Source of the DNA: Planctomycetota bacterium
GTDB taxonomy: Bacteria; Planctomycetota; PUPC01; DSUN01
Length of the DNA stretch: 64,000 nt
Reading direction: 5' to 3'
Assembly (NCBI GenBank): GCA_035527715.1
Contig: DATKZY010000187.1
Location: 49,388-113,387 of the forward strand
Shown: one piece after another, positions 1 through 64,000 of the stretch
How the letters are laid out: each line of letters opens with the position of its first letter
Position numbering within the stretch: the first letter of the stretch is position 1
Position numbers and translations under genes: made by a program
The notes under the pieces: generated by a model
What the model was told of the DNA's origin: nothing
The model's input: only the letters and a program-made list of their open reading frames with translations
Database searches by the model: none

Positions 1-404
1 ACGCTCGGGTCCTTCGGCGAGCCCCTCAGCAGCGCGTCGGGCAGGTAGAGGAGCGCCGTGCCCAGGCTGCCCGAGCGATAGCTGTGCTGCCACTCCATCA
101 GCAGCGTGTCGCCGTGCTTTGCGAGAACCTCCCGCGCCCCCTCGCGGCTGAACACCACGTCGTCCTTCTCCGTCGCGACCGGGAAGAGACCCAGGTAGTA
201 GAGAAAGTAGACGAACTTCTCCTGCATGAGCTTGCCGGTGGACGCCTGGAGGCGGTAGCGGGCGTCGAGGCGGTCACCGGCCCGGTAGAACGTGTATTGC
301 CAGAGCGGGATCAGCAGGCAGCCGAGCGCGAGGGTGAGCGCCCGTGCCCGTCTGCCCTCGGCGAGGTGCGACTGCCGCTCCAGATTGCAAATGGGGACAG
401 TCAC
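1..404 (-). CDS. Hypothetical membrane protein. This is the N-terminal part only; the 3' end lies beyond the window start.
   Basis: The minus-strand frame is open from GTG at 404..402, immediately after the TAG of the upstream gene at 407..405, to the window edge. The translation VTVPICNLERQSHLAEGRRARALTLALGCLLIPLWQYTFY... is hydrophobic and protein-like with high GC3. It is absent from the ORF track only because it has no stop inside the window. Confidence 0.4.
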   Translation of the reverse strand, partial: MTVPICNLERQSHLAEGRRARALTLALGCLLIPLWQYTFYRAGDRLDARYRLQASTGKLMQEKFVYFLYYLGLFPVATEKDDVVFSREGAREVLAKHGDTLLMEWQHSYRSGSLGTALLYLPDALLRGSPKDPS

Positions 405-1394
405 CTATTTTTCCTCACGTATTCCCTCGGTCGCTTCGGCTTTCCACGCGACGACGTTGTGCTGGGGCAGGATGGGCCGGGCGATGGCCTCGAAAGGGCG
501 GACGAGGGCCCGCGCTAGGGCGCTCCGCGGCAGGAGCGAGCGGATGGCGAAGTGCGGCCCGAACGCCGCGCGCAGCAGGCGCCGCAACTCGAAGAGCGAG
601 AGCAGGCGCTTGCTGCGATAGGGCTTTCCCCGGCGCCATCGCACGTAGGGCTCCATCCAGCGCCGCGGCAGCCAGCCCACGCCCCAGAGCTTCACGTGCG
701 GCTCGCGCGTGAGCAGGGTGAAGCGGTTGGGCGAGTTGAAGAAGAACAGGCCGCCCGGGCGGAGGGCCCGGCGCACCTCGCCCAGCAGCCGCTCCTGGTC
801 GGGCACGTGCTCGACGACGTCGGTCGCGTTCGCCAGGTCGAAGCTCTGCTCGGCGAAGGGGAGCTCGAGCGCGGAGGCGGCGACGAAGGCCACGTTCGCG
901 ATCCCGGCCTCGGCGAAGCGCTTCTTCGCCAGCAGCAGATCGGTCAGCAGGATGTCGAGTCCGACCGCCAGGCGGGCCCGCCGCGCCAGGGCGAAGAGGG
1001 CGCTCCCCGCGCCGCAGCCGACGTCGAGGGCCGAGGCGTCCATCGGCACCGTGCGTCCGGCCGCCGCGGCGTGGCAGGCGATCTGTTCCCAGCGGCGCGC
1101 GCCGCGCTGGGGGGCCTCGGCCTCGTGCTTGTCCCAGAGGCGCTGAAGGGCGTCCCCCTCCTCGCGGTGATACAGCCCCCAAAGCTCGCGGTAGGAGCTG
1201 TCGAGCCAGCGGCGGATCACCTCGAGGCAGAAGTCCCCGTGGCGCGGGCCTTCGGGCGGGTCGGGCCGGAAGTCCGGGATGCCGTGGATGACCTCGAAGG
1301 TGCGCGGGCACGCGGGGCAGGTAAGCCCCGCCGAGGCCACTGTGAGCGCGCCCCGGCACGCTGGGCATCGGAGGAGGGGAAGCAGCTCCGCCAT
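405..1394 (-). CDS. Class I SAM-dependent methyltransferase with an N-terminal Trm112-like zinc ribbon
   Basis: 329 aa. The N-terminus has CPACRG...CPACP. A DVGCGAGS SAM-binding motif is present, together with Methyltransf_11-like motifs II and III (LPFAEQSFD, LRPGG). The ATG at 1394 is preceded directly by a heptamer array. Confidence 0.8.
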   Translation of the reverse strand: MAELLPLLRCPACRGALTVASAGLTCPACPRTFEVIHGIPDFRPDPPEGPRHGDFCLEVIRRWLDSSYRELWGLYHREEGDALQRLWDKHEAEAPQRGARRWEQIACHAAAAGRTVPMDASALDVGCGAGSALFALARRARLAVGLDILLTDLLLAKKRFAEAGIANVAFVAASALELPFAEQSFDLANATDVVEHVPDQERLLGEVRRALRPGGLFFFNSPNRFTLLTREPHVKLWGVGWLPRRWMEPYVRWRRGKPYRSKRLLSLFELRRLLRAAFGPHFAIRSLLPRSALARALVRPFEAIARPILPQHNVVAWKAEATEGIREEK

Positions 1395-1414
1395 TTCGGA
1401 TTCCGGATTTCGGA
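1395..1414. repeat. Heptanucleotide tandem array: coding-strand ATCCGAA ATCCGGA ATCCGAA, three units, directly abutting the ATG of the 405..1394 gene
   Basis: The plus strand reads TTCGGAT TCCGGAT TTCGGAT. On the coding (minus) strand the last unit runs straight into the start codon (…ATCCGAAATG). Confidence 0.8.
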
Positions 1415-1574
1415 TGTCGCTCTCTCCCGGTGGCCTTCGCGTTGAGGGTACGCGCCGTCCGCGCCCCTGTCAAGTTCCCCTCGCCGCTTGCGAAAGGGCA
1501 TGGGCCGTGGTATTATCCCTTCCGCGTTGATGTACGGCGTCTCCTCGCCCCTCCGGAGCTTGCAGGGAGCATCC

Positions 1575-3158
1575 ATGGACAGCGGCGAACAGGGTGCGTG
1601 TGGCATGCGGCGAACCGTCCTGTGGGTCGCCGCTGTCGTCCTGGCCACGTTCCTGGTGCGGGTGCCCACGTTCCGCCTGCCGCTCGACCAGGATGGCTCG
1701 GTGTTTGCCACCGTGGCGACGACGTGGGCGGATGGAGGCCTGCCCTACCGCGACGCGTGGGACCACAAGCCGCCACTGACCTATCTGGTCTACCGCGGCC
1801 TGTTCCTCTTCGGCCCCGCCACAGGCCCCGGGGTGAACTTCACCCTGCGGGTCGGCTCGGCGCTGTGCGACGCGGCGGCCGCGGTGCTGCTGTTTCTGCT
1901 GGCGCGGCGGTTCTTTGGCTTCCGGGCGGGGGTCGGGGCGGGGCTGGTCTACACGGTGTTCGCGGGGATGCCCATCCTTCAGCTCGAGGCGTTCCAGCCC
2001 GAGCGGCTCGCTGTCCTGTGCACCGTTGCAGGGGTGCTGGCGGCGGTGGCGTATGCCGATTGCCGCAGGTATTCGCTCGCGGCCCTGAGCGGGCTGCTGT
2101 TCGGCTTCGGCTTGATTGCCAAGCAGATCGTGGCCCCCGTGGGCGTGCTCGTGTGGGCGTGGCTCACGTGGGACGCCTTCCGCGCCGAGGGGCGGGCGGC
2201 CGTCCGCCGCGTCGTCATTCACTCCGTCCTGCTCGCCGTGGGGGCCGTGCTGCCGTGGGGGCTGTGCGTGGCGTACTTCGCGGCGCACGGGGCGTTCGGG
2301 GAGTTCTGGGAGTGCACCTGGCGCTTCAACCTGTTCTACGCGGAGGAGCATCGCAAGGGCTCGCTCCTGGCCGGCGCGGTGACGGCCGCCAGGACGATGG
2401 TCTTTGACCACGGCTTCCTCTGGCTCTCGGCCCTCGGCGGGATGGCGGTCGCCCTAGCTCGGCCGGCGTTGCGCCGCTGGGGCGTTCTCCTCGTCGGGTG
2501 GGTCCTCGTGGCCTTCCTGGCGCTGATCCTGCCCGGCCAGTTCGCCTACTACTACTACGTGCCGACCGTGGCGCCGCTGGCCATTGCCGCCGGCGTGGCC
2601 CTGGGCGGCTTGTGGCGGGCGGCTCGGACCTCCCCGGCGGCCGCCGTGGGAGCCGCACTGGCCGCGCTGGCGCTCCTGGCCCCGTTGGGCCTCGCCGCGA
2701 AGCGCTCGCACGCCGTCCTCGTCGGCCACGTGCGCCCCGACCAGACGAATGTCGTCGTGGCCGACGTGGCGCGCTACGTGCGCTCGAAGACGAACGAGGG
2801 CGCCCGCATCTACATGCGCGGCGGGCGGCCCCAGGTCTACGTCCTCGCCGGCCGCCGCAACATCTGCCCCTTCCTCTACGACTTCTACTACGGCCTGCCG
2901 CCCGACAAGGCCTACCACTATCAGCCGCACAAGCTCGAGGCCATCCTCGAGGCCCTCGACCGCTGGCAGCCCCCGTTCATCGTCGTCACCACCCGGGGCG
3001 ATGGGCCCGACACGGAGGTGTTCGGCGGCGCCTACGAGAAGCTCGGGGAGTACTTCCCCGAGTTCCTGAAGCGCCTGGGGGCGCAGTACGAGCTGGACAG
3101 GAAGTGGCCGGCGCGGCCCGTCTCCCTGATGGTCTTCCGCCGCAAGGAGGCGCCGTGA
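1575..3158 (+). CDS. GT-C fold membrane glycosyltransferase (GT39/ArnT/PMT-like)
   Basis: It has many TM segments and the DHKPPL motif typical of ArnT/PMT-family enzymes. AGGGAG lies 7 nt upstream of ATG 1575. The track ORF begins at 1488, so the start is somewhat uncertain. Confidence 0.75.
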   Translation: MDSGEQGACGMRRTVLWVAAVVLATFLVRVPTFRLPLDQDGSVFATVATTWADGGLPYRDAWDHKPPLTYLVYRGLFLFGPATGPGVNFTLRVGSALCDAAAAVLLFLLARRFFGFRAGVGAGLVYTVFAGMPILQLEAFQPERLAVLCTVAGVLAAVAYADCRRYSLAALSGLLFGFGLIAKQIVAPVGVLVWAWLTWDAFRAEGRAAVRRVVIHSVLLAVGAVLPWGLCVAYFAAHGAFGEFWECTWRFNLFYAEEHRKGSLLAGAVTAARTMVFDHGFLWLSALGGMAVALARPALRRWGVLLVGWVLVAFLALILPGQFAYYYYVPTVAPLAIAAGVALGGLWRAARTSPAAAVGAALAALALLAPLGLAAKRSHAVLVGHVRPDQTNVVVADVARYVRSKTNEGARIYMRGGRPQVYVLAGRRNICPFLYDFYYGLPPDKAYHYQPHKLEAILEALDRWQPPFIVVTTRGDGPDTEVFGGAYEKLGEYFPEFLKRLGAQYELDRKWPARPVSLMVFRRKEAP

Positions 3159-3205
3159 CCGCCTTGGCGGGTGCCGAACGCTCATAGCTCGTTCCTCGTG
3201 GGCTC

Positions 3206-3237
3206 GACGACGAGGACGACGACGAGGACGACGACGA
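3206..3237. repeat. Simple 12-nt repeat (GACGACGAGGAC)n
   Basis: The sequence gacgacgaggacgacgacgaggacgacgacgag sits immediately upstream of the GTG at 3238. Confidence 0.7.
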
Positions 3238-4446
3238 GTGAGCGACATCGAAGTCCAGACCATCACCACGGACGCCGCCTGGACGGAGCTGGAGGGGGAG
3301 TGGAACGCCCTCGTCGAGCGCTCCGCGAGCGCGACGGTGTTCCTCACGTGGGAGTGGCTTCGGCCCTGGTGGCGCCACTTTCGCCGCGCGGGCGACGAGT
3401 TGTGCATCCTGGCCGCGCGGGATGGGGCGGCGCTCGTCGGCCTCGCGCCGCTCTACCGCTGCCGCATCCGCGCCTCCTACGGCCTCGGCTCCCTGCGCCG
3501 CCTCGGGTTCCTGGGCGACCACTCGGGCGATTCGGAGTACCTGGACTTCGCCATCGAGCCGGGGCGCGAGGAGGAGGTGCTGCGGGCCTTCCTCGGCCAC
3601 ATCGAGACCGACCCGGCGGGCTGGGACCTCGTGCAGCTCTGGCTGCTGCCCGAGGGCTCGCCGAACCACGGTGTCCTGCGCCGCATGGCCGCCGAGCGCC
3701 ACTGGCTGGTCGAGAGCCGCCGATGGCCCTGCCTCGCCATCCCGCTGCCGGGCGACTGGGAGAGCTACCTGGCGATGCTTCAGCCCCGCTTCCGCTCGAA
3801 GCTGCGCTCGCTCCTGCGCAAGCTGCCCGATGAGCAGGGCGCCTCGTTCGACCAGTGCACCGACGCGGCGGAGCTGCCGGAGCGGCTGGAGTCGCTCTTC
3901 GCGCTCCACCAGCAGCGCTGGCGGGCGCAGGGCAAGCCGGGCAGCTTCGCGTCGGAGGCCAGGCGGGGCTTCTACCGCGAGATGGCCGAGGCGTTCCTGC
4001 GGCGCGGCTGGCTCCGCTTTCACTCGCTGCGCCTGGGCGGCCGCTTCGTCGCCCACGAGTTCAGCTTCGAGCACCTGGGCCGCGTGTACTTCCTCCAGCA
4101 GGCATTCGACACCGCCTGCGTGGAGCTCAACGTGGGCACGGCGCTGAAGGCCCACGTCATCCGCGAGAGCATCGCCCGCGGTGCCCGCGAGTACGATTTT
4201 CTGGGCGGCGACGCCGCCTACAAGCAGAAGTGGGGCACGCAGCGGAACGAGAGCGTGTTCCTCACGCTGGCGCGCCCCACGGGCCGCACCCGCGTGCATC
4301 TCGGGCTGCCGCGCCTGGGCCGGCGGCTGCGCGATGGCGGGCGCGCACTGACACCCGCTCCGCTGCTTCGCCTGAAGCGCCGGGCGCAGGAATGGCTGCG
4401 CCGCCGGCGCTTGCCGCCCTCGGAGGGCCAGGAGGCGAGCGAATGA
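3238..4446 (+). CDS. FemAB-like GNAT acetyltransferase (Acetyltransf_6, CelD/BioF2-like; the FemAB-related type found in exosortase-associated EPS loci)
   Basis: 402 aa. The HQQRWRAQGKPG...FYREMAEAFLRRGWLRF...YDFLGGDAAYKQKWG pattern matches FemAB/CelD-like GNATs. It starts at GTG and its stop overlaps the next start (ATGA). Confidence 0.75.
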   Translation: MSDIEVQTITTDAAWTELEGEWNALVERSASATVFLTWEWLRPWWRHFRRAGDELCILAARDGAALVGLAPLYRCRIRASYGLGSLRRLGFLGDHSGDSEYLDFAIEPGREEEVLRAFLGHIETDPAGWDLVQLWLLPEGSPNHGVLRRMAAERHWLVESRRWPCLAIPLPGDWESYLAMLQPRFRSKLRSLLRKLPDEQGASFDQCTDAAELPERLESLFALHQQRWRAQGKPGSFASEARRGFYREMAEAFLRRGWLRFHSLRLGGRFVAHEFSFEHLGRVYFLQQAFDTACVELNVGTALKAHVIRESIARGAREYDFLGGDAAYKQKWGTQRNESVFLTLARPTGRTRVHLGLPRLGRRLRDGGRALTPAPLLRLKRRAQEWLRRRRLPPSEGQEASE

Positions 4447-5576
4447 GGGTCGCCCTCGTCAACCGCTTCTTCCGCCGACCCGGCGCCGTGCCGAGCGTGG
4501 TCCGCGAGTGGGCCGACCACCTCGAGGCCGCGGGCCACGAGGTCGTCGTGTTCGCCAGCGACGTGGACGCGGCGCAGAGCTCTGCCCTGCGCACCTACGT
4601 GCCCGTGCGGATGGGCGGAACACGGGCCTTCGACCTGGCCGGGTGGGTCCTCGCCTGGAACGTCCGCAGGGCGCTGCGGCGGCAGGAGCGGGTGCCCGAC
4701 CTCGTGCTCGCGACCGACTCGACGGCGTACGTCGGCGCGTGGCTGGCCTGCCGACGCCTCGGCGTGCCCGCGATCATGGCCTTCCAGGGCTGGGTCTACA
4801 GCCCGGGCAAGCGCGGCCTCTATCCGCGCACAGTGACCTGGGTCTACAAGTGGTCGGTGCGCTTCTGCGCGCGGCGGGCGCCGCTGATCGCGTGCATCAG
4901 CCGGGAAATCTACGACGGGTTCCGCAACCTGGGCGTGCCGCCCGAGCGGCTGTGGCTGGCGGCGAACTGCATTGACCTGGCGGCGTGGGACACGGGGAAG
5001 GCGGGCGCTCACCAGCGGGCAGAGCGGCGGCTCCTCTTCGTCGGCCGCTTCTCGCCCGAGAAGGGGCTGCGCTATCTCCTGGAGGCCCTGCCGGCCATCG
5101 TCGCGCGCTTCCCCCAGGTGCGGGTCGTGCTCGTTGGCACGGATGAGCCCGACGACGGCGAATTCCACCAGATGGCCCGCCGGCTCGGGGTGGCCGAGCA
5201 CGTGACGTTTGGCGGCGTGGTGGCGCGCGAGGCTTTGCCGGCGATGTATGCGGAGGCCGATCTCCTGGTGGCGCCCTCGCTCGCCGAGGGGCACCCGCTG
5301 GCGCCCGTGGAGGCCCTCGCCAGCGGCACGCCCGTTGTCGGCAGCGACATCCCCGGCCTCAACGAGACCGTGAGCGACGGCTCGAACGGCTTGCTCGTGC
5401 CGCCGCGCGACCCCGCGGCGCTGGCTGAGGCCCTCTGCCGCGTGCTGGGCGACGAGGCGCTGCTCGACCGCCTCACACGCGCCGCGCGGCCCTCGGTCGA
5501 GCGTTATGCCTGGGAGCCGCGAATCCGCGAGCTGGCCGAAGTCCACGCGCGCCTCACCGCGCCCCGAGCGACGTGA
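4443..5576 (+). CDS. GT4-family glycosyltransferase (Pfam Glycos_transf_1)
   Basis: The N-terminus is MRVALVNRFF. The C-terminal half carries the GT4 E-X7-E region (FVGRFSPEKG...LLVAPSLAEGHPLAPVEALASGTPVV). Its start overlaps the preceding stop. Confidence 0.85.
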   Translation: MRVALVNRFFRRPGAVPSVVREWADHLEAAGHEVVVFASDVDAAQSSALRTYVPVRMGGTRAFDLAGWVLAWNVRRALRRQERVPDLVLATDSTAYVGAWLACRRLGVPAIMAFQGWVYSPGKRGLYPRTVTWVYKWSVRFCARRAPLIACISREIYDGFRNLGVPPERLWLAANCIDLAAWDTGKAGAHQRAERRLLFVGRFSPEKGLRYLLEALPAIVARFPQVRVVLVGTDEPDDGEFHQMARRLGVAEHVTFGGVVAREALPAMYAEADLLVAPSLAEGHPLAPVEALASGTPVVGSDIPGLNETVSDGSNGLLVPPRDPAALAEALCRVLGDEALLDRLTRAARPSVERYAWEPRIRELAEVHARLTAPRAT

Positions 5577-5579
5577 AGG

Positions 5580-7073
5580 ATGGTGCAGGGAATGCCCGAC
5601 GGCCTGCGCGAAAAAGCGATCAGCGGCGCGAAGTGGCGGGTGCTCACCACCTACTCGACGAAGGGCGTGCAACTCGTCGGTGCCGTCATCTTCGCCTGGC
5701 TGCTGGACAAGAATGACTACGGCCTGATGGCCGCCGCGATGGTCGTCGTGAGCCTCATCCGCGCCTGCACCAGCCTCGGCATCCACTACGCCATCATCCA
5801 GCGCCGCGACCGCGTGCAGGAGGCGGTGGACACGGGCCTCGTCCTCCTCCTGGCCACGGGGGCCTTGAGCTACCTCGTCCTGCTGGCCGTGGGGCCGTTC
5901 ACCAAAGCCTATGCTCTCGACAAGGCGCTGATGTTGGCGCTCGGCCTCCTGTCGTTCTTCCGCCCCGTCGCCGCCGTGACCGAGGGCGTCCTGTACCGGG
6001 AGTTCCACTTCGGGCGGCTGTTCGTCGTCGAGGTGGGCAGCATGGTGCTCAGCACGGGCCTGGGCGTCGGGCTGGCCTGGGCGCTGCCGGCGGGCAGCCG
6101 CTACTGGGCGCTCGCAGCCTCGGGCCTCACGCGCGAGGCCCTGCACTCGCTGCTTGGATGGACGGTGTCGCCCATTCGCCCCAAGCTGCGGTTCGACCGG
6201 GGCATGGCCAGGGACCTCCTGCACTACGGTAAGTACCTGTGGGGGGCCGCCCTCGTGATGGTGCTCTACGGCAATCTGGAGCGGCTTGTCCTGGTGGAGC
6301 TGCTCACGGTGGGCGCTCTGGGCCTCTACGCGTTCGCGGCCACCTGGGTGTCGCAGGCGGGGCTGATCAGCGAGACGATCTTCGGCAGCGTGGCCGTCTC
6401 GGTCTACGCGAAGTTGCAGGACGACGTGCCGCGCCTGCGGACGAGCTACTGCCGCATCGTGCGGCTCTCGGCGCTCCTCTCGACCGCGCTGCTGGGGGGC
6501 CTCGTGCTGTTGGCGCCCGAGGCGGTGCCGCTTGCGTTCCCCGTCCGCTGGCTGCCCAGCGTGCCCATCTTCCTGGTGTTCGGGTTGTTCTACCTCGTGC
6601 GGGCGGTGGACACCACGACGGGGCAGCTCTACGTCGCCGTGGGCAAGCCGAAGTACAACATGTACCTCGGCGTCGTGAACCTGGCTGTTCTGGCCGCGGT
6701 TGTCGTGCCGCTGGTGCTGTGGCGGGGCGCCGTGGGCGCAGCCCTGGCCCTCCTGATCGCCCGGGTCGTCACGATGGTCTGCAACGCCTTCGTCCTGCGG
6801 CGCGTGCTCCGGTGTCGGCTGAGACTCCTGGTCCGGGTGGTCACGCCCGCGTTGAGGGCGGCGCTCGTGATGGCGTTCGCGGTGTGTGCGGGCCTCGTCG
6901 CCGCCTATCGGCACTGGGGCCTCATCGGCTGGCTGCCGCTGGGCGGACTGGTCGTGCTGGGCGGCGTCGCCTATGCCGCCGGCATCTTCTTCTTCGAGCG
7001 CGAGCTGTTCCGGGAGGTGGTGACCCTGCTGCGCGACGCGCTGAGGGGCAAGAAGGCGGGGAGCAATGGGTGA
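5580..7073 (+). CDS. Polysaccharide biosynthesis protein / Wzx-like oligosaccharide flippase (MOP superfamily)
   Basis: 497 aa with 12 or more predicted TM helices. The N-terminus (KWRVLTTYSTKGVQLVGAVIFAWLL) is typical of PST/Wzx family proteins. An alternative start lies at ATG 5592. Confidence 0.8.
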   Translation: MVQGMPDGLREKAISGAKWRVLTTYSTKGVQLVGAVIFAWLLDKNDYGLMAAAMVVVSLIRACTSLGIHYAIIQRRDRVQEAVDTGLVLLLATGALSYLVLLAVGPFTKAYALDKALMLALGLLSFFRPVAAVTEGVLYREFHFGRLFVVEVGSMVLSTGLGVGLAWALPAGSRYWALAASGLTREALHSLLGWTVSPIRPKLRFDRGMARDLLHYGKYLWGAALVMVLYGNLERLVLVELLTVGALGLYAFAATWVSQAGLISETIFGSVAVSVYAKLQDDVPRLRTSYCRIVRLSALLSTALLGGLVLLAPEAVPLAFPVRWLPSVPIFLVFGLFYLVRAVDTTTGQLYVAVGKPKYNMYLGVVNLAVLAAVVVPLVLWRGAVGAALALLIARVVTMVCNAFVLRRVLRCRLRLLVRVVTPALRAALVMAFAVCAGLVAAYRHWGLIGWLPLGGLVVLGGVAYAAGIFFFERELFREVVTLLRDALRGKKAGSNG

Positions 7074-8073
7074 GCCTGCCGAGCGCGATGCCCCGACGAG
7101 TTGTCCGCTCTGCGGCGGGACGGAGCGGCGGCGCCTCGTGACGAAGCGCGGCTGCGACGTCGTGCGCTGCCGCGACTGCCGCCTTGTCTACGTGTGGCCG
7201 CCCCCGTCGCGCGAGGAGGTCGAGGCCCTTTATTCGGCGGGGGACTACCACGCCGTCATTGACGAGTCGGAGCGGCGGCGCTACTTCGCCCGACGGCTTC
7301 GCCAGATCGAGAAGTTCGCCCCGCGGGGTGGCCGCATCCTTGACGTCGGCTGCTCGAAGGGCTACTTCCTGGAGGCGGCCCGGGCCAACGGCTGGGAGGC
7401 CGTGGGGGTCGAGTTGAACCGCCGAGCCGTCGAGGACGCGCGAGCGCGCGGTCTCGACGTGCGGCATGGCGACCTGTGCGACCTGGCGCTCGACGAGGAG
7501 AGCTTCGACGTGGTGACCCTCTTCGACGTCCTCGAGCACACGGCGGCCCCGCGGGCGCTGCTGGCCGCGTGCCGCGCGGTGCTGCGGCTCGGGGGCCTCC
7601 TGGTGGTGACGACGCCCGACATTGGGGGCCTGGTGCCGCGCGTCACCTACGGCCTCTTCGCCTGCACGCTGGGGGCGTGGGAGCATCCGACCCCGCCCGG
7701 CCACCTCGTGCAGTTCTCGCGGCGCACGCTGCGGCGGGCACTTGGGGCCGAGGGCTTCGAGGCCCTGCGGGAGCGCTCCGAGCACATCCCCATCGCCTAC
7801 AGCGTCGGGAAGCTCGAGAACTCGATCATGGCCGTGTTGGCCGGCCGCCACCGGAACCCCCCGACGGCCGATGGCCGACGGCCGACGGCGGACGGAAGAC
7901 GACAGTCGCCCCTCCGTCGGGTGCCGCGATACGGGGTGCGCGCGCTGTCGTGGCTGGCCATCGGGCTGGCCGGCCTGGCGGCGCGCGCCACGGGTTGGGG
8001 CGATTCGATGTTCGTCGCTGCACGGCGCACCCAGACCGAGGGCGGAAGGAGCGAGCCGCTTGAGAGCAGCTAG
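7066..8073 (+). CDS. Class I SAM-dependent methyltransferase with an N-terminal Cys4 zinc ribbon
   Basis: CPLCGG...CRDCR is followed by ILDVGCSKGYF (motif I) and LRLGGLLVVTTPD. It overlaps the previous gene by 8 nt. It also contains a 21-nt tandem duplication encoding PTADGRR twice at about 7858..7899. Confidence 0.8.
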   Translation: MGEPAERDAPTSCPLCGGTERRRLVTKRGCDVVRCRDCRLVYVWPPPSREEVEALYSAGDYHAVIDESERRRYFARRLRQIEKFAPRGGRILDVGCSKGYFLEAARANGWEAVGVELNRRAVEDARARGLDVRHGDLCDLALDEESFDVVTLFDVLEHTAAPRALLAACRAVLRLGGLLVVTTPDIGGLVPRVTYGLFACTLGAWEHPTPPGHLVQFSRRTLRRALGAEGFEALRERSEHIPIAYSVGKLENSIMAVLAGRHRNPPTADGRRPTADGRRQSPLRRVPRYGVRALSWLAIGLAGLAARATGWGDSMFVAARRTQTEGGRSEPLESS

Positions 8074-8250
8074 CGGCGAGCAGACATGGGCAGTTCAGGG
8101 GCAGGGACGAGGCCGGAGAGAAGAATTGCATACTTGTTCAAGTATGCAATTCTCTCCGTCAGGCACGGGCGTGCCGGGGGCGCGTCCGGGACGGCCCACG
8201 CTCCAGTCAACGGTCTCCCTGGAGCGAGAGAAGGAGTTGGCCGTTTGAAC

Positions 8251-8278
8251 TCCGCACTCCGCACTCCGCACTCCGCAA
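8251..8278. repeat. Heptanucleotide tandem array TCCGCAC x3 + TCCGCAA
   Basis: tccgcactccgcactccgcactccgcaa lies just upstream of the GTG at 8287, the probable start of the GT-C-like gene. Confidence 0.8.
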
Positions 8279-8286
8279 TCTCACAC

Positions 8287-10434
8287 GTGGCGCCTTTCGC
8301 CGTGCTGGCGGGGGTGGTGCTTCTCACGGCGATCGTGGTGCCGCCGTTCTTCGAGACGCCGGTGTACGACGACTGGTCGTTCGCGCCGCAGGTGCTGCGG
8401 CTGGCCGAGACGGGGCAGCTCCGCTACATGGGCTACAACGTGCCCTGCCTGCTGAGCCAGGTGCTCCTGGGGGCGGGGTGGCTGCGGATCGTCGGGTCGA
8501 GCTTCTCGAACCTGCGGATCCTCAACCTGATGGTCAGCGCGGCGGGCGCGTGCGGGGCGTACGGGGTGCTGGCGGAGCTGGGTTGCGGGCGCCGCAGGAG
8601 CCTGCTGGGCGCGCTCGTGCTTGTGGCGAACCCGCTCTACGTGTTCTTCTCCTACGCCTGGATGACCGATGTGTTCTCATTGGCTTTCATGCTCCTCGCG
8701 TTGTGGGCCTACCTGGTCGCCTTCAGGCGGGGAGGGGGTTGGGCTGCCGCCCTCGCGGCGTTCCTGGCGTTGGTCGCGATCCTCGACCGGCAGACGATGG
8801 CGATGCTGCCGGTGGGGGTGCTGTTGTACCTCGTGTGGCGGCGGCGCGGTGCGCCGTGGGGCCTCTGGGCCGCGGCGGTCGCGCCGCTCGTCCTGGGCTT
8901 CGTGGGGGTGAAGCTCGCCGAGATGATCCCCGACTACCAGAAGACGGGGCTGCCGATGCCGTCGCTCCGCAAGCAGTACGCGGCCGCTCCGCGTGCGGTG
9001 AGCATCGGCCTGGGGTATCTGGCCTTCTCGCTCCTGCCGCTGGGCCTGGCGTACGGGCGGGCGCTGTGGCGTGCCGCGGCGCAGCGGCCCGGGCGCGCGG
9101 TGGTGGCGGTGGTGAGCGCGCTGCTGCTCGTGGCGGCCCTCGGCGCCCCGGGGCCGCGGCTGACGGAGGGCCGGCCGTGGACGTTCGACCTGGCCGCGGT
9201 TGCCTCGCGGGCGAGCGTGCCGTGGATCGAGCGCGGCAGCGGGCTCCTCATCGGGCTGGGCACCGACGTGTTGCCTCGGTCGGCGGGGCTGGCGATCGGC
9301 GCCGCGTCGTGCGTGTGGCTGGCGGTCCTGCTGGTGGCGTCGTGGGGCCGACTGGTCGCGCCCCGGCTGGCGGGCCGAGTGTGCCTCGAGCCACGGGGCG
9401 CGCGGTTCGGCCGGGTGGCCGCCGTGGCCCTCGCCGCGGCGCTGGCGCTCCTCGTGGCCGGGCTGCCGCTGCTGAAGCACCTGGCGTCGAGGCTGGTCAC
9501 CGTCGCCTACGAGCGGGGCGCCGGGCGGGCGATGGGCCTCGACTACTGGCTCGCGACGGCTCGCGTGGCGACGGTCCACGCGGCGTTGGTCCTGGGCGCG
9601 GTGTTGGCGTTCGGCCTCAGCGAGTTGGGTTGGCAGGCGGCCGCGCGGCGCTCCGCGGCTTGGGCGGGCCGGCTCCGGGGCGTGTGGGTGCTGTGGGGCT
9701 TTGTCGAGCTCTTCGTCCTGGCGGTGCTCGTGGGCTTCGTCGGCGGCTTCGTCGGCGTGGTCGTGCTCCGGTGCCTCTGGCGCTGGCGCCGTGGGAAAGC
9801 GGAAATCCGGAATCCGGAATCCGAAATCCGAAACGGGGAGTCGGGGCCACTGCCCGACGGGCGAGCGTGGCTCGTGCTCCTGCCCGCAGGCATCTACGCC
9901 GTGTTCCTCGTCGGGTTGATGAGTCGCTGGGACATCTTTCCCCGGTACTTCCTGCCGCTGCTCGTGCCTGCCGCGCTGCTGGGTCTCGTCGTCGGGCGCG
10001 GGGCCAGGCCGTCGTGGCTCGCGCCCGGTCTGGCGTTCGCCGCCTTCCTTGTCTACGCGTGGGTGCGGACGGACCTCTACGTGACGCGGGTCGTGGCGAC
10101 GGAGCGGCTGCGTCGGGAGCTGGTCGCCGAGGGCATCCCGCCGAAGCAGATCCGCGCGGGCCTGGAGATTGACGGCTGGCACTGGCGCTGGTACTGCCTC
10201 GACCACCCCGACGAGGGCGGCACGACGACGGGGCAGGCGTGGTGGCCCGGAGGCCTGACCCCCGCACTGGTGGAGAACTACGTCATCTCCGACCGTCCCG
10301 CCCCCTTGAACATGTGGGGGATAGACCTGTCGAACTACGAAGTCCTGCGCACGGAGGCGGTTCGGGCGAGGCTCTGGCCCCGCCCGTGCCCGCTCTACGT
10401 GATGCGCCGCGTGCCGCTCCTGGCCCCCGACTAA
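8287..10434 (+). CDS. Large polytopic membrane protein, GT-C/GT39-like glycosyltransferase family
   Basis: The translation from the GTG at 8287 begins VAPFAVLAGVVLLTAIVVPPFF and has many TM helices. The track ORF starts at 8086, but its first 67 codons look non-coding and include the heptamer array. The protein contains an in-frame heptamer array at 9801..9834 (see that entry). Confidence 0.6.
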   Translation: MAPFAVLAGVVLLTAIVVPPFFETPVYDDWSFAPQVLRLAETGQLRYMGYNVPCLLSQVLLGAGWLRIVGSSFSNLRILNLMVSAAGACGAYGVLAELGCGRRRSLLGALVLVANPLYVFFSYAWMTDVFSLAFMLLALWAYLVAFRRGGGWAAALAAFLALVAILDRQTMAMLPVGVLLYLVWRRRGAPWGLWAAAVAPLVLGFVGVKLAEMIPDYQKTGLPMPSLRKQYAAAPRAVSIGLGYLAFSLLPLGLAYGRALWRAAAQRPGRAVVAVVSALLLVAALGAPGPRLTEGRPWTFDLAAVASRASVPWIERGSGLLIGLGTDVLPRSAGLAIGAASCVWLAVLLVASWGRLVAPRLAGRVCLEPRGARFGRVAAVALAAALALLVAGLPLLKHLASRLVTVAYERGAGRAMGLDYWLATARVATVHAALVLGAVLAFGLSELGWQAAARRSAAWAGRLRGVWVLWGFVELFVLAVLVGFVGGFVGVVVLRCLWRWRRGKAEIRNPESEIRNGESGPLPDGRAWLVLLPAGIYAVFLVGLMSRWDIFPRYFLPLLVPAALLGLVVGRGARPSWLAPGLAFAAFLVYAWVRTDLYVTRVVATERLRRELVAEGIPPKQIRAGLEIDGWHWRWYCLDHPDEGGTTTGQAWWPGGLTPALVENYVISDRPAPLNMWGIDLSNYEVLRTEAVRARLWPRPCPLYVMRRVPLLAPD
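9801..9834. repeat. Heptanucleotide tandem array GGAAATCC GGAATCC GGAATCC GAAATCC GAAAC, in-frame inside a CDS
   Basis: Period-7 repeat of the same GGAATCC/ATCCGAA family found at 1395. It encodes AEIRNPESEIRNGE. Confidence 0.8.
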
Positions 10435-10888
10435 GTGCTTCGTTTCGCAATTGCCGTGACGTATGTTCGCCGCCGAGACGAAGCACTTCCATAGGGGCTA
10501 CCGCCCCTCTGGTGTTGCGCGGTGCTGCACCTGCTCGCGCCGCTCCACTGTCCCCCCAAGCCCCCCGCAGAGTGGCCGCTTCGGGGCGCTTGATACGTCA
10601 CTGGAAATCCGGATGCGGCCACTGAGCGCCCCCGCCACAGAATGCCAAGTCCAGGGAATGGAGGCTGGCACTCTGTGGTGGCACGCGGAGCGCCGGGAGG
10701 TGGCGGAACGCGTCTTGCGGAGGCGTAAGCTGCTGCCGTTGGAGCAGTTATGGCGGGGCAGCCCCTGGGGCGCCGCCTGCTCAGGTTGGGAGACACAGGA
10801 TGCCAACCCCAGGGGTACGCGGTTGGCATTCTGTGGCGGAATCGCGGCGGGGCAGGGGGGGCCGTCGCGTTGGATGAAAGGCGGGACA

Positions 10889-10897
10889 TATGGTAGA
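10889..10897 (+). promoter_or_regulatory. Putative extended -10 promoter element TGGTAGAAT about 9 nt upstream of ATG 10907, suggesting a leaderless or near-leaderless mRNA
   Basis: It lies in an AT-richer patch, atatggtagaattactgcgATG, within a 470-bp intergenic region. There is no SD sequence. Confidence 0.3.
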
Positions 10898-10906
10898 ATT
10901 ACTGCG

Positions 10907-11845
10907 ATGAGCACGAGCGCTCCAGCACAAGCGGCGGAGGGAGCGGGCCGATGGTTGGCGCTCCTGGCGGCCATGCGCCCGCACCAGTGGACGAAGAACC
11001 TGTTAGTCTTCGCCGCGTTGCTCTTTGCCAGGAAGTTCCTGGAGCCGGAGGCGGTTCGCTTCATCCTCCTGAGCGTGGCGGGGTTCGCCATCTTCTGTGC
11101 GGCGTCGAGCGCGTCGTATCTCCTGAACGACGTGTTGGATGCGGAGGCCGACCGGCAGCATCCGCTGAAGCGGCTGCGGCCCGTGGCGAGCGGGGCGCTG
11201 CCGACGGGCCGGGCGCTGGGGGTCGGGGCGCTGCTGGCGGCTGGGGCGGTGGCCGCGGGGTTCGCACTCGGCGTGCCGTTCGGCGCCGTGGTCGCGGCCT
11301 ACCTGGTGCTCCAGGTCGGCTATTCGCTGGTGCTCAAGCACGTGGTGATCCTGGACGTGTTGTGCATCGCGGCGAGCTTCGTGCTGCGGGCGGGCGCGGG
11401 GGCGCTGGTGATCGGCGTGGCGCTCTCCCACTGGCTGCTCATCTGCGCGGCGCTCCTCGCGCTCTTCCTGGCCCTGGCGAAGCGGCGGCACGAGCTGGTG
11501 GAGGTGGCGGAGGCATCGAGCCACCGGCGGAGCCTGGCCGACTACACGCCGCAGATGCTCGACCAGATGATCGCCGTGGTGACGGCCTCGACGCTGATGG
11601 CCTACACCCTCTACACGATTGACCGGGAGACGGTGGCGAAGTTCGGCACCGACAACCTGAAGTTCACCATCCCCTTCGTCCTCTACGGCGTGTTCCGATA
11701 CCTCTACCTCGTCTACGCGCAGCGCGGGGGCGGCAATCCGTCGCGACACCTGTTGACCGACAAGCCGCTGCTTCTCGACGTCTTCCTCTATGCCCTCACC
11801 AGCGCCTGGATCCTCTGGCGCTGGGGCGGGAGCGGAGCCCCATGA
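10907..11845 (+). CDS. UbiA-family prenyltransferase, decaprenyl-phosphate phosphoribosyltransferase (DPPR synthase)-like
   Basis: 312 aa with about 8 TM helices. The motifs NDVLDAEADRQHPLKRLRPVASG (Asp-rich site) and KNLLVFAALLFA are characteristic of the Rv3806c-like UbiA subfamily. Confidence 0.75.
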   Translation: MSTSAPAQAAEGAGRWLALLAAMRPHQWTKNLLVFAALLFARKFLEPEAVRFILLSVAGFAIFCAASSASYLLNDVLDAEADRQHPLKRLRPVASGALPTGRALGVGALLAAGAVAAGFALGVPFGAVVAAYLVLQVGYSLVLKHVVILDVLCIAASFVLRAGAGALVIGVALSHWLLICAALLALFLALAKRRHELVEVAEASSHRRSLADYTPQMLDQMIAVVTASTLMAYTLYTIDRETVAKFGTDNLKFTIPFVLYGVFRYLYLVYAQRGGGNPSRHLLTDKPLLLDVFLYALTSAWILWRWGGSGAP

Positions 11846-12927
11846 GCAAAGTCGCCGTCCTCAAGGCCACGCCCGAGACCGTCCTCGACGACTACGGTCG
11901 CCTGCTGGGCCTGGCCGACGTGTCGGCTCATCTGCCCAAGGGCCGCGAGACGGCTCTGAAGATCAACATCTCCTGGCACCGCTTCTACCCCGCGTGCTCG
12001 ACGACCCCCTGGCAGCTCGAGGGCGTCATCCGCGGCCTCGTGGCCGCCGGCTACCCCCCGGAAAACCTCTACGGCGCCCACAACCGCACCGTCGTCGTCA
12101 GCGCCCGGAAGGGCGAGGTCGCCAACAAGCACAAACCCGTCCTCGAAAAATACGGGGTCCGCAACGTCCACCTCTACGAGAAGGGCGAGGAGTGGGTGCG
12201 CTTCGAGCCGAAGCAGCACAAGTTCCACGTCCTCCACGAAATCTTCCCCGACGGCGTCAAGATCCCCAAGCGCTTCCTCGGCAGCAACATCGTCCACCTG
12301 CCGACCATGAAGACACACGTCTTCACCACGATGACGGGCGCGATGAAAAACGCCTTCGGCGGCCTGCTGAGCGAGCGGCGGCACTGGACCCACAGCCGCA
12401 TCCACGAGACGCTGGTGGACCTGTTGGCCATCCAGAAGGAGATTCACCCGGGCCTGTTCGCGGTGATGGACGGCACGTTCGCGGGCGACGGCCCGGGCCC
12501 GCGGTGCATGGTGCCGCACACGCCGGGCTACATCCTGGCGAGCGGCGACCCGGTGGCCATTGACGCCATTGCGGCGAAGATGATGGGCTTCGACCCGCTC
12601 GGGCTCGACTTCCTCCGCCTCGCCCACGAGGACGGGCTCGGCTGCGCCGACCCGCGCGAGATCGAGGTCGTGGGCGAGGACATTGCGGGCGTGAACTTCG
12701 GCTTCCGCGGCAACCAGAACACCTTCGCCAGCCGCGGCCAGAAGCTCATTTACTGGGGGCCGCTGAAGTTCCTCGAAAGGCTCCTGCTCCGGACCTTTCT
12801 CGTCCCCTGGTCCTACGCCGCCTCGATCCTCTACCACGACTTCTACTGGTATCCCTTCATCGGCCGGCGACGGGTGCGCCAGGCCCTGAAGACACCCTGG
12901 GGGAAGCTTTTTGAGCGCTACGAGTGA
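11842..12927 (+). CDS. DUF362-like domain protein
   Basis: 361 aa and soluble. The ATGA overlap with the previous gene indicates coupling. Sequence features are KINISWHRFYPACSTTPW and GDGPGPRCMVPHTPGYILASGDPVAIDAIAAKMMGF. The family assignment comes from memory of DUF362 and is not certain. Confidence 0.6.
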   Translation: MSKVAVLKATPETVLDDYGRLLGLADVSAHLPKGRETALKINISWHRFYPACSTTPWQLEGVIRGLVAAGYPPENLYGAHNRTVVVSARKGEVANKHKPVLEKYGVRNVHLYEKGEEWVRFEPKQHKFHVLHEIFPDGVKIPKRFLGSNIVHLPTMKTHVFTTMTGAMKNAFGGLLSERRHWTHSRIHETLVDLLAIQKEIHPGLFAVMDGTFAGDGPGPRCMVPHTPGYILASGDPVAIDAIAAKMMGFDPLGLDFLRLAHEDGLGCADPREIEVVGEDIAGVNFGFRGNQNTFASRGQKLIYWGPLKFLERLLLRTFLVPWSYAASILYHDFYWYPFIGRRRVRQALKTPWGKLFERYE

Positions 12928-12997
12928 CACGGCGGGGCGTCGAGAGGCGGCCGCTGCCACCGCCGCGGACGCGAAGCCCAGGACGGCGCGCGGCGAG

Positions 12998-14836
12998 ATG
13001 GCGTTGCTCGTCGCCATTCTCGCGGTGGCCGCCGCGCTCCGCCTGTGGGGCATCGGCCACGACCTGCCATTCGTCTACTACGGCGACGAAGTCCACAAGA
13101 TGAACCTCGCGATGGGCTTTGGGACCGGCGACCTCAACCCCCACTGGTTCCACAAGCCGGCGCTGTATATGTACACCCTGTTTCTCCAGTTCGGCGCGTA
13201 CTTCCTCGGGGGCTGGCTGCTGGGCGTGTTTCCGAACGCCGATGCCTTCGCCGTGCACTACTTGCAGGACAAGACGGTGTTCGCCCTCTGCGGCCGGCTC
13301 ACCTCGGCCGCGTGCGGCATCGGGTGCGTGCTGGTGCTCTACCGGCTCGCGCGCCGCCACTACGGCAGAGCGACGGCTCTCGTGGCCGCGGGCCTCCTGT
13401 CGGTCGCCTACGCCCACGTGCGTTCGTCGCACTTTGCGAAGGCCGACCAGCTCGCCGCGCTCTTCACCCTGCTCGGCGCGCTGTTCATCTTCCGGATCGC
13501 GGAGGCCGGGCAGTGGCGCGACTACTTGCTGGCCGGCCTGTTCCTGGGGCTCGGCACGGCCTCGAAGTACACGCCGATCCTGCTCGCCGTGCCGCTCTAC
13601 GTGGCCCACGTGGCCTACTGGCGGCGCAGCGAGGCCCCGTGGTGGAGCAAGGTAGCGGGCGCGCGGCTCTGGGCGGCGGCGGGCATGCTTCTCCTTGCCT
13701 TCTTCGTGGCGTCGCCGTACAACTTCCTCGACTCGTTCTGGCTGCGCGAGAACGTGCTCCCGCTTCTCGGGCTGGGCAAGGCCAGCAACCTCTACCACGC
13801 GCGGGGTCCCCTGGGCGAACAGGGCCTGCCCGCCCGGCTCTGGCGCTGGTCCCAGGTCGTGTTCAGCCCCCACGCCCTCGGCCCCGCGCTGGCGACGGCG
13901 GGCTGCCTGGGGTTGCTCTTCGTCGTCGCCCGCCTTCTGACGGGCTCAAGGCAGGCCGAGCCTGTCGAGGCCCGCCGGCGGCGCCAGGACGTGGTGCTCC
14001 TGGCGTGCATCGCCACGCTGTGGGCGCTGGCCTCGGTGTTGTGGCACGTGTACGAGCCGTGGCTGCTCAACGGCCTCTACCCGTTCTTGTGCCTCAGCGC
14101 CGCCGTCCTGGTCGTCAGCGGCATCGAGCTGGCGTCGCGACGCGTCGCTTGGCTCAAGGAGCGGCAGGCCCTGGCCACCGCGGTCGTGGCCATCGCCCTG
14201 GCCGGCCCATCGGCCGTCTGGTCGGTGCGGCTGGGGTATCTGCTCGGTCTGCCCGACACCCGGACCCTGGCGTGCCGGTGGGTGGAGGCCCACGTGCCGC
14301 CACGCTCACGGCTCCTGCTGGACGAGTACGGCCCCAAGCTGTCGGCCACGCCGGAGAGCCTGGGCGGGCTGCTGGCAAAGGCCAAGGACCTGGAGAATTC
14401 CACGCCGTTCACCTACCATCTCTCGAAGTACTACAAGTATCGCATCCTGGCGGCCCGGTCACCGGGCTACGACATCACGGAGCTCAGCCACCTGTGGTGG
14501 CGCGATGAGCCCGAGGGGGACCGGCTGATCGTCCTGAACAACCCGGAGGACGCGGACTTCGGCAACCCTGCCAAGCCCCGCGGCGCGCTGTCGCTGCGGG
14601 AGTACGTGAGCCGCGGCTACCAGTACGCGGTCATCTGCTCGACCAACTACGCGCGGTATCTCGGGGTCGAGGGAGATTCCCATTACGCCAAGGTGGGCCA
14701 GTTCTACAGGGACCTGATGTCGCAGGGCGAGCCGTTGCACGAGGAGATGCAGTGCCCCGGGCGCAGCCGCGGCCCAACGATCCGCGTCTACCGCCTGCCC
14801 GAGCAGGCCCTCCATGCGGACGGAGGTGGCCCATGA
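12998..14836 (+). CDS. GT-C fold glycosyltransferase family 39-like (ArnT/PMT-like) membrane protein
   Basis: It begins MALLVAILAVAAALRLWGIGHDLPFVYYGDE and has FHKPALYMY (a DKPPL-like loop) and more than 10 TM helices. An alternative upstream TTG lies at 12911. The stop overlaps the next gene's ATG. Confidence 0.75.
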   Translation: MALLVAILAVAAALRLWGIGHDLPFVYYGDEVHKMNLAMGFGTGDLNPHWFHKPALYMYTLFLQFGAYFLGGWLLGVFPNADAFAVHYLQDKTVFALCGRLTSAACGIGCVLVLYRLARRHYGRATALVAAGLLSVAYAHVRSSHFAKADQLAALFTLLGALFIFRIAEAGQWRDYLLAGLFLGLGTASKYTPILLAVPLYVAHVAYWRRSEAPWWSKVAGARLWAAAGMLLLAFFVASPYNFLDSFWLRENVLPLLGLGKASNLYHARGPLGEQGLPARLWRWSQVVFSPHALGPALATAGCLGLLFVVARLLTGSRQAEPVEARRRRQDVVLLACIATLWALASVLWHVYEPWLLNGLYPFLCLSAAVLVVSGIELASRRVAWLKERQALATAVVAIALAGPSAVWSVRLGYLLGLPDTRTLACRWVEAHVPPRSRLLLDEYGPKLSATPESLGGLLAKAKDLENSTPFTYHLSKYYKYRILAARSPGYDITELSHLWWRDEPEGDRLIVLNNPEDADFGNPAKPRGALSLREYVSRGYQYAVICSTNYARYLGVEGDSHYAKVGQFYRDLMSQGEPLHEEMQCPGRSRGPTIRVYRLPEQALHADGGGP

Positions 14837-15603
14837 CGGCTTCCGGGCGCGACGGCGCCGCCGCGGGGGCGCCGGCAGGCCTGGCGCTCTCGATCGTGAT
14901 CCCGGCGTACAACGAGAGCGCCGACATCGAGGCCGCGATGGAGGCCGCCGACGCCTACCTGCGCGAAGCCGGGCTGCACGGCGAGGTGGTCGTGGTGGAC
15001 GACGGGAGCACGGACGACACGGCGCAGCTCGTGGCCCGCTACGCCGAGCAGCACCCGGTGGTGCGCCTCCTCCGCAACGACCGAAACCGCGGCAAGGGCC
15101 ACTCGGTGCGGCACGGGGCGCTGGACGCGCGCGGCCAGATCATCCTCTTCAGCGACGCCGACCGCTCGACCCCGTTCAGCGAGGCCCCCAAGCTCCTCGC
15201 GGCGATCGGGTCGGGCGGAGCCGACGTCGCCATCGGCTCGCGGGCGCTCTCGGAGTCCCGGCTCGAGCGGCCGCAGCCCTGGTTCCGGCGAGTCATGGGC
15301 TGGGTGTTCCGCAACCTGGTGCGCCTCATCGTCTTGAGAGGGTTCCGAGACACCCAGTGCGGGTTCAAGGCGTTTCGTGCCGAGGCGGCCCGCGAAGTCT
15401 TCCGCCGCCAGACCCTCGAGGGCTTTGCCTTCGACGTCGAGGCCCTTTGGATCGCACGGCACTTGGGGTATCATATTAGGGAAGTGCCTGTGCGTTGGCT
15501 GGACTCGCGCGACTCGCGGGTCCATCCCGTGCGCGATTCGGCTCGCATGTTTCTCGATCTCGTGCGCATCCGCCTTCGGGCCCTGCGCGGCGTGTACCGG
15601 TAG
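14833..15603 (+). CDS. GT2 polyprenol-phosphate glycosyltransferase (DPM1/ArnC/GtrB-like)
   Basis: LSIVIPAYNESADI...[12 protein letters not shown]...ILFSDADRSTPF...QCGFKAFR is the classic DPM1-like GT2 pattern. GGAGGTGG is its RBS. It is translationally coupled to the upstream GT39-like gene. Confidence 0.85.
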   Translation: MTASGRDGAAAGAPAGLALSIVIPAYNESADIEAAMEAADAYLREAGLHGEVVVVDDGSTDDTAQLVARYAEQHPVVRLLRNDRNRGKGHSVRHGALDARGQIILFSDADRSTPFSEAPKLLAAIGSGGADVAIGSRALSESRLERPQPWFRRVMGWVFRNLVRLIVLRGFRDTQCGFKAFRAEAAREVFRRQTLEGFAFDVEALWIARHLGYHIREVPVRWLDSRDSRVHPVRDSARMFLDLVRIRLRALRGVYR

Positions 15604-15620
15604 GTTGTCAGGGGCCGCCC

Positions 15621-16979
15621 GTGTTCCGAGTGCCCATCTTCGTCGCCTGGCTGGCCATCGTCGTGCTGGTCACGATCCGCAGGCCGTTCTTCGGCTCCCT
15701 GGTGATCCTCGTGCATTACGTGCTCCGCGACGTCCTGGTCGCCGAGACCTACTGGTGGTTCCGCCACAACAGCAACTTCGAGCTCCTCTATCTGGCCACA
15801 GTCGTGGGTGTGCTGACCACGCGGGGCGGCCGCCTGGGAGAGTTCATGCCGTCCGGCCCCGTGGACTGGGGGGTGCTGGGCTTCCTGTTCGTGCTGGTCG
15901 CCGCCGCGCTGGTCAACGGGGTCGTGGTCGTGGGCCACAAGTACATTGACCTGTACTTCAAGGCCATGGTGCTGTACTTCCTGCTGTCGCGGTTGGCCGA
16001 CACGCCGCGGCGGGTGACCACTGTGGCCCTCTGCCTGGTGTTCGCCACGGGCTACCTGGCGTACGTGGCGTGGCGCAAGTACCGCACCGGCGAGCTCACC
16101 ATCGCCCGGCCGTACTGGTTCTCCAGCTTCCACGAGTTCGGGCTCCAGATCATCATCACTCTTCCCTTGGCCGGGGCGCTCGTGCTGGCGCGGTTCCGTC
16201 CCTACGTGCGCGTGCTCCTGTTCGCGCTGATCCCCCTCTTTGTCCTGATGGCCCTGCGTTCGTACTCGCGTTCCGCCTACCTGGGCGCGGGTCTGGGGGT
16301 GGCCATGCTGCTCTGGCACTACCGGCGCCATTGGTACCTCGCGTTCGCTGCCGCGCCGCTCGTCGTGTATGCTGTGCTGCACCAGCCGGCGCGCGTCAGC
16401 GCGCGGCTCGAGAGCATCTGGACCCACAAGACGGCCGAGGGCTCGGTTGACACCTCGATCGAGATGCGGCTGGAGCAGATGCGCACCGCCATGAACGTCC
16501 TCTCCTCCCACCCCGTGCTCGGCATCGGCCCGCGCCAGTTCTTCCAGCAGTACGATCAGTATGCTAACCCAGAGGACTTCGGCCAGCACGAGTGGACCTA
16601 CACGATGCACAGCGTGCCCCTGCTGATCCTGTGCGAGGAGGGGATACTAGGCTTTGCCGTCTACTATGGGCTGATCGTCTTCGGCGCGATCCGCGCCGCC
16701 AGGCTCGCGGTGCGAAGGTCCCGCGACGTGCCGGGGCTCGAAACGGTCGGCATTGTTGGCGTCGGCGCGCTCATGGGCTATCTGGCCTACCTCGCCTACA
16801 GCCTCACGCAGCCGACCATGTGGACGATCAACATCTACGGCACGGTGGCGCTCGTCGAGGCGGCGCGCCGCGTGGTCGTCGCCCACTTCCGTGAGGCGGC
16901 GGAGGAGCGCGAGACCGTGCCGAGCGCTGCGCCCGGCTGGGCCCCGTCGCAGCCCACGACCCAAGTCCTCTTCCCCTGA
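15621..16979 (+). CDS. O-antigen ligase / O-antigen polymerase family protein (Wzy_C domain)
   Basis: It is polytopic. The Wzy_C-like signature LMALRSYSRSAYLGAGLGVAMLL is followed by a periplasmic loop and more TM helices. It starts at GTG. Confidence 0.7.
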   Translation: MFRVPIFVAWLAIVVLVTIRRPFFGSLVILVHYVLRDVLVAETYWWFRHNSNFELLYLATVVGVLTTRGGRLGEFMPSGPVDWGVLGFLFVLVAAALVNGVVVVGHKYIDLYFKAMVLYFLLSRLADTPRRVTTVALCLVFATGYLAYVAWRKYRTGELTIARPYWFSSFHEFGLQIIITLPLAGALVLARFRPYVRVLLFALIPLFVLMALRSYSRSAYLGAGLGVAMLLWHYRRHWYLAFAAAPLVVYAVLHQPARVSARLESIWTHKTAEGSVDTSIEMRLEQMRTAMNVLSSHPVLGIGPRQFFQQYDQYANPEDFGQHEWTYTMHSVPLLILCEEGILGFAVYYGLIVFGAIRAARLAVRRSRDVPGLETVGIVGVGALMGYLAYLAYSLTQPTMWTINIYGTVALVEAARRVVVAHFREAAEERETVPSAAPGWAPSQPTTQVLFP

Positions 16980-17000
16980 TGCCCCGCGAGGAGAGCGCGT

Positions 17001-17972
17001 GTGCGATACCTGGTCACGGGCGGCGCGGGCTTCATCGGCTCCCACCTCGTTGAGGCGCTCCTCGCCCGCGGCGGCGAGGTGGACATCGTGGACGACCTCT
17101 CGACCGGGCGCGCCGCCAACATCGAGCCGCTCAAGAGCGACCCGCGGTTCCACTATCACATCGACTCGGTGATGAACGGCCCGCTGGTTGCGGAGCTGGT
17201 GGACGAGGCGGATGTGGTGTTCCACCTTGCGGCCGCCGTGGGCGTCTTCCTGGTGGTCGAGAGCCCCGTCCGCACCATCGAGACGAACGTGCGCGGCACC
17301 GAGACGGTGCTGCGCCACGCCGCCAAGAAGCGGCGCAAGGTGCTGCTGGCCTCCACCTCCGAGGTCTACGGGAGCACGGTGAGCGCGCGCTTCCGCGAGG
17401 ACGACGACCTGGTGCTCGGCCCGCCTACTCAGGGGCGTTGGAGCTACGCGTGCTCGAAGGCGCTCGACGAGTTCCTCGCCCTCGCCTACCACCGCGAGCG
17501 CGGGCTGCCCGTCGTCATCGCGCGCCTCTTCAACACCGTGGGGCCGCGGCAAACGGGGCGCTACGGCATGGTGATCCCGCGCTTCGTCGCCCAGGCCCTC
17601 GCCGGCGGGCCGATCACCGTCTACGGCGAGGGCACGCAGACCCGCGCCTTCTGCCACGTGGGCGACACGGTGCGCGCGCTGGTCGGCCTCGCCGGCGACG
17701 AGCGGGCCGTCGGCCAGGTCTTCAACGTCGGCAGCGACCACGAGGTCACCATCAACGACCTCGCCGAGCGCGTCCGCCGCATCGTCAACCCCGAGGCCCC
17801 CATCGTGCACGTGCCCTACGACGAGGCATACGCCCCCGGCTTTCGCGACATGCTCCGCCGCGTGCCTGACATCACGAAGCTCCGCCAGTTCCTCGGCTTC
17901 GAGCCCTCGATGCCCATAGACGGCATTATCGAGAGCGTCCGCGACCACATTGCGGCCCACGGCGACCGATGA
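17001..17972 (+). CDS. NAD-dependent epimerase/dehydratase, UDP-glucuronate decarboxylase (UXS/ArnA-C)-like
   Basis: MRYLVTGGAGFIGSHL (GxxGxxG), ASTSEVYG and YACSK (catalytic YxxxK) are present. GAGGAGAG is the RBS before GTG 17001. Confidence 0.85.
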   Translation: MRYLVTGGAGFIGSHLVEALLARGGEVDIVDDLSTGRAANIEPLKSDPRFHYHIDSVMNGPLVAELVDEADVVFHLAAAVGVFLVVESPVRTIETNVRGTETVLRHAAKKRRKVLLASTSEVYGSTVSARFREDDDLVLGPPTQGRWSYACSKALDEFLALAYHRERGLPVVIARLFNTVGPRQTGRYGMVIPRFVAQALAGGPITVYGEGTQTRAFCHVGDTVRALVGLAGDERAVGQVFNVGSDHEVTINDLAERVRRIVNPEAPIVHVPYDEAYAPGFRDMLRRVPDITKLRQFLGFEPSMPIDGIIESVRDHIAAHGDR

Positions 17973-17974
17973 GG

Positions 17975-18023
17975 AAATGCGGATTGCGGAATCCGGATTG
18001 CGGAATGCCGAATGCCGAATGTG
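17975..18023. repeat. Heptanucleotide tandem array of 7 units: AATGCGG ATTGCGG AATCCGG ATTGCGG AATGCCG AATGCCG AATGTGG
   Basis: It starts 3 nt after the TGA of the epimerase gene and fills the spacer before the GT4 gene. Confidence 0.85.
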
Positions 18024-18079
18024 GCACAGCCGCCCCCGGCTGTGCTGCCACAGGCAAGGGCGCCTGTGCCACACGCGCG

Positions 18080-19174
18080 GTGCTGCAATTCGTAGACGCG
18101 CTGCTCCGCGGCGGGGCCGAGCGGCTGCTCGTGGAGTTGGCTGTGCGCCTCGACCGCGCCCGCTTCGCCCCCGCCGTTGCGTGCTTCCGTCAGGAGGCGT
18201 TCGGCGCCGAGCTGGCCGCCGCGGGGCGCACGGTGCACGTCGTCCCAAAGCGGCGCGCGTTCGACGTCGGGTTGCTCTTCCGCCTCACGCGCCTGTTGCG
18301 CCGCGAGAAGATCGCCGCCGTGCACGCGCACGACCTCCAGTCGGCCACCTACGGCCTGCTGGCGGGGGTCGTGGCGAGGGTGCCCGTGGTGCTGACGGTG
18401 CACGGCCTGGGCATCTTCCGCCAGAAGCGCGCGGCCTGGCTTCTCCCGCGCCTGGGGCGATGGCTCGCCCGCGTGGTCTTCGTGGGCCACTGGCTCCAGC
18501 GCGCCGCGGCCGACGAGTTCGGCGTCCGTCCTCGCCGCCCGATGGTCGTGCACAATGGGGTGGACCTCTCCGCGTTCCAGCCCGGCCCGCCCGAGCCGGA
18601 GCTGCGGGCCGACATGCGGGTGGGGGAGGGGACACTGGTTGTCGGCACCGTGGGCAACCTGAGGGCGGTGAAGGACTATCCGTGCCTGCTTCGCGCCTTC
18701 GCCGTGGCCCGCGCGCGCGCGGCGAATGCGGTGCTGGTGTTCGTGGGCGAGGGGGCGGAGCGCCCGGCCCTCGAGGCCCTGGCGCGCGAGCTCGGCATCG
18801 AGCGCGCCGTGCGCTTCGCCGGGGCGAGGAGCGACGTGGCGCGCCTGCTGCGCCTCTTCGACATCTTCGCCCTCTCGTCGCAGACCGAGGGCATCTCGGT
18901 GGCGCTCCTCGAGGCCATGGCCACGGGCCTCCCCGCCGTCGTGACCCACACGGGCGGCAACCCCGAGGTCGCCATCGAGGGGCGGACGGCGCACCTCGTG
19001 CCCGTCGGCGACCCGGCGCAGATGGGCGAGGCGCTCGCCAGGCTCCTCGCCGACCCCGCTCGTCGCCGCGCCTGGGGGCAGGCCGCCCGCACGCGCGTCG
19101 AGGAGGAGTTCTCGCTCGACAGGATGGTGCGAGCCTATGAGGCCGTCTACGAGGAACTCACGCGGCGGCGCTGA
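18080..19174 (+). CDS. GT4-family glycosyltransferase
   Basis: From GTG 18080 the translation reads VLQFVDALLRGGAERLLVELA, a typical GT4 N-terminus. The C-terminal part has FVGEGAER...ALSSQTEGISVALLEAMATGLPAVVT. The track ORF starts at 17969 inside the repeat array, and an in-frame ATG at 18008 is also possible. Confidence 0.75.
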   Translation: MLQFVDALLRGGAERLLVELAVRLDRARFAPAVACFRQEAFGAELAAAGRTVHVVPKRRAFDVGLLFRLTRLLRREKIAAVHAHDLQSATYGLLAGVVARVPVVLTVHGLGIFRQKRAAWLLPRLGRWLARVVFVGHWLQRAAADEFGVRPRRPMVVHNGVDLSAFQPGPPEPELRADMRVGEGTLVVGTVGNLRAVKDYPCLLRAFAVARARAANAVLVFVGEGAERPALEALARELGIERAVRFAGARSDVARLLRLFDIFALSSQTEGISVALLEAMATGLPAVVTHTGGNPEVAIEGRTAHLVPVGDPAQMGEALARLLADPARRRAWGQAARTRVEEEFSLDRMVRAYEAVYEELTRRR

Positions 19175-19976
19175 CGAGGTCGCCGTCCTCACCTACCACG
19201 CTCTCGCGGCGCAGGCGGGCGAGCTGGAGCGTCGCCCGGCCGGCACGCGGCTCTACGTCTTCACCCTCGACGAGTTCCGCCGCCATCTCGACCACCTCGC
19301 CGCCGAGGGGTTCACAACAATCTTGATGGCCGACTTCGTGCAGTGGCACCAGGGTGAGGCGAAGGAACTGCCCGAGCGGCCGATCGTCGTGTCGTTCGAC
19401 GACGGCCACCGCAGCCAGGCCGAGCTCGCCCTGCCCGAGTTGCGGCAGCGCGGCCTGAAGGCCATCTTCTTCATCACCGCCGGCCGCGTCGGCGCCGGCG
19501 ACTGGGTCACGTGGGACCACGTGCGCGCGATGCGGGCCGCCGGCATGGAGGTCGGCTCCCACACCCTCACGCACCCGAGCCCTTCGACCCTGGCGCCCGA
19601 CGCGCTGCGCCGCGAGCTGGCCGAGTCGAAGCGCGTGCTCGAGTCGGGGCTGGGCGGGGCCGTGGACTTCGTGGCGTCGCCGACGGGCTACGACAGCCGC
19701 CACTTTGGCCGCCTCGCCCGCGAGGTCGGCTACAAGGCCGCTCTTCAGGGCGTGATCGGCCGCAACCGCCGCTCGACCGGCCTCTTCGCGCTGCGCCGCC
19801 TCGTGCTCAAGCGCTCCTACGGCTTCGAGCTGTTCTGCCGACTGGTGGACCCCGTGCGGCGCGCCTATCGGCCTCTTCGGATGCGGCAGGCGCTCCGCAA
19901 TGCGGCGCGCCGCGCGATCGGCGCGTCCGCCTACGAGGCCATCCGCAGCCTTGTCCTCAAGCGCCGGGGGGACTAG
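19137..19976 (+). CDS. Polysaccharide deacetylase (NodB/CE4) family protein
   Basis: IVVSFDDGHRS (catalytic Asp-Asp motif), HTLTHPS and a His-containing motif are present. The ATG at 19137 overlaps the previous gene by 38 nt, so the start is uncertain. Confidence 0.75.
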   Translation: MRPSTRNSRGGADEVAVLTYHALAAQAGELERRPAGTRLYVFTLDEFRRHLDHLAAEGFTTILMADFVQWHQGEAKELPERPIVVSFDDGHRSQAELALPELRQRGLKAIFFITAGRVGAGDWVTWDHVRAMRAAGMEVGSHTLTHPSPSTLAPDALRRELAESKRVLESGLGGAVDFVASPTGYDSRHFGRLAREVGYKAALQGVIGRNRRSTGLFALRRLVLKRSYGFELFCRLVDPVRRAYRPLRMRQALRNAARRAIGASAYEAIRSLVLKRRGD

Positions 19977-19979
19977 TCC

Positions 19980-21134
19980 GTGGCCATCGCGTTCTGGGTG
20001 CTTGTTGGCCTGGTCGGCTTCGCCTATGCGGGCTATCCGCTGCTGCTGGCGCTGCTGGTGCCGCTCTTCCGCCGGCCGCCCAGAAGCGCCGACGTGACGC
20101 CGAGCGTCACGCTGTTGGTGCCCGCCTACAACGAGGAGCGCTCCCTGGCCGCGAAGCTCGAGACCTGTCTCGCGCTCGACTACCCGCGCGAGAGGCTCCA
20201 GATCCTCGTGCTCAGCGACGGCTCGACCGATGGCACGGCCGGCGTCGCCGCCCGGTACGCCCGGCACGGCATCGGCCTCATGGCCTTCCAGGAGAACCGG
20301 GGGAAGCTGGCCGTGCTGCGCGACGGCCTGGCCGCGGCGACGGGCGAGATCGTGGCCTTCTCCGACGCCGCGTCGCGCCTGCGGCCCGACAGCCTGCGGC
20401 GGCTCGTTCGCGCGTTCGCTGACCCCGCGGTCGGTTGCGTGAGCGGCGTCTACCAGGTGCTGCGCTCCGAGGCTACGCGGCTCGGCGGCGAGGAGGGCTT
20501 CTACTGGAGGTACGAGACGTTTGTGAAGCGTTGCGAGAGCGACCTGGGGAGCATCCTGGGCGCCCACGGCTCGCTCTACGCCATCCGTCGCTCGTTGTGC
20601 CCCGACCTCGGCCGCATCCGCGTCAACGACGACTACGAGATCCCCGTCCACATTGTCGCGGGCGGCCACCGCGCCGTCTACGCCCCCGACGCGGTGGCGT
20701 GCGAGGAGGCGGCGGAGATGGGCGGCTTCGACCGCCGCGTGCGCATCGCCATCGGCAACTTCCGCCAAGTACGCCTCCTGGGCCTGCTGCTGTGGCCGCC
20801 GAGGCCGTGGCTCGTCTTCGGGTTCGTGGCCCACAAGCTCCTGCGGCTTCTGGGGCCGCTATGCCTTCTCGCGGCGCTCGCGCTCAATGTGTTCCTGCCG
20901 GGCCCCGTCTATCGCGTCACGTTGGCCGCGCAGGGGGCCTTCTACGTGGCGGCCGCGGCGGGGGGACTGGCCGGGCGGCGGCTGGCGCGGGCGCGGCTGT
21001 TGAAGCTGCCCTTCTACTTTTGTATGATCAATGCCGCCTACCTGGTTGGCCTGGTGCGTCTCCTGACACGGTCGGGGCGCGTGCGCTGGAACGCCCCGCG
21101 CGGCGGCAATTCCCCCGGCAGGGAAGGGGTCTGA
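19980..21134 (+). CDS. Membrane GT2-family glycosyltransferase (NodC/IcaA/cellulose-synthase-like processive type)
   Basis: It has an N-terminal TM, then TLLVPAYNEE, VLSDGSTDGT and FSDAASR, and a C-terminal TM bundle. It starts at GTG. Confidence 0.8.
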   Translation: MAIAFWVLVGLVGFAYAGYPLLLALLVPLFRRPPRSADVTPSVTLLVPAYNEERSLAAKLETCLALDYPRERLQILVLSDGSTDGTAGVAARYARHGIGLMAFQENRGKLAVLRDGLAAATGEIVAFSDAASRLRPDSLRRLVRAFADPAVGCVSGVYQVLRSEATRLGGEEGFYWRYETFVKRCESDLGSILGAHGSLYAIRRSLCPDLGRIRVNDDYEIPVHIVAGGHRAVYAPDAVACEEAAEMGGFDRRVRIAIGNFRQVRLLGLLLWPPRPWLVFGFVAHKLLRLLGPLCLLAALALNVFLPGPVYRVTLAAQGAFYVAAAAGGLAGRRLARARLLKLPFYFCMINAAYLVGLVRLLTRSGRVRWNAPRGGNSPGREGV

Positions 21135-21136
21135 CG

Positions 21137-21853
21137 TTGGGCTCTGTGGGGCAGAAAGTTCGCTCGCACTTTCACGCCACGGCGCGCGAGTTCGACGCGA
21201 TCTACAGCGGCGAGAAGGGCGCCGCGGCGCGCTGGCTCGACCGCCTGCTGCGCTGGGACATGTACGAGCGCTTCCGCCGCACCGTGGGCGAGTGCTCCGA
21301 GCCCGGGCTGCGCGTGCTCGACGTCGGCTGCGGCTCCGGCCGCTTCAGCGTCGCCGTGGCCAGGGCGGGGGCGAGCGAGGTGCTGGGCCTCGACTTCGCC
21401 GAGAACATGCTCGAGATCGCTCGGCAGCTCGCGCAAAGGGAGGGGGTGGGCGAGCGCTGCCGCTTCCTCGCCGGCGACTTCATGGAACGCACGTTCGACC
21501 AGCCGTTCGACGTCACGCTGGCGATCGGGCTGTTCGACTACGTGGCGGACTGCCGCCCCTTCCTGCGGAAGATGCGCCGGGTGAGCCGCAGGAAGGTGGT
21601 CGCCACGTTCCCGCGGCGCTGGACGTGGCGGGCACCCGTCCGCAAGCTGCGCCTGGCCCTGTGCGGCTGCCCCGTCTTCTTCTTCACCCGCTCTGAGGTC
21701 GAGCGGCTTATGGCCGACGCGGGGTTTGCCCGCTTTGCCATCCAGCGCATCGGTAAGATCTACTTCGTGGTCGGCCACTGCGAGGGGTCACATCTTCATT
21801 TGGCACCTGGCCGCCCGGTGCGAAATGAAGATGTGACCCCGGGGGCAAGCTGA
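21137..21853 (+). CDS. Class I SAM-dependent methyltransferase. Its C-terminal 20 codons are supplied by a palindromic element.
   Basis: VLDVGCGSGRFSVAVA is motif I. The start is TTG 21137 or GTG 21146, after GGGAAGGGG. The last ~20 codons (GSHLHLAPGRPVRNEDVTPG) are encoded by palindromic element copy A1. Confidence 0.65.
   Translation: MGSVGQKVRSHFHATAREFDAIYSGEKGAAARWLDRLLRWDMYERFRRTVGECSEPGLRVLDVGCGSGRFSVAVARAGASEVLGLDFAENMLEIARQLAQREGVGERCRFLAGDFMERTFDQPFDVTLAIGLFDYVADCRPFLRKMRRVSRRKVVATFPRRWTWRAPVRKLRLALCGCPVFFFTRSEVERLMADAGFARFAIQRIGKIYFVVGHCEGSHLHLAPGRPVRNEDVTPGAS
21784..21840. mobile_element. Palindromic element family A, copy A1, about 57 bp: GGGGTCACATCTTCATTTGGCAC-11 nt-GTGCGAAATGAAGATGTGACCCC
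   Basis: The 23-nt arms are complementary at 22 of 23 positions. The element is in-frame at the 3' end of the methyltransferase CDS. Confidence 0.8.
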
Positions 21854-23289
21854 TGCGCGTGTGCGTCGTGGTCAACGGCTTGGGCGAGGAGCGGGCGGCG
21901 CTGGCTTCCTACGTGCTGCGAACGCTGCTCGGAACCATGGGCCTGTCCCTTTCTCCGCGCCGAGCGGACGGCCTTCTTGTGAGCTATGGGTGCCCCATCC
22001 CTGCCGATGGCGCAGGGGTCGAGATCGCGTGCGGCGACCCTCCGACGCCTGAGGAGGCAATTCAGGTGCACCGCCGCGTGACGAGCGAGGGGCCATCCCT
22101 CCTCGTGGCGGAGGGGCCGCGGGTGCGCGTGACGGCGGACCTCGTGGGCGCGGCGGGCCTCTGGCTCGCCGGCGGCGAGGAGCGAGCGGAGGGCTTCGAC
22201 GCATTCGGCCGCGCGTGCGGCGCCGCGAGCCCCCGCGCCGCTGCCGGCCTGCTTCGCACCCCCATGGTCCACGACCTGATGAGCCTGTTGTGCGCGGCGC
22301 TCTCCCGAGCGGCTGAGGCGGCCGGGCTTTCGCTCTCGCGTGTTCCCGCGTGGCCCGAGGGCCGCAAGTTCGCCGTCCTCCTGAGCCACGACGTGGACCT
22401 CTGGCGCAAGCGAACCGCTCGGCAGCTTGCCAAGGAGACGGTGAAGAGCCTCGCGCGCCCCTGGCGACTGCCCGGTGTCGCACGGGCCTTCTGCTGCGGG
22501 CCGGACCCGTGGAGCGATCTCGACGCCATCGCCGACCTCGAGGGACGCTACGGCATGCACTCGACCTTCTTCGCGCTGCCTGGCCGCCCGAACCGGGTAG
22601 TGGATGGCGTGGGGGTGGTGAACTCCTATGGCGCGAGGGCTGGCGCCGTCGGGGAGGCGTTGCGCCGCCTCGTCGCCCGCGGCTGGGAGGTGGGCCTCCA
22701 CGGCAGCTTCGACTCGTATCGGTCGACCGAGGCCCTCGCCGGCGAGCGGCGCGACGTGGCGGCGCTCCTGGGGGTCACATCTTCATTTGCCACTTCTCGG
22801 CAAGTGCGAAATGAAGATGTGACCCTCGTCACGGGCTGCCGCCAGCACTTCCTGCGCTTCGAGCGACCCGTCACATGGCGTGCCCAGGCCGAGGCCGGCC
22901 TGCGCTACGACGCGACCCTCGGCTACCACGACACCGACGGCTACCGCGCCGGCTTCTCGTTCCCCTTCCGGCCCTTCGCGGGCGAGGAACTGCTGCTCCT
23001 GGAGCTCCCGCTCGCCGTGATGGACGGGGCGCTCCTCGAGCGACAGGGGCTCGACGCCGAGGCCGCCTGGGGCCTCGTTGAGGGGTATCTCAAGCGCACG
23101 GAGGCGGACGGCGCGATGCTGGGCCTCCTGTGGCACAACAACTACTTCTGCGACCTGGACGCGCCCGGCTACCGAGGCGTCTACGAGCGAGCGCTCGGCT
23201 GGACCCGCGACCACGGCGGCTGGGGCGCCTCGGCGCGCGAGATTGCCGAGTGGTGGGAGCGCCGCGCCGCGCTCCTCCAGGAGGGCTGA
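21853..23289 (+). CDS. Polysaccharide deacetylase (NodB/CE4-like) family protein with an N-terminal extension
   Basis: 478 aa. FAVLLSHDVDLW, LHGSFDSYRS and GCRQHFLRFERP are deacetylase-like motifs. Element copy A2 is inserted in-frame, encoding GVTSSFATSRQVRNEDVTLV. Confidence 0.75.
   Translation: MRVCVVVNGLGEERAALASYVLRTLLGTMGLSLSPRRADGLLVSYGCPIPADGAGVEIACGDPPTPEEAIQVHRRVTSEGPSLLVAEGPRVRVTADLVGAAGLWLAGGEERAEGFDAFGRACGAASPRAAAGLLRTPMVHDLMSLLCAALSRAAEAAGLSLSRVPAWPEGRKFAVLLSHDVDLWRKRTARQLAKETVKSLARPWRLPGVARAFCCGPDPWSDLDAIADLEGRYGMHSTFFALPGRPNRVVDGVGVVNSYGARAGAVGEALRRLVARGWEVGLHGSFDSYRSTEALAGERRDVAALLGVTSSFATSRQVRNEDVTLVTGCRQHFLRFERPVTWRAQAEAGLRYDATLGYHDTDGYRAGFSFPFRPFAGEELLLLELPLAVMDGALLERQGLDAEAAWGLVEGYLKRTEADGAMLGLLWHNNYFCDLDAPGYRGVYERALGWTRDHGGWGASAREIAEWWERRAALLQEG
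22771..22825. mobile_element. Palindromic element family A, copy A2
   Basis: GGGGTCACATCTTCATTTGCCAC-10 nt-GTGCGAAATGAAGATGTGACCC, in-frame inside a deacetylase gene. Confidence 0.8.
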
Positions 23290-23292
23290 GGC

Positions 23293-23904
23293 GTGGCGGC
23301 GTTGCTGAGGGCGGCCAGGCGGGTTGGCGGCATCATCCGGGTCCGGCGCCAGCAGCTCTTCGAGCTGACCGACCCGGCGGACATCCTTGCGGTGCAGCCG
23401 AAGCTGGACATCGCTATGGTGTTCGTGACCGAGGAGAATGTGGACCGCGTGACGGACTTCCGCGACGAGACCGTTGCCGCCGCGTTCCGCGGGTTCCTGC
23501 GCGAGGGGCAGCTCGGCGTCTACGCGGTCGCGGGCGGCCGCGTGGTCGGCCACGCCTGGGCGCTCGTGTGCGCCCGGGAGCGGTGCCGCGCCAACGGCTA
23601 CCTCGCGCTCCGCCAGGGCGAGGCCTGCATCCACTTCTGCCAGGTGCGGGAAGAGCGTCGCGGGCGGAACGTGTACCCCGCCATGCTCGTGGCCCTGTGC
23701 GGGCGGCTGTTCCAGGAGGCGAAGGTGCGCAGGGTCATCATTGACGCGGCGCTGGACAACACGGCCTCGCTCCGCGGCATCCGCAAGGTCGGCTTCCGGC
23801 CCACGGAGCGGCGGCTCTATGTCCAGCTCGCGGGCCGGCTGCTCCTCGGGAGACGGCTGACGGACGCCATCGGCGCGGCGCAACACGGCGGCTCAGGGGG
23901 CTAG
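23293..23904 (+). CDS. GNAT-family N-acetyltransferase
   Basis: 203 aa. The acetyl-CoA-binding-like segment is QVREERRGRNVYPAMLVAL. It starts at GTG after GGAGGGC. Confidence 0.65.
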   Translation: MAALLRAARRVGGIIRVRRQQLFELTDPADILAVQPKLDIAMVFVTEENVDRVTDFRDETVAAAFRGFLREGQLGVYAVAGGRVVGHAWALVCARERCRANGYLALRQGEACIHFCQVREERRGRNVYPAMLVALCGRLFQEAKVRRVIIDAALDNTASLRGIRKVGFRPTERRLYVQLAGRLLLGRRLTDAIGAAQHGGSGG

Positions 23905-23909
23905 ACGCT

Positions 23910-24929
23910 ATGGACAGCGACCCGGGCTCGAACATTGCGGTGCTGCGGCCCACGGATGCGCTCGACGAGTGGGACCGGTTCGTAGACGAGTCGCCCCAGG
24001 GCTGCCTTTTCTGCCGCTCCTGGTGGCTCCAGGCGGTCTCCCCCGGCCAGTTTGAGGTTCTCGTGCTGCGTAAGGGTGGGCGAATCGTGGCCGGGATGCC
24101 ACTCGTCCGCTACCGCAGGTGGGGCTTCCAGGCCATCCACATGCCGCAGCTCACCCAGACGCTCGGCCCGCTCCTTGGGCCGCCGACCAGCGAGAACTAT
24201 GAGAAGCAGCTCTCGAACGAGATGGAGCTTCTGGCCGACCTCGTCGCGGCGATCCCACGGGTTGCCCACACGAGCTTCTTCTGCCACTACAGCTTCACGA
24301 ACTGGCTGCCCTTCTACTGGGCCGGCTACCAGCAGACCACCCGCTACACCTACGTCATCGAGGACCTGAGCGACCCCGAGGCCGCGTTCGCCCGCTTCGC
24401 GCACTCGAAACGCAAGAACGTCAAGAAGGCCGAGCGCCTCGTCGAGGTGCGCGAGGACATGCCGCCCCGCGAGTTCTACGACCACCACGCGGCGAGCCTC
24501 CGGAAGCAGGGCGACGCGATCTTCTACACGTACGAGCTCTTCGAGCGCATCCACCGCGCCACAGCCGAGCGCGGCGCGGGCAAGACGTGGCTCGCCGTGG
24601 ACGCCGAGGGTCACGTGCACTCCGCGATCTTCGTCGTCTTCGACGCCAGGTCGGCCTACTACCTGATCAGCACGATTGACCCCGACCACCGCAGCAGCGA
24701 CTCGGCGACGCTGCTGGTCCAGCGCGCCATCGGCTACGTCGCCAGCCGCACGAGGCGGTTCGACTTCGAGGGCTCGATGATCCAGAGCGTCGAGGGCTCC
24801 TTCCGCAAGTTCGGCGCCGTCCAGAAGCCCTACTTCCACATCCACAGGAACGACCTGCCGCTCGTCGTGAGGCTGGCGCTCGCGGCGCGCACCGAGGTGG
24901 CCAGGAGCTTTCGCAAGCTGGGGCGTTGA
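23910..24929 (+). CDS. FemAB-like GNAT (Acetyltransf_6), paralog of the 3238..4446 gene
   Basis: 339 aa. The region FARFAHSKRKNVKKAERLVEVRED...DFEGSMIQSVEGSFRKFGAVQKPYF is typical of FemAB-related proteins of exosortase EPS loci. Confidence 0.75.
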   Translation: MDSDPGSNIAVLRPTDALDEWDRFVDESPQGCLFCRSWWLQAVSPGQFEVLVLRKGGRIVAGMPLVRYRRWGFQAIHMPQLTQTLGPLLGPPTSENYEKQLSNEMELLADLVAAIPRVAHTSFFCHYSFTNWLPFYWAGYQQTTRYTYVIEDLSDPEAAFARFAHSKRKNVKKAERLVEVREDMPPREFYDHHAASLRKQGDAIFYTYELFERIHRATAERGAGKTWLAVDAEGHVHSAIFVVFDARSAYYLISTIDPDHRSSDSATLLVQRAIGYVASRTRRFDFEGSMIQSVEGSFRKFGAVQKPYFHIHRNDLPLVVRLALAARTEVARSFRKLGR

Positions 24930-26128
24930 TGCCTACTCCGCGATCCGCAACCCGCGACCCGCAGTCCCGGTCAGGCCCTCTCCGTGTCCTCGTCCTCGCC
25001 GGTATCTTCCCCTACGAGGGGAACGAGACGTTCGGCCTGTCCACCTGTCGCCGCACCATCGAGCTGGCGCGGCTGTGCGACGTCAAGGTGCTGGCGCCGA
25101 CGTGGCGGCGGGGCCTCCCGGCCAGGGAGGCGTTGGCCGGCGTGGACGTGCTCCGCCCGCGGTGGCGCCGCGTGCCGAAGCTGGGCGTGCTTGTGGACGG
25201 CTTTCGCTACGCGGCGCGCGCGGCCAGGGCGATTGACGCCATCCGGCCCCCCTTCGACTTCGACCTGATAGATGCCCACTGGCTCTACCCCGACGCCTTC
25301 GCCGCCGTGCGCCTCGGGCGGCGGTTCGGCAGGCCGGTCGTGGTCACAGGCCGCGGCAGCGATGTGGACGAGTTTCTCGTCCGCTGGCCCGTGCGATACT
25401 TCGCCCGTGCGGCGCTTCGCGGGGCGGCCCAGATCGTTGCCCTCACGCGCCACCACGAGCAGAAGATGATCGAGGCCGGCGCCCCGGCCGGGCGAATCGC
25501 CGTGATCGCCAACGGCGTGGACACGGCGCTCTTCCGCCCGGGCGACCGCGGGGAGGCGCGGCGGGCGTTGGGCCTGCCGCCCGACGGTTTCGTGCTGTTC
25601 TCCGCCGGCGCACTCGTCGAGGACAAGGGCCACCACCACCTCATCCGGGGGCTTTCGCTCCTCGGCAGCGAGGCCCAGGCGAGCCTCTACATCGCTGGGC
25701 CAGGCTCGTACCGGGAGACGCTCCTGCGGCTCATCGAGTCGCTGAGCCTTCGGGACAGGGTCGCCCTCCTCGGGCGCGTCGAGCAGCGGCAGATGCCGCT
25801 CTGGTATCAGGCGGCGGACTTCTTCTGCTTCGGGAGCTATCACGAGGGCTGCCCAAACGTGGTTCTGGAGGCTGTCGCGTGCGGCACCCCGGTTGTCTCG
25901 ACCAACGTCGGTGGCATCCCCGACCTCGTCGAGGAGGGGCGCTCGGGCATTCTCTTCAAGCCGCGCTCCGACGAGGCATTCGCCTCCGCCCTTCGCACGG
26001 CGCTGGAGCGGCCCTGGGACCGGGCCGCGATTGCCGCCCTGGGCGCCCGACGCTCCTGGGCACACGTCGCCGCCGAATACCTGGCCCTCTTCGAGCGGCT
26101 CTTGGCAGGCAAGCATGGAGCAGTCTGA
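24926..26128 (+). CDS. GT4-family glycosyltransferase
   Basis: The C-terminus has FSAGALVEDKGHHHL...CFGSYHEGCPNVVLEAVACGTPVVST. It overlaps the neighbouring genes at both ends. Confidence 0.85.
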   Translation: MMPTPRSATRDPQSRSGPLRVLVLAGIFPYEGNETFGLSTCRRTIELARLCDVKVLAPTWRRGLPAREALAGVDVLRPRWRRVPKLGVLVDGFRYAARAARAIDAIRPPFDFDLIDAHWLYPDAFAAVRLGRRFGRPVVVTGRGSDVDEFLVRWPVRYFARAALRGAAQIVALTRHHEQKMIEAGAPAGRIAVIANGVDTALFRPGDRGEARRALGLPPDGFVLFSAGALVEDKGHHHLIRGLSLLGSEAQASLYIAGPGSYRETLLRLIESLSLRDRVALLGRVEQRQMPLWYQAADFFCFGSYHEGCPNVVLEAVACGTPVVSTNVGGIPDLVEEGRSGILFKPRSDEAFASALRTALERPWDRAAIAALGARRSWAHVAAEYLALFERLLAGKHGAV

Positions 26129-27221
26129 AATCGGAAATCGAAGAACCCTGCTTCTCCTCACAGTGGATACCGAGTCGAGCATGGCCGGCGTGCGCCCGCT
26201 GCCGCCCGAGGCGATGGTGTGGGGGTCACCTCTTCATTTCGCACATGGCGGCTATGTGCCAAATGAAGATGTGACCCCTGGCGGCACCTGGGGCATCGAG
26301 CGGCTGATGGACTGCTTCGACGCCCGCGGCCTCAAGGCCACGTTCTTCGTGAGCACGCTGGAGGAACTCCACCACGGTGAGGAGCACGTGAAACGCATTT
26401 GCTCGGCCGTTCTGGACCGCGGCCACGACGCGCAGCTCCACCTCCACCCCAACTGGTGGAAGGGCGATTTCGCCCGCAAACGGCTCACCGACTACTCGCT
26501 CGAGGAGCAGACCGAGCTCGTGCGTCTCGCCAAGGAGGCATATCGCCGCGCGTGCGGCTCGGAGCCCGTAGCGCATCGCGCCGGCGGGCTGCTCGTGAAT
26601 GCCGACACGTTCCGCGCCCTGGCGGCGAATGGGATTCCGATGGATTCCTCGGTCGCCATCGGCCACATCCCCTATGAGCTTGGCGAAGGGGTGACGCCGC
26701 CCAACGTGCCCCGACGGCTCGGCTCCGTCATCGAGGTGCCCGTCACTACCTTTGCCCAGATGCGCCTCGGCCCCTGGGCGCCGCGGCGCCACTTCGACCT
26801 GAATGCCGATTCCCTCTCGGAGCTGAAGCTCGTGGTGGACCGCGCCGTGCAGCAAGGCGCGGCGGCGGCGTGCCTGCTGATGCACAGTTTCTCGCTCATT
26901 GCTCGGAACCGCGAGGGGACGGAGTTCAGGCCCGCCGAAGCCGAGTGCCGCAAACTCGAGCGATTCCTCGACTATATTGCCACGCGTGGGGATGTGGAGG
27001 TCGTGACCGTTCGCGAGGTGGCCCGCCGCATCGAGGGCGAGCCCGCGCTGCTCGCGGGGCCGGACCTCGAGGCGACCGCAGGCGTCTTCCGCACGTGGCG
27101 GCGGAGCTGCGAACGCTTCGGCGCGGGCTGGAAGAGCAAGGCATTCGCGCTGGGCCTCCCCCTCGGGCTGGCGGCCCTTGCGGCGCTGGTGATAGGAGCC
27201 ATCTGGTGGCTGACGTCCTGA
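26115..27221 (+). CDS. Polysaccharide deacetylase-like protein (divergent NodB-like LTVDTE type). Palindromic element A3 is inserted in-frame.
   Basis: It begins MEQSEIGNRRTLLLLTVDTESS and contains HLHPNWW plus a C-terminal TM. ATG 26115 overlaps the previous gene by 14 nt, and ATG 26181 is an alternative start. A heptamer array at 26124..26144 spans the junction. Confidence 0.6.
   Translation: MEQSEIGNRRTLLLLTVDTESSMAGVRPLPPEAMVWGSPLHFAHGGYVPNEDVTPGGTWGIERLMDCFDARGLKATFFVSTLEELHHGEEHVKRICSAVLDRGHDAQLHLHPNWWKGDFARKRLTDYSLEEQTELVRLAKEAYRRACGSEPVAHRAGGLLVNADTFRALAANGIPMDSSVAIGHIPYELGEGVTPPNVPRRLGSVIEVPVTTFAQMRLGPWAPRRHFDLNADSLSELKLVVDRAVQQGAAAACLLMHSFSLIARNREGTEFRPAEAECRKLERFLDYIATRGDVEVVTVREVARRIEGEPALLAGPDLEATAGVFRTWRRSCERFGAGWKSKAFALGLPLGLAALAALVIGAIWWLTS
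26124..26144. repeat. Heptanucleotide array TCTGAAA TCGGAAA TCGAAGA overlapping the TGA stop of the GT4 gene
   Basis: It is period-7 and belongs to the same family as the 28251 and 59637 arrays. Confidence 0.75.
26222..26278. mobile_element. Palindromic element family A, copy A3, in inverted orientation relative to A1/A4
   Basis: GGGGTCACCTCTTCATTTCGCAC-11 nt-GTGCCAAATGAAGATGTGACCCC. It is in-frame and encodes GSPLHFAHGGYVPNEDVTPG. Confidence 0.8.
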
Positions 27222-28285
27222 AGCTCGCCGCGCGGCAGGCCGTGGCGTTCCTGGCGGTGCGCTCGCGGCTGTGGCCCGTCGTGCCGAAGGGCCGCGCCCT
27301 CGTGCTTCGCTACCACCGGGTCGCCCGTGCCGGCGCGCCGCCCGTGCCGCTCGCGGTGCCTGCGGCGGAGTTCGAGGCCCAGTTGCGCTTTCTCGCCGCG
27401 CGCGCTCACGCGATGACCGCGGGCGAGATCGCCGCCGCAGCGGCCGGCGGCCAGCCCTTGCCCCCCAACGCCGTCGCTATCACCTTCGACGACGGCTACG
27501 AGGACAACTGCTCGCAGGCCCTCCCGCTCCTCCAGCGCTACGGCCTGCGAGCCACCTTCTTCGTCACCGCAGGCTGGATCGGCACCGAGAACGTCCTGTG
27601 GTGGGACCGGCTCCACGACTACATCCGCCAGGCGGCGGCGCTGGCCGCGCGGCCCATAGACTACCAGGACCTCCCGAAGCCGCTGGTCGCCGCACTGGCG
27701 GCCGCGGACCTCCGCACCGGCGCCGGCGCCGCGCGGCTCGAGCGCGACCTCGCCGCGGCGCTCGGCGGCCTGGCCCTCACGCCCGAGGAGACCGATCTCC
27801 TCGTCGAGCGCGTCGCCTCCGCGCTGGGGTCCGACGTGGCCGACCCCGAGCCCTACCGCCCCATGACCTGGGACCAGGTGCGCGAACTGCACCAGGCGGG
27901 CATGGAGATCGGCTCGCACACCATGTCGCATGGCCGCCTGGTCCACGTGCCTGCCGAGCGCGCCTACGAGGAGCTGGAACGGTCAAAGCAGGCTATCGAG
28001 CGGGAGTTGGGTGCCCCCGTCTCGCTCCTCGCCTATCCTGCCGGGAGCCACAACCAGGACGTCGTGGACCTCGCGGTGGAGACGGGCTACGAGGCCGCCT
28101 TCACGACGGCCAGCGGCCCCGTGGCCCCGGGCGACGACCTGTTCCGCCTCCGCCGCATCGGCGTCTGGGCGGGCGGCTATCGTGGGGCGCTCAACAGCTT
28201 TTCTGATTCCGTCTTTGGCCTCCAGCTCGGACGCTTGGCGCGTCAGCCAAGCGGAAATCGGAAACCGGAAACCGGCAATGCCTAG
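27206..28285 (+). CDS. Polysaccharide deacetylase (NodB/CE4) family protein
   Basis: [19 protein letters not shown] and LAYPAGSHN are present. It starts at GTG 27206, overlapping the previous gene by 16 nt, so the start is uncertain. Confidence 0.75.
28251..28278. repeat. Heptanucleotide array GCGGAAA TCGGAAA CCGGAAA CCGGCAA ending exactly on the A of the ATG at 28278
   Basis: Four units. It encodes the C-terminal tail ([11 protein letters not shown]) of the upstream gene and forms the immediate 5' context of the next start codon. Confidence 0.85.
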
Positions 28286-29261
28286 GGTCAGCGTGGTGAT
28301 CCCAGCGTTCAACGCCGAGCGGTATCTCCGCGAGACGCTGGAGTCGGTGCTGGCCCAGACGTACCGGGACTTCGAGGTGGTGGTGGTGGACGATGGGTCG
28401 TCGGACGGCACGGCGGAGCTGGCAGCCAGCTTTGGCGAGCCCGTGCGGTGCATCCGCCAGGCCAACGCCGGGCCGTCCGCCGCCCGCAACCGCGGCATTC
28501 GCGAGGCCCGGGGCGAGCTGATCGCCTTCGTGGATTCCGACGACCTGTGGCTGCCCGAGAAGCTGGCCGAGCAGGTGCCGCTCTTCGATGGTGGCACAGG
28601 CTTCCAGCCTGTGGGCCTCGTCTACTGCCACGCAGAGCGGGTGGACGCCGAGGGGCGGCCGCTGCCCACGGCGCAGGCGCCGAAGCCGGTCGGCCGGGTT
28701 CCCGGGGACTTCCTTTTCCGCAACCACTGCCCGACCTCGGCCGCAGTGATCCGCCGCGAGTGCTTCGAGCGGTGCGGCTACCTCCCCGAGGACATGATTT
28801 GGGCGGAGGACTGGCATCTGTGGCTGCGGATCGCCCGCCGCTACGAGTTCGCCGCCGTTCCGCGCGTCCTCGTGCGGCACCGCGTCCACTCGGGCGCGCT
28901 CACGAAGCACATTGAGAAGGCGTATCTGGGCGCACGCCGCGTGCTCGAGACGGCGCTGGAGCCGGGCGACCCGCCGGAGTTGCGCGCCGCGCGGCGAAGC
29001 GGCCTCCACCGCCTCGACCGCAACCAGGCCCTCAACCTGCTGGCTTTGGGCGAGACGCGCGCGGCCCGCCGCTGCTTCCGCCGGGCCATCGGCAACGGGC
29101 CGGGCGACCCGCACGTCTGGGCCGGCTGCGCCCTGAGCCTTCTCCCCGCGGCTCTGCGGAGGCCCCTGATGCGCGCGTGGAAGCGCCGCGTGCCCTGGGT
29201 GCCCTGGGGCCCCGACGGACGGGCCGAGGCCCGAAGGTGGATGGACAGTGCAGGCGATTAA
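28278..29261 (+). CDS. GT2-family glycosyltransferase (soluble type)
   Basis: [17 protein letters not shown]...[12 protein letters not shown]...[16 protein letters not shown]-ttcca-GCCTGTG hairpin is inserted in-frame at 28595..28613. Confidence 0.85.
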
Positions 29262-30210
29262 GGACCTGGTCAAGAACACCTATGGTGGGGCGCTCTGGCA
29301 TACGGGCGCCCTGGCAGCTTGGCTGCGCCTGCGCCCCGGCCGCCGCTGGCCGTGGATCCTCAACTACCACCACATCGCCCCCGCGGCGTTCGAGGACCAC
29401 TTGCGCTGTCTCGTGCGCCGCTACCGCATCGTCCCCCTCGACGCCTGCATGGCGACGCTGAGCAGCGGCGAGCCGCTCCCAGACAATGCCGTGGCCATCA
29501 CGTTCGACGACGGCTATCAACAGGTCTACAACGAGCTGTTTCCCCTGCTGGCCAGGTACGAGGCGCCCGCCACAGTCTTCGTGCCCACGACGCCCGTGGA
29601 CACAGGGCAGCCGCTCTGGTTCAACCGCGTGAAGACCCTCGTCCGCACGACGACGGAGACCTCCTTACGCCTCGGCGACAAGGAGTTTCCCCTTGGGGGC
29701 GACCGCGAGGCGGCCTATGTGGCCGTGATGCGGCACCTCAATGCCCAAGGCATCTGCGCCCGCGACGCGATGCTGGCCGACTTGCTCGAAGGCGTGGACC
29801 TGCCGCCGGACAGGATGCTCCGCTACCAGCCCCTCACGTGGGACCAGATGCGGGCGATGCAGGGGCTGGTGACGATGGGCGGCCACACGCGGACGCATCC
29901 CTGGCTGAGCCGGCTGTCGCGCGCCGAGGCGGAGGATGAAATCCTGGGCTCGAAGGCGCGCCTCGAGGAGATGCTCGGCGCCCCCGTGCGCCATTTCGCC
30001 TACCCATTCGGCTCGCCCGACTCGTTCACGGACGAGACGGTGGAGGTCCTCAAGGCGGGCGGGTTCGTGAGCGCGGCGACGACGTGCCGCGGCCCGTGCA
30101 GGCCCGGCGTGTCGCCCTTCGCGCTGCCGCGCATCCTCTTCGATGGCAGTGTCGGAGGCAAGGTCGTCGCCGCCCGCCTCAGCGGCCTGTGGCTCTTCCT
30201 CTCCACGTGA
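29248..30210 (+). CDS. Polysaccharide deacetylase (NodB/CE4) family protein
   Basis: [18 protein letters not shown] and AYPFGSPD are present. It starts at GTG, overlapping the previous stop. Confidence 0.8.
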
Positions 30211-30275
30211 GGCAGGGGGCCGAAACAAATGGTACAATACTCCAGTGAGGGAGTCCTGGCCTGGGAAGCGACCGG

Positions 30276-31163
30276 ATGAACCAGAAAGCGGCGGTTGTCG
30301 AGCACTTCGACCGGTTCGCAGCGGACGATCGTTGGTCGAGTCTCTACGACGAGATCCGGGATCCGTTGGCGGCCCACAGCTTCCTGATGCGCAAGCGGCG
30401 GGTCGAAGAGCTGTCCGAGCCGCTCGTGGGGCAGGGCTCGAAGGTGCTCGACGTCGGCTGCGGCACGGGCCTCAGCGCGCCCTTCTACATCGAGAAGGGC
30501 TGCCGCTACCAGGGCGTGGACATCGCGGCGAAGATGATCGAGCAGGCGCGGACCAAGGTATGTGGGCGGGGGCTCTGTCCCCCGAGAGAAGCAGGAGAAG
30601 AAGCGGGGCGCGGAGGCCCCGCCCACAACGGTACAGCCGTCTTCGCCATCGGCGACGTCGAGGCCGGCCTCGCCTTTCCCGACGGGCATTTCGACCTCGT
30701 CATCGGCCTCGGCCTGCTCGAGTACCTGGACCGGCTGGACGCGGCGCTCGACGAGATGGTGCGGGTGACACGGCCGGGCGGGAGTCTGATCCTCACGGTG
30801 CCGAATCGCAATTGTGTGAATTACTTCGCCACCCGCGCCCTCGGGCCAGTCGTGTCGAGCGCCTGGTGGCTCGTCAAGCGTCTGCTGCGGCGGCCCATCG
30901 AGAAGCACGGCGTCTATCATCGGCGGTTCACGGCGGCCCGATTCGCGCAGTGGCTCGCCGACCGCGGCTGCGCGAAGACCGGCCAGGCGTATTACAACCT
31001 GGAGGCGCTCTTCTACCCGCTCCACCGCATTTGCCCCAGGCTGGCCTACGCCCTCAAGCGCCGCGTCGAGCGCCGCCACGAGGGCTGGATGCACGTCCTT
31101 GCCACTGGCTACATCCTTCGCTGCCAGAAGGGTGGGGGAGAGGAGGGGGGCGCCGGTGCCTGA
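30276..31163 (+). CDS. Class I SAM-dependent methyltransferase carrying an in-frame compound palindromic insert
   Basis: VLDVGCGTGL is motif I and LILTVPNR is also present. An insert of about 68 nt at 30561..30628 (TGTGGGCGGGGGC...GCCCCGCCCACA) encodes VCGRGLCPPREAGEEAGRGGPAHNG between motifs. Confidence 0.8.
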   Translation: MNQKAAVVEHFDRFAADDRWSSLYDEIRDPLAAHSFLMRKRRVEELSEPLVGQGSKVLDVGCGTGLSAPFYIEKGCRYQGVDIAAKMIEQARTKVCGRGLCPPREAGEEAGRGGPAHNGTAVFAIGDVEAGLAFPDGHFDLVIGLGLLEYLDRLDAALDEMVRVTRPGGSLILTVPNRNCVNYFATRALGPVVSSAWWLVKRLLRRPIEKHGVYHRRFTAARFAQWLADRGCAKTGQAYYNLEALFYPLHRICPRLAYALKRRVERRHEGWMHVLATGYILRCQKGGGEEGGAGA

Positions 31164-32223
31164 CGAGCGCCAGCTCGGGCTGGAGACAGAGCAGCGGCAC
31201 AGCCTCCTCGGCAAGGTGCGCCGCGGGCTCGGGATGTGGTGGCGGGGCGAGGCATCGCTCCGCCGCGTCGTCAACGCCGGGCTGTGCAATCTCTCGCTCC
31301 GCTGGCGCCTCGGGCGCGTGCTCGGCAGGCCCTACTTCCTGATGATCGAGCCGACCAACGCCTGCAACCTCCGCTGCCCGCTGTGCCCCACGGGGCGAGG
31401 CACCCTCGGCCGCGAGACCGCGTTCCTGCCGCTCGACCTGTTCCGCCGGTGCATCGCCGAGCTGGGCCGCTGCCTCATCGAGGTCAACGTGTCCAACTAC
31501 GGCGAGCCGATGATGCACAAGGACCTGCCCGCGATGATCGCCTGCGCGAAGGGGGCCGGCGCCCGCGTGTCCATCGGCTCCAACGGACACTTCCTCAACG
31601 ACGGATCGGCGCGGCAGCTCATCGAGAGCGGCCTCGACCTCATTTACATCTCGTTCGACGGCCTCGACCAGGCGACGTATGAGAAGTACCGCGTCCGCGG
31701 CAGCTTCGGGAAGGTCGTCGCAGGCGTCAAGTCCCTCCTCGCGCAGCGGAAGGCCCTTGGCAGGACGAACCCCTTCGTCGAGCTTCAGTTCCTCGTGATG
31801 AAGCACAACGAGCAGCAGCTCGACGGCTTCCGCACGCTCGCCGACGAGTTGGGCGCCGACCGGCGGGTCATCAAGCCCGTGAGCTTCAACGTCGCCGACT
31901 GGGACGACCCGGCCACCCAGGCCGCCTTCGGCGAGTTCTGCCCCACCAACGAGCAGTTCCAGGTCTATCGGCGGGAGGGCGAGGCGTGGCGCTGGAAGCG
32001 GGCCGAGCTGGCCTTCTGCACGGCCCCGTGGCGCTCGCTCACGGTGCTGGCCGACGGCTCGATCGTGCCCTGCTGCCGCGACCCGCGCGGCCACTACACG
32101 ATGGGCAACGCGGCCGACGGCGTGCTGCGGGTGTGGAACAACGCGCGCTTCCGCGCCTTCCGCAAGGCCCTGGCGCGCCGGCGTGGCCAGATGCCCATCT
32201 GCAAGGTGTGCCCAGGCGAGTGA
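31156..32223 (+). CDS. Radical SAM protein with a C-terminal SPASM/twitch domain
   Basis: CNLRCPLCP is the CxxxCxxC motif. The C-terminal Cys cluster is CCRDPRGHY...CKVCPG. GGAGAGGAGGGGGG is a strong RBS before GTG 31156. It overlaps the upstream stop by 8 nt. Confidence 0.8.
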   Translation: MPDERQLGLETEQRHSLLGKVRRGLGMWWRGEASLRRVVNAGLCNLSLRWRLGRVLGRPYFLMIEPTNACNLRCPLCPTGRGTLGRETAFLPLDLFRRCIAELGRCLIEVNVSNYGEPMMHKDLPAMIACAKGAGARVSIGSNGHFLNDGSARQLIESGLDLIYISFDGLDQATYEKYRVRGSFGKVVAGVKSLLAQRKALGRTNPFVELQFLVMKHNEQQLDGFRTLADELGADRRVIKPVSFNVADWDDPATQAAFGEFCPTNEQFQVYRREGEAWRWKRAELAFCTAPWRSLTVLADGSIVPCCRDPRGHYTMGNAADGVLRVWNNARFRAFRKALARRRGQMPICKVCPGE

Positions 32224-32231
32224 GGACCGCG

Positions 32232-33173
32232 ATGGCCGAGCCGCAGATGCCCTTCGTTTCGGTCGTCGTCGCGGCCTACAACTCGCGCGACACGATGGCC
32301 CGCTGTATCGAGGCCCTCCAGGGGCTCGACTACCCGAGCTTCGAGATCATCGTGGTGGACAACGCTTCGACCGACGGTACGCGGGACATTGCGGCGCGCT
32401 ATCCGGTCACGGTGCTCGACGAGTCGCGCCGCGGCTGGCCCGCCGCCCGCAACCGCGCCTGGCACTGGTCGAAGGCGCCCTTCGTGGCGAACATTGACGC
32501 CGATTGCTTCGCCGAGCCGTCGTGGCTGCGCGAGCTGGTCGCCGCCCTCCTGGCCGACCCTGGGGCCGGCTGCGCCGTCGGCCGCACGAAGGTCGAGCCG
32601 GGGAAGACCCTCGCCGAGCAGCACTATGCGGCGTGCGACCCGTTCAACATCGAGAAGTACGTGCAAGGCACGGCGCGGGCCTTCGGGCGGGCCTGCCCCT
32701 GGGGCGGGGGGAACAACTGCTTTCGCCGCGAGGTGCTCGAGGCCGTGGGCGGCTACGACGCCGAAACCTACACCTCGGGCGCCGACCGCGAGTTCCACCG
32801 CCGCTTCGAGGAGGCCACGGGCCTCCGCACCGTCTACGCCCCCAAGGCCGTCATCTGGCACGCCGCGCGCGGCTCCGTGCGCGAGCTGTTCCGCAACGCC
32901 GCGAAGTACGCCTCCGACGCCGTCCTCCACGCCCGGTTCGACCCCGGCGTGCGCGACCACCTGCGCGGCTTCGTCCGCCGCAACCTTGGCTTCATCGCCC
33001 GCAACGCCGCGGGCCTCGTGTGGCGGGCCGCGAAGTTCCTGATCGGGCGCGAGACGCGGCTGGGCGTATCACGCCCCTTCTTCTATAGCGTGCAGGAGTC
33101 GGGCTCGATCTGGGGCTATCTCAAGGGCCGGCGCCGCGTCAGGAGGATGCAGAGGAACCTCCCGCAGGTTTGA
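32232..33173 (+). CDS. GT2-family glycosyltransferase
   Basis: VSVVVAAYNS...IIVVDNASTDGT...DADCF. The stop codon TGA forms the loop of a perfect 13-bp hairpin. Confidence 0.8.
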   Translation: MAEPQMPFVSVVVAAYNSRDTMARCIEALQGLDYPSFEIIVVDNASTDGTRDIAARYPVTVLDESRRGWPAARNRAWHWSKAPFVANIDADCFAEPSWLRELVAALLADPGAGCAVGRTKVEPGKTLAEQHYAACDPFNIEKYVQGTARAFGRACPWGGGNNCFRREVLEAVGGYDAETYTSGADREFHRRFEEATGLRTVYAPKAVIWHAARGSVRELFRNAAKYASDAVLHARFDPGVRDHLRGFVRRNLGFIARNAAGLVWRAAKFLIGRETRLGVSRPFFYSVQESGSIWGYLKGRRRVRRMQRNLPQV

Positions 33174-33186
33174 AACCTGCGGGAGG
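33158..33186. repeat. Palindromic element family B: 29-nt perfect hairpin CCTCCCGCAGGTT-tga-AACCTGCGGGAGG whose loop is the stop codon of the GT2 gene
   Basis: A 13-bp perfect stem. A second copy at 61262..61290 has a compensatory base-pair change. There is no U-tract, so it is not a classical intrinsic terminator. Confidence 0.75.
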
Positions 33187-33208
33187 CTGAGACAAGGGGT
33201 GAGCCAAC

Positions 33209-34420
33209 ATGCCGGACGCGCCCGCAGTCGTCCTGTATATGAGCTATCTCGGCCTCGGGCTCGTGCGGGCCTTGGGGCGCGAGGGCGTGCGCGTCTTCGC
33301 CCTCGACCCGCACCCCGACGCCTTGGGCATGAACTCCCGCTACTGCCAGCCCGTCGTCACCCCCGACATCAAGCAGGACGAGGCGCGCTACCTGGAGTTC
33401 CTGCTGGACTTCGGCCGCCGCCTGCCCGCGAAGGCCGTGCTCTATCCCACCGGCGATCCGACGGTGGTGCTCCTGTCGCGCGAGCGTGAGGTCCTGTCGC
33501 AGTACTACCATTTCGTCATGCCGGACCACGCGACCGTGCTGAAGCTGCTGACGAAGGACGGGCTGGACGCCGTGGCCCGCGAGCACGGCATCCCGGCCCC
33601 CCGCACGGCCATCCCCGCCGACCGCGCGGCGGTGGAGGCCGCGGCGCGCGACCTCCAGTTCCCCGTCCTTCTCAAGCCCGCGGAGAGCCACGCCTGGAAG
33701 GCGAAGGCCATCGTGGACCTCATTGGCGTCGGCACCAAGGTCATCCCGTGCTCCAGTCCAGAGGAGTTGCTCGTCCAGTACGACCGCATCGCCGCCCACA
33801 ACCCCAACGTGATTGTCCAGGAACTCGTCCCCGGCGAGGACGAGCGGCTGGTGTACTTCTGCTTCTACGTCGGGCGGGACGGCGAGCCACTGGGCGTCTT
33901 CGCGGGGCGGAAGCGCCGCGTGCTGCCGCCCGGCCTCGGCTCGGCCAGCTTCGCCGAGACCATGGCCGACCCCGCGCTCACCGACGTGGCGCTGCGGCTC
34001 CTCCGCGCCGTGGACTATCGCGGACTCGGCGGCGTCGAGTTCAAGCTCGACCCGCGCGACAATACGTACAAGCTCATCGAGTTCAACGTGCGGTTCGGCC
34101 TCTGGGACGCGTTGGGCGCCCGCTGCGGGGTGAACCTGGCGCACCTCGCCTGGCGCGATGCGCTCGGGCTGCCCGTCGAGCCGCAGGTCCGCTGCCGCAC
34201 GGGCGTCAAGTGGGTCTCGATGCAGCGCGACCTGTCGGCATTCCGGCTCTACCGTCGCCAGGGCAAGCTGACCACGTGGCGCTGGCTCCGCTCGCTCGCC
34301 GGCGAGAAGATGTGGGCCGTCCTGGCGTGGGACGACCTGGCCCCGTTCTTGTCGAGCGCCCCAGGCTACGTGTGGGGACTCCTCGCGCCGCGGCTGGGAA
34401 TCGGGCGGGGCAGGGTGTAG
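33209..34420 (+). CDS. ATP-grasp domain protein (carbamoyl-phosphate-synthase/D-Ala-D-Ala-ligase-like fold)
   Basis: 403 aa. The patterns VLLKPAESHAWKAK...VIVQELVPGED...GVEFKLDPRDNTYKLIEFNVRFG resemble the ATP-grasp B and C subdomains. Confidence 0.7.
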   Translation: MPDAPAVVLYMSYLGLGLVRALGREGVRVFALDPHPDALGMNSRYCQPVVTPDIKQDEARYLEFLLDFGRRLPAKAVLYPTGDPTVVLLSREREVLSQYYHFVMPDHATVLKLLTKDGLDAVAREHGIPAPRTAIPADRAAVEAAARDLQFPVLLKPAESHAWKAKAIVDLIGVGTKVIPCSSPEELLVQYDRIAAHNPNVIVQELVPGEDERLVYFCFYVGRDGEPLGVFAGRKRRVLPPGLGSASFAETMADPALTDVALRLLRAVDYRGLGGVEFKLDPRDNTYKLIEFNVRFGLWDALGARCGVNLAHLAWRDALGLPVEPQVRCRTGVKWVSMQRDLSAFRLYRRQGKLTTWRWLRSLAGEKMWAVLAWDDLAPFLSSAPGYVWGLLAPRLGIGRGRV

Positions 34421-34434
34421 AATGGGAGAAGGCA

Positions 34435-34560
34435 GTGCGAAATGTAAAATGCAAAAGGCAAAGTGCAAAATCCAGAACACACCTGGGGCTAGGGGAGTAA
34501 GCGACATCGGGGCTCACCATTTTGCCTTTTGCACTTTGCCTTCTGCATTTTGCATTGGGA
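34435..34560. promoter_or_regulatory. AT-rich long imperfect inverted repeat immediately upstream of the B12-radical-SAM gene. It could be an operator/promoter or an RNA hairpin.
   Basis: The arms are gtgcgaaatgtaaaatgcaaaaggcaaagtgcaaaatcc and cattttgccttttgcactttgccttctgcattttgcattggga, separated by about 45 nt. It is the only strongly AT-rich patch in a 70% GC locus. Confidence 0.4.
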
Positions 34561-34570
34561 TTTCTCCGCG

Positions 34571-35953
34571 ATGAAGGTTGCGCTGATCCAGCCGCCAATG
34601 GATTCGGACTACCCGCCGCTGAGCCTCGGCTCGCTGGCGGCGTATCTGGCGTCGAAGGGGCACACGCCGCGCGTCTTCGACCTCCAGGTGCCGGCGCAGC
34701 GGGCCGAATGGCCGCGGGCGTTGGCGGAGTTCGCGCCCCAGCTCGTCGGCGTCACGGCGATGACCCCCACCATCGCCGCCGCGGCCGAGGTCGGTCGCAC
34801 CTGCAAGCAGGCCCTCCCCGACGCCACACTCGTCCTCGGCGGCTATCACGTGAGCTTCCTGCCCGAGGAGACGATGCGGCGCTACCCTGCCTTCGACGTG
34901 GGGGTGATCGGCGAGGGCGAGGTGACGCTGCACGAGCTGGTCGAGGCACTGGACGCGGGCCGCGAGTTGGACCAGGTGAGCGGGCTGATCCTCCGCCGTG
35001 GCGACGGCCTGGTGACGACCCCGCCGCGCGCGCGCATCCAGGACCTGGACGCCCTGCCCTGGCCCCACGAGCACTACGACCTCGGCCACTACCTGTGGTA
35101 CGGCGGCTACACGGGGCGCTGGACGTTCAAGTGCGCGAGCGCCATCGTCTCGCGCGGCTGCCCGTTTCGCTGCCGCTTTTGCGCCTCGCAGCGCTTCTGG
35201 TCGAAGCGTTACCTCGTCGGCTCGCCCGAGCACGTGGTGGACGAGATGCGGTGGCTGGCCCGCCACGGCGCGCGGAGCGTGTACTTCCGCGACAGCACGT
35301 TCAACGTCAAGAGGAAATGGCTCCGCGAGTTCTGCGCGGCGAAGCGGCGGGCGGGCCTCCGCATGCGCTGGCTGTGCAACAGCCGCGTGGACACGCTGGA
35401 CGAGGAGCAGCTCACGCTGATGGCCGAGGCGGGCCTCGAGGCCCTCTACTTCGGCGTCGAGAGCGGCAGCCAGCGCATCCTCGATTACTACAACAAAGGC
35501 GTCACCGTCGAGCAGACCCGCGAGGCATTCCGCCTCTGCCACAAGTACCGCGTCGCCACGGCGGCCTACTTCATGATCGGCGCGCCCATCGAGACGCGGG
35601 CCGACATCGAGGAGAGCCGCAAGCTCGCCCGCGAGCTGCGGGCGAAGTACACCTACTGGTTCATCTACACGCCGCTGCCGGGCGCCCCGCTTTACGACGA
35701 CTTCGTCGAGCGGGGCTACAAGCCCGACTTCGAGCACTTCGTCTTCAGCCGTGCGACGATTCCCGTGGGCGACCTGGCCCCCGAGGAGCTGGAGGCCCTC
35801 CACCACCAGCTCGTCGCCGAGTTCCGCCGCAAGACCACGCGGGGCGATGTCTGGCGGCGACGCTGGGAGATTCTCCGGTCCGTCCGCTCCTGGCGCGACG
35901 TGCGCCACCTGGGCCGCAAGCTCGCGCGGCGAATGGGGCTAGGTGGCCAGTAG
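34571..35953 (+). CDS. B12-binding domain radical SAM protein (class B radical SAM)
   Basis: The N-terminal B12-binding-like region is MKVALIQPP...VGVTAMT. SRGCPFRCRFC is the CxxxCxxC motif. The track ORF start at 34529 lies inside the AT-rich repeat, so the ATG at 34571 is preferred. Confidence 0.85.
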   Translation: MKVALIQPPMDSDYPPLSLGSLAAYLASKGHTPRVFDLQVPAQRAEWPRALAEFAPQLVGVTAMTPTIAAAAEVGRTCKQALPDATLVLGGYHVSFLPEETMRRYPAFDVGVIGEGEVTLHELVEALDAGRELDQVSGLILRRGDGLVTTPPRARIQDLDALPWPHEHYDLGHYLWYGGYTGRWTFKCASAIVSRGCPFRCRFCASQRFWSKRYLVGSPEHVVDEMRWLARHGARSVYFRDSTFNVKRKWLREFCAAKRRAGLRMRWLCNSRVDTLDEEQLTLMAEAGLEALYFGVESGSQRILDYYNKGVTVEQTREAFRLCHKYRVATAAYFMIGAPIETRADIEESRKLARELRAKYTYWFIYTPLPGAPLYDDFVERGYKPDFEHFVFSRATIPVGDLAPEELEALHHQLVAEFRRKTTRGDVWRRRWEILRSVRSWRDVRHLGRKLARRMGLGGQ

Positions 35954-36166
35954 TGGGCAAGTCAAGATGCTCACCCCCTCCCGTCCGGAGTGGTCTGAGC
36001 GCCTTGACTCAGCTCCACAACGAGGGTTCAGGAGAGCCACATGTCATTGCTGTGTATATGGTTGTGGCTCCGTCCGCGGCGCCGGTCGTCGGCCCGCCAA
36101 GATGTTCACCCCCTATTGCGCGCGCGTGAGCATCTTGAACACCTTGAGTTCGAGGTCTGACCCCGA

Positions 36167-37525
36167 ATGCGCGTGACGCTGGTGCAACCCGACACGGGCG
36201 GGAGCTATCCGCCGCTGAGCCTGGGCTACCTGGCGGCCTATGCCGCCGCGCGGGGCCACGAGGCGCGGATTCTCGACCTCCAGGTGCCCGCGCAGCGCGA
36301 GCGCTGGGAAGAGCTTCTCGTCGAGGCTCGGCCCGACCTCGTCGGCTTCACGGCCCTCACGCCGAGCATTCGCCAGGCGGGTGAGCTGGCCGCCCGCGCC
36401 CGCGAGCTTCTCCCCAGCGCGAAGCTCATCGTCGGCGGATTTCACGCCTCGATGGAGCCTGAACAGACGCTTCGCGACTATCCCGCCTTCGACTACCTGT
36501 GCATTGGCGAAGGCGAGGAAACGCTGGCCGAGCTGTGCGGGCGGCTCCAGGACGGCCAGTCGCCGGAAGGCATCGCGGGCCTCGCGTGGCGGAAGGGCGA
36601 GGCCGTCGAGCTCGGGCCGCCGCGGGGCCGGATCGCCGACCTCGATCTTCTGCCGAGCCCCCATGGCTTCTACGGCCTCGAGCACTACCTCGAATCGGGC
36701 AGTTTCACCTACCAGTATGGCTATCGCTGCGCGTCGGTCATCGCGTCGCGGGGTTGCCCGTTTCGCTGCCGGTTCTGCTCGATTCCGGGCAAGTACGTTC
36801 ATCAGTCGGTCGAGCGCCTGGCCGACGAGATTGCGGAGCTGCTTCGGCGGGGGGCCGACGGCGTGTTCTTCCGCGACAGCACGTTCACGATCCGGCGCGA
36901 CTGGGTGCTGGCCTTCTGCGAGGCCGTGCGCCAGCGGCGGATGCGGTTCCACTGGATCGCGAACGCGCGGCCGGACCTCGTGGACGACGAGCTGCTGGCG
37001 GCGATGAAGCGCGCGGGCTGCTTCGCCCTCTGCTACGGCGTCGAGAGCGGCCGCGACAGCGTGCTCGACTACTATGGCAAGGACCACACGGTCGAGGACA
37101 CCCGCCGCGCCGTGGCCGCGACGAAGCGCGCGGGCATTCGTGTCATCGCCTACTTCATGCTCGGCGCGCCCATCGAGACGCGGGCCGACATCGAGGCGAG
37201 CCACCAGTTCGCCCGCGAGCTGGGCGCCGAGCGCACGATCTGGAAGATCTTCGCCCCGCTCCCCGGCTGCGAGATCTACAACGAGCTGAAGGCCAAAGGC
37301 GTGAAGCTGGACTTCGATGCGATTCGCACCGACCGGGCCTCGTATCCGCTGGCAGACATGACCGAGGCGGAGATCGAGCAGCGGTTCCGCGAGCTACAGG
37401 CAGAGTTCGCCTACACCCGCGGCAGCCGCCTCCGCGTCTTCTGGCGTCAGCTTCGCCGCGTCCGCTCGCCCCGCGACGCCTGGCGCCTCGCCCGCCGGGT
37501 GGCAGCCAGGCTGCTTCGTGGGTAG
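36167..37525 (+). CDS. B12-binding domain radical SAM protein, tandem paralog of the 34571..35953 gene
   Basis: MRVTLVQPD...SRGCPFRCRFCSIPGKY. The domain order matches the upstream paralog and the two are about 50% identical by eye. Confidence 0.85.
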   Translation: MRVTLVQPDTGGSYPPLSLGYLAAYAAARGHEARILDLQVPAQRERWEELLVEARPDLVGFTALTPSIRQAGELAARARELLPSAKLIVGGFHASMEPEQTLRDYPAFDYLCIGEGEETLAELCGRLQDGQSPEGIAGLAWRKGEAVELGPPRGRIADLDLLPSPHGFYGLEHYLESGSFTYQYGYRCASVIASRGCPFRCRFCSIPGKYVHQSVERLADEIAELLRRGADGVFFRDSTFTIRRDWVLAFCEAVRQRRMRFHWIANARPDLVDDELLAAMKRAGCFALCYGVESGRDSVLDYYGKDHTVEDTRRAVAATKRAGIRVIAYFMLGAPIETRADIEASHQFARELGAERTIWKIFAPLPGCEIYNELKAKGVKLDFDAIRTDRASYPLADMTEAEIEQRFRELQAEFAYTRGSRLRVFWRQLRRVRSPRDAWRLARRVAARLLRG

Positions 37526-37630
37526 GATGGTTGGATGAATGGATGACTGGATGATTGTCAGAGGAGCCTTGCCGCCTTCCCATTCATCCATCCATCCACC
37601 CATCCATTCATCCTCCTCCAGGAGGCGCAT

Positions 37631-38647
37631 GTGAGCCGCTGGGCCAGGCAACTCGTCGTCACCGTGTCCGTCGAGCCCGACGATCCGTCGGTCGTGGGCC
37701 GGTCGGGAGCGTATCGCTCACTCGACGGGCTTGAGCGGTTCCACGAGCTGTGCCGACGCTACGGCGTGCGGCCGACGTATCTCGCCACGTACTCGGCGGC
37801 GGGGGAGACCCGGTGCGTGGACCTCTTCCGCTCCTGCGGCGACGAGGCCGAGGTCGGGGCGCACCTGCACCCCGAGGAGGTGCCGCCCATCGCCGAGGGC
37901 GAGCGTGGCAACCACACGCTGCGCCCGAGCGCGGTCGAGCCCGGCCGCCTGCGGGAAAAGCTGGCCAACCTCGTCGAGCGCGTGGCGGAGGCGGCGGGGC
38001 GGCGGCCCACCGCGTATCGCGCCGGCTTCTTCGACCTCACGCCCAGCCAGGTCGTCGCGCTTGTTGGGCTGGGGATCGAAGCCGACTCCAGCCTTGGCCC
38101 CCTGGAAAAGGTCGGCGGCAAGTACCCGTTTCTTCGCGTTCCCTTTGAGCCATACGTCGCTGACCCCGCGAACCCGTGCACAGAGGCTCACGCGTCACGC
38201 GTCACGCGTCACGCATCACTCGTCGAGGTTCCCCTCACCAGCGTCTTCCGCCGTCCTTTTCCCAGGCGGCTTTTTGGTGTATACTTCGGGATGCCGGGTG
38301 TCGTGCGAGGGGCGCTGCGCGCGCTCGGCGCCGCCGAGGTGCTGCGGTTCCGCCCGGCAGTGGCCTCCGCCGACGACTTGCTGGCCGTGTGCCGGCGCAC
38401 GGAGCGGCTGGGCGTGCCCGCGGTCATGACCATTCACTCGAACGAGTTGTGGCCGGGCACGAGCGCGGGGTCACATCTTCATTTGGCACCTGGCGGCGAA
38501 GTGCGAAATGAAGATGTGACCCCCGAGGCGGCCTGTGCCGCCTACTTCGAGCGCCTCGAGCGGGTGTTCGCGCATTGCCAGGCGGACGGCTGGGCGAGCC
38601 GCACGCTCACGGAGATCGCCCGCGCAACCCGGGGGAATGCGGGATGA
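37631..38647 (+). CDS. Polysaccharide deacetylase-like protein (LTVDTE-type paralog of 26115..27221). It carries palindromic element A4 and an in-frame GTCACGC heptamer array.
   Basis: VVTVSVEPDD...HLHPEE. Element A4 encodes GSHLHLAPGGEVRNEDVTPE. The array at 38187..38214 encodes AHASRVTRHAS. Confidence 0.65.
   Translation: MSRWARQLVVTVSVEPDDPSVVGRSGAYRSLDGLERFHELCRRYGVRPTYLATYSAAGETRCVDLFRSCGDEAEVGAHLHPEEVPPIAEGERGNHTLRPSAVEPGRLREKLANLVERVAEAAGRRPTAYRAGFFDLTPSQVVALVGLGIEADSSLGPLEKVGGKYPFLRVPFEPYVADPANPCTEAHASRVTRHASLVEVPLTSVFRRPFPRRLFGVYFGMPGVVRGALRALGAAEVLRFRPAVASADDLLAVCRRTERLGVPAVMTIHSNELWPGTSAGSHLHLAPGGEVRNEDVTPEAACAAYFERLERVFAHCQADGWASRTLTEIARATRGNAG
38187..38214. repeat. Heptanucleotide array CTCACGC GTCACGC GTCACGC ATCACTC, in-frame in a CDS
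   Basis: The same GTCACGC array recurs at 63815..63842 inside the last gene. Confidence 0.8.
38467..38523. mobile_element. Palindromic element family A, copy A4
   Basis: GGGGTCACATCTTCATTTGGCAC-11 nt-GTGCGAAATGAAGATGTGACCCC. It is nearly identical to A1. Confidence 0.8.
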
Positions 38648-39051
38648 TGGGGCCGGCGACCCACTTCTTGTTCGGCATGCTGTGCGGAGCGGCGATCGGG
38701 GGGGTGGCCGTGGCCCTGCGCCGCAGGTGGCTGGCGTGGCTGCCGGCTTTCATCCTGGCCTGCGGCTTCTGGGCCGAGATGCCCTGCCTCGTCGGCGTGC
38801 GCGACGTCGCCCACCCGCTGGCCAATGTGTTCTTCGGCTACGCCTGGCTGCATCCGTGGCTCGAGGCCGACGAGCTGACGGGCTTCTCCTTCGTCCTCGG
38901 GCTGGCGAACCTGATGATGCTGGCCTGCGTGGTCTTCCTGTACCGGTTCTTCGCCGCGGTGGACTTGGTGCGGTGGGAACGCGAGGAGCCTCCGCGCGAG
39001 CGGGAGCGCTCCCGGCCGCATCGCTCCCGCCGCCATCGCGCGAGGGAGTGA
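38644..39051 (+). CDS. Small membrane protein. It is a paralog of the N-terminal domain of the downstream giant protein.
   Basis: 135 aa. It shares the conserved blocks RRRWL.WLP, ACG and ANVFF...WL with residues 1-110 of the 39059 gene. ATGATG overlaps the previous stop. Confidence 0.5.
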   Translation: MMGPATHFLFGMLCGAAIGGVAVALRRRWLAWLPAFILACGFWAEMPCLVGVRDVAHPLANVFFGYAWLHPWLEADELTGFSFVLGLANLMMLACVVFLYRFFAAVDLVRWEREEPPRERERSRPHRSRRHRARE

Positions 39052-39058
39052 CGCCGCC

Positions 39059-42000
39059 ATGCCGATGCCCCAGGTGCACTTCGCGGTCGGCATGGGAGCG
39101 GCCTCGCTGCTGGGCGTGCCGCTGCTCGTGCTGCGCCGGCGCTGGCTCCTGTGGCTGCCGCTCGTCATGACCGCGTGCGGCGCGCTGGCGCTGGTGCCCG
39201 ACGTGGTAGCGCGGGGCAGGGACTTCCTGCCCGGGCCCGCGGCCGAGCGGGGGCGCACGCACACCCCCGCGGCCAACGTGTTCTTCCTGCACACGTGGCT
39301 CGACCGGCAGCCGGCCCTCTACGCGCCGGCCGTGGCCGACCTGGCGTTCCAGGCCGTGGCGCTGATGTACCTGGCCTCCGCCATCGGCTATGCGGCCTTC
39401 CTCCGCTGGGGGCTCCCTCGGATGGCCGAAGCGGGGGAGGCGTTAGCGCGGCTGCGGCGCGAGACGGCGAGCTATCGCCCCGTGGCCGCCCTGCTCGGCC
39501 TGCTGCCGCTCGTGGTGGCCGGCGCGGCGGCGGTGTGGACGCTGTGGCCCAAACGCCCCGCGGGCGCGCCCGCCCAGGGGCAGGAGGCGCTCGACCCCGC
39601 GCAGTGGGCGCAACTTGTCTCGCGGCGCCTCGGCGTCGCGGTCGGCCAGCGCCTCGGCGTCGTCCATTCGACATGGGACAGCCATGGGGCCTGGCTGTGC
39701 GGCGACCTGGGGGCGAGGGTGTCGCCCGACGCGCCGGGCGCCGCCGAGCTCGTCGAGCGCGCGAAGGCCAATGGCTGCGATTTCGTGGCGTTGCTGGACG
39801 GCGCGAGCCCTGACGACCTTGCCGCGGCGCGACAGAAGCACCCCGACATGGCCCTCCTGGCGGGCCTGGTGTGGGACGCGCCGACGAGGCGGGGGGCCGA
39901 GCGAGCCATCGTGCTGGTGCCGCCGCAAGCGCGCGAGGCCGCGGTGCTGGCCGACTTCCGCCGGCAGTTCGCCGGCCCGGGCGGATCGGCAGAGGATGCC
40001 CTGCGATGGCTCGACGCCCACGGCGCCTCGCCCAAGGCACAGCCCGTGGTCCTGGCGGCACAGGCTTCCAGCCTGTGGGCCACAGGCAAGATGCCTGTGC
40101 CACCGGGCAGCGGGGAGGGCTGGCCGGATCTCTTCTCGTGGCGGCGGACGAATGGGCTGTTCATCGGCTTCCTCGGCCTTCCGGGCGCCGAACGCCTGTC
40201 CGCCCGCGAGGCCCGCAGCCAGTGGGACCCCCGCGTGGCCGCCGTGGGGGGCATGTGGGACAGGTTCCTGGACGGGGGCTTCCGGCTCTGGGGCGCGGCC
40301 GCGGCATCCGGCTTCCAGGACCCTGCCCGGCAGTTCTGGCCGGGCGAGTTCGCCCGCACCCACGTGTGGTGCCGCGGGCGCGCCGCGGAGGACGTGTTGG
40401 GCGGCCTCCGGGACGGGTGCTTCTGGGCCGTCGAGGGCGCGGTCGTGCGCGCGCTGGACTTCGGGGTCAACGCCCCGACGCTCGAGCGGCCCGCGCGGAT
40501 GGGCGAGGTGGCCCGCGTGGCGCCGGGCGACGAGGTGACCGTGGAGCTGGCCCTGGACGTGCCGCCCACCGACTTCGCCGGGCGCCCGAGCCAGCTCGAC
40601 GAGGTGGAGCTGGTCTCGAACTTCGGCGGCGAGGCCGAGGTCGTCGCGCGGTTCCGCAACGTGCACGACGTGCGCCGCCTCGAGCACCGCCTGCCGCCGG
40701 CCCAGGACGCCAACGGCGGCCTCGGCTTCTACGTGCGCGCCCGAGGCTCCCGCCGCGTGGATGCGGGAGCGCGGCTGTTCTTCTACACGAACCCCATCCG
40801 CGTCCTCGTGCGGCCGGGGCTGGCGCCGCCGGCGCCGCCGGGCGCGGCCCCCGTCCGCGTGGCCTCGGCGCACCGCCCCGTCGAGCCCGCGCCGCCGAAG
40901 CCCAAGACGGCGACGCCCGTAGCGCCGCCGCCCGAGGACGACGTGCGGGCGCGGCTCGCCGCCGTCGGCCTGCCGGCCGGCGTGAGCCCCGTGTGCGTCG
41001 AAACGTTTCAGAAGCCGCCCGGGCGCCAGTGGCTTGGCGCCCACGTGAGCATCATCGGCGACCGCGGCCCGGCCCTGGGCGACGAGGAGCTGCGCGTCGA
41101 GCTCCTCCAGCGCATCCCCCTTGGCGAGGCCACCCGACTGTTCTTCCGGTGCTACGCCTTGGACTGTGCCCGGCTGACGCTTGTCGCGCGCCCCGGCGGC
41201 GGAGCGGCCGCCTGCCAGGCCGTCCGCGAGCTCCCCGAGCGTCAGTGGGTCGAGTTCGACCTCTCGCTCGGCGACGACTTCCTGCCCCTGCGCGGGACCT
41301 CGGGCCGCCTGGGGCCGCCGGGCGAGGTCCAGGCCCTCGAGTGGGCTGGCGCCCGCCTCGGGCCGCTCTCGCGCTTCTACGTGACCGATGTCGTCGTCTA
41401 CGAGCCCACGCCTGCCAGCCGCCAGGGGCTGGCCCTGAAGCAAGCGGTGGACCTGGACGCGGCGCTGCGCGAGACGGCGGGCCGAGGGGCGACCGCAGCC
41501 ATGCAGCAACGGGCCCAGGCCGCCCTGGACCGCCTCGCCGCCTGGCGCGCGCGGCTCGACCCCAGACGAGGGCCACCGACGCCCGACGAACTGGCCGCCG
41601 TCCGCCGCGACCTGGCCGAGTTGGCCGCCGAGAGCCGTTGTCTTGGCTGGCAGGCCGCCATGACTCGCACCTTCCGCCTCGGCGACCCCAGGTTCGCCGT
41701 CACCCTCGCCGCCCCCGGCCAGCGCATCTCGGCGCGCAACCCCGCGCTCAACCCGTCGCCACAGATCGCCCGCTCGTGGGACCTGGCCGCCGCCGGCGCC
41801 GAGGCCGAGAGCGTCCAGATCGTCGTCATCGCCCTCTGGGACAGGCTCGAGGCCGTCGCCGTCGGCGTCTCGCCGTTCGTCCCTGTGGCTCGGGATGGGG
41901 CCGAGGGCCCGCCCGGCGGCGAGCGGGCCGCCACGCTGCCGACCTCGCTTGCCCTCGTGGGCGAGGCGATGGTGCGCCCAGGCCCCCTCCTCGCCCCCGA

Positions 42001-43882
42001 GCAGGCGGGGTGGATGCCCGACCCGTTGCTGCCGTTCCAGCTCTTCGACGTCGAGCCGGGCGAGGCCCGCTCGCTGCTTCTCACCGTGGAGGTGCCGCCC
42101 GACCTGTTGCCCGGCGAGTACGAGAGCGAGGTCACCGTGCAGCCGCGGGGCATGGAGCCCGTGCGAGTGGCGGTGCGCCTGCGCCGCTGGGGCTTCACCC
42201 TCGAGGGCCACCCCCTCGCGGTGTTCGGCCCGCTCGACGAGCGGGCGCTCAGCGCGCACTGCGCCTCCGGCAAGGCCGTTCCCCAGCCGCTTCGCCGCGC
42301 GCTCTACGAAATGCTGCTGCGCCACGGCGTGACCCCGGTGCCCCTGCTCGGCGGCGACGAGGCGGCGGACCTCGAGGAGGCCCTCTTCTGCCTCGAGGCC
42401 GGCGCGGGCGTAGTGGTCCTGCGCGAGGCTGCCTCCGTGGCCCCCGGGCCGCGGGAGGCCGACGTGGCTCGCGCCGCGCGCTGTGCCGACAGGATTCGCG
42501 AGGCCGGCTGGGGGCGCCGCGGCGCGCTCCTCCTGCCCCTGGCGCCCGACGCCGAGAGGGAGCGCTCCCGGATGGCCGCCTTCGCCCGCACCCTCGCCCG
42601 CGAGCACCCGGCGCTCCTGCTCCTCGCGGGGGGCGACAGCGACCCGCCCCTCGACCTGGTGACCCACGTGTGGCGCCGTCCCCTGGGCGCCGACCCGCCG
42701 CGCCGGCCCCACGACAACGACGTGGATGTCCGCCTCTCCCGCACCGCCCGCCGCGAGGGCTGGGAGCTTGTCGCCGGCTCGCCCGAATCCCCCGTGCCCG
42801 GTCTCCTCGTCACCAGCCCACTCCACCACGTCCGCCTCCTGCCCTGGCTCGCCTGGCAGCACGGCGTCCGAGCCCTCTTCCTCCGCGGCGTGACCCGGTG
42901 GCAGGAGGACGACGATTTGCGCGACGGCGCCCTCGTCTACCCGCTCCCTCTTCCCGCACACCCCGCTCCCGGGGGGGGAGGGTGCTGCGCCTCGCTGCGC
43001 CTCGTGGCCCTCCGCGACGGCATCGAGGACTACGCCTGCCTGCGCCTGCTCTGGGACCGCGCGCGCCTGCTGCGCGAGCGCGCCGCCGCACGACACGGGC
43101 CCCTCCTGGCCGCGGCGGAACGCCTTCTCGCCGACGCCGCCGGCGGCATCGGCACCCTCCAGCGCCCGTGCCGCGACCCACACGTGCTCGCGACCCTGCG
43201 CGCGCGGCTGGCCCGCGAGCTCGAGCGTCTCGACGCCGCCTGGTGGGCCGAGGTGGACGCCGCGAAGGACCTCCCGCCTCCGCCGCCCGCCCTCACCGCG
43301 AAGCCGGGCGACGGCCAGATCGTCCTCACCTGGGGCAGGAGCCCCGACGCCAAGGTCGTCGGCTACAACGTCTTCCGCAGCCGCGCTCCCGAGGCCGGCT
43401 TCGCGCGCCTCAACGCCCTTCCCATCGAGGGCCTCACCTACGTGGACCGCTCGGTGGCCAACGACGTCACCTACCACTACTTCCTGCGCTCGTGCCGCGA
43501 CGGGCTGGTGGACGGCCCTCGGAGCGCCCTGGCCTCCGCCCAGGCCCGCCCGGCGCCGCGCATCGTGTGGCTGCCCGGCGCCACGCCCCGCCACGGCGTC
43601 GCCGGGCCCTGCCGCATCGCGCTCCGCGTCGAGGGGCCCGGCACGGCCGGCCTCCTGCCCCTCGTGCGCCCGCAGATGGACTACGCGGCCGCCGGCGCCG
43701 CGTTCGACGGCTTCGAGGACATGACGCGCCAGGACGACGGCACCTGGGCCTTCGACATTCCCGACCTCGGCTGGCGCCGCCTCGCCGGCGAGAGGCTCCG
43801 CATCCAGGCGCGCATCGTGGACCGCCAGGGCCGCGTCGTCACGCCCCCGGTCGAGCGCAGCGAAACCATCGGCGCGCCCTGA
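39059..43882 (+). CDS. Large (1607 aa) membrane-anchored multidomain protein: N-terminal membrane domain, central DUF4091-like (glycoside-hydrolase-associated) region and C-terminal fibronectin type III-like domain
   Basis: The frame is continuous with high GC3. WMPDPLLPFQLFDVEPGEARSLLLTVEVPPDLLPGEYESEVTV resembles DUF4091. The Fn3-like region is PGDGQIVLTWGRSPDAKVVGYNVFRS. A double CACAGGC hairpin is inserted in-frame at 40057..40101. Confidence 0.65.
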   Translation: MPMPQVHFAVGMGAASLLGVPLLVLRRRWLLWLPLVMTACGALALVPDVVARGRDFLPGPAAERGRTHTPAANVFFLHTWLDRQPALYAPAVADLAFQAVALMYLASAIGYAAFLRWGLPRMAEAGEALARLRRETASYRPVAALLGLLPLVVAGAAAVWTLWPKRPAGAPAQGQEALDPAQWAQLVSRRLGVAVGQRLGVVHSTWDSHGAWLCGDLGARVSPDAPGAAELVERAKANGCDFVALLDGASPDDLAAARQKHPDMALLAGLVWDAPTRRGAERAIVLVPPQAREAAVLADFRRQFAGPGGSAEDALRWLDAHGASPKAQPVVLAAQASSLWATGKMPVPPGSGEGWPDLFSWRRTNGLFIGFLGLPGAERLSAREARSQWDPRVAAVGGMWDRFLDGGFRLWGAAAASGFQDPARQFWPGEFARTHVWCRGRAAEDVLGGLRDGCFWAVEGAVVRALDFGVNAPTLERPARMGEVARVAPGDEVTVELALDVPPTDFAGRPSQLDEVELVSNFGGEAEVVARFRNVHDVRRLEHRLPPAQDANGGLGFYVRARGSRRVDAGARLFFYTNPIRVLVRPGLAPPAPPGAAPVRVASAHRPVEPAPPKPKTATPVAPPPEDDVRARLAAVGLPAGVSPVCVETFQKPPGRQWLGAHVSIIGDRGPALGDEELRVELLQRIPLGEATRLFFRCYALDCARLTLVARPGGGAAACQAVRELPERQWVEFDLSLGDDFLPLRGTSGRLGPPGEVQALEWAGARLGPLSRFYVTDVVVYEPTPASRQGLALKQAVDLDAALRETAGRGATAAMQQRAQAALDRLAAWRARLDPRRGPPTPDELAAVRRDLAELAAESRCLGWQAAMTRTFRLGDPRFAVTLAAPGQRISARNPALNPSPQIARSWDLAAAGAEAESVQIVVIALWDRLEAVAVGVSPFVPVARDGAEGPPGGERAATLPTSLALVGEAMVRPGPLLAPEQAGWMPDPLLPFQLFDVEPGEARSLLLTVEVPPDLLPGEYESEVTVQPRGMEPVRVAVRLRRWGFTLEGHPLAVFGPLDERALSAHCASGKAVPQPLRRALYEMLLRHGVTPVPLLGGDEAADLEEALFCLEAGAGVVVLREAASVAPGPREADVARAARCADRIREAGWGRRGALLLPLAPDAERERSRMAAFARTLAREHPALLLLAGGDSDPPLDLVTHVWRRPLGADPPRRPHDNDVDVRLSRTARREGWELVAGSPESPVPGLLVTSPLHHVRLLPWLAWQHGVRALFLRGVTRWQEDDDLRDGALVYPLPLPAHPAPGGGGCCASLRLVALRDGIEDYACLRLLWDRARLLRERAAARHGPLLAAAERLLADAAGGIGTLQRPCRDPHVLATLRARLARELERLDAAWWAEVDAAKDLPPPPPALTAKPGDGQIVLTWGRSPDAKVVGYNVFRSRAPEAGFARLNALPIEGLTYVDRSVANDVTYHYFLRSCRDGLVDGPRSALASAQARPAPRIVWLPGATPRHGVAGPCRIALRVEGPGTAGLLPLVRPQMDYAAAGAAFDGFEDMTRQDDGTWAFDIPDLGWRRLAGERLRIQARIVDRQGRVVTPPVERSETIGAP
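40057..40101. repeat. Palindromic element family C: GGCACAGGC-ttcca-GCCTGTGGGCCACAGGC-aagat-GCCTGTGCC, nested hairpins, in-frame in a CDS
   Basis: 24 nt are identical to 28593..28616 in the GT2 gene. It encodes [17 protein letters not shown]. Confidence 0.75.
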
Positions 43883-43955
43883 GGCCACGCCGCGCCCACC
43901 CGGCCGGGTTTCGTCGCCCCGCGCCGAAGCGCATTGTGTTCGAAGGAGTGACCCG

Positions 43956-44786
43956 ATGTCGTTCGCCCAGAAGCTCCTCGCCGCCCTCTGGCTGGCCGCC
44001 GCCGCGCTCGCCGGCGGAGTGCCCGGCCGCGAGCCGCCCCTGAACTTCCCCGACATCGTGGCGCGCGTGCGCTGCGGGATCGGCGTCGTCGGCACCTACA
44101 ACCCGGCCAAGCGCCCCTCCCTCGAATTCCACGCCTCCGGCTTCTTCCTCAGCGACAAGGGCCACTTCGTCACCGCCAACCACGTGCTCGAAACCATCGC
44201 CCAGCGCAAGCGCCTCGGCGACCTGCGCGTCTTCCTGCCCAGCGACGCCACCCGCGACGGCCACCGCGCCACCGTCGTGGCCACCGACGCCAGGCACGAC
44301 GTCGCGCTGCTCCTGGTCGAGGGCGGCGACTTCGTCCCCCTCGAGCTGGGCGACTCCGCCCGCGTCCGCGAGGGGCAGGCCATCGCCCTCACCGGCTTCC
44401 CCTTCGGCTTCTTCCTCGACCTGCACCCCTCCACCTGCGTCGGCATCATCAGCAGCATCAGCCCCATCGCCCTCCCCATGCACGGCAGCCGCCTGCCGGA
44501 TGCCGAGATGCGCGAGGCCCTGCGCAGCCCGTTCAACGTCTTCCAGCTCGACGCCACGGCCAACCCCGGCCACAGCGGCGGGCCGCTCTTCGACCCCGAG
44601 ACCGGCAAGGTCCTGGGCGTCGTCAACAGCGGCTTCATCCGCAAGACCAAGGAACAAGTCATCTCCACCGGCATCAGCTACGCCATGCCCATCCACCTCG
44701 CCAGGCCCACGCTCGACGAGGGCCTGAAGGCCAAGCCGGGCCTCCTGCCGCTGAAGGTGGGTGGCCAAGAGCCTTTGAGGAAATGA
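43956..44786 (+). CDS. Secreted trypsin-like (S1/chymotrypsin-fold) serine protease
   Basis: It has a signal peptide. The catalytic triad context is TANHV (His), DVALLLV (Asp) and GHSGGPLF (Ser). GAAGGAG is the RBS. Confidence 0.8.
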   Translation: MSFAQKLLAALWLAAAALAGGVPGREPPLNFPDIVARVRCGIGVVGTYNPAKRPSLEFHASGFFLSDKGHFVTANHVLETIAQRKRLGDLRVFLPSDATRDGHRATVVATDARHDVALLLVEGGDFVPLELGDSARVREGQAIALTGFPFGFFLDLHPSTCVGIISSISPIALPMHGSRLPDAEMREALRSPFNVFQLDATANPGHSGGPLFDPETGKVLGVVNSGFIRKTKEQVISTGISYAMPIHLARPTLDEGLKAKPGLLPLKVGGQEPLRK

Positions 44787-44935
44787 GCCGCAACCACCCA
44801 CGTTGTCATTCCGAGCTTGTCGAGGAACCTTTCAAGGGTATTGCCGCAACAGCGAGTTCTGCCTCGATCTGCGTCAGTTCCCCGCCCGAGCGTTGTGCCA
44901 GGCCTTACAGCGGCGGCGTCGAGAAAGTCACCCCG

Positions 44936-45151
44936 CCCTTGCACGCCGGCTTGCCCCTCGCCCAGGTCGCCGCGGAGTTCCTCGGCCTGGAGCGCGGCCA
45001 CACGCCCCTGGTCCCCGCCCTCGAGTGGTCGCGCACCCACGGCTCCCGCCTCGCCGTCACGTTCGACGGCGCGGCCCTGTTCCGGGGCTTCCTTGCTGCC
45101 ATAGACCAGGCCTGGTCGAAGCCATTCGAGGAACGACCGGGCGACCGTTAG
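44936..45151 (+). CDS. Hypothetical small protein. It may be a spurious ORF.
   Basis: Only the 3' 70 codons of track ORF 44783..45151 have coding-like GC3. The 5' part has low GC3 and no homology was recognised. Confidence 0.2.
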   Translation, partial: PLHAGLPLAQVAAEFLGLERGHTPLVPALEWSRTHGSRLAVTFDGAALFRGFLAAIDQAWSKPFEERPGDR

Positions 45152-45187
45152 CCTGTAGCGGGGCCGCCGGAACACTGCGACCAGAGC

Positions 45188-45216
45188 GGGGTCACATCTT
45201 CCTTGTCATTTGGCAA
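45188..45216. mobile_element. Degenerate solo left arm of palindromic element family A (GGGGTCACATCTTC-cttgtc-ATTTGGCAA), intergenic
   Basis: It matches the A-family left arm apart from a 6-nt insertion. No right arm follows. Confidence 0.5.
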
Positions 45217-45343
45217 TCAGAGTCGGCCCATTGACTCCGGGGGGCGGTCGGGGTAGTCTATTGTGTTAGTGCGATGGCGGGGCGGGTCAGAAGGCGCGGA
45301 GCCTGGCGTGACACCCGTAACACGAAACCCGGAACAAGGCATC

Positions 45344-46258
45344 GTGAATGCGATGAGCTGCGACCTCGAGGAGTACTTCCAGGTGCAGTGCTGCGACGGG
45401 GTGATCGCGCCCGAGGCGTGGGACACCATGCCTTCGCGCCTGGAGCCGAGCACGGAACGGGTGCTGGCGCTGCTCGACGAGGCAGGCGTGAAAGCGACCT
45501 TTTTCGTCCTGGGCTGGAACGCCGAGCGGCACCCCGACCTGGTGCGGCGCATCGCGGCTGCGGGCCACGAGATCGCCTCGCACGGCTACGCGCACAAGAT
45601 GATCCCCGACCAGAGGCCCGAGGAGTTCCGGGCCGACGTGTGCCGGGCCAAAGCGCTGCTGGAGGACCTCACGGGCCGGCCCGTGCTGGGCTACCGGGCG
45701 CCGACCTTCTCGATCACCGAGCGCTCGCGGTGGGCCATCGCCATCCTGGCCGAGGCCGGCTACCGCTACGATTCGAGCGTCTTCCCCATCCGCCACGACC
45801 GCTACGGCATCCCCGACGCCCCGCGATTCCTGCATGAGCTGAACGGGGCGGAGTGCGGAATGCGGGGTGCGGAATGCGGGGTGCGGAATGCGGAAGGGAC
45901 GGACAGGCCGCACCTCATTGAGTTCCCGCCCACGACTCTGCGGGTGCTGGGCACGAACGTGCCGGTGGCGGGCGGCGGCTACCTGCGGCTCCTTCCCGCG
46001 CGGCTGATTCTGGCCGCGCTGCGCCGCGTGAACCGCCTGGGGCACCCGGCCATCGTGTACTTTCATCCCTGGGAGCTGGACCCCGAGGCGCCGCGGCTGC
46101 CGCTGCGGGGCCTGCGCCGCTTCCGCCACTACGTGGGCCTTGCCCGCGCGGCCGCCAAGTTGCGGCTCCTGCTGCGCGGCCTCGCCTTCACCACTGCCGC
46201 CACGGTCGTCGGGCACTGGGTGGCCGCGCACCACAAGGGGGAAACAGCGAATGGGTAG
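45344..46258 (+). CDS. Exosortase-system-associated polysaccharide deacetylase (TIGR03006-like, DUF3473 + NodB). It carries an in-frame 49-nt heptamer array.
   Basis: VNAMSCDLEEYFQV...ATFFVLGW...ASHGYAHK...LGYRAPTFS matches the XrtA/PEP-CTERM-locus deacetylase family. An alternative start is ATG 45352. The array at 45848..45896 encodes GAECGMRGAECGVRNAEG. Confidence 0.8.
   Translation: MNAMSCDLEEYFQVQCCDGVIAPEAWDTMPSRLEPSTERVLALLDEAGVKATFFVLGWNAERHPDLVRRIAAAGHEIASHGYAHKMIPDQRPEEFRADVCRAKALLEDLTGRPVLGYRAPTFSITERSRWAIAILAEAGYRYDSSVFPIRHDRYGIPDAPRFLHELNGAECGMRGAECGVRNAEGTDRPHLIEFPPTTLRVLGTNVPVAGGGYLRLLPARLILAALRRVNRLGHPAIVYFHPWELDPEAPRLPLRGLRRFRHYVGLARAAAKLRLLLRGLAFTTAATVVGHWVAAHHKGETANG
45848..45896. 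repeat. Heptanucleotide array of 7 units: GCGGAGT GCGGAAT GCGGGGT GCGGAAT GCGGGGT GCGGAAT GCGGAAG, in-frame in a CDS
   Basis: It also reads as a 14-mer (GTGCGGAATGCGGG) repeated three times. Confidence 0.85.
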
Positions 46259-46574
46259 TCTCGCAACCGTGCTGGATTGCGTGTTTATCGTCGCGTTCGG
46301 CGCCTGGGCCTACGTGGCAGCCGGGCGCAAACGACGCGATCAGGTGGGCTGGCCCCTCATCGCCGCCGTGGCCTTCTGGCTCCCCGGCTATCTCATGCAG
46401 GACGTGATCTTCCCGCTCCTGGCCGAGAAGCTGGGCTGGACGGCCGAGTGCCAGGCGGCGTGGCGAAAGCCGTCGGCCTACATCGTCGGCGGCCTGTGCG
46501 CCCTGGGGGTGGACCTGTACCTGACGTTCTTCGTGCGCCCGGCAGCGGAGCCGCCGAAGCAGGCGGCGCCGTAG
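46252..46574 (+). CDS. Small 2-TM membrane protein. It is a paralog of the N-terminal domain of the exosortase gene.
   Basis: 107 aa. It is about 75% identical to residues 1-100 of the 46623 gene (FIV.FGAWAYV...KRRD.VGW.LIAAVAFWLPGYLMQDV.FPLLA). Confidence 0.55.
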
Positions 46575-46622
46575 GCGGCCCCGCGCGGCCGCACGCCAGG
46601 CCCCCGGCGGGAGAATCTGCGA

Positions 46623-48191
46623 ATGGATAAGATCGCCGCTCTGCTGGATGGCGTCTTCATCGTCGTCTTCGGCGCCTGGGCCTACGTCGTCGCCAAGAGG
46701 AAGCGGCGCGACGAGGTCGGCTGGCTGCTCATTGCCGCCGTGGCCTTCTGGCTGCCGGGGTACCTGATGCAGGACGTCCTCTTCCCGCTTCTGGCGAAGC
46801 ACCTCGGGTGGACGCCCGAGTGCCAGGAGACGTGGCGGAAGCCCTCGGCCTTCATCGTCGGCGGCCTGTGTGCCCTGCTCGTGGACCTCTATCTGACGTT
46901 GTTCGTCAAGCCGCTGCCCCCGGCGCCCGAGGCGGGCGGCGGGGCGCCGCCGGCCGCCGGGGCCGGCCCGACCCCTCCGCCGGGCGAGGGCGGCGAGGCC
47001 CAGCCGCCCGCGGCCGGCGACGAGGGGGCCGCTGCACAGGAGATGGGCGCGCCCGCCCCAGCGGCCGGCCCCGACCTCCGCGCCGAGGGCCCCCTGGACT
47101 ACCTGGCCCGCTACTGGCCCACGGGCATCATCGTCCTCATGTACCTCCTCCCTACCCTCGATGCCTTCGAGCCGATCATGCCGCGCCTCGGCTTCACCCG
47201 AGTCCACGGCGGGCCCTACCCGCCCTATCGCGAGCTCGCGGCGTCCCTGCTCGTGGGCGTGCAGGTGTGGCTCTGGGGCCGGCGACTGGCGCCTGCGCTC
47301 CTGTGCGCCCTGTTCTGCGCGGCGTTCATCCCCGAGATGAACTGGATGGAGTGGCAGTGGAGCCGCGGCAGCTCCTACTACTCGCACGGCTACCTGGTGC
47401 CCTTCGTGACCCTGTGGCTCGTGTGGATGAACCGCCAGCGCCTGGCGAAGCTGGAGCCGAAGGGCGACCTGTGCGGCGTGGGGCTTCTCACCCTCGGGTT
47501 TGGCCTGCTGCTCCTGCTGGCGGGCGCCTACCTGCGCATGGGCTCCATTCAGGGGGCGAGCTTTCTCGTCGTGCTCTGCGGCCTCGTGTTCTTCCTCTAC
47601 GGCCGCGCGATCAGCCGCGTGCTCCTCTTCCCCCTGCTGTTCACCGCCTCGATGATCCCGCTGTCCATGTGGGCGCTCGACGCCTTCACGTTTCCGCTGA
47701 AGATGTTCGCCACCGCCGGCACGGTGCAGGTCGTCAACGGCCTCCACACCGCCGGGATGCATCCCCACCGCGTGGCGCAGGAGGGGAATGAGGTGACGTG
47801 GCGCCTGGCCGACGGCACGAAGGACAAGCTGACGGTGGCCGAGGCGTGCAGCGGCCTGAAATCGCTCATCGCCCTCCTCACCTTCGGCGCCCTGCTGGCC
47901 TACCTGGCCAAGCTCTCGCGGCGGCACAAGCTCGTGCTGTTCCTCGCCGGGATCCCCGTGGCGCTCCTGGCCAACATGTGGCGCATCATCACCCTGGTTC
48001 TGCTCGCGGGCCGCTGGGGCTCGAAGGTGGCGCAGCCCGACCACTTCGTGCACGATGCGACCGGCCTGGGCATTTTCGTCGTGGCCTTCATCCTTTTCTT
48101 CACCTTCGAGCGCGTGCTCCAGAGGTTCGAGCCCGGCGGCGCCGAGGCGGAGCCGCAGGACCTTGGACCCCTCGTCGCCGCCTCACCCTGA
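46623..48191 (+). CDS. xrtA: Exosortase (XrtA-like) fused to an N-terminal small-membrane-protein domain and a Pro/Gly/Ala-rich linker
   Basis: The exosortase hallmarks are SSYYSHGYLVPFV, the catalytic-Cys motif VAEACSGLKSLIAL and LANMWRIITL (N..R). It is polytopic. The first 100 aa duplicate the upstream small gene. Confidence 0.8.
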   Translation: MDKIAALLDGVFIVVFGAWAYVVAKRKRRDEVGWLLIAAVAFWLPGYLMQDVLFPLLAKHLGWTPECQETWRKPSAFIVGGLCALLVDLYLTLFVKPLPPAPEAGGGAPPAAGAGPTPPPGEGGEAQPPAAGDEGAAAQEMGAPAPAAGPDLRAEGPLDYLARYWPTGIIVLMYLLPTLDAFEPIMPRLGFTRVHGGPYPPYRELAASLLVGVQVWLWGRRLAPALLCALFCAAFIPEMNWMEWQWSRGSSYYSHGYLVPFVTLWLVWMNRQRLAKLEPKGDLCGVGLLTLGFGLLLLLAGAYLRMGSIQGASFLVVLCGLVFFLYGRAISRVLLFPLLFTASMIPLSMWALDAFTFPLKMFATAGTVQVVNGLHTAGMHPHRVAQEGNEVTWRLADGTKDKLTVAEACSGLKSLIALLTFGALLAYLAKLSRRHKLVLFLAGIPVALLANMWRIITLVLLAGRWGSKVAQPDHFVHDATGLGIFVVAFILFFTFERVLQRFEPGGAEAEPQDLGPLVAASP

Positions 48192-48856
48192 TGCCGGAGA
48201 AAACGCCCATGCGCACCCTCAACCAGCGCTACGCCGTGGCCAGCGTTCTCCTGGGGGCTGTGGCGCCCCTCGTCCTTTACCTGAGCTACAGCGTCCCGCC
48301 GCCCTCCGACGTCGGGAACATCGCCAAGGCCATCCCCTCGGACCTCGGGAAGTGGACGGCTGTGGACGAGAAGGTCGGCGGGACCCCTGAGGAAAGGGCG
48401 ATCCTCCAGACCGATGCCATCTTCACGCGCACCTACTCGTGCGGCACCTTCCCCAGTTTCGACCTCTCGATCGTCTACGCCCAGGACAACCCCAACGCCA
48501 TCCATCCCCCCGAGCTGTGCTACAAGGGCAGCGGCTGGACCGAGACGGTCCGCGACACGATCGCGCTCGCCGTCGGCGAGCAGGTGTTCCACCTGAATCG
48601 CCGGCACTTCGTCCGCGGCACGGGAGCCCGCATGTGGGTCCTCTACTGGTTCAAGGCCGGCTCGGAGAACACCCCCCGCTACCTGAGCTTCCACTGGGCG
48701 GCGCTCAAGGCGCGGCTGCTGCGGAGCGGCTGCTCGTGCGCCCTCCTCCAGGTGCGGGCCGAGTTCGACCCGTCCGCCCACGGCAGCGAGGTGCTGGCGG
48801 AGCTTCAGAAGTTCGCCGCTGTCGCCATACCGGCCGTCAGCGCCGCCATCCCCTAG
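48191..48856 (+). CDS. epsI: EpsI-family exosortase-associated protein
   Basis: It has an N-terminal TM. IHPPELCYKGSGW matches the EpsI signature (HsPe.Cl.G.GW). TGATG overlaps the exosortase stop. An alternative start is ATG 48209. Confidence 0.75.
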   Translation: MPEKTPMRTLNQRYAVASVLLGAVAPLVLYLSYSVPPPSDVGNIAKAIPSDLGKWTAVDEKVGGTPEERAILQTDAIFTRTYSCGTFPSFDLSIVYAQDNPNAIHPPELCYKGSGWTETVRDTIALAVGEQVFHLNRRHFVRGTGARMWVLYWFKAGSENTPRYLSFHWAALKARLLRSGCSCALLQVRAEFDPSAHGSEVLAELQKFAAVAIPAVSAAIP

Positions 48857-49318
48857 GCTCCCACGGGCGTCCCGCGGGGGCCGCCAGCCGCGCGCGTGGG
48901 ACCCATCACCTGTCCGAAATCCCTGAATGCCCGCCGGGCCGCCCCAACACTGTTTGCGAATGGACACATGCGGTTCCGGGGAGCGAACACGACGCCATGT
49001 CCAGACCCAGCCGCGACTTAGGTGCGCGGACCCTCTCTCAGGCGTCTGGTGCTGCTGACAACGGGCGGCCCCGTGCTCGGGGCGCCGCGGAGGGGGAGGG
49101 CGCCCCATGTCGGAGGCCGGCTCCGCAAGTCCTGCTTCCATAAGCCTTTAGCTATTCTCGCGGCGGCGGCTGCGCCCCGTGCCGCAACCGGCATGAATGT
49201 TGCTGTGTACCCCACCGGGCGGAGTGGTGCGCGAGGCGACGCTGCGCAGAGATGTGTTGGCGGCGAGCCGCCACCTTCCGCCAGAGAACCCCCGGACGGC
49301 TCGGTGGGAGTGCGCCCG

Positions 49319-49723
49319 ATGAGTGCCCCGACGCGACCATCGGTAGAGCGGCGCAGGTATCGGCGCTTCGAGCTCTCCGCGCCCCTCGTCTTCACCGTCA
49401 AGACGAAGGCCGGCACCAGCGTGTCCCACTCCGGCATCACCCGCAACGTGAGCCCCGGCGGCCTCTACTTCTGCACCCTCGCGGCGCAGGATCTCCATCC
49501 ACAGCAAGAAGTTACGGTGAACATCATCGTCCCGCGCCGGGGGAACCCCTCCGAGGCGACCGTGTCCCTCTCTGGCGAGGCGAGGGTCGTTCGAGCCGAG
49601 CGATTGCCTGCGTCGGCCGACGCCTTGGCCCGCGATGGCGAATGGTGGGGGGTCGCCGCGCAGTTCACGGGCCGGCCCCGCGTTGACCTCTCCAGCGTTG
49701 ACGACCTCTTCGGCGGCACGTAG
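49319..49723 (+). CDS. PilZ domain protein (putative c-di-GMP receptor)
   Basis: 134 aa. The RRYRRFEL (RxxxR) and NVSPGGLYF (DxSxxG-like) motifs are correctly spaced. The track ORF starts at 49022, but the upstream part is not protein-like. Confidence 0.7.
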   Translation: MSAPTRPSVERRRYRRFELSAPLVFTVKTKAGTSVSHSGITRNVSPGGLYFCTLAAQDLHPQQEVTVNIIVPRRGNPSEATVSLSGEARVVRAERLPASADALARDGEWWGVAAQFTGRPRVDLSSVDDLFGGT

Positions 49724-50041
49724 CCAACGGCCGTTTCCCACGCGCCGCAGCCATCCCGCGCCGCTCGAGCGGGGGCCTGCTGGGGCCATCGGCGGCCCGG
49801 ATTCCGAAAAACAAGACAGGCCCGCGCTGCGGAGCGGACAACTCGCCTGCCCGGCCGCGCGCCGCGGCGGGCCGGCTGCGGGTCGCCCGCGGAAGCTGCC
49901 GGCGTAAGCTACAGGTGCGTAACGACTTGTGAAGTGCCGCCAGAGCGAGGCCGCGAACTGGTATTTCCGCGTCGGACGGCACGGTTGTTGCAGCCTCCCA
50001 CCACAGGTGTGTGTGGCAGTTGCCTGTGAGGGTCTTTGTCG

Positions 50042-50725
50042 ATGCCAGAGCCGGCAACCATTCTCGTCCTTGGCGGTGGAGCGGGCGCGCTATACCTGCG
50101 CTTCTTCCGCAACCGCTACGCCGAGTTCAAGCGTGCGACTGACATCCTGTTCGCCCTGCCGGGTGTCGCGATCGCGGCCCCGATCACCCTGTTCCTCGCC
50201 CTCCTGGTCAAGCTCACCTCGCGCGGGCCGGCCTTCTACCTCCAGGAGCGGGTGGGCAAGGACGGTAGGGTCTTCAAAATCATAAAGTTACGCACAATGG
50301 TCGCCAACGCCGAGGCGGCCACCGGCCCCGTGTGGGCGGCGGCGAACGACCCGCGCGAAACCTGGCTCGGCCGGATCCTGCGGCGCACCCATCTTGACGA
50401 GTTGCCGCAGTTCTGGAACGTTCTGCGCGGCGACATGAGCCTCATCGGCCCCCGGCCCGAGCGCCCCGTGTTCGTCGAGAAGTTCCGGAGGGAGATCCCC
50501 GGCTACGCCGCGCGCCTCACCGTCCGCCCGGGCATCACCGGCTGGGCACAAGTCAACCACCCCTACGACCGATCCGTCGAGGACGTGCGGCGCAAGGTCG
50601 AGTTCGACGCCGAGTACATCCGTAAAATGGGCTGGGGCATTGACTTGCGCATCATGGCCGCCACCGCCGCCCGCATGCTCAGCCTCCGTTCTCGTCCCGC
50701 CGCCAACGCGGGCAAGCACTCCTGA
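50042..50725 (+). CDS. Polyprenyl-phosphate sugar phosphotransferase (bacterial sugar transferase, WbaP/WcaJ C-terminal domain type; EpsL-like)
   Basis: KRATDILFALPGVAIAAPITLFLALLVKLTSRGPAFYLQERVGKDGRVFKIIKLRTM...DELPQFWNVLRGDMSLIGPRP is the canonical Bac_transf pattern. TTG 50036 is an alternative start. Confidence 0.85.
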   Translation: MPEPATILVLGGGAGALYLRFFRNRYAEFKRATDILFALPGVAIAAPITLFLALLVKLTSRGPAFYLQERVGKDGRVFKIIKLRTMVANAEAATGPVWAAANDPRETWLGRILRRTHLDELPQFWNVLRGDMSLIGPRPERPVFVEKFRREIPGYAARLTVRPGITGWAQVNHPYDRSVEDVRRKVEFDAEYIRKMGWGIDLRIMAATAARMLSLRSRPAANAGKHS

Positions 50726-50897
50726 CGTCCGGCAACCCCCTCTCCCTCCCACGGCCCATCGCACTGTGCTGCGTCTGCCACGCCCGTGGCAGCCCAGGCT
50801 GACCGGTTTGGCTGACACGGTCGGGGATGAGGCCCGCGCGACGAGAAGCTCGCTTCGCGACCACGGGCCAGGCCAGGAGTTCTTGGGGGGAGGTGGG

Positions 50898-50935
50898 CGG
50901 GGAGGGGACTTCCTTGCGAGGAAAGTCCCTCCCCG
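50898..50935. terminator. Strong GC hairpin cGGGGAGGGGACTTCCT-tgcg-AGGAAAGTCCCTCCCCg between convergent genes. It is a putative bidirectional terminator.
   Basis: About 16 bp of stem. It lies 12 nt downstream of the minus-strand TIM-barrel gene stop and about 170 nt downstream of the plus-strand sugar transferase. There is no clear U-tract. Confidence 0.4.
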
Positions 50936-50946
50936 CTGCATTCGTG

Positions 50947-51744
50947 TCAGCCGAGATAGCTTTTCATCGTGGCGAGTTCGCGGGGGAGGTGGGTCTGCCA
51001 GGGCTCCCAGTTGATCCATTCGCCGCTGAGGTAGCCGTCGTAGCCGATGCTGCGGAGGAGCGCGACGGCGCGGCGGTGGTCTATGAAGCCCTGGCCGATG
51101 GGGCAGAGCTGAGTGCCCTTGTCGCCGCGCGTGCCGTCGTGGAAGTGGACGTGGCGGATGTCGGGGCGGAGGACGTCGAACGCCTCGTCCATCGTCATGC
51201 CCGCGGCGTTGACGGGATGCATGATGTCCCAGTTGACGCGGACGTTGGGGTGTCCGACGCGCTCGATGACGGCGGCGAGGTCGTGGGCGTTGCACCAGGA
51301 GTCGTGGGTCTCGACGCAGAGGGTGACGCCGGCGGCGCGGGCCTCGGGGGCGAGGGCGGCGAGGGAGTCGGCGAGCTGCGTCGCGGCGGTGTCGCGGGTC
51401 ATGCCCTGGGGGATGCCGCCTCCGAAGACGCGCATGGTGGGGGCGCCGAGGTCGTGCGCGAGGGCGATGAGGGCGCGGGAGTCGGCCATCATGCGGCTCA
51501 GCTCGGCGGGGGTCGGCGCCGTGTAGGAGCAGGAGGTGGCGAGGCAGGCGATGCCCACGTCGGCGTCCTCGGCCATGCGGCGGAGCAGGGCGCGCTGGCC
51601 CGCGGTGGTGGACGGCTCGACGCCGTGGAGGTGCTTGGCCTGGGCGCGCGGCTCGACGCCGTCGTAGCCCAGGCGGCGGGCCACGTCGAGCACCTCGGCC
51701 CAGGTGAGGTCGGGGCACGAGAAGGTCATGAAGCTGAACTTCAC
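50947..51744 (-). CDS. Sugar phosphate isomerase/epimerase (xylose-isomerase-like TIM barrel)
   Basis: Metal-binding-like motifs CVETHDSW and HVHFHDG are present. AGGAG lies 8 nt upstream of GTG 51744. The track's upstream ATG at 51762 is less likely. Confidence 0.8.
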   Translation of the reverse strand: MKFSFMTFSCPDLTWAEVLDVARRLGYDGVEPRAQAKHLHGVEPSTTAGQRALLRRMAEDADVGIACLATSCSYTAPTPAELSRMMADSRALIALAHDLGAPTMRVFGGGIPQGMTRDTAATQLADSLAALAPEARAAGVTLCVETHDSWCNAHDLAAVIERVGHPNVRVNWDIMHPVNAAGMTMDEAFDVLRPDIRHVHFHDGTRGDKGTQLCPIGQGFIDHRRAVALLRSIGYDGYLSGEWINWEPWQTHLPRELATMKSYLG

Positions 51745-51783
51745 CGGCGAACTCCTAATCATGGCAAGACTCGATCAGCCGGC

Positions 51784-51817
51784 CGGGATTCCGCGTGCAA
51801 GTATGCACACGGAATTC
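51784..51817. promoter_or_regulatory. Imperfect palindrome GGGATTCCGCGTGCA-agta-TGCACACGGAATTCT in the 130-bp spacer between the TIR gene and the TIM-barrel gene
   Basis: Inverted repeat built from the GGATTCC/CGGAAT heptamer motif. It is followed by ATCCGAAATCG. It is a candidate operator or attenuator. Confidence 0.3.
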
Positions 51818-51874
51818 TGGCACCATCCGAAATCGAGCCGGCGGGCTTGCTACACGAACTCCTGAAACAGGACC

Positions 51875-54736
51875 CTACTTCGGGAGGGCGAAGAGAATGA
51901 CATGGTCGTCTCCTGCATACGCCACGCGCCGGCCGTTTGGGGAGAACGCGAAGTCGTGCCGCAGCAGAGGGGAAACCGCTTTGGGGTGTTCCATGCGTTC
52001 GAGAGACCGAAAGTGGCCGAGCGCTTGCGGCTTGTCGAGATCCCAGAGCTGCACGACGCACTCGCCGTCGCACGAGAGAAGGCGGCGCGAGTCCGGCGCA
52101 AATGCCACGCGGGCGACATCGGCGGAGGCATTCAGGTCGAAGAGCCGCTGTTCGGCGAGCACATCCCAGACCTGAATGATCATGGGGGAAGCGGCTGCCA
52201 GCATGGCAGCACGCCCTCCGTCGGGGGAAACAGCCGCTATCCCAGCCCCAGGAACCAGAAGATCGGCGATGAACACGTGAGACAGGCTGCCATCCTTCAC
52301 CGACCTCCGCCCGATAGTGGAGCCACCGCACGAGACGATCGAAGAGCCATCGGGGGTGAACCAGACGCGCCAGAAGTCATCAGTGTCCACCAACCGGTCA
52401 CAAGGTTCTGGGCCACCCAGCCACAACGGTTCTCCCGTTGCGGCATTCCAGAGTCTGATCGTCTTGTCATTGGCGCAGGATACGGCGTTTCGCCCGTCCG
52501 GGGAGATGGCCACGCAGTTCGCGAGCGCCGTGTGCCCTTCGAAGGAGCGCAGCTCCCTGTGCGCTTCCCACTCGAGAAGGTGAAGCCTGTTGTCGGCACC
52601 AGGAGCAAGGATCTGTGAGCCGTCCGGAGAGAAGGCCAAGTTGCCACCCGGTGCGAACTGGATGCCCCTTTCAAACCTGGAGGTCACGAGCCCCGTCCCG
52701 GCGTCCAGCACGACGATTTCGTCACCCGAGCCCACTGCGATACGGTCACCCTGGGGTGAGAAAGCGATGCAGTGCAGGTGGGCAAGTGGCCATCGCCACA
52801 GTTCGCCTACGACCTGTTCCTCAATGGCCTGCATGGCCCGCCGGACATTGTCCTTGGTGGGGTCCTTCTGCAGCAAGCCGAGCAGAATGCCGTGGGCCCG
52901 CGACACATCGCCCTTGCTCATAGCTGAGAGCGCCGCGGTGAGGCGTTCGAGCTCGTCGGTCGGGCACCGCGGGTACTCGCTGCCACCGGGGCCCAGGAAG
53001 CGGGTGAATAGCGACGCGAACCCGAAGTCACCCGAATCATCCGGTTTGAAGCCCACCAGCCGCGCTAGGGCCAGGAACCACGCGCCGACGTCACCAGACT
53101 GGGACGCCCTGACCGCGAGTGCCCTGAGTCTCATGAGCTCAGTGGCTTGCCGTTCTGCGTGCGTAAGAGCCTTCTCGGTCTCTGGGCTGCGAAGCTCCTT
53201 CGGAATCTGGTCCAACGCTCCCCACGCCTTCACGTAATCCTGTTTGTCGTAACCAGCCTTGGAGGCGGCTTGTTGGTCGCGGACGGCCTTGGCCAGAAAT
53301 TCGCGGCCCTTCTCGTGGTCCGGCTTGAGTTGCAGGTAACGATGAAGGCTGGTTAGCATGGCCTTCACTTCACCTGCACCGCGCGCTCGGTTGAACTCTT
53401 CGGTCAGCCTCTTGAGCGCCTCCGCGGTCTGGCTCGCGCGGTCTTGAAGTTCATTGATGGCCTTCGTCCGTAGTCGCTCAGGCACCTGCCGGAGGAGAGC
53501 TGCGGCCTGAGCATACTCGTAACGGCCCAGCGCGGCCTTGGCCGCATCACACACATTGCGGACCAGGGGGGCGCCGAGCTCTTCCACCTCATTCAGATAC
53601 GGCCTCAGTTCGAGATAGCGTTCGAGTCTAGGTGCGACGCTGGAGAGTTGGCCCGCCTGGGCGGCTTGCTCGATTTCGGCTCTCAGGCTGGCGAGCTCAG
53701 CGGCCTTGGCGCGGGCGTCGGCAAGAAGGCTCTGAATCTGAGGCGTGCGCAACGGCTCGGGGACCTGTTCCAGCAGCGCCACGGCCTCGGCATACTCGTG
53801 TCTGCCCAGGCATTCCGTGGCGCTGGCGAGGAGCTCGTCGCGCCGGCGCTCAAGCTGGTCGTTCTCGTCACGGACCGCCTGGACGACGCCGCTGGCCCAC
53901 TCGGCGAATGGTTTGAGCCGCGGGTGTTGGAGCGCGGCCATCTCCTCGAGGAGGCGGATGGCCTCGGCGTGCTGGTATCCGCTGCGAAGGGCTTCGACTT
54001 GCTCCTTCCTGGCCTGGAGTTCTCCGATGCGGCTCTGCCGCAGGGCGGGGAGATCGGCGCCGCAGTCGCCGCAGAACCTGTCCCAGGTGGAGTTGGTGTG
54101 GCCGCAGGCCAGGCACGGCTCCTGGAGGGGCTCGCCGCATCCGCCGCAGAACTTCCGGTCCGCCGGGTTCTTGCGGCCGCAGCCGGGGCATTGGCCCGCG
54201 GCCTCGGCGGGGGCAGGGGCCGCGGCTTCGTTTGGCGCGGCGGGAGCGCGCGTCGCTTCGTCCCCCTCCGGCAGCTCGGGGGCGGGCGGAAGGCTCTGGA
54301 CGAGGCGATCTACGTCCGCGCGGAAGGTGCGGCCGGAATTGACCTCTGCGGCATTGCGGAAGGCGAGGGGCTGGAGGTCCAAGGGGAGCTCTTCGGGCCT
54401 CGGCATGGCGGCCCCGTGGACGAGGACGGGGACGACGACGATGCCGCGCGCGAGGGCGAGCTCGATCTCGGCCCGCACGAAGTCCCCGGGGTCATCGAGC
54501 CGCCGTGTGCCGTCCCGGCCAAGCACCGTCAGCCACCTCTGGCCGATGATGGCGAGGAGGACGTGGCACTTGCCCAGCTCCTGCTCAATATGCCGGCGGA
54601 AGTCGGCGCCGTACGGGATCGTGTCCACATCAATGAAGAGCGATTGGGCGCCGAAGCGGGCCTCGAGGTGGTCGTAGATGCGCCCGGTGACGTCGGAGCT
54701 ATCCTCGCGTCGGTAGGAGACGAAAATCTTGGGCAT
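51875..54736 (-). CDS. TIR-domain protein with a double zinc ribbon, a long coiled-coil/helical region and C-terminal WD40 beta-propeller repeats
   Basis: 953 aa. The N-terminus IFVSYRREDS...DFVRAEIELAL has TIR motifs including the conserved Glu. CPGCGRK...CGGCG...CLACGH...CGDCG are two zinc ribbons. WD40-like repeats carry LWN, VWD and LWD motifs. GGGAG is the RBS. Confidence 0.85.
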   Translation of the reverse strand: MPKIFVSYRREDSSDVTGRIYDHLEARFGAQSLFIDVDTIPYGADFRRHIEQELGKCHVLLAIIGQRWLTVLGRDGTRRLDDPGDFVRAEIELALARGIVVVPVLVHGAAMPRPEELPLDLQPLAFRNAAEVNSGRTFRADVDRLVQSLPPAPELPEGDEATRAPAAPNEAAAPAPAEAAGQCPGCGRKNPADRKFCGGCGEPLQEPCLACGHTNSTWDRFCGDCGADLPALRQSRIGELQARKEQVEALRSGYQHAEAIRLLEEMAALQHPRLKPFAEWASGVVQAVRDENDQLERRRDELLASATECLGRHEYAEAVALLEQVPEPLRTPQIQSLLADARAKAAELASLRAEIEQAAQAGQLSSVAPRLERYLELRPYLNEVEELGAPLVRNVCDAAKAALGRYEYAQAAALLRQVPERLRTKAINELQDRASQTAEALKRLTEEFNRARGAGEVKAMLTSLHRYLQLKPDHEKGREFLAKAVRDQQAASKAGYDKQDYVKAWGALDQIPKELRSPETEKALTHAERQATELMRLRALAVRASQSGDVGAWFLALARLVGFKPDDSGDFGFASLFTRFLGPGGSEYPRCPTDELERLTAALSAMSKGDVSRAHGILLGLLQKDPTKDNVRRAMQAIEEQVVGELWRWPLAHLHCIAFSPQGDRIAVGSGDEIVVLDAGTGLVTSRFERGIQFAPGGNLAFSPDGSQILAPGADNRLHLLEWEAHRELRSFEGHTALANCVAISPDGRNAVSCANDKTIRLWNAATGEPLWLGGPEPCDRLVDTDDFWRVWFTPDGSSIVSCGGSTIGRRSVKDGSLSHVFIADLLVPGAGIAAVSPDGGRAAMLAAASPMIIQVWDVLAEQRLFDLNASADVARVAFAPDSRRLLSCDGECVVQLWDLDKPQALGHFRSLERMEHPKAVSPLLRHDFAFSPNGRRVAYAGDDHVILFALPK

Positions 54737-55099
54737 CGGCCACTCCCGCGGGGCCGCGCTCGTGCGCTTCCAGCACAGGCTCGCGACACAAGGGTAGCCT
54801 GAGACGCTGGCCGTGTCAAGTGAGTCCGATGCGGGGCAGGAGCGGGGAGAGCCAATCGAGCGATCTTACAGGGGCCTAGCTGCCCATGCGCACACACGAG
54901 ATCGCTGTTCCGCAGCGGCAGGGAGATTCTACCAAGCTTGCCGAAGGGAAAAGCTCGCTTGCTTTGCCCGCGCCAATCCGCTACCCTATGCACGCGGCTG
55001 GTGAGCACAGGAGCGACGCGTGGCAGCTTACCCCTGGTATCTCATCTCGGAACGAGTCCAGCGCCTCTACGGGAAAGCGGGGGGATAGGAGGGCCGCTC

Positions 55100-56965
55100 G
55101 TGTTCAGAAGGAAGCCCATCGTGCTCTGCTGCTGCTGCCTTCTGGGGAGAGCACTCGCCGGCGCGGGGGAGCCCGACGCGGCGGCCCCCGACACGGCCAT
55201 CCTCAAGACCCTTCGGCCGGGCCACCCGCGCCTGGTCGCGCTCGAGGCGGACCTCGCGCGGGTGCGGGAGATGATCGCGAAGGAGGCGCTGGCCAGGGAG
55301 TACCACGCCGCGCTGCGCGCGCAGGCCGAGCGCTACGTGAAGGAGCCGGTGCTGGAGTACAAGCTCGTCGGCCCGCGGCTCCTGCACGTGAGCCGCGCGG
55401 CGTGCGACCGCATCTACACCCTCGGCCTCCTGTTCCGCCTCGACGGCCACGCGGAGTTCGCCGACCGAGCCGTCCGCGAGCTCGTGAACGTGTGCGGGTT
55501 CAAGGACTGGCATCCCTCGCACTTCCTCGACACGGCCGAGATGACGCACGCGGCGGCGATCGGCTACGACTGGCTCCACGACAGGCTCACGGCCGAGCAG
55601 CGCCGCGCCGTGGTGGACGCCATCGTGGCGAAGGGGCTGCTGCCCGCGAAGAAGGTGTACGACGGCGGCGGCTGGTGGTCGCGCTCGACGCACAACTGGA
55701 ACCAGGTGTGCAACGGCGGCATCGCCATCGGCGCCCTGGCCGTGGCCGACGAGCGGCCCGAGCTGGCCGCCGAAATCCTCGCCGCCGCCCGCGCCTCCAT
55801 CGTGCGCGCCATGCGTAGCTACGAGCCCGAGGGCGGCTGGAACGAGGGCCCCGGCTACTGGCACTACGCCACCCGCTACAACGTCTACTACCTGGCCGCG
55901 CTCCAGACGGCGCTGGGCACGGACCTCGGCCTGATCCGCGAGATGCCCGGGTTCGCGAAGGCGGGCGACTTCCGCCTCTACTTCGCCGGGCCCGTGGGCC
56001 GCACGTTCAACTACGCCGACGCGGGCGACCGCACCGGTCGCGCCGCCGAGATGTTCTGGCTCGCCCGCACCCTCGACGCGCCGCGCTATGCGTGGCACGA
56101 GCGGTCCTGCGACGGACGCCCCGACGCCCTCGACCTCCTGTGGTTCGACCCGCGCGGCCAGGGGCCGAAGGCGGAGGTGTGGCCCCTCGACCGCTGGTTC
56201 CGCGGCGTCGAGGTCGCCTTCCTCCGCTCGGTCTGGGAGGACCGCGACGCCGTCTTCGTGGGTTTCAAGGGTGGCGACAACCGCGCCAACCACTCGCACC
56301 TCGACCTGGGGACCTTCGTGCTCGACGCCCTCGGCGTCCGCTGGGCGCTCGACCTCGGCGGCGACAACTACAACCTGCCCGCCTACTTCGGCGGCAAGCG
56401 CTGGACCTACTACCGCCTGCGCACCGAGGGCCATAACACCCTGACCCTCGGCGGCGAGAACCAGGACCCCGCCGCGAAGGCGCCCATCCTCGCCTTCGCC
56501 TCGTCGGAGGCTCGGGCATTCGCCGTCGCCGACCTCTCGCGCGCCAACAAGGGCGCCGCTCGCTGGTGGCGCGGCATCGCGCTCCTCGACCGCCGCGAGG
56601 TGCTCGTCCAGGACGAGGTCGAGTTGAAGGCACCATCGGATGTCGTGTGGGCGATGCACACCCCGGCGGTCGTGCAGGTCGCCGGCGCGACGGCCACGCT
56701 CAAGGTGGGGGAGGCCTGTCTGCGAGCATGGGTTCTGGAGCCGGCGGGGGCGAGGTTCGAAACCGCCTCGGCCACGCCGCCGAAGCCTCAGGCCCAGAAC
56801 GAGGGCGTGAGCCGCCTGTTCATCCGGTTGGCGGGGGCCAAGGAGGCGCGGGTCGCCGTGCTCCTCACGCCCTATCGCGGACCCGCGCCGCCGCCGACGG
56901 GCCGAGACGTCGTGCCGTTGAAGCAGTGGATCGCGGAGACGCCGGGCTCCGCCACCAGGCCGTGA
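55100..56965 (+). CDS. Secreted heparinase II/III-like family protein (polysaccharide lyase-like; DUF4962 + Hepar_II_III)
   Basis: The signal peptide is MFRRKPIVLCCCCLLGRALA. GGWNEGPGYWHYAT and ANHSHLDLGTFVLDALGVRWALDLG match the heparinase II/III C-terminal domain. It starts at GTG 55100 after GGAGGG. Confidence 0.8.
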   Translation: MFRRKPIVLCCCCLLGRALAGAGEPDAAAPDTAILKTLRPGHPRLVALEADLARVREMIAKEALAREYHAALRAQAERYVKEPVLEYKLVGPRLLHVSRAACDRIYTLGLLFRLDGHAEFADRAVRELVNVCGFKDWHPSHFLDTAEMTHAAAIGYDWLHDRLTAEQRRAVVDAIVAKGLLPAKKVYDGGGWWSRSTHNWNQVCNGGIAIGALAVADERPELAAEILAAARASIVRAMRSYEPEGGWNEGPGYWHYATRYNVYYLAALQTALGTDLGLIREMPGFAKAGDFRLYFAGPVGRTFNYADAGDRTGRAAEMFWLARTLDAPRYAWHERSCDGRPDALDLLWFDPRGQGPKAEVWPLDRWFRGVEVAFLRSVWEDRDAVFVGFKGGDNRANHSHLDLGTFVLDALGVRWALDLGGDNYNLPAYFGGKRWTYYRLRTEGHNTLTLGGENQDPAAKAPILAFASSEARAFAVADLSRANKGAARWWRGIALLDRREVLVQDEVELKAPSDVVWAMHTPAVVQVAGATATLKVGEACLRAWVLEPAGARFETASATPPKPQAQNEGVSRLFIRLAGAKEARVAVLLTPYRGPAPPPTGRDVVPLKQWIAETPGSATRP

Positions 56966-56994
56966 GGGCGGCTGAGATAGCTTCCGCCGACCGG

Positions 56995-58347
56995 TTACTT
57001 CGTCGCGTTCACCGTCCCATCGCTGTTGCGGACAGGGAGCCAGACGCTGAGGCCCTCATCCGCAATCCGTGGGGACGGGGACTTGCCGGCGGGCCTGTTG
57101 TCGAACAGGCAACTGCGGTCGCCCCATTCGTAGCTCACGATGTCCATGATGTTGTGCGGCATCGCGCGGCCGTCGAAGTAGAGGCAGGCGGTGCGCTTGT
57201 TGTGGCGCGGCACAGGCCGCCACGCGTTATTGTAATCGGGCAGACCCATGCCGTCGGGCGACGGGGTGTAGCGGGAGTAGAATGCCTTGTAGTATCCGAT
57301 GCGCTTCTTCGACAGCCAGTACACGTCGCTCCAGGCCAGATCCACGCCGGTGTAGAGCGGCGAGAGCGGGTAGCGGGTGTAGCCCATCCAGCACTCGGCG
57401 GCGAAGCCGCTGGTGTGCTCGGCCCACTCCAGGGGCGGGTGCGTCTCTTCGGTTGGCAGCCACGCGTCGGGCAGGCCGGCCATGACCTGCTGGTAGCCCC
57501 ACACGGGGTCGTTCGTGACCAGCCCGGTGTCGCACACGGCGATCTGCTGGCTGGGGATGGTCAGGGTGCCGAAGTGGACGGATTGCCCGTACCAGAGGAT
57601 GGGCGCCGCCGCCGACTCGCCGAGCATGTAGCACGGATAGGGCCTGAAGCCCTTGGGCTCGGTCGTCTCGGCGCCAGTCGTGTAGGGCCAGCAGAACTGG
57701 TCCTGCGAGGTGTCCTTGAGCGCTTTGGTGCCCGCATTCGCGTCGCGGCAGGCCCAGGAGGGGTAAACGTCCGCGTACTTCACCTTGTCAAAGGGGTAGA
57801 TGATCGACTCCCCGAACGGTGCCGCGTAGTTGTAGCCGTAGCCGAGCACGGCCTGCTTCTTGGCCGGGCAGGAGTACATCATGCACAGCCGGGCGATTTC
57901 CATGTAGATATACGTGTCGTCCTTCACGTCCGAGGGCCTCTTGCCCGTGCGCGCGCAGTAGGCGGTCAACGCGTTCTTCCACGTGGCGCTGGGGTTGACG
58001 TAGGGCGCCAGGGCGACGTACCAGAAGGGGAACTTGCCGCCGGTGACGATTTTCGTGGCATCTATGAGGCTCATGGGGGGCTCGCGGAAGGGGCCGCTGG
58101 TCGCCGACAGCTTCGTCGGGGCCCCCGCGGACACCATCCAGGAGTCAAAGTCCTTGTTGTAGTTCGTGAATGCCTGGCCCATCTGGCGCATGTTGCTCAG
58201 GCAGTTCGTGAGATCGGCCGTGCCCAAGGCATAGATGATGGCCGGCAGCAGCAGGCCGGCAAGGATCGTGATGATGCCGATCACGACGAGGAGCTCGACC
58301 AGGGTGAACCCCTGCGACCGCGATCTCGTAAGTGCTGTGATACTCAT
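56995..58347 (-). CDS. DUF1559 family protein with an N-terminal prepilin-type cleavage/methylation motif
   Basis: The N-terminus MSITALTRSRSQGFTLVELLVVIGIITILAGLLLPA is a class III signal with a type IV pilin-like N-methylation site. The C-terminal LYFDGRAMPH resembles the HX9DG region. Confidence 0.85.
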   Translation of the reverse strand: MSITALTRSRSQGFTLVELLVVIGIITILAGLLLPAIIYALGTADLTNCLSNMRQMGQAFTNYNKDFDSWMVSAGAPTKLSATSGPFREPPMSLIDATKIVTGGKFPFWYVALAPYVNPSATWKNALTAYCARTGKRPSDVKDDTYIYMEIARLCMMYSCPAKKQAVLGYGYNYAAPFGESIIYPFDKVKYADVYPSWACRDANAGTKALKDTSQDQFCWPYTTGAETTEPKGFRPYPCYMLGESAAAPILWYGQSVHFGTLTIPSQQIAVCDTGLVTNDPVWGYQQVMAGLPDAWLPTEETHPPLEWAEHTSGFAAECWMGYTRYPLSPLYTGVDLAWSDVYWLSKKRIGYYKAFYSRYTPSPDGMGLPDYNNAWRPVPRHNKRTACLYFDGRAMPHNIMDIVSYEWGDRSCLFDNRPAGKSPSPRIADEGLSVWLPVRNSDGTVNATK

Positions 58348-59636
58348 AGCTTAGGACCCCTGTGTTGCAGTCTCACCCCTACCTCGCTTCGCGCACTCCT
58401 CCCCGCCCTCATTATATCCCCGTGGCTCTTGCCTTGTCAAGCAATTCGCGCCGCTTTCCGGGGATTTGCGCTTTCGCCCTCGCCCGGTATAATCGCGCCC
58501 TCGTGTCCCGCAGTTCGGGCTTGCGGGAGAGCCCACGACAGGGGTTGGCAGGATGTGGCGAGCGTTTGCTCTGGCACTCGTTGTGCGGGCAGCAGGGGCG
58601 TGCGCGCCGAGGCATGCACGGCCCAAGGCCATGCCCAGTCCCGTGCCGCCCGCGCGAGCGGCGCCCGAGAGCAGGGGAGGGGAGGCCCCGCCGCTCTCCG
58701 CCTCCGCCGCGAGCCGTGACCCTCCTCGACTCGCCGTTTGGCGATTCTCGCCCTTCTGGCCAAGCGTTTCCCAAGCTCCCCGGCCTCGCGACTCGAGAAT
58801 CGGCGATCCTCGGCCTTCCGGCTCAAGGTCCCCCAAGCTCCCCATACTCCCCACTTCTGCGCCCCCTGGGGTCAGGCCGCAACTTACAACTTAACTGCCG
58901 TGGCACCCAACATGTTGTGGTGGCCTCCTAGCTGACCACAATATAGCCTAACTCGCCTGAGTCGCCTGACTCGCCGGTTCATGGGGGAGGTCCCGCCCGC
59001 CGCCGCGGAGCCGAGCCGGCAGTGGCAGAGAGCCGTCCACAGATTTCGCCGATGGACACAGATGAAAGTCGACGGTTGTCCAGTGTCCACCGGCCACTGC
59101 ATAGCGCGTCTAACTGGTCTTCTACAGTTGCTTTCCCTATCTATCCGCTTGGCAAGGGGTTAGGGAAATGCGAAATGGTGTTGGCACTACAGGAGCCTGA
59201 TCCAGCGATGGGGCGGGCCGGTGGTTCACCGACGAGTTCGGGGGACGCCTTACTCGATTGCCGCGACAGAGAGAAGAAGTGGCAGGGGAATGGGGGCAGG
59301 GGAATGGGGGAGGGAAGACCGCCTGAAGGCGGGACTACGAACAGGCAGCGCGGCGAAGCGAATCATGACCAGTCGTGAGCGATGCGTGAGCCCTTGGAGT
59401 GCGGCGGCTTGACGCCGCTTTCCATGCCGTCGAGAGCGGGGCGCTGAGCCCAAGGTCTTTGGAACGCGGCATCGAGATGCCGCACTCCGAAAGGCTGCCG
59501 CACGGCACGCGCCGCCGCGGTTCTCCCTTTGGCTCCATTCCCTTGTCCCACATTCCCTTGTCGTTCCTCTTCCTGCGCCGAGAGGGGAGGGTCGGTGTCT
59601 CGGCAACACGCCCGCTGAAGAGGGGAGGCCACTGTT

Positions 59637-59657
59637 CTGAAATCGGCAATCGCAAAT
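59637..59657. repeat. Heptanucleotide array TCTGAAA TCGGCAA TCGCAAA, intergenic
   Basis: Same unit family as 26124 and 28251. It lies about 160 nt upstream of the 59816 gene. Confidence 0.7.
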
Positions 59658-59696
59658 TTTTCCAAGCCCCCCTCCCCCACTGCCCCCCGCCCCGCG

Positions 59697-59706
59697 CCCC
59701 CCCCCC
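59697..59706. repeat. Homopolymeric C10 tract within a C-rich stretch upstream of the giant secreted gene
   Basis: ccccctcccccactgccccccgccccgcgCCCCCCCCCCgtgggg, 110 nt upstream of ATG 59816 and about 85 nt upstream of TATATAT. Confidence 0.7.
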
Positions 59707-59791
59707 GTGGGGCCATTCTGAGCGAGGCGAGATGCTTCGCAGGGCCTCAGCATGACCGACTGATGTCGTGTTGCGCTCGGCGGGCAATCGC

Positions 59792-59798
59792 GCTATAT
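59792..59798 (+). promoter_or_regulatory. Putative -10 element TATATAT followed by AAGGAAG RBS and ATG 59816
   Basis: cgcTATATATtAAGGAAGacccccTATG. The AT-rich hexamer is unusual in this GC-rich DNA. Confidence 0.3.
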
Positions 59799-59815
59799 AT
59801 TAAGGAAGACCCCCT

Positions 59816-62800
59816 ATGTCCCCCACGGAGAAGCCGATGCTTCGTGCCTGTCTCGCCTGCGTGCTTGCGATGGCGGCGTTCGCCGCGGAGGCGGCCGCCC
59901 CTCGACGCGCTCGGGGCGCCGTGAGCCTGCCGAGCGCCGCCGACCCCGCGTACTACGTGAAGAAGGCCACGTGGCAGGAAACGATGCTGGCCTCGCGCGA
60001 GGCCCTGGCCACGGCCCAGGCCGAGGCGCCCAAGGAGTCGGCCTTCAAGCCCTATGTGACAGGCGTCATTCGCGGCGGCCAGCCCGCTCAGCAGATTTCC
60101 CTCGATGTGTCCACGCTCGACCAGCTCTGGCTCCTGGCCGACGTGGGCGACGACAACTACGATTCCGACCAGGCCATCTGGGGCGAGCCCACGCTCGTCG
60201 CCAGGGACGGCACCAGGGTGCCCCTCACCACGCTCAAGCCCGTCTCGGTCAAGGTCGGCTGGGGCAACCTGATCGTCAACAACAACCACACCAAGGCTGG
60301 CCTCCGCATCGCCAACAAGAAGTACGAGCATGGCTTCTGGGCCCACGCCCCGAGCGCCCTGTGCTTCGCTCTGGGCAAGAAATACGTGAGGTTCGAGGCC
60401 TGGGCCGGCATTGACGCGACGGCGACCTCGCACGGCTCGGTGAGGTTCCACGTGCTCGACAAGGCCGGCCGCACGAGCGACCTCGATGCCCTCTGGTCGC
60501 TCGTGGGCCGCGACTTTCCCAACGCCAGCCGCGAGATGCAGTGGGAGCGCCAGGACCGCATCTGGGACGACGATTGGCGGCCTGGCGACCTCGCCATGCT
60601 CGGCGCCCGCTACGCGAAGTGCGCGGCGACCCGAGCCAAATCCATGGCCGCCGAGGCCCAGAAGCTTGCGCCCGCTGTGGCCGATGCCGTGGCCCTTCAG
60701 AAGGTGCGCGAGCTGTACTACCGCGCGCACACCATCGAGGAGAACCTGGCGAAGCTGGGCGACCTGAAGTTCGAGCCCCTCCGCCTCGCCCTCGCCGACC
60801 TCATCGAGACCCACGGCGACACGTATCCCAAGGGCCGCGAGTTTCTCCAGCGCCTCGACGCACTCGAGAAGTCGGCCTCGGCCGACGACAAGGCGGCGGA
60901 CCCCGAGCGCAAGGCGAAACTCGTCGAAGAGTTCGAGTCACTCAAGCGCGAGGCGCTGCTCGCCAATCCGCTGCTCTCGTTCGACAAGCTGCTTGTCGTG
61001 CGCCGCAGCGCGCGCAACCTCGCCCTGCCCGCCAACTGGCAGGGCAACTCGTGCCTGCCCCGCAGCGGACTCGACAACGAGATCGCCATCCTCTCGCTCC
61101 GCGCTGTGGGCGGGGCGTCCCTGCCCCGCGTCCAGACCCTCTACAAGCCCGAGGGCGGCAGGTTCGTGGGCGATGTGGACCTGCATTTCGATGCCGACCG
61201 CCTGCTCTTCTCCTCGCTCGACGCGAAGAACAAATGGCAGGTCTTCGAGATGACGCTCAAACCTCCCGCGGGTTCGCAACCCGCGGGAGGTTATCCCATC
61301 CGCCAGCTCACCGGCGAGCAGCCCGACGTGGACAGCTACGACGCCTGCTACCTGCCCGACGGCCGCATCATGTTCTGCTCGACCGCGCCCTTCGTCGGCG
61401 TGCCCTGCGTCTTCGGCTCCTCGCACGTCGCCATGCTCTACCGCATGGACGCCGACGGCAAGAACATCCGCCAGCTCTGCTTCGAGCAGGACCACGACTG
61501 GTGCCCCGCCGTGCTCAATAACGGCCGCGTGCTCTACCTCCGCTGGGAGTACACCGACACGCCGCACTCGCAGACCCGCATCCTCTTCCACATGAACCCC
61601 GACGGCACCGAGCAGATGGAGTACTACGGCAGCAACTCGTACTGGCCGAACGGCGTCTTCTACGCCCGCCCGATCCCCAATCACCCGACAAAGGTCGCGG
61701 GCATCGTGACCGGCCACCACGGCGTGCGGCGGATGGGCGAGCTGGTGATCTTCGACCCCGGCAAGGGGCGCCACGAAGCATCGGGCGCCATCCAGCGCAT
61801 CCCCGAGCGCGGCAAGGAGGTCGAGCCAATCATCCGCGACGGCCTGGTCAACGCCTCCTGGCCGAAGTTCCTCCACCCCTATCCCCTCAGCGACAAGTAT
61901 TTCCTCGTCGCCTGCCAGCCCACGGCGAAGTCACTCTGGGGCCTCTACCTGGTGGACACGTTTGACAACATGCTCCTCCTGCACGAGGAGCCGGGCTACG
62001 CAATCCTCGAGCCCGTGCCGCTCCAGAAGACCCTCAAGCCGCCCGTCATCCCCGACAAGGCCGACCCGAAGCGCAAGGACGCCGTGGTGTACATGGTGGA
62101 CGTCTACCAGGGCGACGGCCTGAAGGGCGTGCCGCGCGGCACGGTGAAGAAGCTGCGCATCTTCTCCTACCATTTCGCCTACCACGGCATGGGCGGCCTG
62201 CTCGGCGTGGTGGGCATGGACGGCCCGTGGGACCCGAAGCGGATCGTGGGCACGGTGCCCGTCGAGAGCGACGGGTCGGCGCTCTTCCGCGTGCCGGCCA
62301 ACACGCCCATCTCCATTCAGCCGCTCGATGCCGAGGGCAAGGCGCTTCAGCTCATGCGAAGCTGGATGACCGCCATGCCCGGCGAGGTGCTCTCGTGCGT
62401 CGGCTGCCACGAGCGGCAGAACAGCTCGCCGCCCGCGAGGCAAACGCTCGCCCAGGCCAGGCCGCCCGCCGAGATCGAGCCCTGGCGCGGCCCCGCACGC
62501 GCCTTCAGCTATCCCCGCGAGGTCCAGCCGGTCATTGACAAGTATTGCATTGGCTGCCACAACGGTGAGAAGCGGCCCGATGGCAAGGTGGCCGCCGACC
62601 TCCGCGGCGACAAGCGCCTCGCCGACTTCAGGCTCGTCACGCCCGGCAACGGCGGCGGCAACGCAGGCCGCTTCTCCGTCGGATACGGCGAGCTCCACCG
62701 CTACGTCCGCCGCAACGGCATCGAGGGCGACTACCACCTGCTCACGCCCCTGGAGTTCCACGCCGACACCACGGAGCTCGTCCAGCTCCTCCAGAAGGGC

Positions 62801-64000
62801 CACTACGGCGTGAAGCTCGACGCCGAGGCCTGGGACCGCTTGGTCACCTGGATTGACCTCAACACCCCCTACTATGGCACCTGGACCGACATGGGCCACA
62901 ACCCTGGCAAACAGCGCGAGCGGCGCCTCGAGCTGGCCCGGCTCTACGCCAACCTCGACACCGACCCCGAAGCCGACGCCGGTCAGCCCCCCGCCAAGCT
63001 CCAGGACCCGACCCCCCCTCCCCTTCCCTCTGCCGTACCCGAACACCGAACACCGAACACCGATGGCCCGGCTTTGGCCGGCTGGCCCTTCGACAAGGCC
63101 GAGGCCCAGCGTCGCCAGGCCGCCTTGGGTGTGGCGACGCGCTCGGTCGAGCTCGCGCCCGGGGTCAAGCTCGACCTCGTCCTCATCCCCGCCGGCGAGT
63201 TCCTCATGGGCGACCCCAGCGGCTCGCCCGACGAGCAGCCCGTCCACCGCGTCAAGATCGAGCGGCCCTTCTGGATGGGCCGCTGCGAGGTCTCCAACGA
63301 GCAGTTCGCCTGCCACGATTCCGCCCACGATAGCCGCGTGGAGGACAAGAATACCTACCAGTTCGGCGTCCACGGCTACCCCTGCAACGAGCCCAAGCAG
63401 CCCGTCGTCCGCCTCTCGTGGCACCAGGCCGTGGCTTTCTGCGAGTGGCTCTCGAAGAAGACCGGCGAGCACGTCACCCTGCCGACGGAGGCCCAATGGG
63501 AGTGGGCCTGTCGGGCAGGGACGGCCACGCCCTTCTGGTATGGTGGCCTCGACGCCGATTTCTCGAAGTGCGCCAACATGAGCGACGCCAAGATGCGCGA
63601 GTTCGCCAGCAACCCCTACACCATCTGGCAGCCCCAGCCCAACGCCACGAAGTACGACGACTGGATTCCCAAGGACACCCGCTTCAACGACGGCTATCTC
63701 GTGGCTGCCCCCATCGGCACCTACCAGCCCAACCCCTGGGGCCTCGCCGACATGCACGGCAACATGGCCGAATGGACCCGCTCACCCCATCGCCCCTACC
63801 CGTCCGACGGTTCGGTCACGCGTCACGCGTCACGCGTCACTGAACCCGCTGCGGCCACGCGCTACGTCGTCCGCGGCGGCTCCTGGCGCGATCGTCCCTA
63901 CCGCTGCACCTCCGCCTATCGCCTCGCCTACCCCGCCTTCCAGCGCCCCTACAACGTCACCTTCCGCATCGTGTCCGAGGGCCTCGTCAAGACCGCGGCG
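59816..64000 (+). CDS. Large secreted multidomain protein, 3'-truncated at the window end: signal peptide, NPCBM-like carbohydrate-binding domain, beta-propeller-like middle, two CXXCH motifs, C-terminal FGE-sulfatase (SUMF1/formylglycine-generating-enzyme-like) domain
   Basis: I translated this by hand from 59816 and found no stop to 64000; GC3 is high throughout. The NPCBM-like part is VKVGWGNLIVNNNHTKAGLRIANKKYEHGFWAHAPSALCF...GSVRFHVLD. CVGCHE and CIGCHN are the CXXCH motifs. FGE motifs include RVKIERPFWMGRCEVSN...HQAVAFCEWLS...RGGSWRDRP. It contains a family-B hairpin at 61262..61290 and a GTCACGC array at 63815..63842. Confidence 0.75.
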   Translation, partial: MSPTEKPMLRACLACVLAMAAFAAEAAAPRRARGAVSLPSAADPAYYVKKATWQETMLASREALATAQAEAPKESAFKPYVTGVIRGGQPAQQISLDVSTLDQLWLLADVGDDNYDSDQAIWGEPTLVARDGTRVPLTTLKPVSVKVGWGNLIVNNNHTKAGLRIANKKYEHGFWAHAPSALCFALGKKYVRFEAWAGIDATATSHGSVRFHVLDKAGRTSDLDALWSLVGRDFPNASREMQWERQDRIWDDDWRPGDLAMLGARYAKCAATRAKSMAAEAQKLAPAVADAVALQKVRELYYRAHTIEENLAKLGDLKFEPLRLALADLIETHGDTYPKGREFLQRLDALEKSASADDKAADPERKAKLVEEFESLKREALLANPLLSFDKLLVVRRSARNLALPANWQGNSCLPRSGLDNEIAILSLRAVGGASLPRVQTLYKPEGGRFVGDVDLHFDADRLLFSSLDAKNKWQVFEMTLKPPAGSQPAGGYPIRQLTGEQPDVDSYDACYLPDGRIMFCSTAPFVGVPCVFGSSHVAMLYRMDADGKNIRQLCFEQDHDWCPAVLNNGRVLYLRWEYTDTPHSQTRILFHMNPDGTEQMEYYGSNSYWPNGVFYARPIPNHPTKVAGIVTGHHGVRRMGELVIFDPGKGRHEASGAIQRIPERGKEVEPIIRDGLVNASWPKFLHPYPLSDKYFLVACQPTAKSLWGLYLVDTFDNMLLLHEEPGYAILEPVPLQKTLKPPVIPDKADPKRKDAVVYMVDVYQGDGLKGVPRGTVKKLRIFSYHFAYHGMGGLLGVVGMDGPWDPKRIVGTVPVESDGSALFRVPANTPISIQPLDAEGKALQLMRSWMTAMPGEVLSCVGCHERQNSSPPARQTLAQARPPAEIEPWRGPARAFSYPREVQPVIDKYCIGCHNGEKRPDGKVAADLRGDKRLADFRLVTPGNGGGNAGRFSVGYGELHRYVRRNGIEGDYHLLTPLEFHADTTELVQLLQKGHYGVKLDAEAWDRLVTWIDLNTPYYGTWTDMGHNPGKQRERRLELARLYANLDTDPEADAGQPPAKLQDPTPPPLPSAVPEHRTPNTDGPALAGWPFDKAEAQRRQAALGVATRSVELAPGVKLDLVLIPAGEFLMGDPSGSPDEQPVHRVKIERPFWMGRCEVSNEQFACHDSAHDSRVEDKNTYQFGVHGYPCNEPKQPVVRLSWHQAVAFCEWLSKKTGEHVTLPTEAQWEWACRAGTATPFWYGGLDADFSKCANMSDAKMREFASNPYTIWQPQPNATKYDDWIPKDTRFNDGYLVAAPIGTYQPNPWGLADMHGNMAEWTRSPHRPYPSDGSVTRHASRVTEPAAATRYVVRGGSWRDRPYRCTSAYRLAYPAFQRPYNVTFRIVSEGLVKTAA
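61262..61290. repeat. Palindromic element family B, second copy: CCTCCCGCGGGTT-cgc-AACCCGCGGGAGG, in-frame within a CDS
   Basis: A 13-bp perfect stem, identical to 33158..33186 except for one compensatory pair (A-T becomes G-C). It encodes KPPAGSQPAGGYP. Confidence 0.75.
63815..63842. repeat. Heptanucleotide array GTCACGC x3 + GTCACTG, in-frame in the FGE-domain gene
   Basis: It encodes SVTRHASRVTEP. The same array occurs at 38187. Confidence 0.8.

Follow-up and report, generated by a model that had tools for sequence, protein, structure and literature searches.

Heptanucleotide repeat arrays in a planctomycete polysaccharide locus: probable microsatellites that do not resemble hypermutable contingency loci

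Tandem arrays of heptanucleotide units have been described in several bacterial groups. According to PMC4679880 and PMC4692102, heptanucleotides are the commonest class of long SSR in prokaryotes, and an origin by polymerase slippage was proposed for them by Mrázek in 2007. The GGGAATC family of Xanthomonas and the GGGGAYT family of Nostoc are dispersed tandem heptamers, with some 180 arrays in a genome (Rehm et al. 2015, PMC4692102). TAACTGA direct repeats of 2-6 copies lie a few nucleotides upstream of start codons in marine Beggiatoaceae, cyanobacteria and Bacteroidetes (MacGregor 2015, PMC4679880). The neuO gene of the E. coli K1 phage CUS-3 carries a 5'-coding VNTR (AAGACTC) of 3-53 units, commonly 20, which is OFF in 66% of genomes and shows 7% minority alleles within a single culture (PMC13001214). 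Finally, the cyanobacteria Calothrix and Nostoc have STRR elements, dispersed heptamers in short tandem runs, of several unit types in each genome and mostly at gene boundaries.

The window studied here is a stretch of 64,000 nucleotides (70% GC) from a Planctomycetota MAG that covers an exosortase/PEP-CTERM polysaccharide locus. Arrays were detected with TRF and with lag-autocorrelation scans at a strict and a sensitive setting. The strict scan returned six arrays of period 7, two of period 14 (2 x 7) and none of any other period from 4 to 15, against about zero arrays in 20 dinucleotide shuffles. The sensitive scan returned 11 segments at period 7; other periods gave 0-3 and shuffles 0.2. 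In all, the window holds 12 clear and three weak period-7 arrays:

1393..1419, minus strand: (CCGRAAT) x3.9, 5' leader of the methyltransferase gene 405..1394 (TRF and sequence)
7861..7901, plus strand: (CCGACGG) x5-6, methyltransferase gene 7066..8073, past the catalytic domain (TRF, scan, Pfam limits)
8249..8277, plus strand: (ACTCCGC) x4.1, perfect, right after TTG 8245 of the GT39/PMT_2 glycosyltransferase gene (ending at 10434) (TRF)
9802..9833, plus strand: (GRAATCC) x4.6, GT39 gene, loop between hydrophobic segments (TRF)
17976..18021, plus strand: (GCGGAWT/GCCGAAT) x6.6, holds the annotated ATG 18005 of a GT4 gene (ending at 19174) (TRF)
24945..24963, plus strand: weak CCGCRAC x2.7, first codons of the GT4 gene 24926..26128 (TRF score 31)
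26124..26146, plus strand: weak GAAATCG x2.3, GT4 stop and 5' end of a deacetylase-like gene (ATG 26115) (sequence)
28252..28275, plus strand: (CGGAAAY) x3.4, upstream of the GT2 gene with ATG 28278 (TRF)
34436..34471, plus strand: (TGCAAAA) x5, left arm of an inverted pair in the 150-nt ATP-grasp/radical-SAM spacer (TRF)
34518..34556, plus strand: (CATTTTG) x5.6, right arm of the inverted pair, ending 15 nt before ATG 34571 (TRF)
38188..38224, plus strand: (TCACGCG) x5.3, conserved gene 37631..38647, encodes HASRVTRHASL (TRF)
45848..45895, plus strand: (GCGGRRT) x6.9, 48 nt, DUF3473 loop of the XrtA-system deacetylase gene (45353..46258) (TRF, profile alignment)
59637..59660, plus strand: weak CTGAAAT CGGCAAT CGCAAAT, spacer about 155 nt upstream of the giant-gene ATG 59816 (sequence, not TRF)
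63039..63063, plus strand: (CCGAACA) x3.6, perfect, Pro-rich linker of the giant protein (59816..>64000), encodes PEHRTPNT (TRF, scan)
63815..63840, plus strand: (GTCACGC) x3.7, perfect, FGE-sulfatase domain loop, encodes VTRHASRVT (TRF)

The heptamer repeats are therefore real, as a reading made from the sequence alone had proposed when it described a dispersed array family of the STRR or long-SSR kind. Eight of the ten loci in that sequence-only reading are robust; those at 26124 (about 2.3 units) and 59637 (three imperfect units) are weak and missing from the TRF list. The arrays at 7861 (CCGACGG x5) and 63039 (CCGAACA x3.6), the inverted pair 34436/34518 and the weak array at 24945 are additional. 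Single motifs that it had related to the family at 48930 and 51784 are lone units and carry no weight. The one at 51784 forms part of a palindrome, and a C-rich tract lies beside the 59637 array. Arrays comprise 2.3-6.9 units (median 4.9) and are often imperfect, and the units, among them CGGAAAT, GGAATCC, ACTCCGC and GTCACGC, fall into at least six types, a wider variety than first described. No Rfam family matches the arrays at gathering thresholds, so no known RNA family accounts for them. A full-text literature search for literal GAAATCC and CGGATTT arrays returned one unrelated paper with a single matching string. The preference for period 7 extends to 756 kb of contigs that were picked by protein and not by repeats, where period 7 accounts for 14 arrays and all other periods from 4 to 12 for four; these 14 are clustered in few genomes (six in L124, five in L166).

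Among the described systems, the arrays resemble the Mrázek long SSRs and the cyanobacterial STRR, and especially the Xanthomonas GGGAATC arrays. Like long SSRs with units of 5-11 nt (Mrázek, Guo & Shah 2007, as summarised in PMC4679880 and PMC4692102), they are head-to-tail units, predominantly of 7 nt, above compositional expectation and sporadic among lineages: the window and L124 are rich in them and the syntenic relative L121 has none in 21 kb. According to that survey, however, SSRs in genes mainly have units in multiples of three, whereas heptamers are common in genes of the window and are in frame there. With STRR the arrays share dispersal, short length, the variety of unit types and many positions at gene boundaries; STRR hosts are (heterocystous) cyanobacteria, while the host of the window is annotated as Planctomycetota, and the arrays are therefore not counted as STRR. 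Presumably, their units also differ in sequence from those of STRR1-3. The Xanthomonas unit GGGAATC is one base away from CGGAATC, a rotation of the window's GGAATCC, and the Xanthomonas and Nostoc families further share with the window a preferred size of about four units, over-representation in non-coding DNA and inverted arrangements capable of forming stem-loops. Unlike the window, where nine of 15 arrays overlap coding sequence in a planctomycete host, these families are under-represented in genes. Their units carry GGG or GGGG, whereas those of the window have GG; a G3-4 tract per unit is absent, GGGG occurring only in alternate units of the 45848 array. The G-quadruplex rationale is accordingly not applicable here and was rejected for most units.

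Placement in the window is non-random, as had been claimed. Six of the 15 arrays lie in the non-coding 9.6% of the window (P=0.002) and seven touch the ±20 nt around a start codon (P ~5e-6); an ATG is directly abutted in two cases, and near-start arrays are a minority overall. On the minus strand the 1393 array reads ...ATCCGAAATCCGGAATCCGAAATG; ATG 1394 takes its A and T from it, which confirms the reported contact with the start. That start is the one annotated by NCBI, JGI and ENA, a Trm112p domain begins at residue 3 (Pfam), and the methyltransferase gene has no in-frame start further upstream. This array, the only one beside a minus-strand gene, is inverted along with its gene. The 17976 array begins 4 nt past the epimerase stop at 17972, in the stop-to-start spacer where it had been placed; it is followed by a strong hairpin (z -3.5), and the product on record from ATG 18005 has 389 aa. 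At 26124, the TGA of the upstream GT4 gene (26126-26128) indeed lies within the array, which also codes for SEIGNR, residues 4-9 of the deacetylase-like product that begins at ATG 26115. The 28252 array adjoins the next start, ending 2 nt before ATG 28278, and at the same time codes for a 12-residue C-terminal extension of the deacetylase 27206..28285. Directly downstream of the GT39 start, the 8249 array is translated as NSALRTPHSAIS, and the NCBI protein starts with MNSALRTPHSAIS. The 34436/34518 inverted pair has a predicted fold of -64.1 kcal/mol (z -5.95).

Start-adjacent arrays (1393, 28252, 34518, perhaps 17976) may act at the RNA level as cis-elements in 5' leaders, an explanation we regard as unlikely. 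They would be read by S1, a cold-shock, CsrA-like or ring-shaped HutP/TRAP-like protein, or would serve as unstructured leaders that tune initiation. There is a precedent in the RNA-level leader role earlier proposed for TAACTGA arrays of Beggiatoaceae (PMC4679880), which are likewise heptamers close upstream of starts in several phyla; those arrays contain stop codons and are essentially intergenic, whereas the window's units are stop-free on the sense strand, often translated, and abut a start in a minority of cases. The share of arrays touching starts and the joint inversion of the 1393 array and its gene agree with such a role, but with the very short spacers of this operon-like locus, 'intergenic' nearly equals 'near a start'. 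Start-proximal arrays are predicted to be unpaired, yet the predicted unpaired probability from -20 to +5 is the same at array-bearing and at other starts (0.42 vs 0.42), and the MFE is only slightly weaker at the former (P=0.04, n=7). The suggestion that the arrays assist initiation in an organism that uses few SD sequences finds no support: SD-like motifs occur at 23 of 47 approximate starts against an 18% background, and the GT39 TTG is itself preceded by an SD-like AAGGAG. Moreover, the 28252 array is missing from all six orthologous loci and is therefore dispensable.

Six arrays lie inside genes and all are read through in frame; for those at 9802, 38188, 45848 and 63815 this bears out the sequence-only reading. 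The 7861 array encodes PTADGRRPTADGRR and the 9802 array AEIRNPESEIRN. In the 45353..46258 deacetylase, the DUF3473 domain counts 146 residues against 129 profile positions; the loop that holds the array is 16-45 aa long, with a period of 7 aa, in close relatives, and 3-4 aa long in homologs further removed (<=70% identity). When aligned with solved chains of the FGE family, the 63815 array falls in a variable loop just ahead of the conserved VVRGGSW motif. The arrays at 38188 and 63815 have identical units; a reading of both as copies of one mobile element was dropped because their flanks are unrelated.

Comparison with relatives reveals a rapid turnover. L121, syntenic at 60-84% amino-acid identity, has no array in 21 kb. 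The syntenic contig of L124 has seven, mostly at sites other than those of the window, with in-frame insertions of 16 aa in the deacetylase, 22 aa in the ATP-grasp and 11 aa in the radical-SAM orthologs. The 38188 array is an insertion relative to L121, and in L124 the same loop has an array of different units. At junctions orthologous to 26124, (AAATCGC/AAGTCGC) x4 arrays are present in L124 and L126 and none in L121 and L122, and the ATP-grasp/radical-SAM spacer measures 20-83 nt without arrays in L124 and L121. The syntenic contigs show the arrays to be lineage-specific insertions into the loops, linkers and N-termini of otherwise conserved proteins, to which they add 7-residue periodic peptides. 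Some sites retain both array and unit number across 25-36% protein divergence: in orthologs at 64-82% protein identity, the number of units is unchanged and the units themselves are altered. At the 8249 site, the orthologs in L376 and L377 share the TTGAA start and contain an equal number of altered units; at 45848, the 82%-identical ortholog in L203 has the same seven units with point changes. Other loops vary more: L204 has (GAAACTC) x4.7 at the 45848 site, and the loop of 9802 holds a (GAAACGC)-type array in L376, a hexamer array in L377 and none in a homolog of 49% identity. The 28252 array offers a glimpse of how an array may arise. Its terminal CGGCAATG is common to L121; there CGGCAAT+G, the sequence of the last unit, precedes the ATG as the ancestral state, a pattern that points to a native heptamer having been duplicated in situ.

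The likeliest explanation, to which we give moderate confidence, is that the arrays are heptanucleotide microsatellites born by slippage and filtered by selection, with no dedicated function. A native heptamer would be duplicated in place by strand slippage, grow to about 4-7 units while further slippage homogenises it, and later decay through point substitution. Loops of 7 bases are too large for MutS-type mismatch repair, which such arrays may thereby escape, and the 7-nt step would be strongly favoured in this lineage, as in some others. In a genome that is 90% coding, selection would let arrays persist only where 21-49 extra bases are harmless, namely in short spacers, 5' leaders by starts, first codons, surface loops and linkers. 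Since 7 and 3 are coprime, every reading frame of an array yields one and the same hydrophilic, cyclic heptapeptide, and only the total length of the array would have to keep the frame. N-terminal and loop peptides, the C-terminal extension of one deacetylase, the long hairpin of the inverted arrays and a latent, low-rate capacity for frameshifting would be side effects.

That latent capacity raises the question of phase variation, which the sequence-only reading had put forward for this locus. Under this explanation, gain or loss of one unit shifts the frame and toggles polysaccharide-modifying enzymes within a population, as in neuO; it would concern arrays between a start and a functional domain (8249, 26124, 24945) or in ORFs. 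A unit of 7 nt is not a multiple of three, the locus makes a surface polysaccharide, and a change in unit number would alter the frame at 8249, at 26124 and at the in-ORF arrays 9802, 38188, 45848 and 63815. The architecture is also neuO-like: the 8249 array stands straight after the TTG of a polysaccharide-modifying enzyme, as in neuO, where three units likewise make one heptapeptide, and the 26124 array comes three codons after ATG 26115, a gene whose ortholog in L124 has no obvious in-frame start beside its array. Homogenisation of units within lineages further indicates that slippage happens over evolutionary time. However, the window's arrays are short (2.3-6.9 units against 3-53 in neuO), many are imperfect and every one is in the ON frame, whereas neuO is variable, mostly OFF and heterogeneous in culture. 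Unit number is equal in the orthologs at 64-82% identity, and three contigs of the same strain from two other samples (L201, L202, L375; each <=1 SNP from the window) show no length change at 34436, 34518, 38188 or 45848. The strain shows no indel over 14,027, 11,516 and 15,676 nt, although SNPs are present; the 38188 array is identical in L201 and L375, and the 45848 array in L201 and L202. The source metagenomes are JGI 3300031565, JGI 3300031566 and the sample of a 113-kb contig. This population test is a weak one because consensus assemblies, here of few lineages, hide minority alleles. Protein cluster look-ups gave identical products and no length variant among members. A tie to surface-polysaccharide genes does not stand either: relatives also have arrays in radical-SAM and ATP-grasp genes, the window has one in an FGE-sulfatase domain, and free-living bacteria of many phyla carry them. 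The arrays are unlike hypermutable contingency loci of the neuO kind, and we judge contingency behaviour quite improbable.

Heptamer arrays of related units are widespread. The pattern GRAATCCGRAATCCGRAAT occurs at at least 120 loci, and the matches listed span Verrucomicrobiota, Acidobacteriota, Planctomycetota, Chloroflexota, Myxococcota, Bacteroidota and CPR. IMG/VR contains 22 contigs with an exact three-unit GAAATCC array and 34 with one of GCGGAAT, compared with 3 and 4 contigs for two same-composition permutations of GAAATCC. SZAS-13, an acidobacterial MAG, likewise has arrays of the neuO unit type AAGACTY. The lengths of arrays show a sharp mode at 32-33 nt: 106 of 222 measure 31-34 nt. 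Short-read assemblies have fewer long arrays; a k-mer collapse of long arrays was rejected as the sole cause of the mode because it persists in long-read and complete assemblies. When orientation is scored by explicit unit matching, a long-ORF ATG lies <=30 nt downstream of GAAATCC-type arrays on the sense strand in 23 of 131 cases and on the other strand in 3 of 131. In SZAS-13, a long-ORF ATG follows within 40 nt, on one strand or the other, for 13 of 40 arrays. Gene calls at foreign loci rest on crude ORF prediction and are approximate, and counts of arrays deep inside ORFs there are rough. Inverted array pairs with predicted hairpins recur in the window and in an acidobacterial MAG.

The orientation of these arrays, the start-proximal ones of SZAS-13, units common to several phyla and a fixed length of about 32 nt all speak for a leader function, but starts are nearby for only about 18% of the GAAATCC arrays, the remainder being elsewhere, and a sense bias within ORFs is explicable by the hydrophilicity of the peptide (EIRNPKS vs GFRISDF). 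We consider it still less probable, indeed very unlikely, that the arrays act as DNA-level elements (sites for a nucleoid protein or regulator, a two-tetrad G-quadruplex, a cruciform at inverted pairs) or are the work of a sequence-specific enzyme that would append roughly 32 nt of templated heptamer, for instance during break repair. The sharp mode, which corresponds to about three helical turns, the shared vocabulary including a Xanthomonas-like unit (GGGAATC vs CGGAATC), the recurrent inverted pairs and the existence of heptamer-rich and heptamer-poor sister lineages are compatible with these ideas. Length-dependent contraction could equally yield a mode, no candidate protein or enzyme was found, GG-only units make a stable G4 unlikely, a DNA-site function is unlikely for the many arrays in coding sequence, and the putative in-situ origin at 28252 favours local duplication over a writer.

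Plain neutral slippage does not predict the shared vocabulary, the 32-33 nt mode, the sense orientation, the retention of sites and unit number or the inverted pairs. A bolder explanation, to which we assign a low probability, is that a small cross-phylum vocabulary of heptamers (GAAATCC/GGAATCC, GCGGAAT/AATCCGC, ACTCTCC, AAGACTY, TAACTGA) constitutes a shared cis-element system of about 32-nt arrays, often sense and just upstream of or inside the 5' ends of genes and sometimes in inverted hairpin pairs, that is recognised by a conserved factor binding RNA or DNA, or else written by an enzyme dedicated to it. The planctomycete arrays would then be one instance of that system and not passive microsatellites.

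Heptanucleotide repeats are the commonest long bacterial microsatellites, and this locus, set beside its relatives, offers an uncommonly clear view of them: arrays are gained and lost quickly between related genomes, conserved enzymes tolerate them as 7-residue periodic loop insertions, and unit number can stay constant while the units change in concert. Gene callers set starts inconsistently around such arrays, and spurious low-complexity 'hypervariable' loops are to be expected in protein alignments of these lineages. If a reader or writer protein lies behind the shared vocabulary, the 32-33 nt mode and the sense orientation near start codons, the arrays would represent a regulatory or mutational system that is both new and widespread.

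Period-7 tandem repeats are dispersed throughout the window, as the sequence-only reading had proposed. TRF places arrays at 1393, 7861, 8249, 9802, 17976, 28252, 34436, 34518, 38188, 45848, 63039 and 63815, with a weak one at 24945. A lag-autocorrelation scan of the window returned six arrays of period 7, two of period 14 and none at the other periods from 4 to 15, and 20 dinucleotide shuffles gave practically none; a more permissive scan found 11 period-7 segments versus 0-3 at other periods and 0.2 in shuffles. Eight of the ten loci listed earlier are solid, while 26124 and 59637 consist of merely two to three imperfect units; 7861, 63039 and the inverted pair 34436/34518 had not been listed. 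The arrays comprise at least six unit types, namely CCGRAAT, GCGGRWT (complement ACTCCGC), GTCACGC, CCGACGG, TGCAAAA and CCGAACA.

The window has a G+C content of 70% and carries nearly all of its genes on the plus strand. Its proteins are deposited at NCBI as HUT35641-HUT35677, and the sequence has also been assembled from several JGI and ENA samples. Pfam assignments identify an exosortase/PEP-CTERM-type surface-polysaccharide locus encoding:

glycosyltransferases GT2, GT4 and GT39
several polysaccharide deacetylases, including the XrtA-system DUF3473 type
an epimerase
radical-SAM/B12 enzymes and an ATP-grasp protein
exosortase EpsH and EpsI
a giant secreted protein with NPCBM, HZS-alpha and FGE-sulfatase domains

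A 953-aa TIR/double-zinc-ribbon/WD40 beta-propeller gene lies on the minus strand at 51875-54736. Because its G+C content (~64%) is lower and its third-position bias weaker than those of the neighbouring genes, its composition suggests a recent acquisition.

Gene starts were refined with orthologs and public annotations, after which the arrays were sorted into four classes (a-d):

1393, (a) 5' leader touching the start codon, ATG 1394, minus strand
28252, (a) 5' leader touching the start codon, ATG 28278
8249, (b) first codons, after TTG 8245, with AAGGAG upstream of the TTG; the NCBI product begins MNSALRTPHSAIS
26124, (b) first codons, three codons past ATG 26115, with the TGA of the upstream gene inside the array
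24945, (b) first codons, just past the start of its own gene
17976, (b) first codons, annotated ATG 18005 inside the array
7861, 9802, 38188, 45848, 63039 and 63815, (c) internal, read through in frame
34436/34518, (d) intergenic, inverted pair with a predicted hairpin of -64 kcal/mol (z -5.95)
59637, (d) intergenic, weak

The claim that this placement is non-random holds: six of the 15 arrays are non-coding, as is 9.6% of the window (P=0.002), and seven touch the 20 nt on either side of a start codon versus 5% expected (P about 5e-6). These enrichments are largely one fact, since nearly every spacer in this packed locus adjoins a start codon. A function in the leader or in RNA binding, which would concern the start-proximal arrays only, would fit the second enrichment; given this overlap, we consider it unlikely. 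Since 7 and 3 are coprime, a translated array encodes a single cyclic heptapeptide in any frame (e.g. EIRNPKS, SAIRNPQ, HASRVTR, AECGMRN), and the sense-strand peptides are hydrophilic and uninterrupted by stops.

Scanning metagenome contigs with protein seeds yielded six syntenic loci from relatives with 60-84% amino-acid identity, two of 21 kb (L121 and L124) and four shorter ones (L122, L123, L125 and L126). The 21 kb of L121 contain no heptamer array, and L124 has seven, mostly at positions unlike those of the window. The 28252 array, which precedes the GT2 start, is missing in all six orthologous loci, and the deacetylase that reads through it (27206..28285) is 12 residues longer than its six orthologs. 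Because the final unit of this array, CGGCAAT+G, equals the ancestral pre-ATG sequence in L121, the comparison points to its birth by local duplication of a native heptamer.

In protein alignments with relatives, the arrays appear as clean in-frame insertions. Those in L124 add 16 residues to the deacetylase, 22 to the ATP-grasp protein and 11 to the radical-SAM ortholog. Gene 37631..38647 carries an insertion relative to L121, and the corresponding loop in L124 holds an array of a different unit. More distant homologs (≤70% identity) of the XrtA deacetylase have 3-4 residues in the loop between PRFLHELNG and LIEFPP, and close relatives have 16-45 with an obvious 7-residue periodicity; the GT39 loop follows a similar pattern. 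In the FGE-sulfatase fold, the variable loop preceding the VVRGGSW motif holds the 63815 array. Some relatives have hexamer arrays at positions occupied by heptamer arrays in the window: the GT39 loop of ortholog contig L377 contains (GAGGAC)n, encoding EDEDEGRGRGR, and CGAGGA-type hexamer repeats occur upstream of the GT2 gene in L123 (1146-1178).

Phase-variable expression, as hypothesized from sequence alone, would require arrays that change length. Three contigs of the same strain, assembled from two further samples (L201, L202 and L375), cover 14,027, 11,516 and 15,676 nt with 1, 0 and 1 substitutions and no indels relative to the window, although consensus assemblies hide minority alleles. 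The arrays that they cover, 34436, 34518, 38188 and 45848, are identical to those of the window even though the assemblies are distinguishable. No length variants of array-bearing proteins occur among the members of the cluster look-up. At the 45848 site, the XrtA-deacetylase ortholog in L203 (82% identity) has seven units, as in the window, with point substitutions alone, and the loop in L204 (81%) consists of a different unit, GAAACTC x4.7. The arrays are not hypermutable, or not detectably so, in these comparisons of consensus assemblies. The heptanucleotide contingency locus neuO has a similar architecture but differs in length behaviour, with 3-53 units, 66% of genomes out of frame and 7% minority alleles within one culture (PMC13001214). 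Contingency switching of the neuO type is therefore quite improbable here. The 5' end of the GT39 gene shows a TTGAA start and an equal unit count in the window and in ortholog contigs L376 and L377, with (ACTCCGC)4, mixed units and (AATCCGC)4, respectively. As the counts are equal and the units differ, the units appear to have been homogenised by slippage over evolution, with their number held by frame selection.

Two positions represent population SNPs, namely 49208 (G in L201, T in the window) and 41330 (T in L375, sample 3300031566, C in the window). The latter makes a TAG stop out of a CAG codon, leaving products of 757 and 833 aa in place of the 1607-aa gene 39059..43882. L124 also contains, at 7751-7967, an ortholog of the deacetylase-like gene 26115..27221 with no in-frame ATG, GTG or TTG from its array to the conserved TLLLLTVDTE segment; the TTG/ATG start of L126 and the window reads CCA/GCG there. 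This may represent an OFF allele, a non-canonical start or an assembly error.

Other repeats and palindromes accompany the arrays. A dispersed palindromic element of ~57 nt, GGGGTCACATCTTCATTTGGCAC...GTGCGAAATGAAGATGTGACCCC, occurs in four full copies (21784-21840, 22772-22825, 26222-26277 and 38467-38523) and a half copy near 45189-45205, and its arm motif has nine matches versus 0.01 expected. Two of the copies, 26222 and 38467, sit in conserved genes that are translated across them without a frame break; relative to orthologs they are window-specific insertions (SPLHFAHGGYVPNEDVTPG and GSHLHLAPGGEVRNEDVTPEA), resembling the Rickettsia palindromic elements. Upstream of the GT39 gene, 8116-8156 forms a perfect palindrome rich in AT, GAGAGAAGAATTGCATACTTG-TTC-CAAGTATGCAATTCTCTC. 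A related core, GCAAGTATGCA, sits within a palindrome at ~51799 (51790-51815) and, in L126, occurs two times ahead of the GT2 ortholog (5450-5510); these sequences may be an operator. Inverted short-period repeats at 37508-37614, which separate the radical-SAM gene from gene 37631, pair a GGATGAAT-type arm with a CCAT x8.5 arm into a hairpin of the same architecture as the 34436/34518 pair. Directly 3' of the 17976 array, a strong hairpin, TGTGGCACAG...CTGTGCCACA, is predicted at 18019-18075 (z -3.5), which falls within the GT4 coding region if ATG 18005 is the true start. A C-rich tract with a run of 10 C (59666-59706) adjoins the weak 59637 array, ~110 nt upstream of the giant-gene ATG 59816.

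Species-representative genomes scanned for GRAATCCGRAATCCGRAAT yielded at least 120 loci. The matches listed span Verrucomicrobiota, Acidobacteriota, Planctomycetota, Chloroflexota, Myxococcota, Bacteroidota, CPR and others, and contain 222 period-7 arrays versus 22 of all other periods, the further shared units AATCCGC, ACTCTCC and ACTCCGC, and a sharp array-length mode at 32-33 nt that is also seen in long-read assemblies. Among them, GAAATCC-type arrays are followed within 30 nt by a long-ORF ATG in 23/131 cases on the sense strand versus 3/131 on the other (9.7% at random positions), with crude gene calls in these foreign loci. In 756 kb of protein-chosen contigs, 14 period-7 arrays versus four of other periods were concentrated in few genomes. 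An extreme heptamer-rich genome is the acidobacterial MAG SZAS-13 (loci L038, L055, L069, L080, L084, L087, L095 and L104), with 40 period-7 arrays in 64 kb, many in inverted pairs, units including GAAATCC, ACTCTCC and AAGACTY (the neuO unit type), and, for 13 of the 40, a long-ORF ATG no more than 40 nt downstream on either strand. In IMG/VR, exact three-unit arrays of GAAATCC, GCGGAAT and TAACTGA occur in 22, 34 and 107 contigs, and those of the two control heptamers, both same-composition permutations of GAAATCC, in 3 and 4.

Plain neutral slippage leaves the shared vocabulary, length mode and sense orientation unexplained, and the rival explanations are retained for that reason. An element acting at the DNA level or written by an enzyme could supply such a vocabulary and length mode; set beside the local duplication indicated at 28252, we regard it as very improbable. 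As far as the summaries in PMC4679880 and PMC4692102 describe it, the arrays belong to the known class of Mrázek et al. Nearest to them is the Xanthomonas GGGAATC family, whose unit is nearly identical and which likewise favours about four units and non-coding positions, includes inverted arrangements and is kept between the same genes while its sequence changes; the window arrays differ in host phylum, lack of G-tracts and high share of translated arrays. On balance, we lean towards reading the arrays as heptanucleotide microsatellites that are born by slippage, escape repair, become homogenised, decay and are filtered by selection. New arrays would arise by local slippage and evade mismatch repair, their units would be homogenised and then decay, and selection would confine them to permissive places, i.e. 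spacers, leaders, extreme N-termini, loops and linkers.

Follow-up and report, generated by a model that had tools for sequence, protein, structure and literature searches.

Systems that combine a polyprenyl-phosphate 5-phosphoribosyltransferase (PPPRS), a flippase and a GT-C glycosyltransferase are widespread (Kelly et al., PNAS 2024; PMC11127046), and the arabinosylation of P. aeruginosa pilin, as cited in that paper, is an older example. The Citrobacter youngae O1/O2 system described there consists of ORF15-ORF14-ORF12, with or without ORF13. In the mycobacterial DPA pathway the components are Rv3806c, Rv3807c, DprE1/DprE2 and the Emb/Aft GT-Cs, while the Arn (L-Ara4N lipid A) and GtrA/B/V systems pair a GT2 polyprenyl-phosphate glycosyltransferase with a GT-C transferase.

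The module analyzed here belongs to a Planctomycetota MAG and sits in a window of 64 kb (the whole stretch of DNA that was analyzed), within a large exosortase-associated EPS locus that encodes an exosortase, Bac_transf, Wzx, Wzy_C and numerous GTs. It appears to be a known kind of system, in which sugars derived from ribose are placed on a lipid carrier and used to glycosylate targets outside the cytoplasm; it is probably a lipid-carrier glycosylation module of a Wzx/Wzy-type, exosortase-associated EPS locus, akin to the pentofuranose systems with three components that Kelly et al. 2024 described. Its departure from related loci is an uncharacterized DUF362 protein, of lactate-racemase fold, in place of an epimerase. 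The central genes run in the order PPPRS, DUF362, GT-C, GT2, Wzy_C protein, UXS-like SDR. The open reading frames are backed by GC3 and the families were assigned with Pfam and NCBIfam scans, and both the gene positions and the family calls of an earlier note on this DNA hold:

1575..3158, + strand: GT-C, PMT_2 (32.6 bits)
5580..7073, + strand: MOP-superfamily flippase, Wzx-like (Polysacc_synt_3, 165.8 bits)
8287..10434, + strand: GT-C, PMT_2/ALG10-like (PMT_2 35.7 bits, cut-off 26.1; about 13 hydrophobic segments)
10907..11845, + strand: PPPRS/DPPR-synthase family, UbiA fold (NCBIfam, PDB match, PRPP-contact residues)
11842..12927, + strand: DUF362 protein, soluble, LarA-like fold (PF04015, 92.8 bits)
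12998..14836, + strand: GT-C, PMT/PMT_2 type (PMT_2 68.4 bits, PMT 40.7 bits; about 8 or more hydrophobic segments)
14833..15603, + strand: GT2, dolichol-P-mannose synthase/ArnC type, soluble (PF00535, 98.9 bits)
15621..16979, + strand: Wzy_C-family membrane protein, O-antigen ligase or polymerase-like (PF04932, 69.3 bits)
17001..17972, + strand: extended SDR, UDP-glucuronate decarboxylase (UXS/ArnA C-terminal) type (PDB match, motifs)

As in Citrobacter, a UbiA-fold PPPRS that charges polyprenyl phosphate from PRPP is encoded adjacent to a GT-C, with an optional auxiliary redox/epimerase gene, in a surface-polysaccharide locus whose parts are swappable between related loci. In contrast to Citrobacter, the PPPRS here has no fused HAD phosphoribose phosphatase and no separate phosphatase nearby, the MATE flippase is missing, the GT-Cs are of PMT_2/PMT or TMEM260-like type and not the GT136 (annotated EpsG-like) of the prototype, and the accessory gene encodes a LarA-fold DUF362 protein instead of the ORF13 SDR or DprE1/E2. 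A DPMS/ArnC-like GT2 is always in the module here, and the host pathway is of the Wzx/Wzy, exosortase-associated kind whereas that of Citrobacter is ABC-transporter O-antigen synthesis. The locus shares with the mycobacterial DPA pathway a homologous first enzyme and the use of a lipid-linked pentofuranose donor by GT-Cs outside the cytoplasm, but it lacks DprE1/DprE2, a PAP2 phosphatase and Emb/Aft-family GT-Cs, and its context is a planctomycete EPS locus rather than the cell-wall core.

Judged by its sequence, the UbiA homolog belongs with the phosphoribosyltransferases of DPPR-synthase type, as the earlier note had it, and not with the quinone or heme prenyltransferases. It scores above the cut-offs of two curated DPPR-synthase equivalog models (NF008977, 261.1 bits, cut-off 234; NF008978, 226.3 bits, cut-off 207) but only 31 bits with the heme O synthase model, and the NCBIfam scan gave no match to the MenA or 4-hydroxybenzoate (UbiA) prenyltransferase models. 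Its only PDB relative is Rv3806c (8j8j, E = 7e-36), to which it is 34% identical across an alignment of 244 residues. None of the 12 PRPP-contact residues is lost: ten are identical (R22, K28, Y70, N73, D77, K87, R90, Q135, Y138, K143) and two substituted (Y157 to F, K208 to R). The PRPP, Mg2+ and 5-phosphate contacts that the Rv3806c cryo-EM study defined are all conserved, including the phosphoribose-specific residues that, according to that study, are absent from generic UbiA enzymes. The match to NF006088 is confined to the C-terminal UbiA part of that profile (positions 183-450). A longer reading frame from 10463 was rejected as having a spurious N-terminal extension; the identical protein at NCBI, P0001, has 312 aa. 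The suggestion that such glycosylation would be a rarity beyond the cell walls of actinobacteria did not survive: besides the widespread systems of Kelly et al. 2024, species genomes from at least eight phyla contain more than 550 relatives, the subclade of this PPPRS being found in Planctomycetota, Acidobacteriota, Methylomirabilota, Armatimonadota, Nitrospirota and other phyla, and the NCBI annotation already names this exact protein.

Of all genes in the cluster, that for DUF362 is the most informative; the earlier note had taken it for a bystander. We propose that its product is an accessory enzyme that works on the lipid-linked pentofuranose as an epimerase or oxidoreductase. An ATGA overlap (11842-11845) couples it translationally to PPPRS, and a DUF362 homolog lies immediately 3′ of PPPRS in 33 of 80 genome loci from several phyla. 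Viewed from the DUF362 side, PPPRS is the only strongly recurrent neighbor (15 of 81 loci, against at most 7 for any other family). Since PPPRS is adjacent in just 11 of the 64 DUF362 loci having enough upstream sequence, and about half of the PPPRS loci have no DUF362 within 10 kb, the link is frequent and not obligate. In a Brocadiia locus that is syntenic gene for gene, the DUF362 slot is occupied by an Epimerase-family SDR whose best NCBIfam matches are enzymes acting on lipid-linked substrates. In loci L087 and L003 the gene in place of DUF362 encodes an NAD-dependent SDR. A KTH-x9-K-x14-H motif is invariant across the whole DUF362 family, and in L077 an intein sits exactly inside it. The LarA superfamily comprises nickel-pincer nucleotide 2-hydroxyacid racemases/epimerases, including D-gluconate 2-epimerase. 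Its identity to DUF362 is about 10%, and we found no sequence or profile match and no sequence-level bridge between the two. DUF362, at 361 aa, also falls short of the roughly 420 aa of LarA and has a different helical C-terminus, and known LarA substrates are free 2-hydroxy acids, whereas the substrate proposed here is a lipid-linked sugar.

The set of PPPRS, DUF362 or SDR2, GT-C, GT2 and Wzy_C recurs in L082/L083, L087 and L003, the order being rearranged in L003. The GT-C at 12998-14836 fills the slot of the TMEM260-like GT-C of these loci; it has no BLAST similarity to those of L082, L087 and L003 and, on this comparison of sequences, is not their ortholog. The GT-C at 1575-3158 is kept in all syntenic loci (48-51% identity to L082 2387-3958 and L087 4242-5840). 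That at 8287-10434, whose reading frame is open from 8086, is an insertion specific to this locus, with no counterpart in syntenic L082 and L087 and no BLAST match to other GT-Cs. The donor specificity of GT-Cs is unreadable from sequence. The stop codon of the 12998 GT-C overlaps the GT2 start in an ATGA (14833-14836) preceded by GGAGG, which bears out the coupling noticed earlier, as the best PDB matches of the GT2, to DPMS (5mlz, E = 2e-20) and three ArnC structures, bear out its DPM1/ArnC type. Every NCBIfam equivalog score of the GT2 is far under its cut-off. It has no TM segment and lacks the C-terminal TM helices of ArnC/GtrB; it probably makes a second polyprenyl-phosphate-sugar donor. 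The Wzy_C protein (alternative start 15495) scores 73 bits with TIGR03097 (exosortase-associated O-ligase), under the cut-off of 188; it follows the GT2 in L082 and L087 too and in L003 closes the module at its distal end. The best PDB match of the SDR is human UXS1 (E = 1.4e-51), and homologs of about 60% identity lie immediately 5′ of PPPRS in L005, L025, L036, L055 and L077.

In the mechanism we propose, PPPRS would move 5-phosphoribose from PRPP to polyprenyl phosphate at the cytoplasmic membrane face, as its strong homology suggests, and the 5′-phosphate would then be taken off. DUF362 may next alter the lipid-linked ribofuranose, most likely by C2′ or C3′ epimerization via a transient keto intermediate, which would be the chemistry of mycobacterial DprE1/DprE2 and of the Citrobacter SDR ORF13. 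The donor would be flipped across the membrane, for which the flippase at 5580-7073, kept in L082 and L087, is the window's only candidate. A GT-C, of which that at 12998-14836 is the best candidate and those at 8287-10434 or 1575-3158 are further possibilities, would, outside the cytoplasm, attach the pentofuranose to an acceptor that is a glycan or a protein. In parallel, the GT2 would make a second polyprenyl-phosphate sugar for another GT-C, possibly from the product of the UXS-like SDR; three further DPMS/ArnC-like GT2 paralogs are present in the locus. Because several GT-Cs are present, periplasmic glycosylation from polyprenyl-phosphate sugars, including a PRPP-derived pentofuranose, remains the best reading, as the earlier note had suggested; its choice of arabinose is unsupported because neither the window nor the adjoining 10 kb on its 5′ side has DprE1/DprE2-like genes. 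Candidate pentoses are Ribf, Xylf or Araf.

Several observations weigh against this reading: the window contains neither a 5′-phosphatase (HAD/PRP or PAP2) nor a dedicated small flippase (GtrA or MATE), the GT-Cs are not of the prototype family, and acidobacterial PPPRS loci have GT4s nearby instead of a GT-C. The pathway requires a phosphatase (PMC11127046), and DUF362, which is soluble, coupled to PPPRS and rich in invariant His, Asp and Lys that could bind metal or phosphate, might itself convert polyprenyl-P-5-phosphoribose to polyprenyl-P-ribose in place of Rv3807c or of the HAD PRP domain that Citrobacter ORF15 carries, in which case the transferred sugar would be ribofuranose. We regard this as quite unlikely. 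The DUF362 fold resembles hydride-shuttling racemases/epimerases and no phosphatase family, and its replacement in L087 and L003 is an SDR incapable of dephosphorylation; those loci also have no recognizable phosphatase, which therefore is evidently supplied from elsewhere. A mycobacterial-type arabinofuranose pathway with DprE1/DprE2 encoded elsewhere in the genome is very improbable, even though PPPRS catalyzes the committed step there (PMC10994848) and DprE1/E2 homologs accompany it in Araf-containing Gram-negative systems (PMC11127046). Neither a FAD_binding_4/ALO-type oxidase nor a DprE2-like classical SDR was found in the 64-kb window and 10 kb beyond, the sole nearby FAD enzyme being of the amine-oxidase/CrtI family, the locus scans gave no Emb/Aft-type GT-C match, and no DprE1-sized family recurs beside PPPRS among the 80 loci.

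A rather unlikely alternative is that the GT2 and the UXS-like SDR feed the adjacent GT-C by an Arn-like route (UDP-GlcA to UDP-pentose to polyprenyl-P-pentopyranose to GT-C), PPPRS and DUF362 being merely co-located and serving some other glycan or a conserved part of the envelope. It would fit the coupling of the GT-C to the GT2 and not to PPPRS, the DPMS and ArnC relatives of the GT2, the retention by the SDR of all UXS/ArnA decarboxylase motifs (STSEVYG, YxxxK, QTRAF), the polysaccharide deacetylase gene that follows the SDR, and the occurrence of the PPPRS-DUF362 pair in housekeeping contexts without a GT-C, as in Nitrospirota L085 and Acidobacteriota. However, the window has no ArnB-type aminotransferase, formyltransferase, or ArnE/F or GtrA flippase, the rearrangement in L003 leaves PPPRS, GT-C and GT2 together, and in Methylomirabilota and Rokubacteria a UXS-like SDR is contiguous with PPPRS and DUF362 where no GT2 is among the annotated neighbors. 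The PPPRS route that we prefer and an Arn-like route are compatible, because the locus holds at least four GT-Cs and four GT2s.

The fourth, partial GT-C that the earlier note placed at the window edge was not confirmed: the reading frame at the 3′ edge (59804 onward) encodes an NPCBM/FGE-sulfatase protein, and that at the 5′ edge (3-404, minus strand) encodes the N-terminal part of a membrane protein of 513 aa that matched no family. The identical contig L169 has another PMT_2 GT-C about 3 kb outside the window, on the 5′ side.

The UbiA homolog at 10907-11845 (+) is, on several lines of evidence that agree, predicted to be a phosphoribosyltransferase of the Rv3806c family (polyprenyl-phosphate 5-phosphoribosyltransferase, here PPPRS). 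In an NCBIfam scan it scored 261.1 bits against NF008977 (cut-off 234) and 226.3 bits against NF008978 (cut-off 207), the curated equivalog models for decaprenyl-phosphate phosphoribosyltransferase (DPPR synthase); the same scan gave 31 bits for the heme O synthase model and 48 bits for a generic prenyltransferase model. Its sole PDB match at E <= 1e-3 is M. tuberculosis Rv3806c (E = 7e-36, 34% identity). The cryo-EM study of Rv3806c enumerates the residues that contact Mg2+, pyrophosphate, and the ribose and 5-phosphate of PRPP, and reports that other UbiA enzymes do not conserve the sites that bind phosphoribose (PMC10994848). We checked R22, K28, Y70, N73, D77, K87, R90, Q135, Y138, K143, Y157 and K208 (Rv3806c numbering) together with the NDxxDxxxD Mg2+ motif. 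The motif is present and ten of the twelve residues are identical, the remaining two being conservative replacements (Y157 to F, which has also been reported for some mycobacteria, PMC10994848, and K208 to R). Most of these positions are invariant among 15 homologs. A quinone or heme prenyltransferase is ruled out by the NCBIfam scores and the PDB match, and the DPPR-synthase assignment of the earlier note, which was to fall if the protein grouped with menaquinone or heme O enzymes, held on the scores, the PDB match and the contact residues.

A protein 100% identical to PPPRS is already in NCBI under the title 'MAG TPA: decaprenyl-phosphate phosphoribosyltransferase [Planctomycetota bacterium]'. 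It has 312 residues, and neither it nor the homologs (~305-326 aa) carry the N-terminal extension of a longer ORF, 10463-11845 (460 aa), which we regard as spurious, its initial 148 residues looking non-coding; the JGI gene call for the same UbiA is 410 aa. The 470-bp non-coding gap 5' of PPPRS (10435-10906), made or enlarged by insertion of a GT-C gene, stays in frame, and automatic gene callers read through it into UbiA. This gap may also hold a promoter of its own for the downstream module.

The genes considered here are the following, all on the plus strand.

1575-3158, +, GT-C membrane glycosyltransferase (PMT_2, 32.6 bits)
8287 (8086)-10434, +, GT-C membrane glycosyltransferase (PMT_2, 35.7 bits)
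10907-11845, +, PPPRS
11842-12927, +, DUF362 protein (PF04015)
12998-14836, +, GT-C membrane glycosyltransferase (PMT_2, 68.4 bits; PMT, 40.7 bits)
14833-15603, +, GT2 glycosyltransferase (PF00535, 98.9 bits)
15621 (15495)-16979, +, Wzy_C protein (Pfam scan)
17001-17972, +, UXS-like SDR (motifs and likeness to human UDP-glucuronate decarboxylase)

Pfam/NCBIfam scans of GC3-supported ORFs confirmed that every gene placed here by the earlier note is real and of the family it named. The three GT-Cs exceed the PMT_2 cut-off of 26.1 bits and have 8-13 hydrophobic segments each. A fourth, partial GT-C that had been proposed at the window edge could not be confirmed, as neither edge ORF matches a GT-C family: the 3' edge ORF encodes an NPCBM/HZS_alpha/FGE-sulfatase protein and the 5' edge ORF has no family match. 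Translational coupling of the 12998-14836 GT-C to the GT2 was confirmed, stop and start overlapping as ATGA with GGAGG in front. The GT2 is a soluble protein of the DPM1/ArnC type, as had been suggested: it has a GT2 fold, and its closest solved relatives are dolichol-phosphate-mannose synthase (DPMS 5mlz, E = 2e-20) and ArnC (9hwj, 8vxh, 9bhc). Its top NCBIfam matches are AglJ, ArnC, Dol-P-hexose transferase and PpgS, the best equivalog score being 64 bits against cut-offs of at least 325. Because all equivalog thresholds are missed, its sugar specificity cannot be named. Where it aligns with human UDP-glucuronate decarboxylase, the SDR that follows Wzy_C is about 40% identical to that enzyme, and its STSEVYG, YxxxK and QTRAF motifs are retained. 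This SDR is probably, on these sequence features, a synthase of UDP-xylose or UDP-4-keto-pentose and less likely an epimerase of the type of Citrobacter youngae ORF13, an identity that we downgraded in view of the full UXS/ArnA decarboxylase signature.

Lipid-linked pentofuranose donors derived from PRPP have precedents beyond the mycobacteria. Kelly et al. (PNAS 2024) described 'three-component systems', made up of a PPPRS, a flippase and a GT-C, through which glycans receive alpha-pentofuranoses outside the cytoplasm; in their Citrobacter prototype the SDR epimerase ORF13 turns the donor into Xylf, whereas loci for Araf-containing glycans carry DprE1/E2 homologs that are expected to make the Araf donor, and arabinosylation of P. 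aeruginosa pilin is cited as an earlier case (PMC11127046). A scan of GTDB species representatives returned at least 558 relatives of the window's PPPRS, the best 80 of which fall in Planctomycetota, Brocadiia, many Acidobacteriota, Aminicenantes, Methylomirabilota/Rokubacteria, Armatimonadota, Acidimicrobiia and others. Because the relatives are spread over so many phyla, the view that such glycosylation would be unusual outside actinobacterial cell walls finds no support, either in these counts or in the systems of Kelly et al. The window encodes PPPRS and GT-C together in a glycan locus, in the order UbiA-DUF362-GT-C, and the association recurs in the related loci L082, L087 and L003. The system is therefore of a known kind, with a key enzyme already named by NCBI, and nothing is overturned as to where pentofuranose glycosylation occurs.

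The locus nonetheless differs from the three-component systems in four respects. Its PPPRS lacks a fused phosphatase; its GT-Cs are of PMT/TMEM260 type, whereas that of Citrobacter (ORF12, annotated as EpsG family) is a GT136; a DPMS-like GT2 is obligatory; and an accessory protein with a LarA fold is present. The GT-Cs of the window match PMT_2, PMT and DIE2_ALG10, those of its relatives match TMEM260-like models, and among the GT-Cs of the window and related loci none matches EpsG, so that by family matches they do not belong to GT136. With regard to the phosphatase, PPPRS has 312 residues and matches the UbiA part only of the HAD-UbiA fusion model NF006088, and thus is without the phosphoribose phosphatase domain of the Citrobacter type. 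A search of essentially all GC3-supported ORFs in the window revealed no HAD or PAP2 phosphatase, so neither a fused nor a separate 5'-phosphatase for phosphoribose was found there. The only flippase candidate in the window is a Wzx-like Polysacc_synt_3 MOP protein (5580-7073), which may instead flip a repeat unit; Pfam/NCBIfam scans of the GC3-supported ORFs of the window found no GtrA or MATE flippase.

One difference from the mycobacterial DPA pathway lies in the 2'-epimerase pair: neither DprE1 (FAD oxidase) nor DprE2 (reductase) is encoded in the window or in the 10 kb past its 5' edge. Since no DprE1/DprE2-like gene lies in that interval, the earlier proposal of arabinose specifically is unsupported.

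Comparison with three related loci shows which parts of the module recur. In L082/L083, where PPPRS is 83% identical to the window's, the order is MT, GT-C, acyltransferase, GT4, Wzx, MT, PPPRS, DUF362, GT-C, GT2, Wzy_C, UXS-like SDR, GT4, deacetylase, GT2, MT. The Brocadiia locus L087 (PPPRS 72% identical) has a near-identical order, with DUF362 replaced between PPPRS and GT-C by SDR2, a 370-aa SDR of the Epimerase family, and L003 (69% identical) has the order PPPRS, GT-C, SDR2, GT2. The recurring set is PPPRS, DUF362 or SDR2, a GT-C, a GT2 and Wzy_C. The nearest NCBIfam matches of SDR2 are enzymes that act on lipid-bound substrates. The GT-Cs associated with PPPRS in L082, L087 and L003 are TMEM260-like and 46-50% identical to one another; they have no ortholog in the window, where the unrelated PMT/PMT_2-type GT-C at 12998-14836 fills the slot and a second unrelated GT-C (8086-10434) is inserted 5' of PPPRS. 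Only the GT-C at 1575 is orthologous across the compared loci. GT-Cs are thus swapped like cassettes between near-syntenic loci, as expected for glycan diversification, and the swapping and insertion follow the same diversification logic as pathogen serotypes.

The gene that tells most about the module is that for the DUF362 protein, whose start overlaps the stop of PPPRS as ATGA. Among the best 80 of the at least 558 PPPRS relatives, a DUF362 homolog lies directly 3' in 33, in several phyla, and in Nitrospirota the two genes form an isolated pair amid housekeeping genes. From the side of DUF362 the association is looser: of 80 metagenome loci, 64 had enough upstream sequence and 11 of these have an adjoining PPPRS, which rules out DUF362 as an obligate PPPRS partner. 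PPPRS, near DUF362 in 15 of 81 loci, is the only strongly recurrent neighbor; every other family occurs in at most 7, among them a flippase-like LPG_synthase_TM protein, UXS-like SDRs and unrelated housekeeping genes. The link between the two genes is therefore real and frequent, not obligate. A contiguous run in Rokubacteria (L025:5888-12051) encodes a WecA-like phosphotransferase, UDP-glucose dehydrogenase, a UXS-like SDR, PPPRS and DUF362, and on a Bacteroidota contig (L086:445-3159) the genes for UDP-glucose dehydrogenase and BacA come after DUF362. These gene orders reveal a recurrent tie of UDP-GlcA/UDP-xylose formation to the PPPRS/DUF362 pair.

The DUF362 protein matches PF04015 and not DUF2088, and has a LarA fold; neither phmmer nor two profile searches of PDB sequences connected it to LarA at the sequence level. 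Members of the subfamily share 60-85% identity over at least six phyla; between Planctomycetota, Nitrospirota, Armatimonadota, Thermodesulfobacteriota and Bacteroidota the figure is 72-75%. LarA enzymes act on secondary alcohol centers, which they invert by way of a keto intermediate with proton-coupled hydride transfer; R75, H108, H174, K184 and H200 serve in this reaction, and sugar-acid 2-epimerases belong to the same family. In DUF362 the residues R82, H110, H159, K169 and H184 are invariant at a spacing similar to that in LarA, and by this spacing they may correspond to the LarA set. The core KTH-x9-KNAFG-x14-H is retained even by a ferredoxin-fused DUF362 paralog at 30% identity. A search for a LarA/DUF2088 gene in ~2.1 Mb of locus sequence turned up DUF362 paralogs only. 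A homolog of 11842-12927 in a Methylomirabilota MAG (L077:10899-13541) carries an intein with a LAGLIDADG homing endonuclease. The intein interrupts the invariant LPTMK|TH precisely between its K and T; it begins with CVHPD, finishes with ILHN and is followed by Thr as the +1 residue. Functional cores are typical insertion sites of inteins, so the position of this one makes LPTMKTH likely to be the functional core of DUF362.

We propose a pathway in which PPPRS would join PRPP and polyprenyl phosphate into lipid-P-5-phosphoribose, the step with the strong homology behind it, and some phosphatase would then presumably take off the 5'-phosphate. DUF362 might next alter the lipid-linked ribose, most plausibly by epimerization, and the donor would be flipped to the other side of the membrane, where a GT-C would hand the sugar to EPS or a protein. 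In parallel, the GT2 and three paralogs of it would furnish other polyprenyl-phosphate sugars for the remaining GT-Cs. The role of DUF362 is suggested by its LarA fold, its translational coupling to PPPRS, their recurrent adjacency and its replacement by an NAD-dependent epimerase-family SDR. Even so, we give the modification of lipid-linked ribose by DUF362 somewhat less than an even chance. It is rather unlikely that the subfamily is a new class of lipid-linked pentofuranose epimerase, a single LarA-fold enzyme, possibly nickel-pincer-dependent, that converts polyprenyl-P-ribofuranose to its arabino or xylo epimer, and we are just as doubtful that on such a reading DUF362 takes the place of DprE1/DprE2, and of SDR epimerases like ORF13, without being homologous to them. 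Our literature search found no functional study of DUF362 and nothing that linked DUF362, LarA or nickel-pincer enzymes to polyprenyl-phosphoribose.

Three other explanations, all of them less likely, account for parts of the same evidence. The lack of a HAD or PAP2 enzyme in the window leaves a step for DUF362 to fill as the missing phosphatase, a role that would sit well with its coupling to PPPRS; its fold, shared with enzymes that shuttle a hydride, and the SDR in its slot point to epimerization. The real donor source for the adjacent GT-C could be an Arn-like GT2/UXS route, for which the ATGA overlap of these two glycosyltransferase genes and the decarboxylase signature of the nearby SDR speak, while the window yielded no ArnB-type aminotransferase or formyltransferase, and PPPRS, GT-C and GT2 remain together in the rearranged L003. 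A classical DPA pathway could operate with DprE1/E2 encoded elsewhere in the genome, as the homology of PPPRS to Rv3806c would allow; against it, the least likely of the three, stands the failure to find either gene in the window or in the 10 kb past its 5' edge.

The glycosylation system that headed the earlier note is ordinary, and it is the DUF362 lead that is specific, testable and potentially significant. The fold, the coupling to PPPRS and the SDR epimerase-family gene in its place give a large family without known function a concrete hypothesis. If DUF362 were a polyprenyl-P-ribose epimerase, the family would have its first function, the reaction at which the anti-tuberculosis benzothiazinones are aimed (DprE1) would have a third solution unrelated to the other two, and LarA-type hydride-shuttle chemistry would extend beyond free 2-hydroxy acids to membrane-bound sugar donors. 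The distribution of PPPRS suggests that lipid-linked pentose donors made from PRPP are common in Planctomycetota, Acidobacteriota, Methylomirabilota and further phyla that have had little study; next to nothing is known of the envelope and EPS chemistry of these groups.

The window has ~70% GC, and from 1.5 kb to ~50.7 kb it is essentially a single plus-strand polysaccharide locus. Pfam/NCBIfam matches include methyltransferases, GNAT/FemAB-like acyltransferases, GT4 and GT2 glycosyltransferases, the Wzx-like flippase, polysaccharide deacetylases, three radical-SAM enzymes, an ATP-grasp protein, a DUF3473 deacetylase and a Bac_transf priming transferase. Also encoded in the window is a DUF1559/N-methyl protein, which indicates Planctomycetota, in agreement with the identical NCBI protein. 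The locus continues past position 1 on L169, a contig from a JGI metagenome (L169:10991-20950) that matches the window at 100% identity over 11.4 kb. Beyond the 5' edge this contig encodes a 513-aa membrane protein without family match, a methyltransferase, a DUF3473 deacetylase, three further ~253-aa DPMS/AglJ-like GT2 paralogs, another PMT_2 GT-C (557 aa) and an amine-oxidase/CrtI-family FAD oxidoreductase, which brings the totals for the locus to at least four each for GT-Cs and small soluble GT2s.

At 46623-49723 (+) the genes for an exosortase (EpsH), an EpsI-like DUF3485 protein and a PilZ-domain protein lie in that order, which hints that the exosortase/EPS system is under c-di-GMP control; no credible PEP-CTERM motif was found for acceptor proteins in the window. 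Inside the locus, 31099-37525 (+) encodes one SPASM radical-SAM enzyme, two radical-SAM enzymes of the B12-binding type and the ATP-grasp protein, suggesting unusual sugar or peptide modifications, and a B12-binding radical-SAM gene is also present in L003. A 76% GC region at 38575-43882 (+) encodes a 1607-aa protein with no Pfam match, and a trypsin-like protease gene comes after it. The N-terminal membrane segment of the 1607-aa protein is similar to the one in the 158-aa ORF just 5' of it, which suggests paralogous N-termini. Just outside the locus, 51875-54736 (-) encodes a protein of 953 aa that begins with a TIR domain, has a double zinc ribbon and carries WD40 repeats at its C-terminus; it may act in defense or signaling. 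The gene at 59804-64000 (+), which runs off the 3' end, encodes a secreted protein of more than 1398 aa with NPCBM, a hydrazine-synthase-alpha middle and FGE-sulfatase domains.
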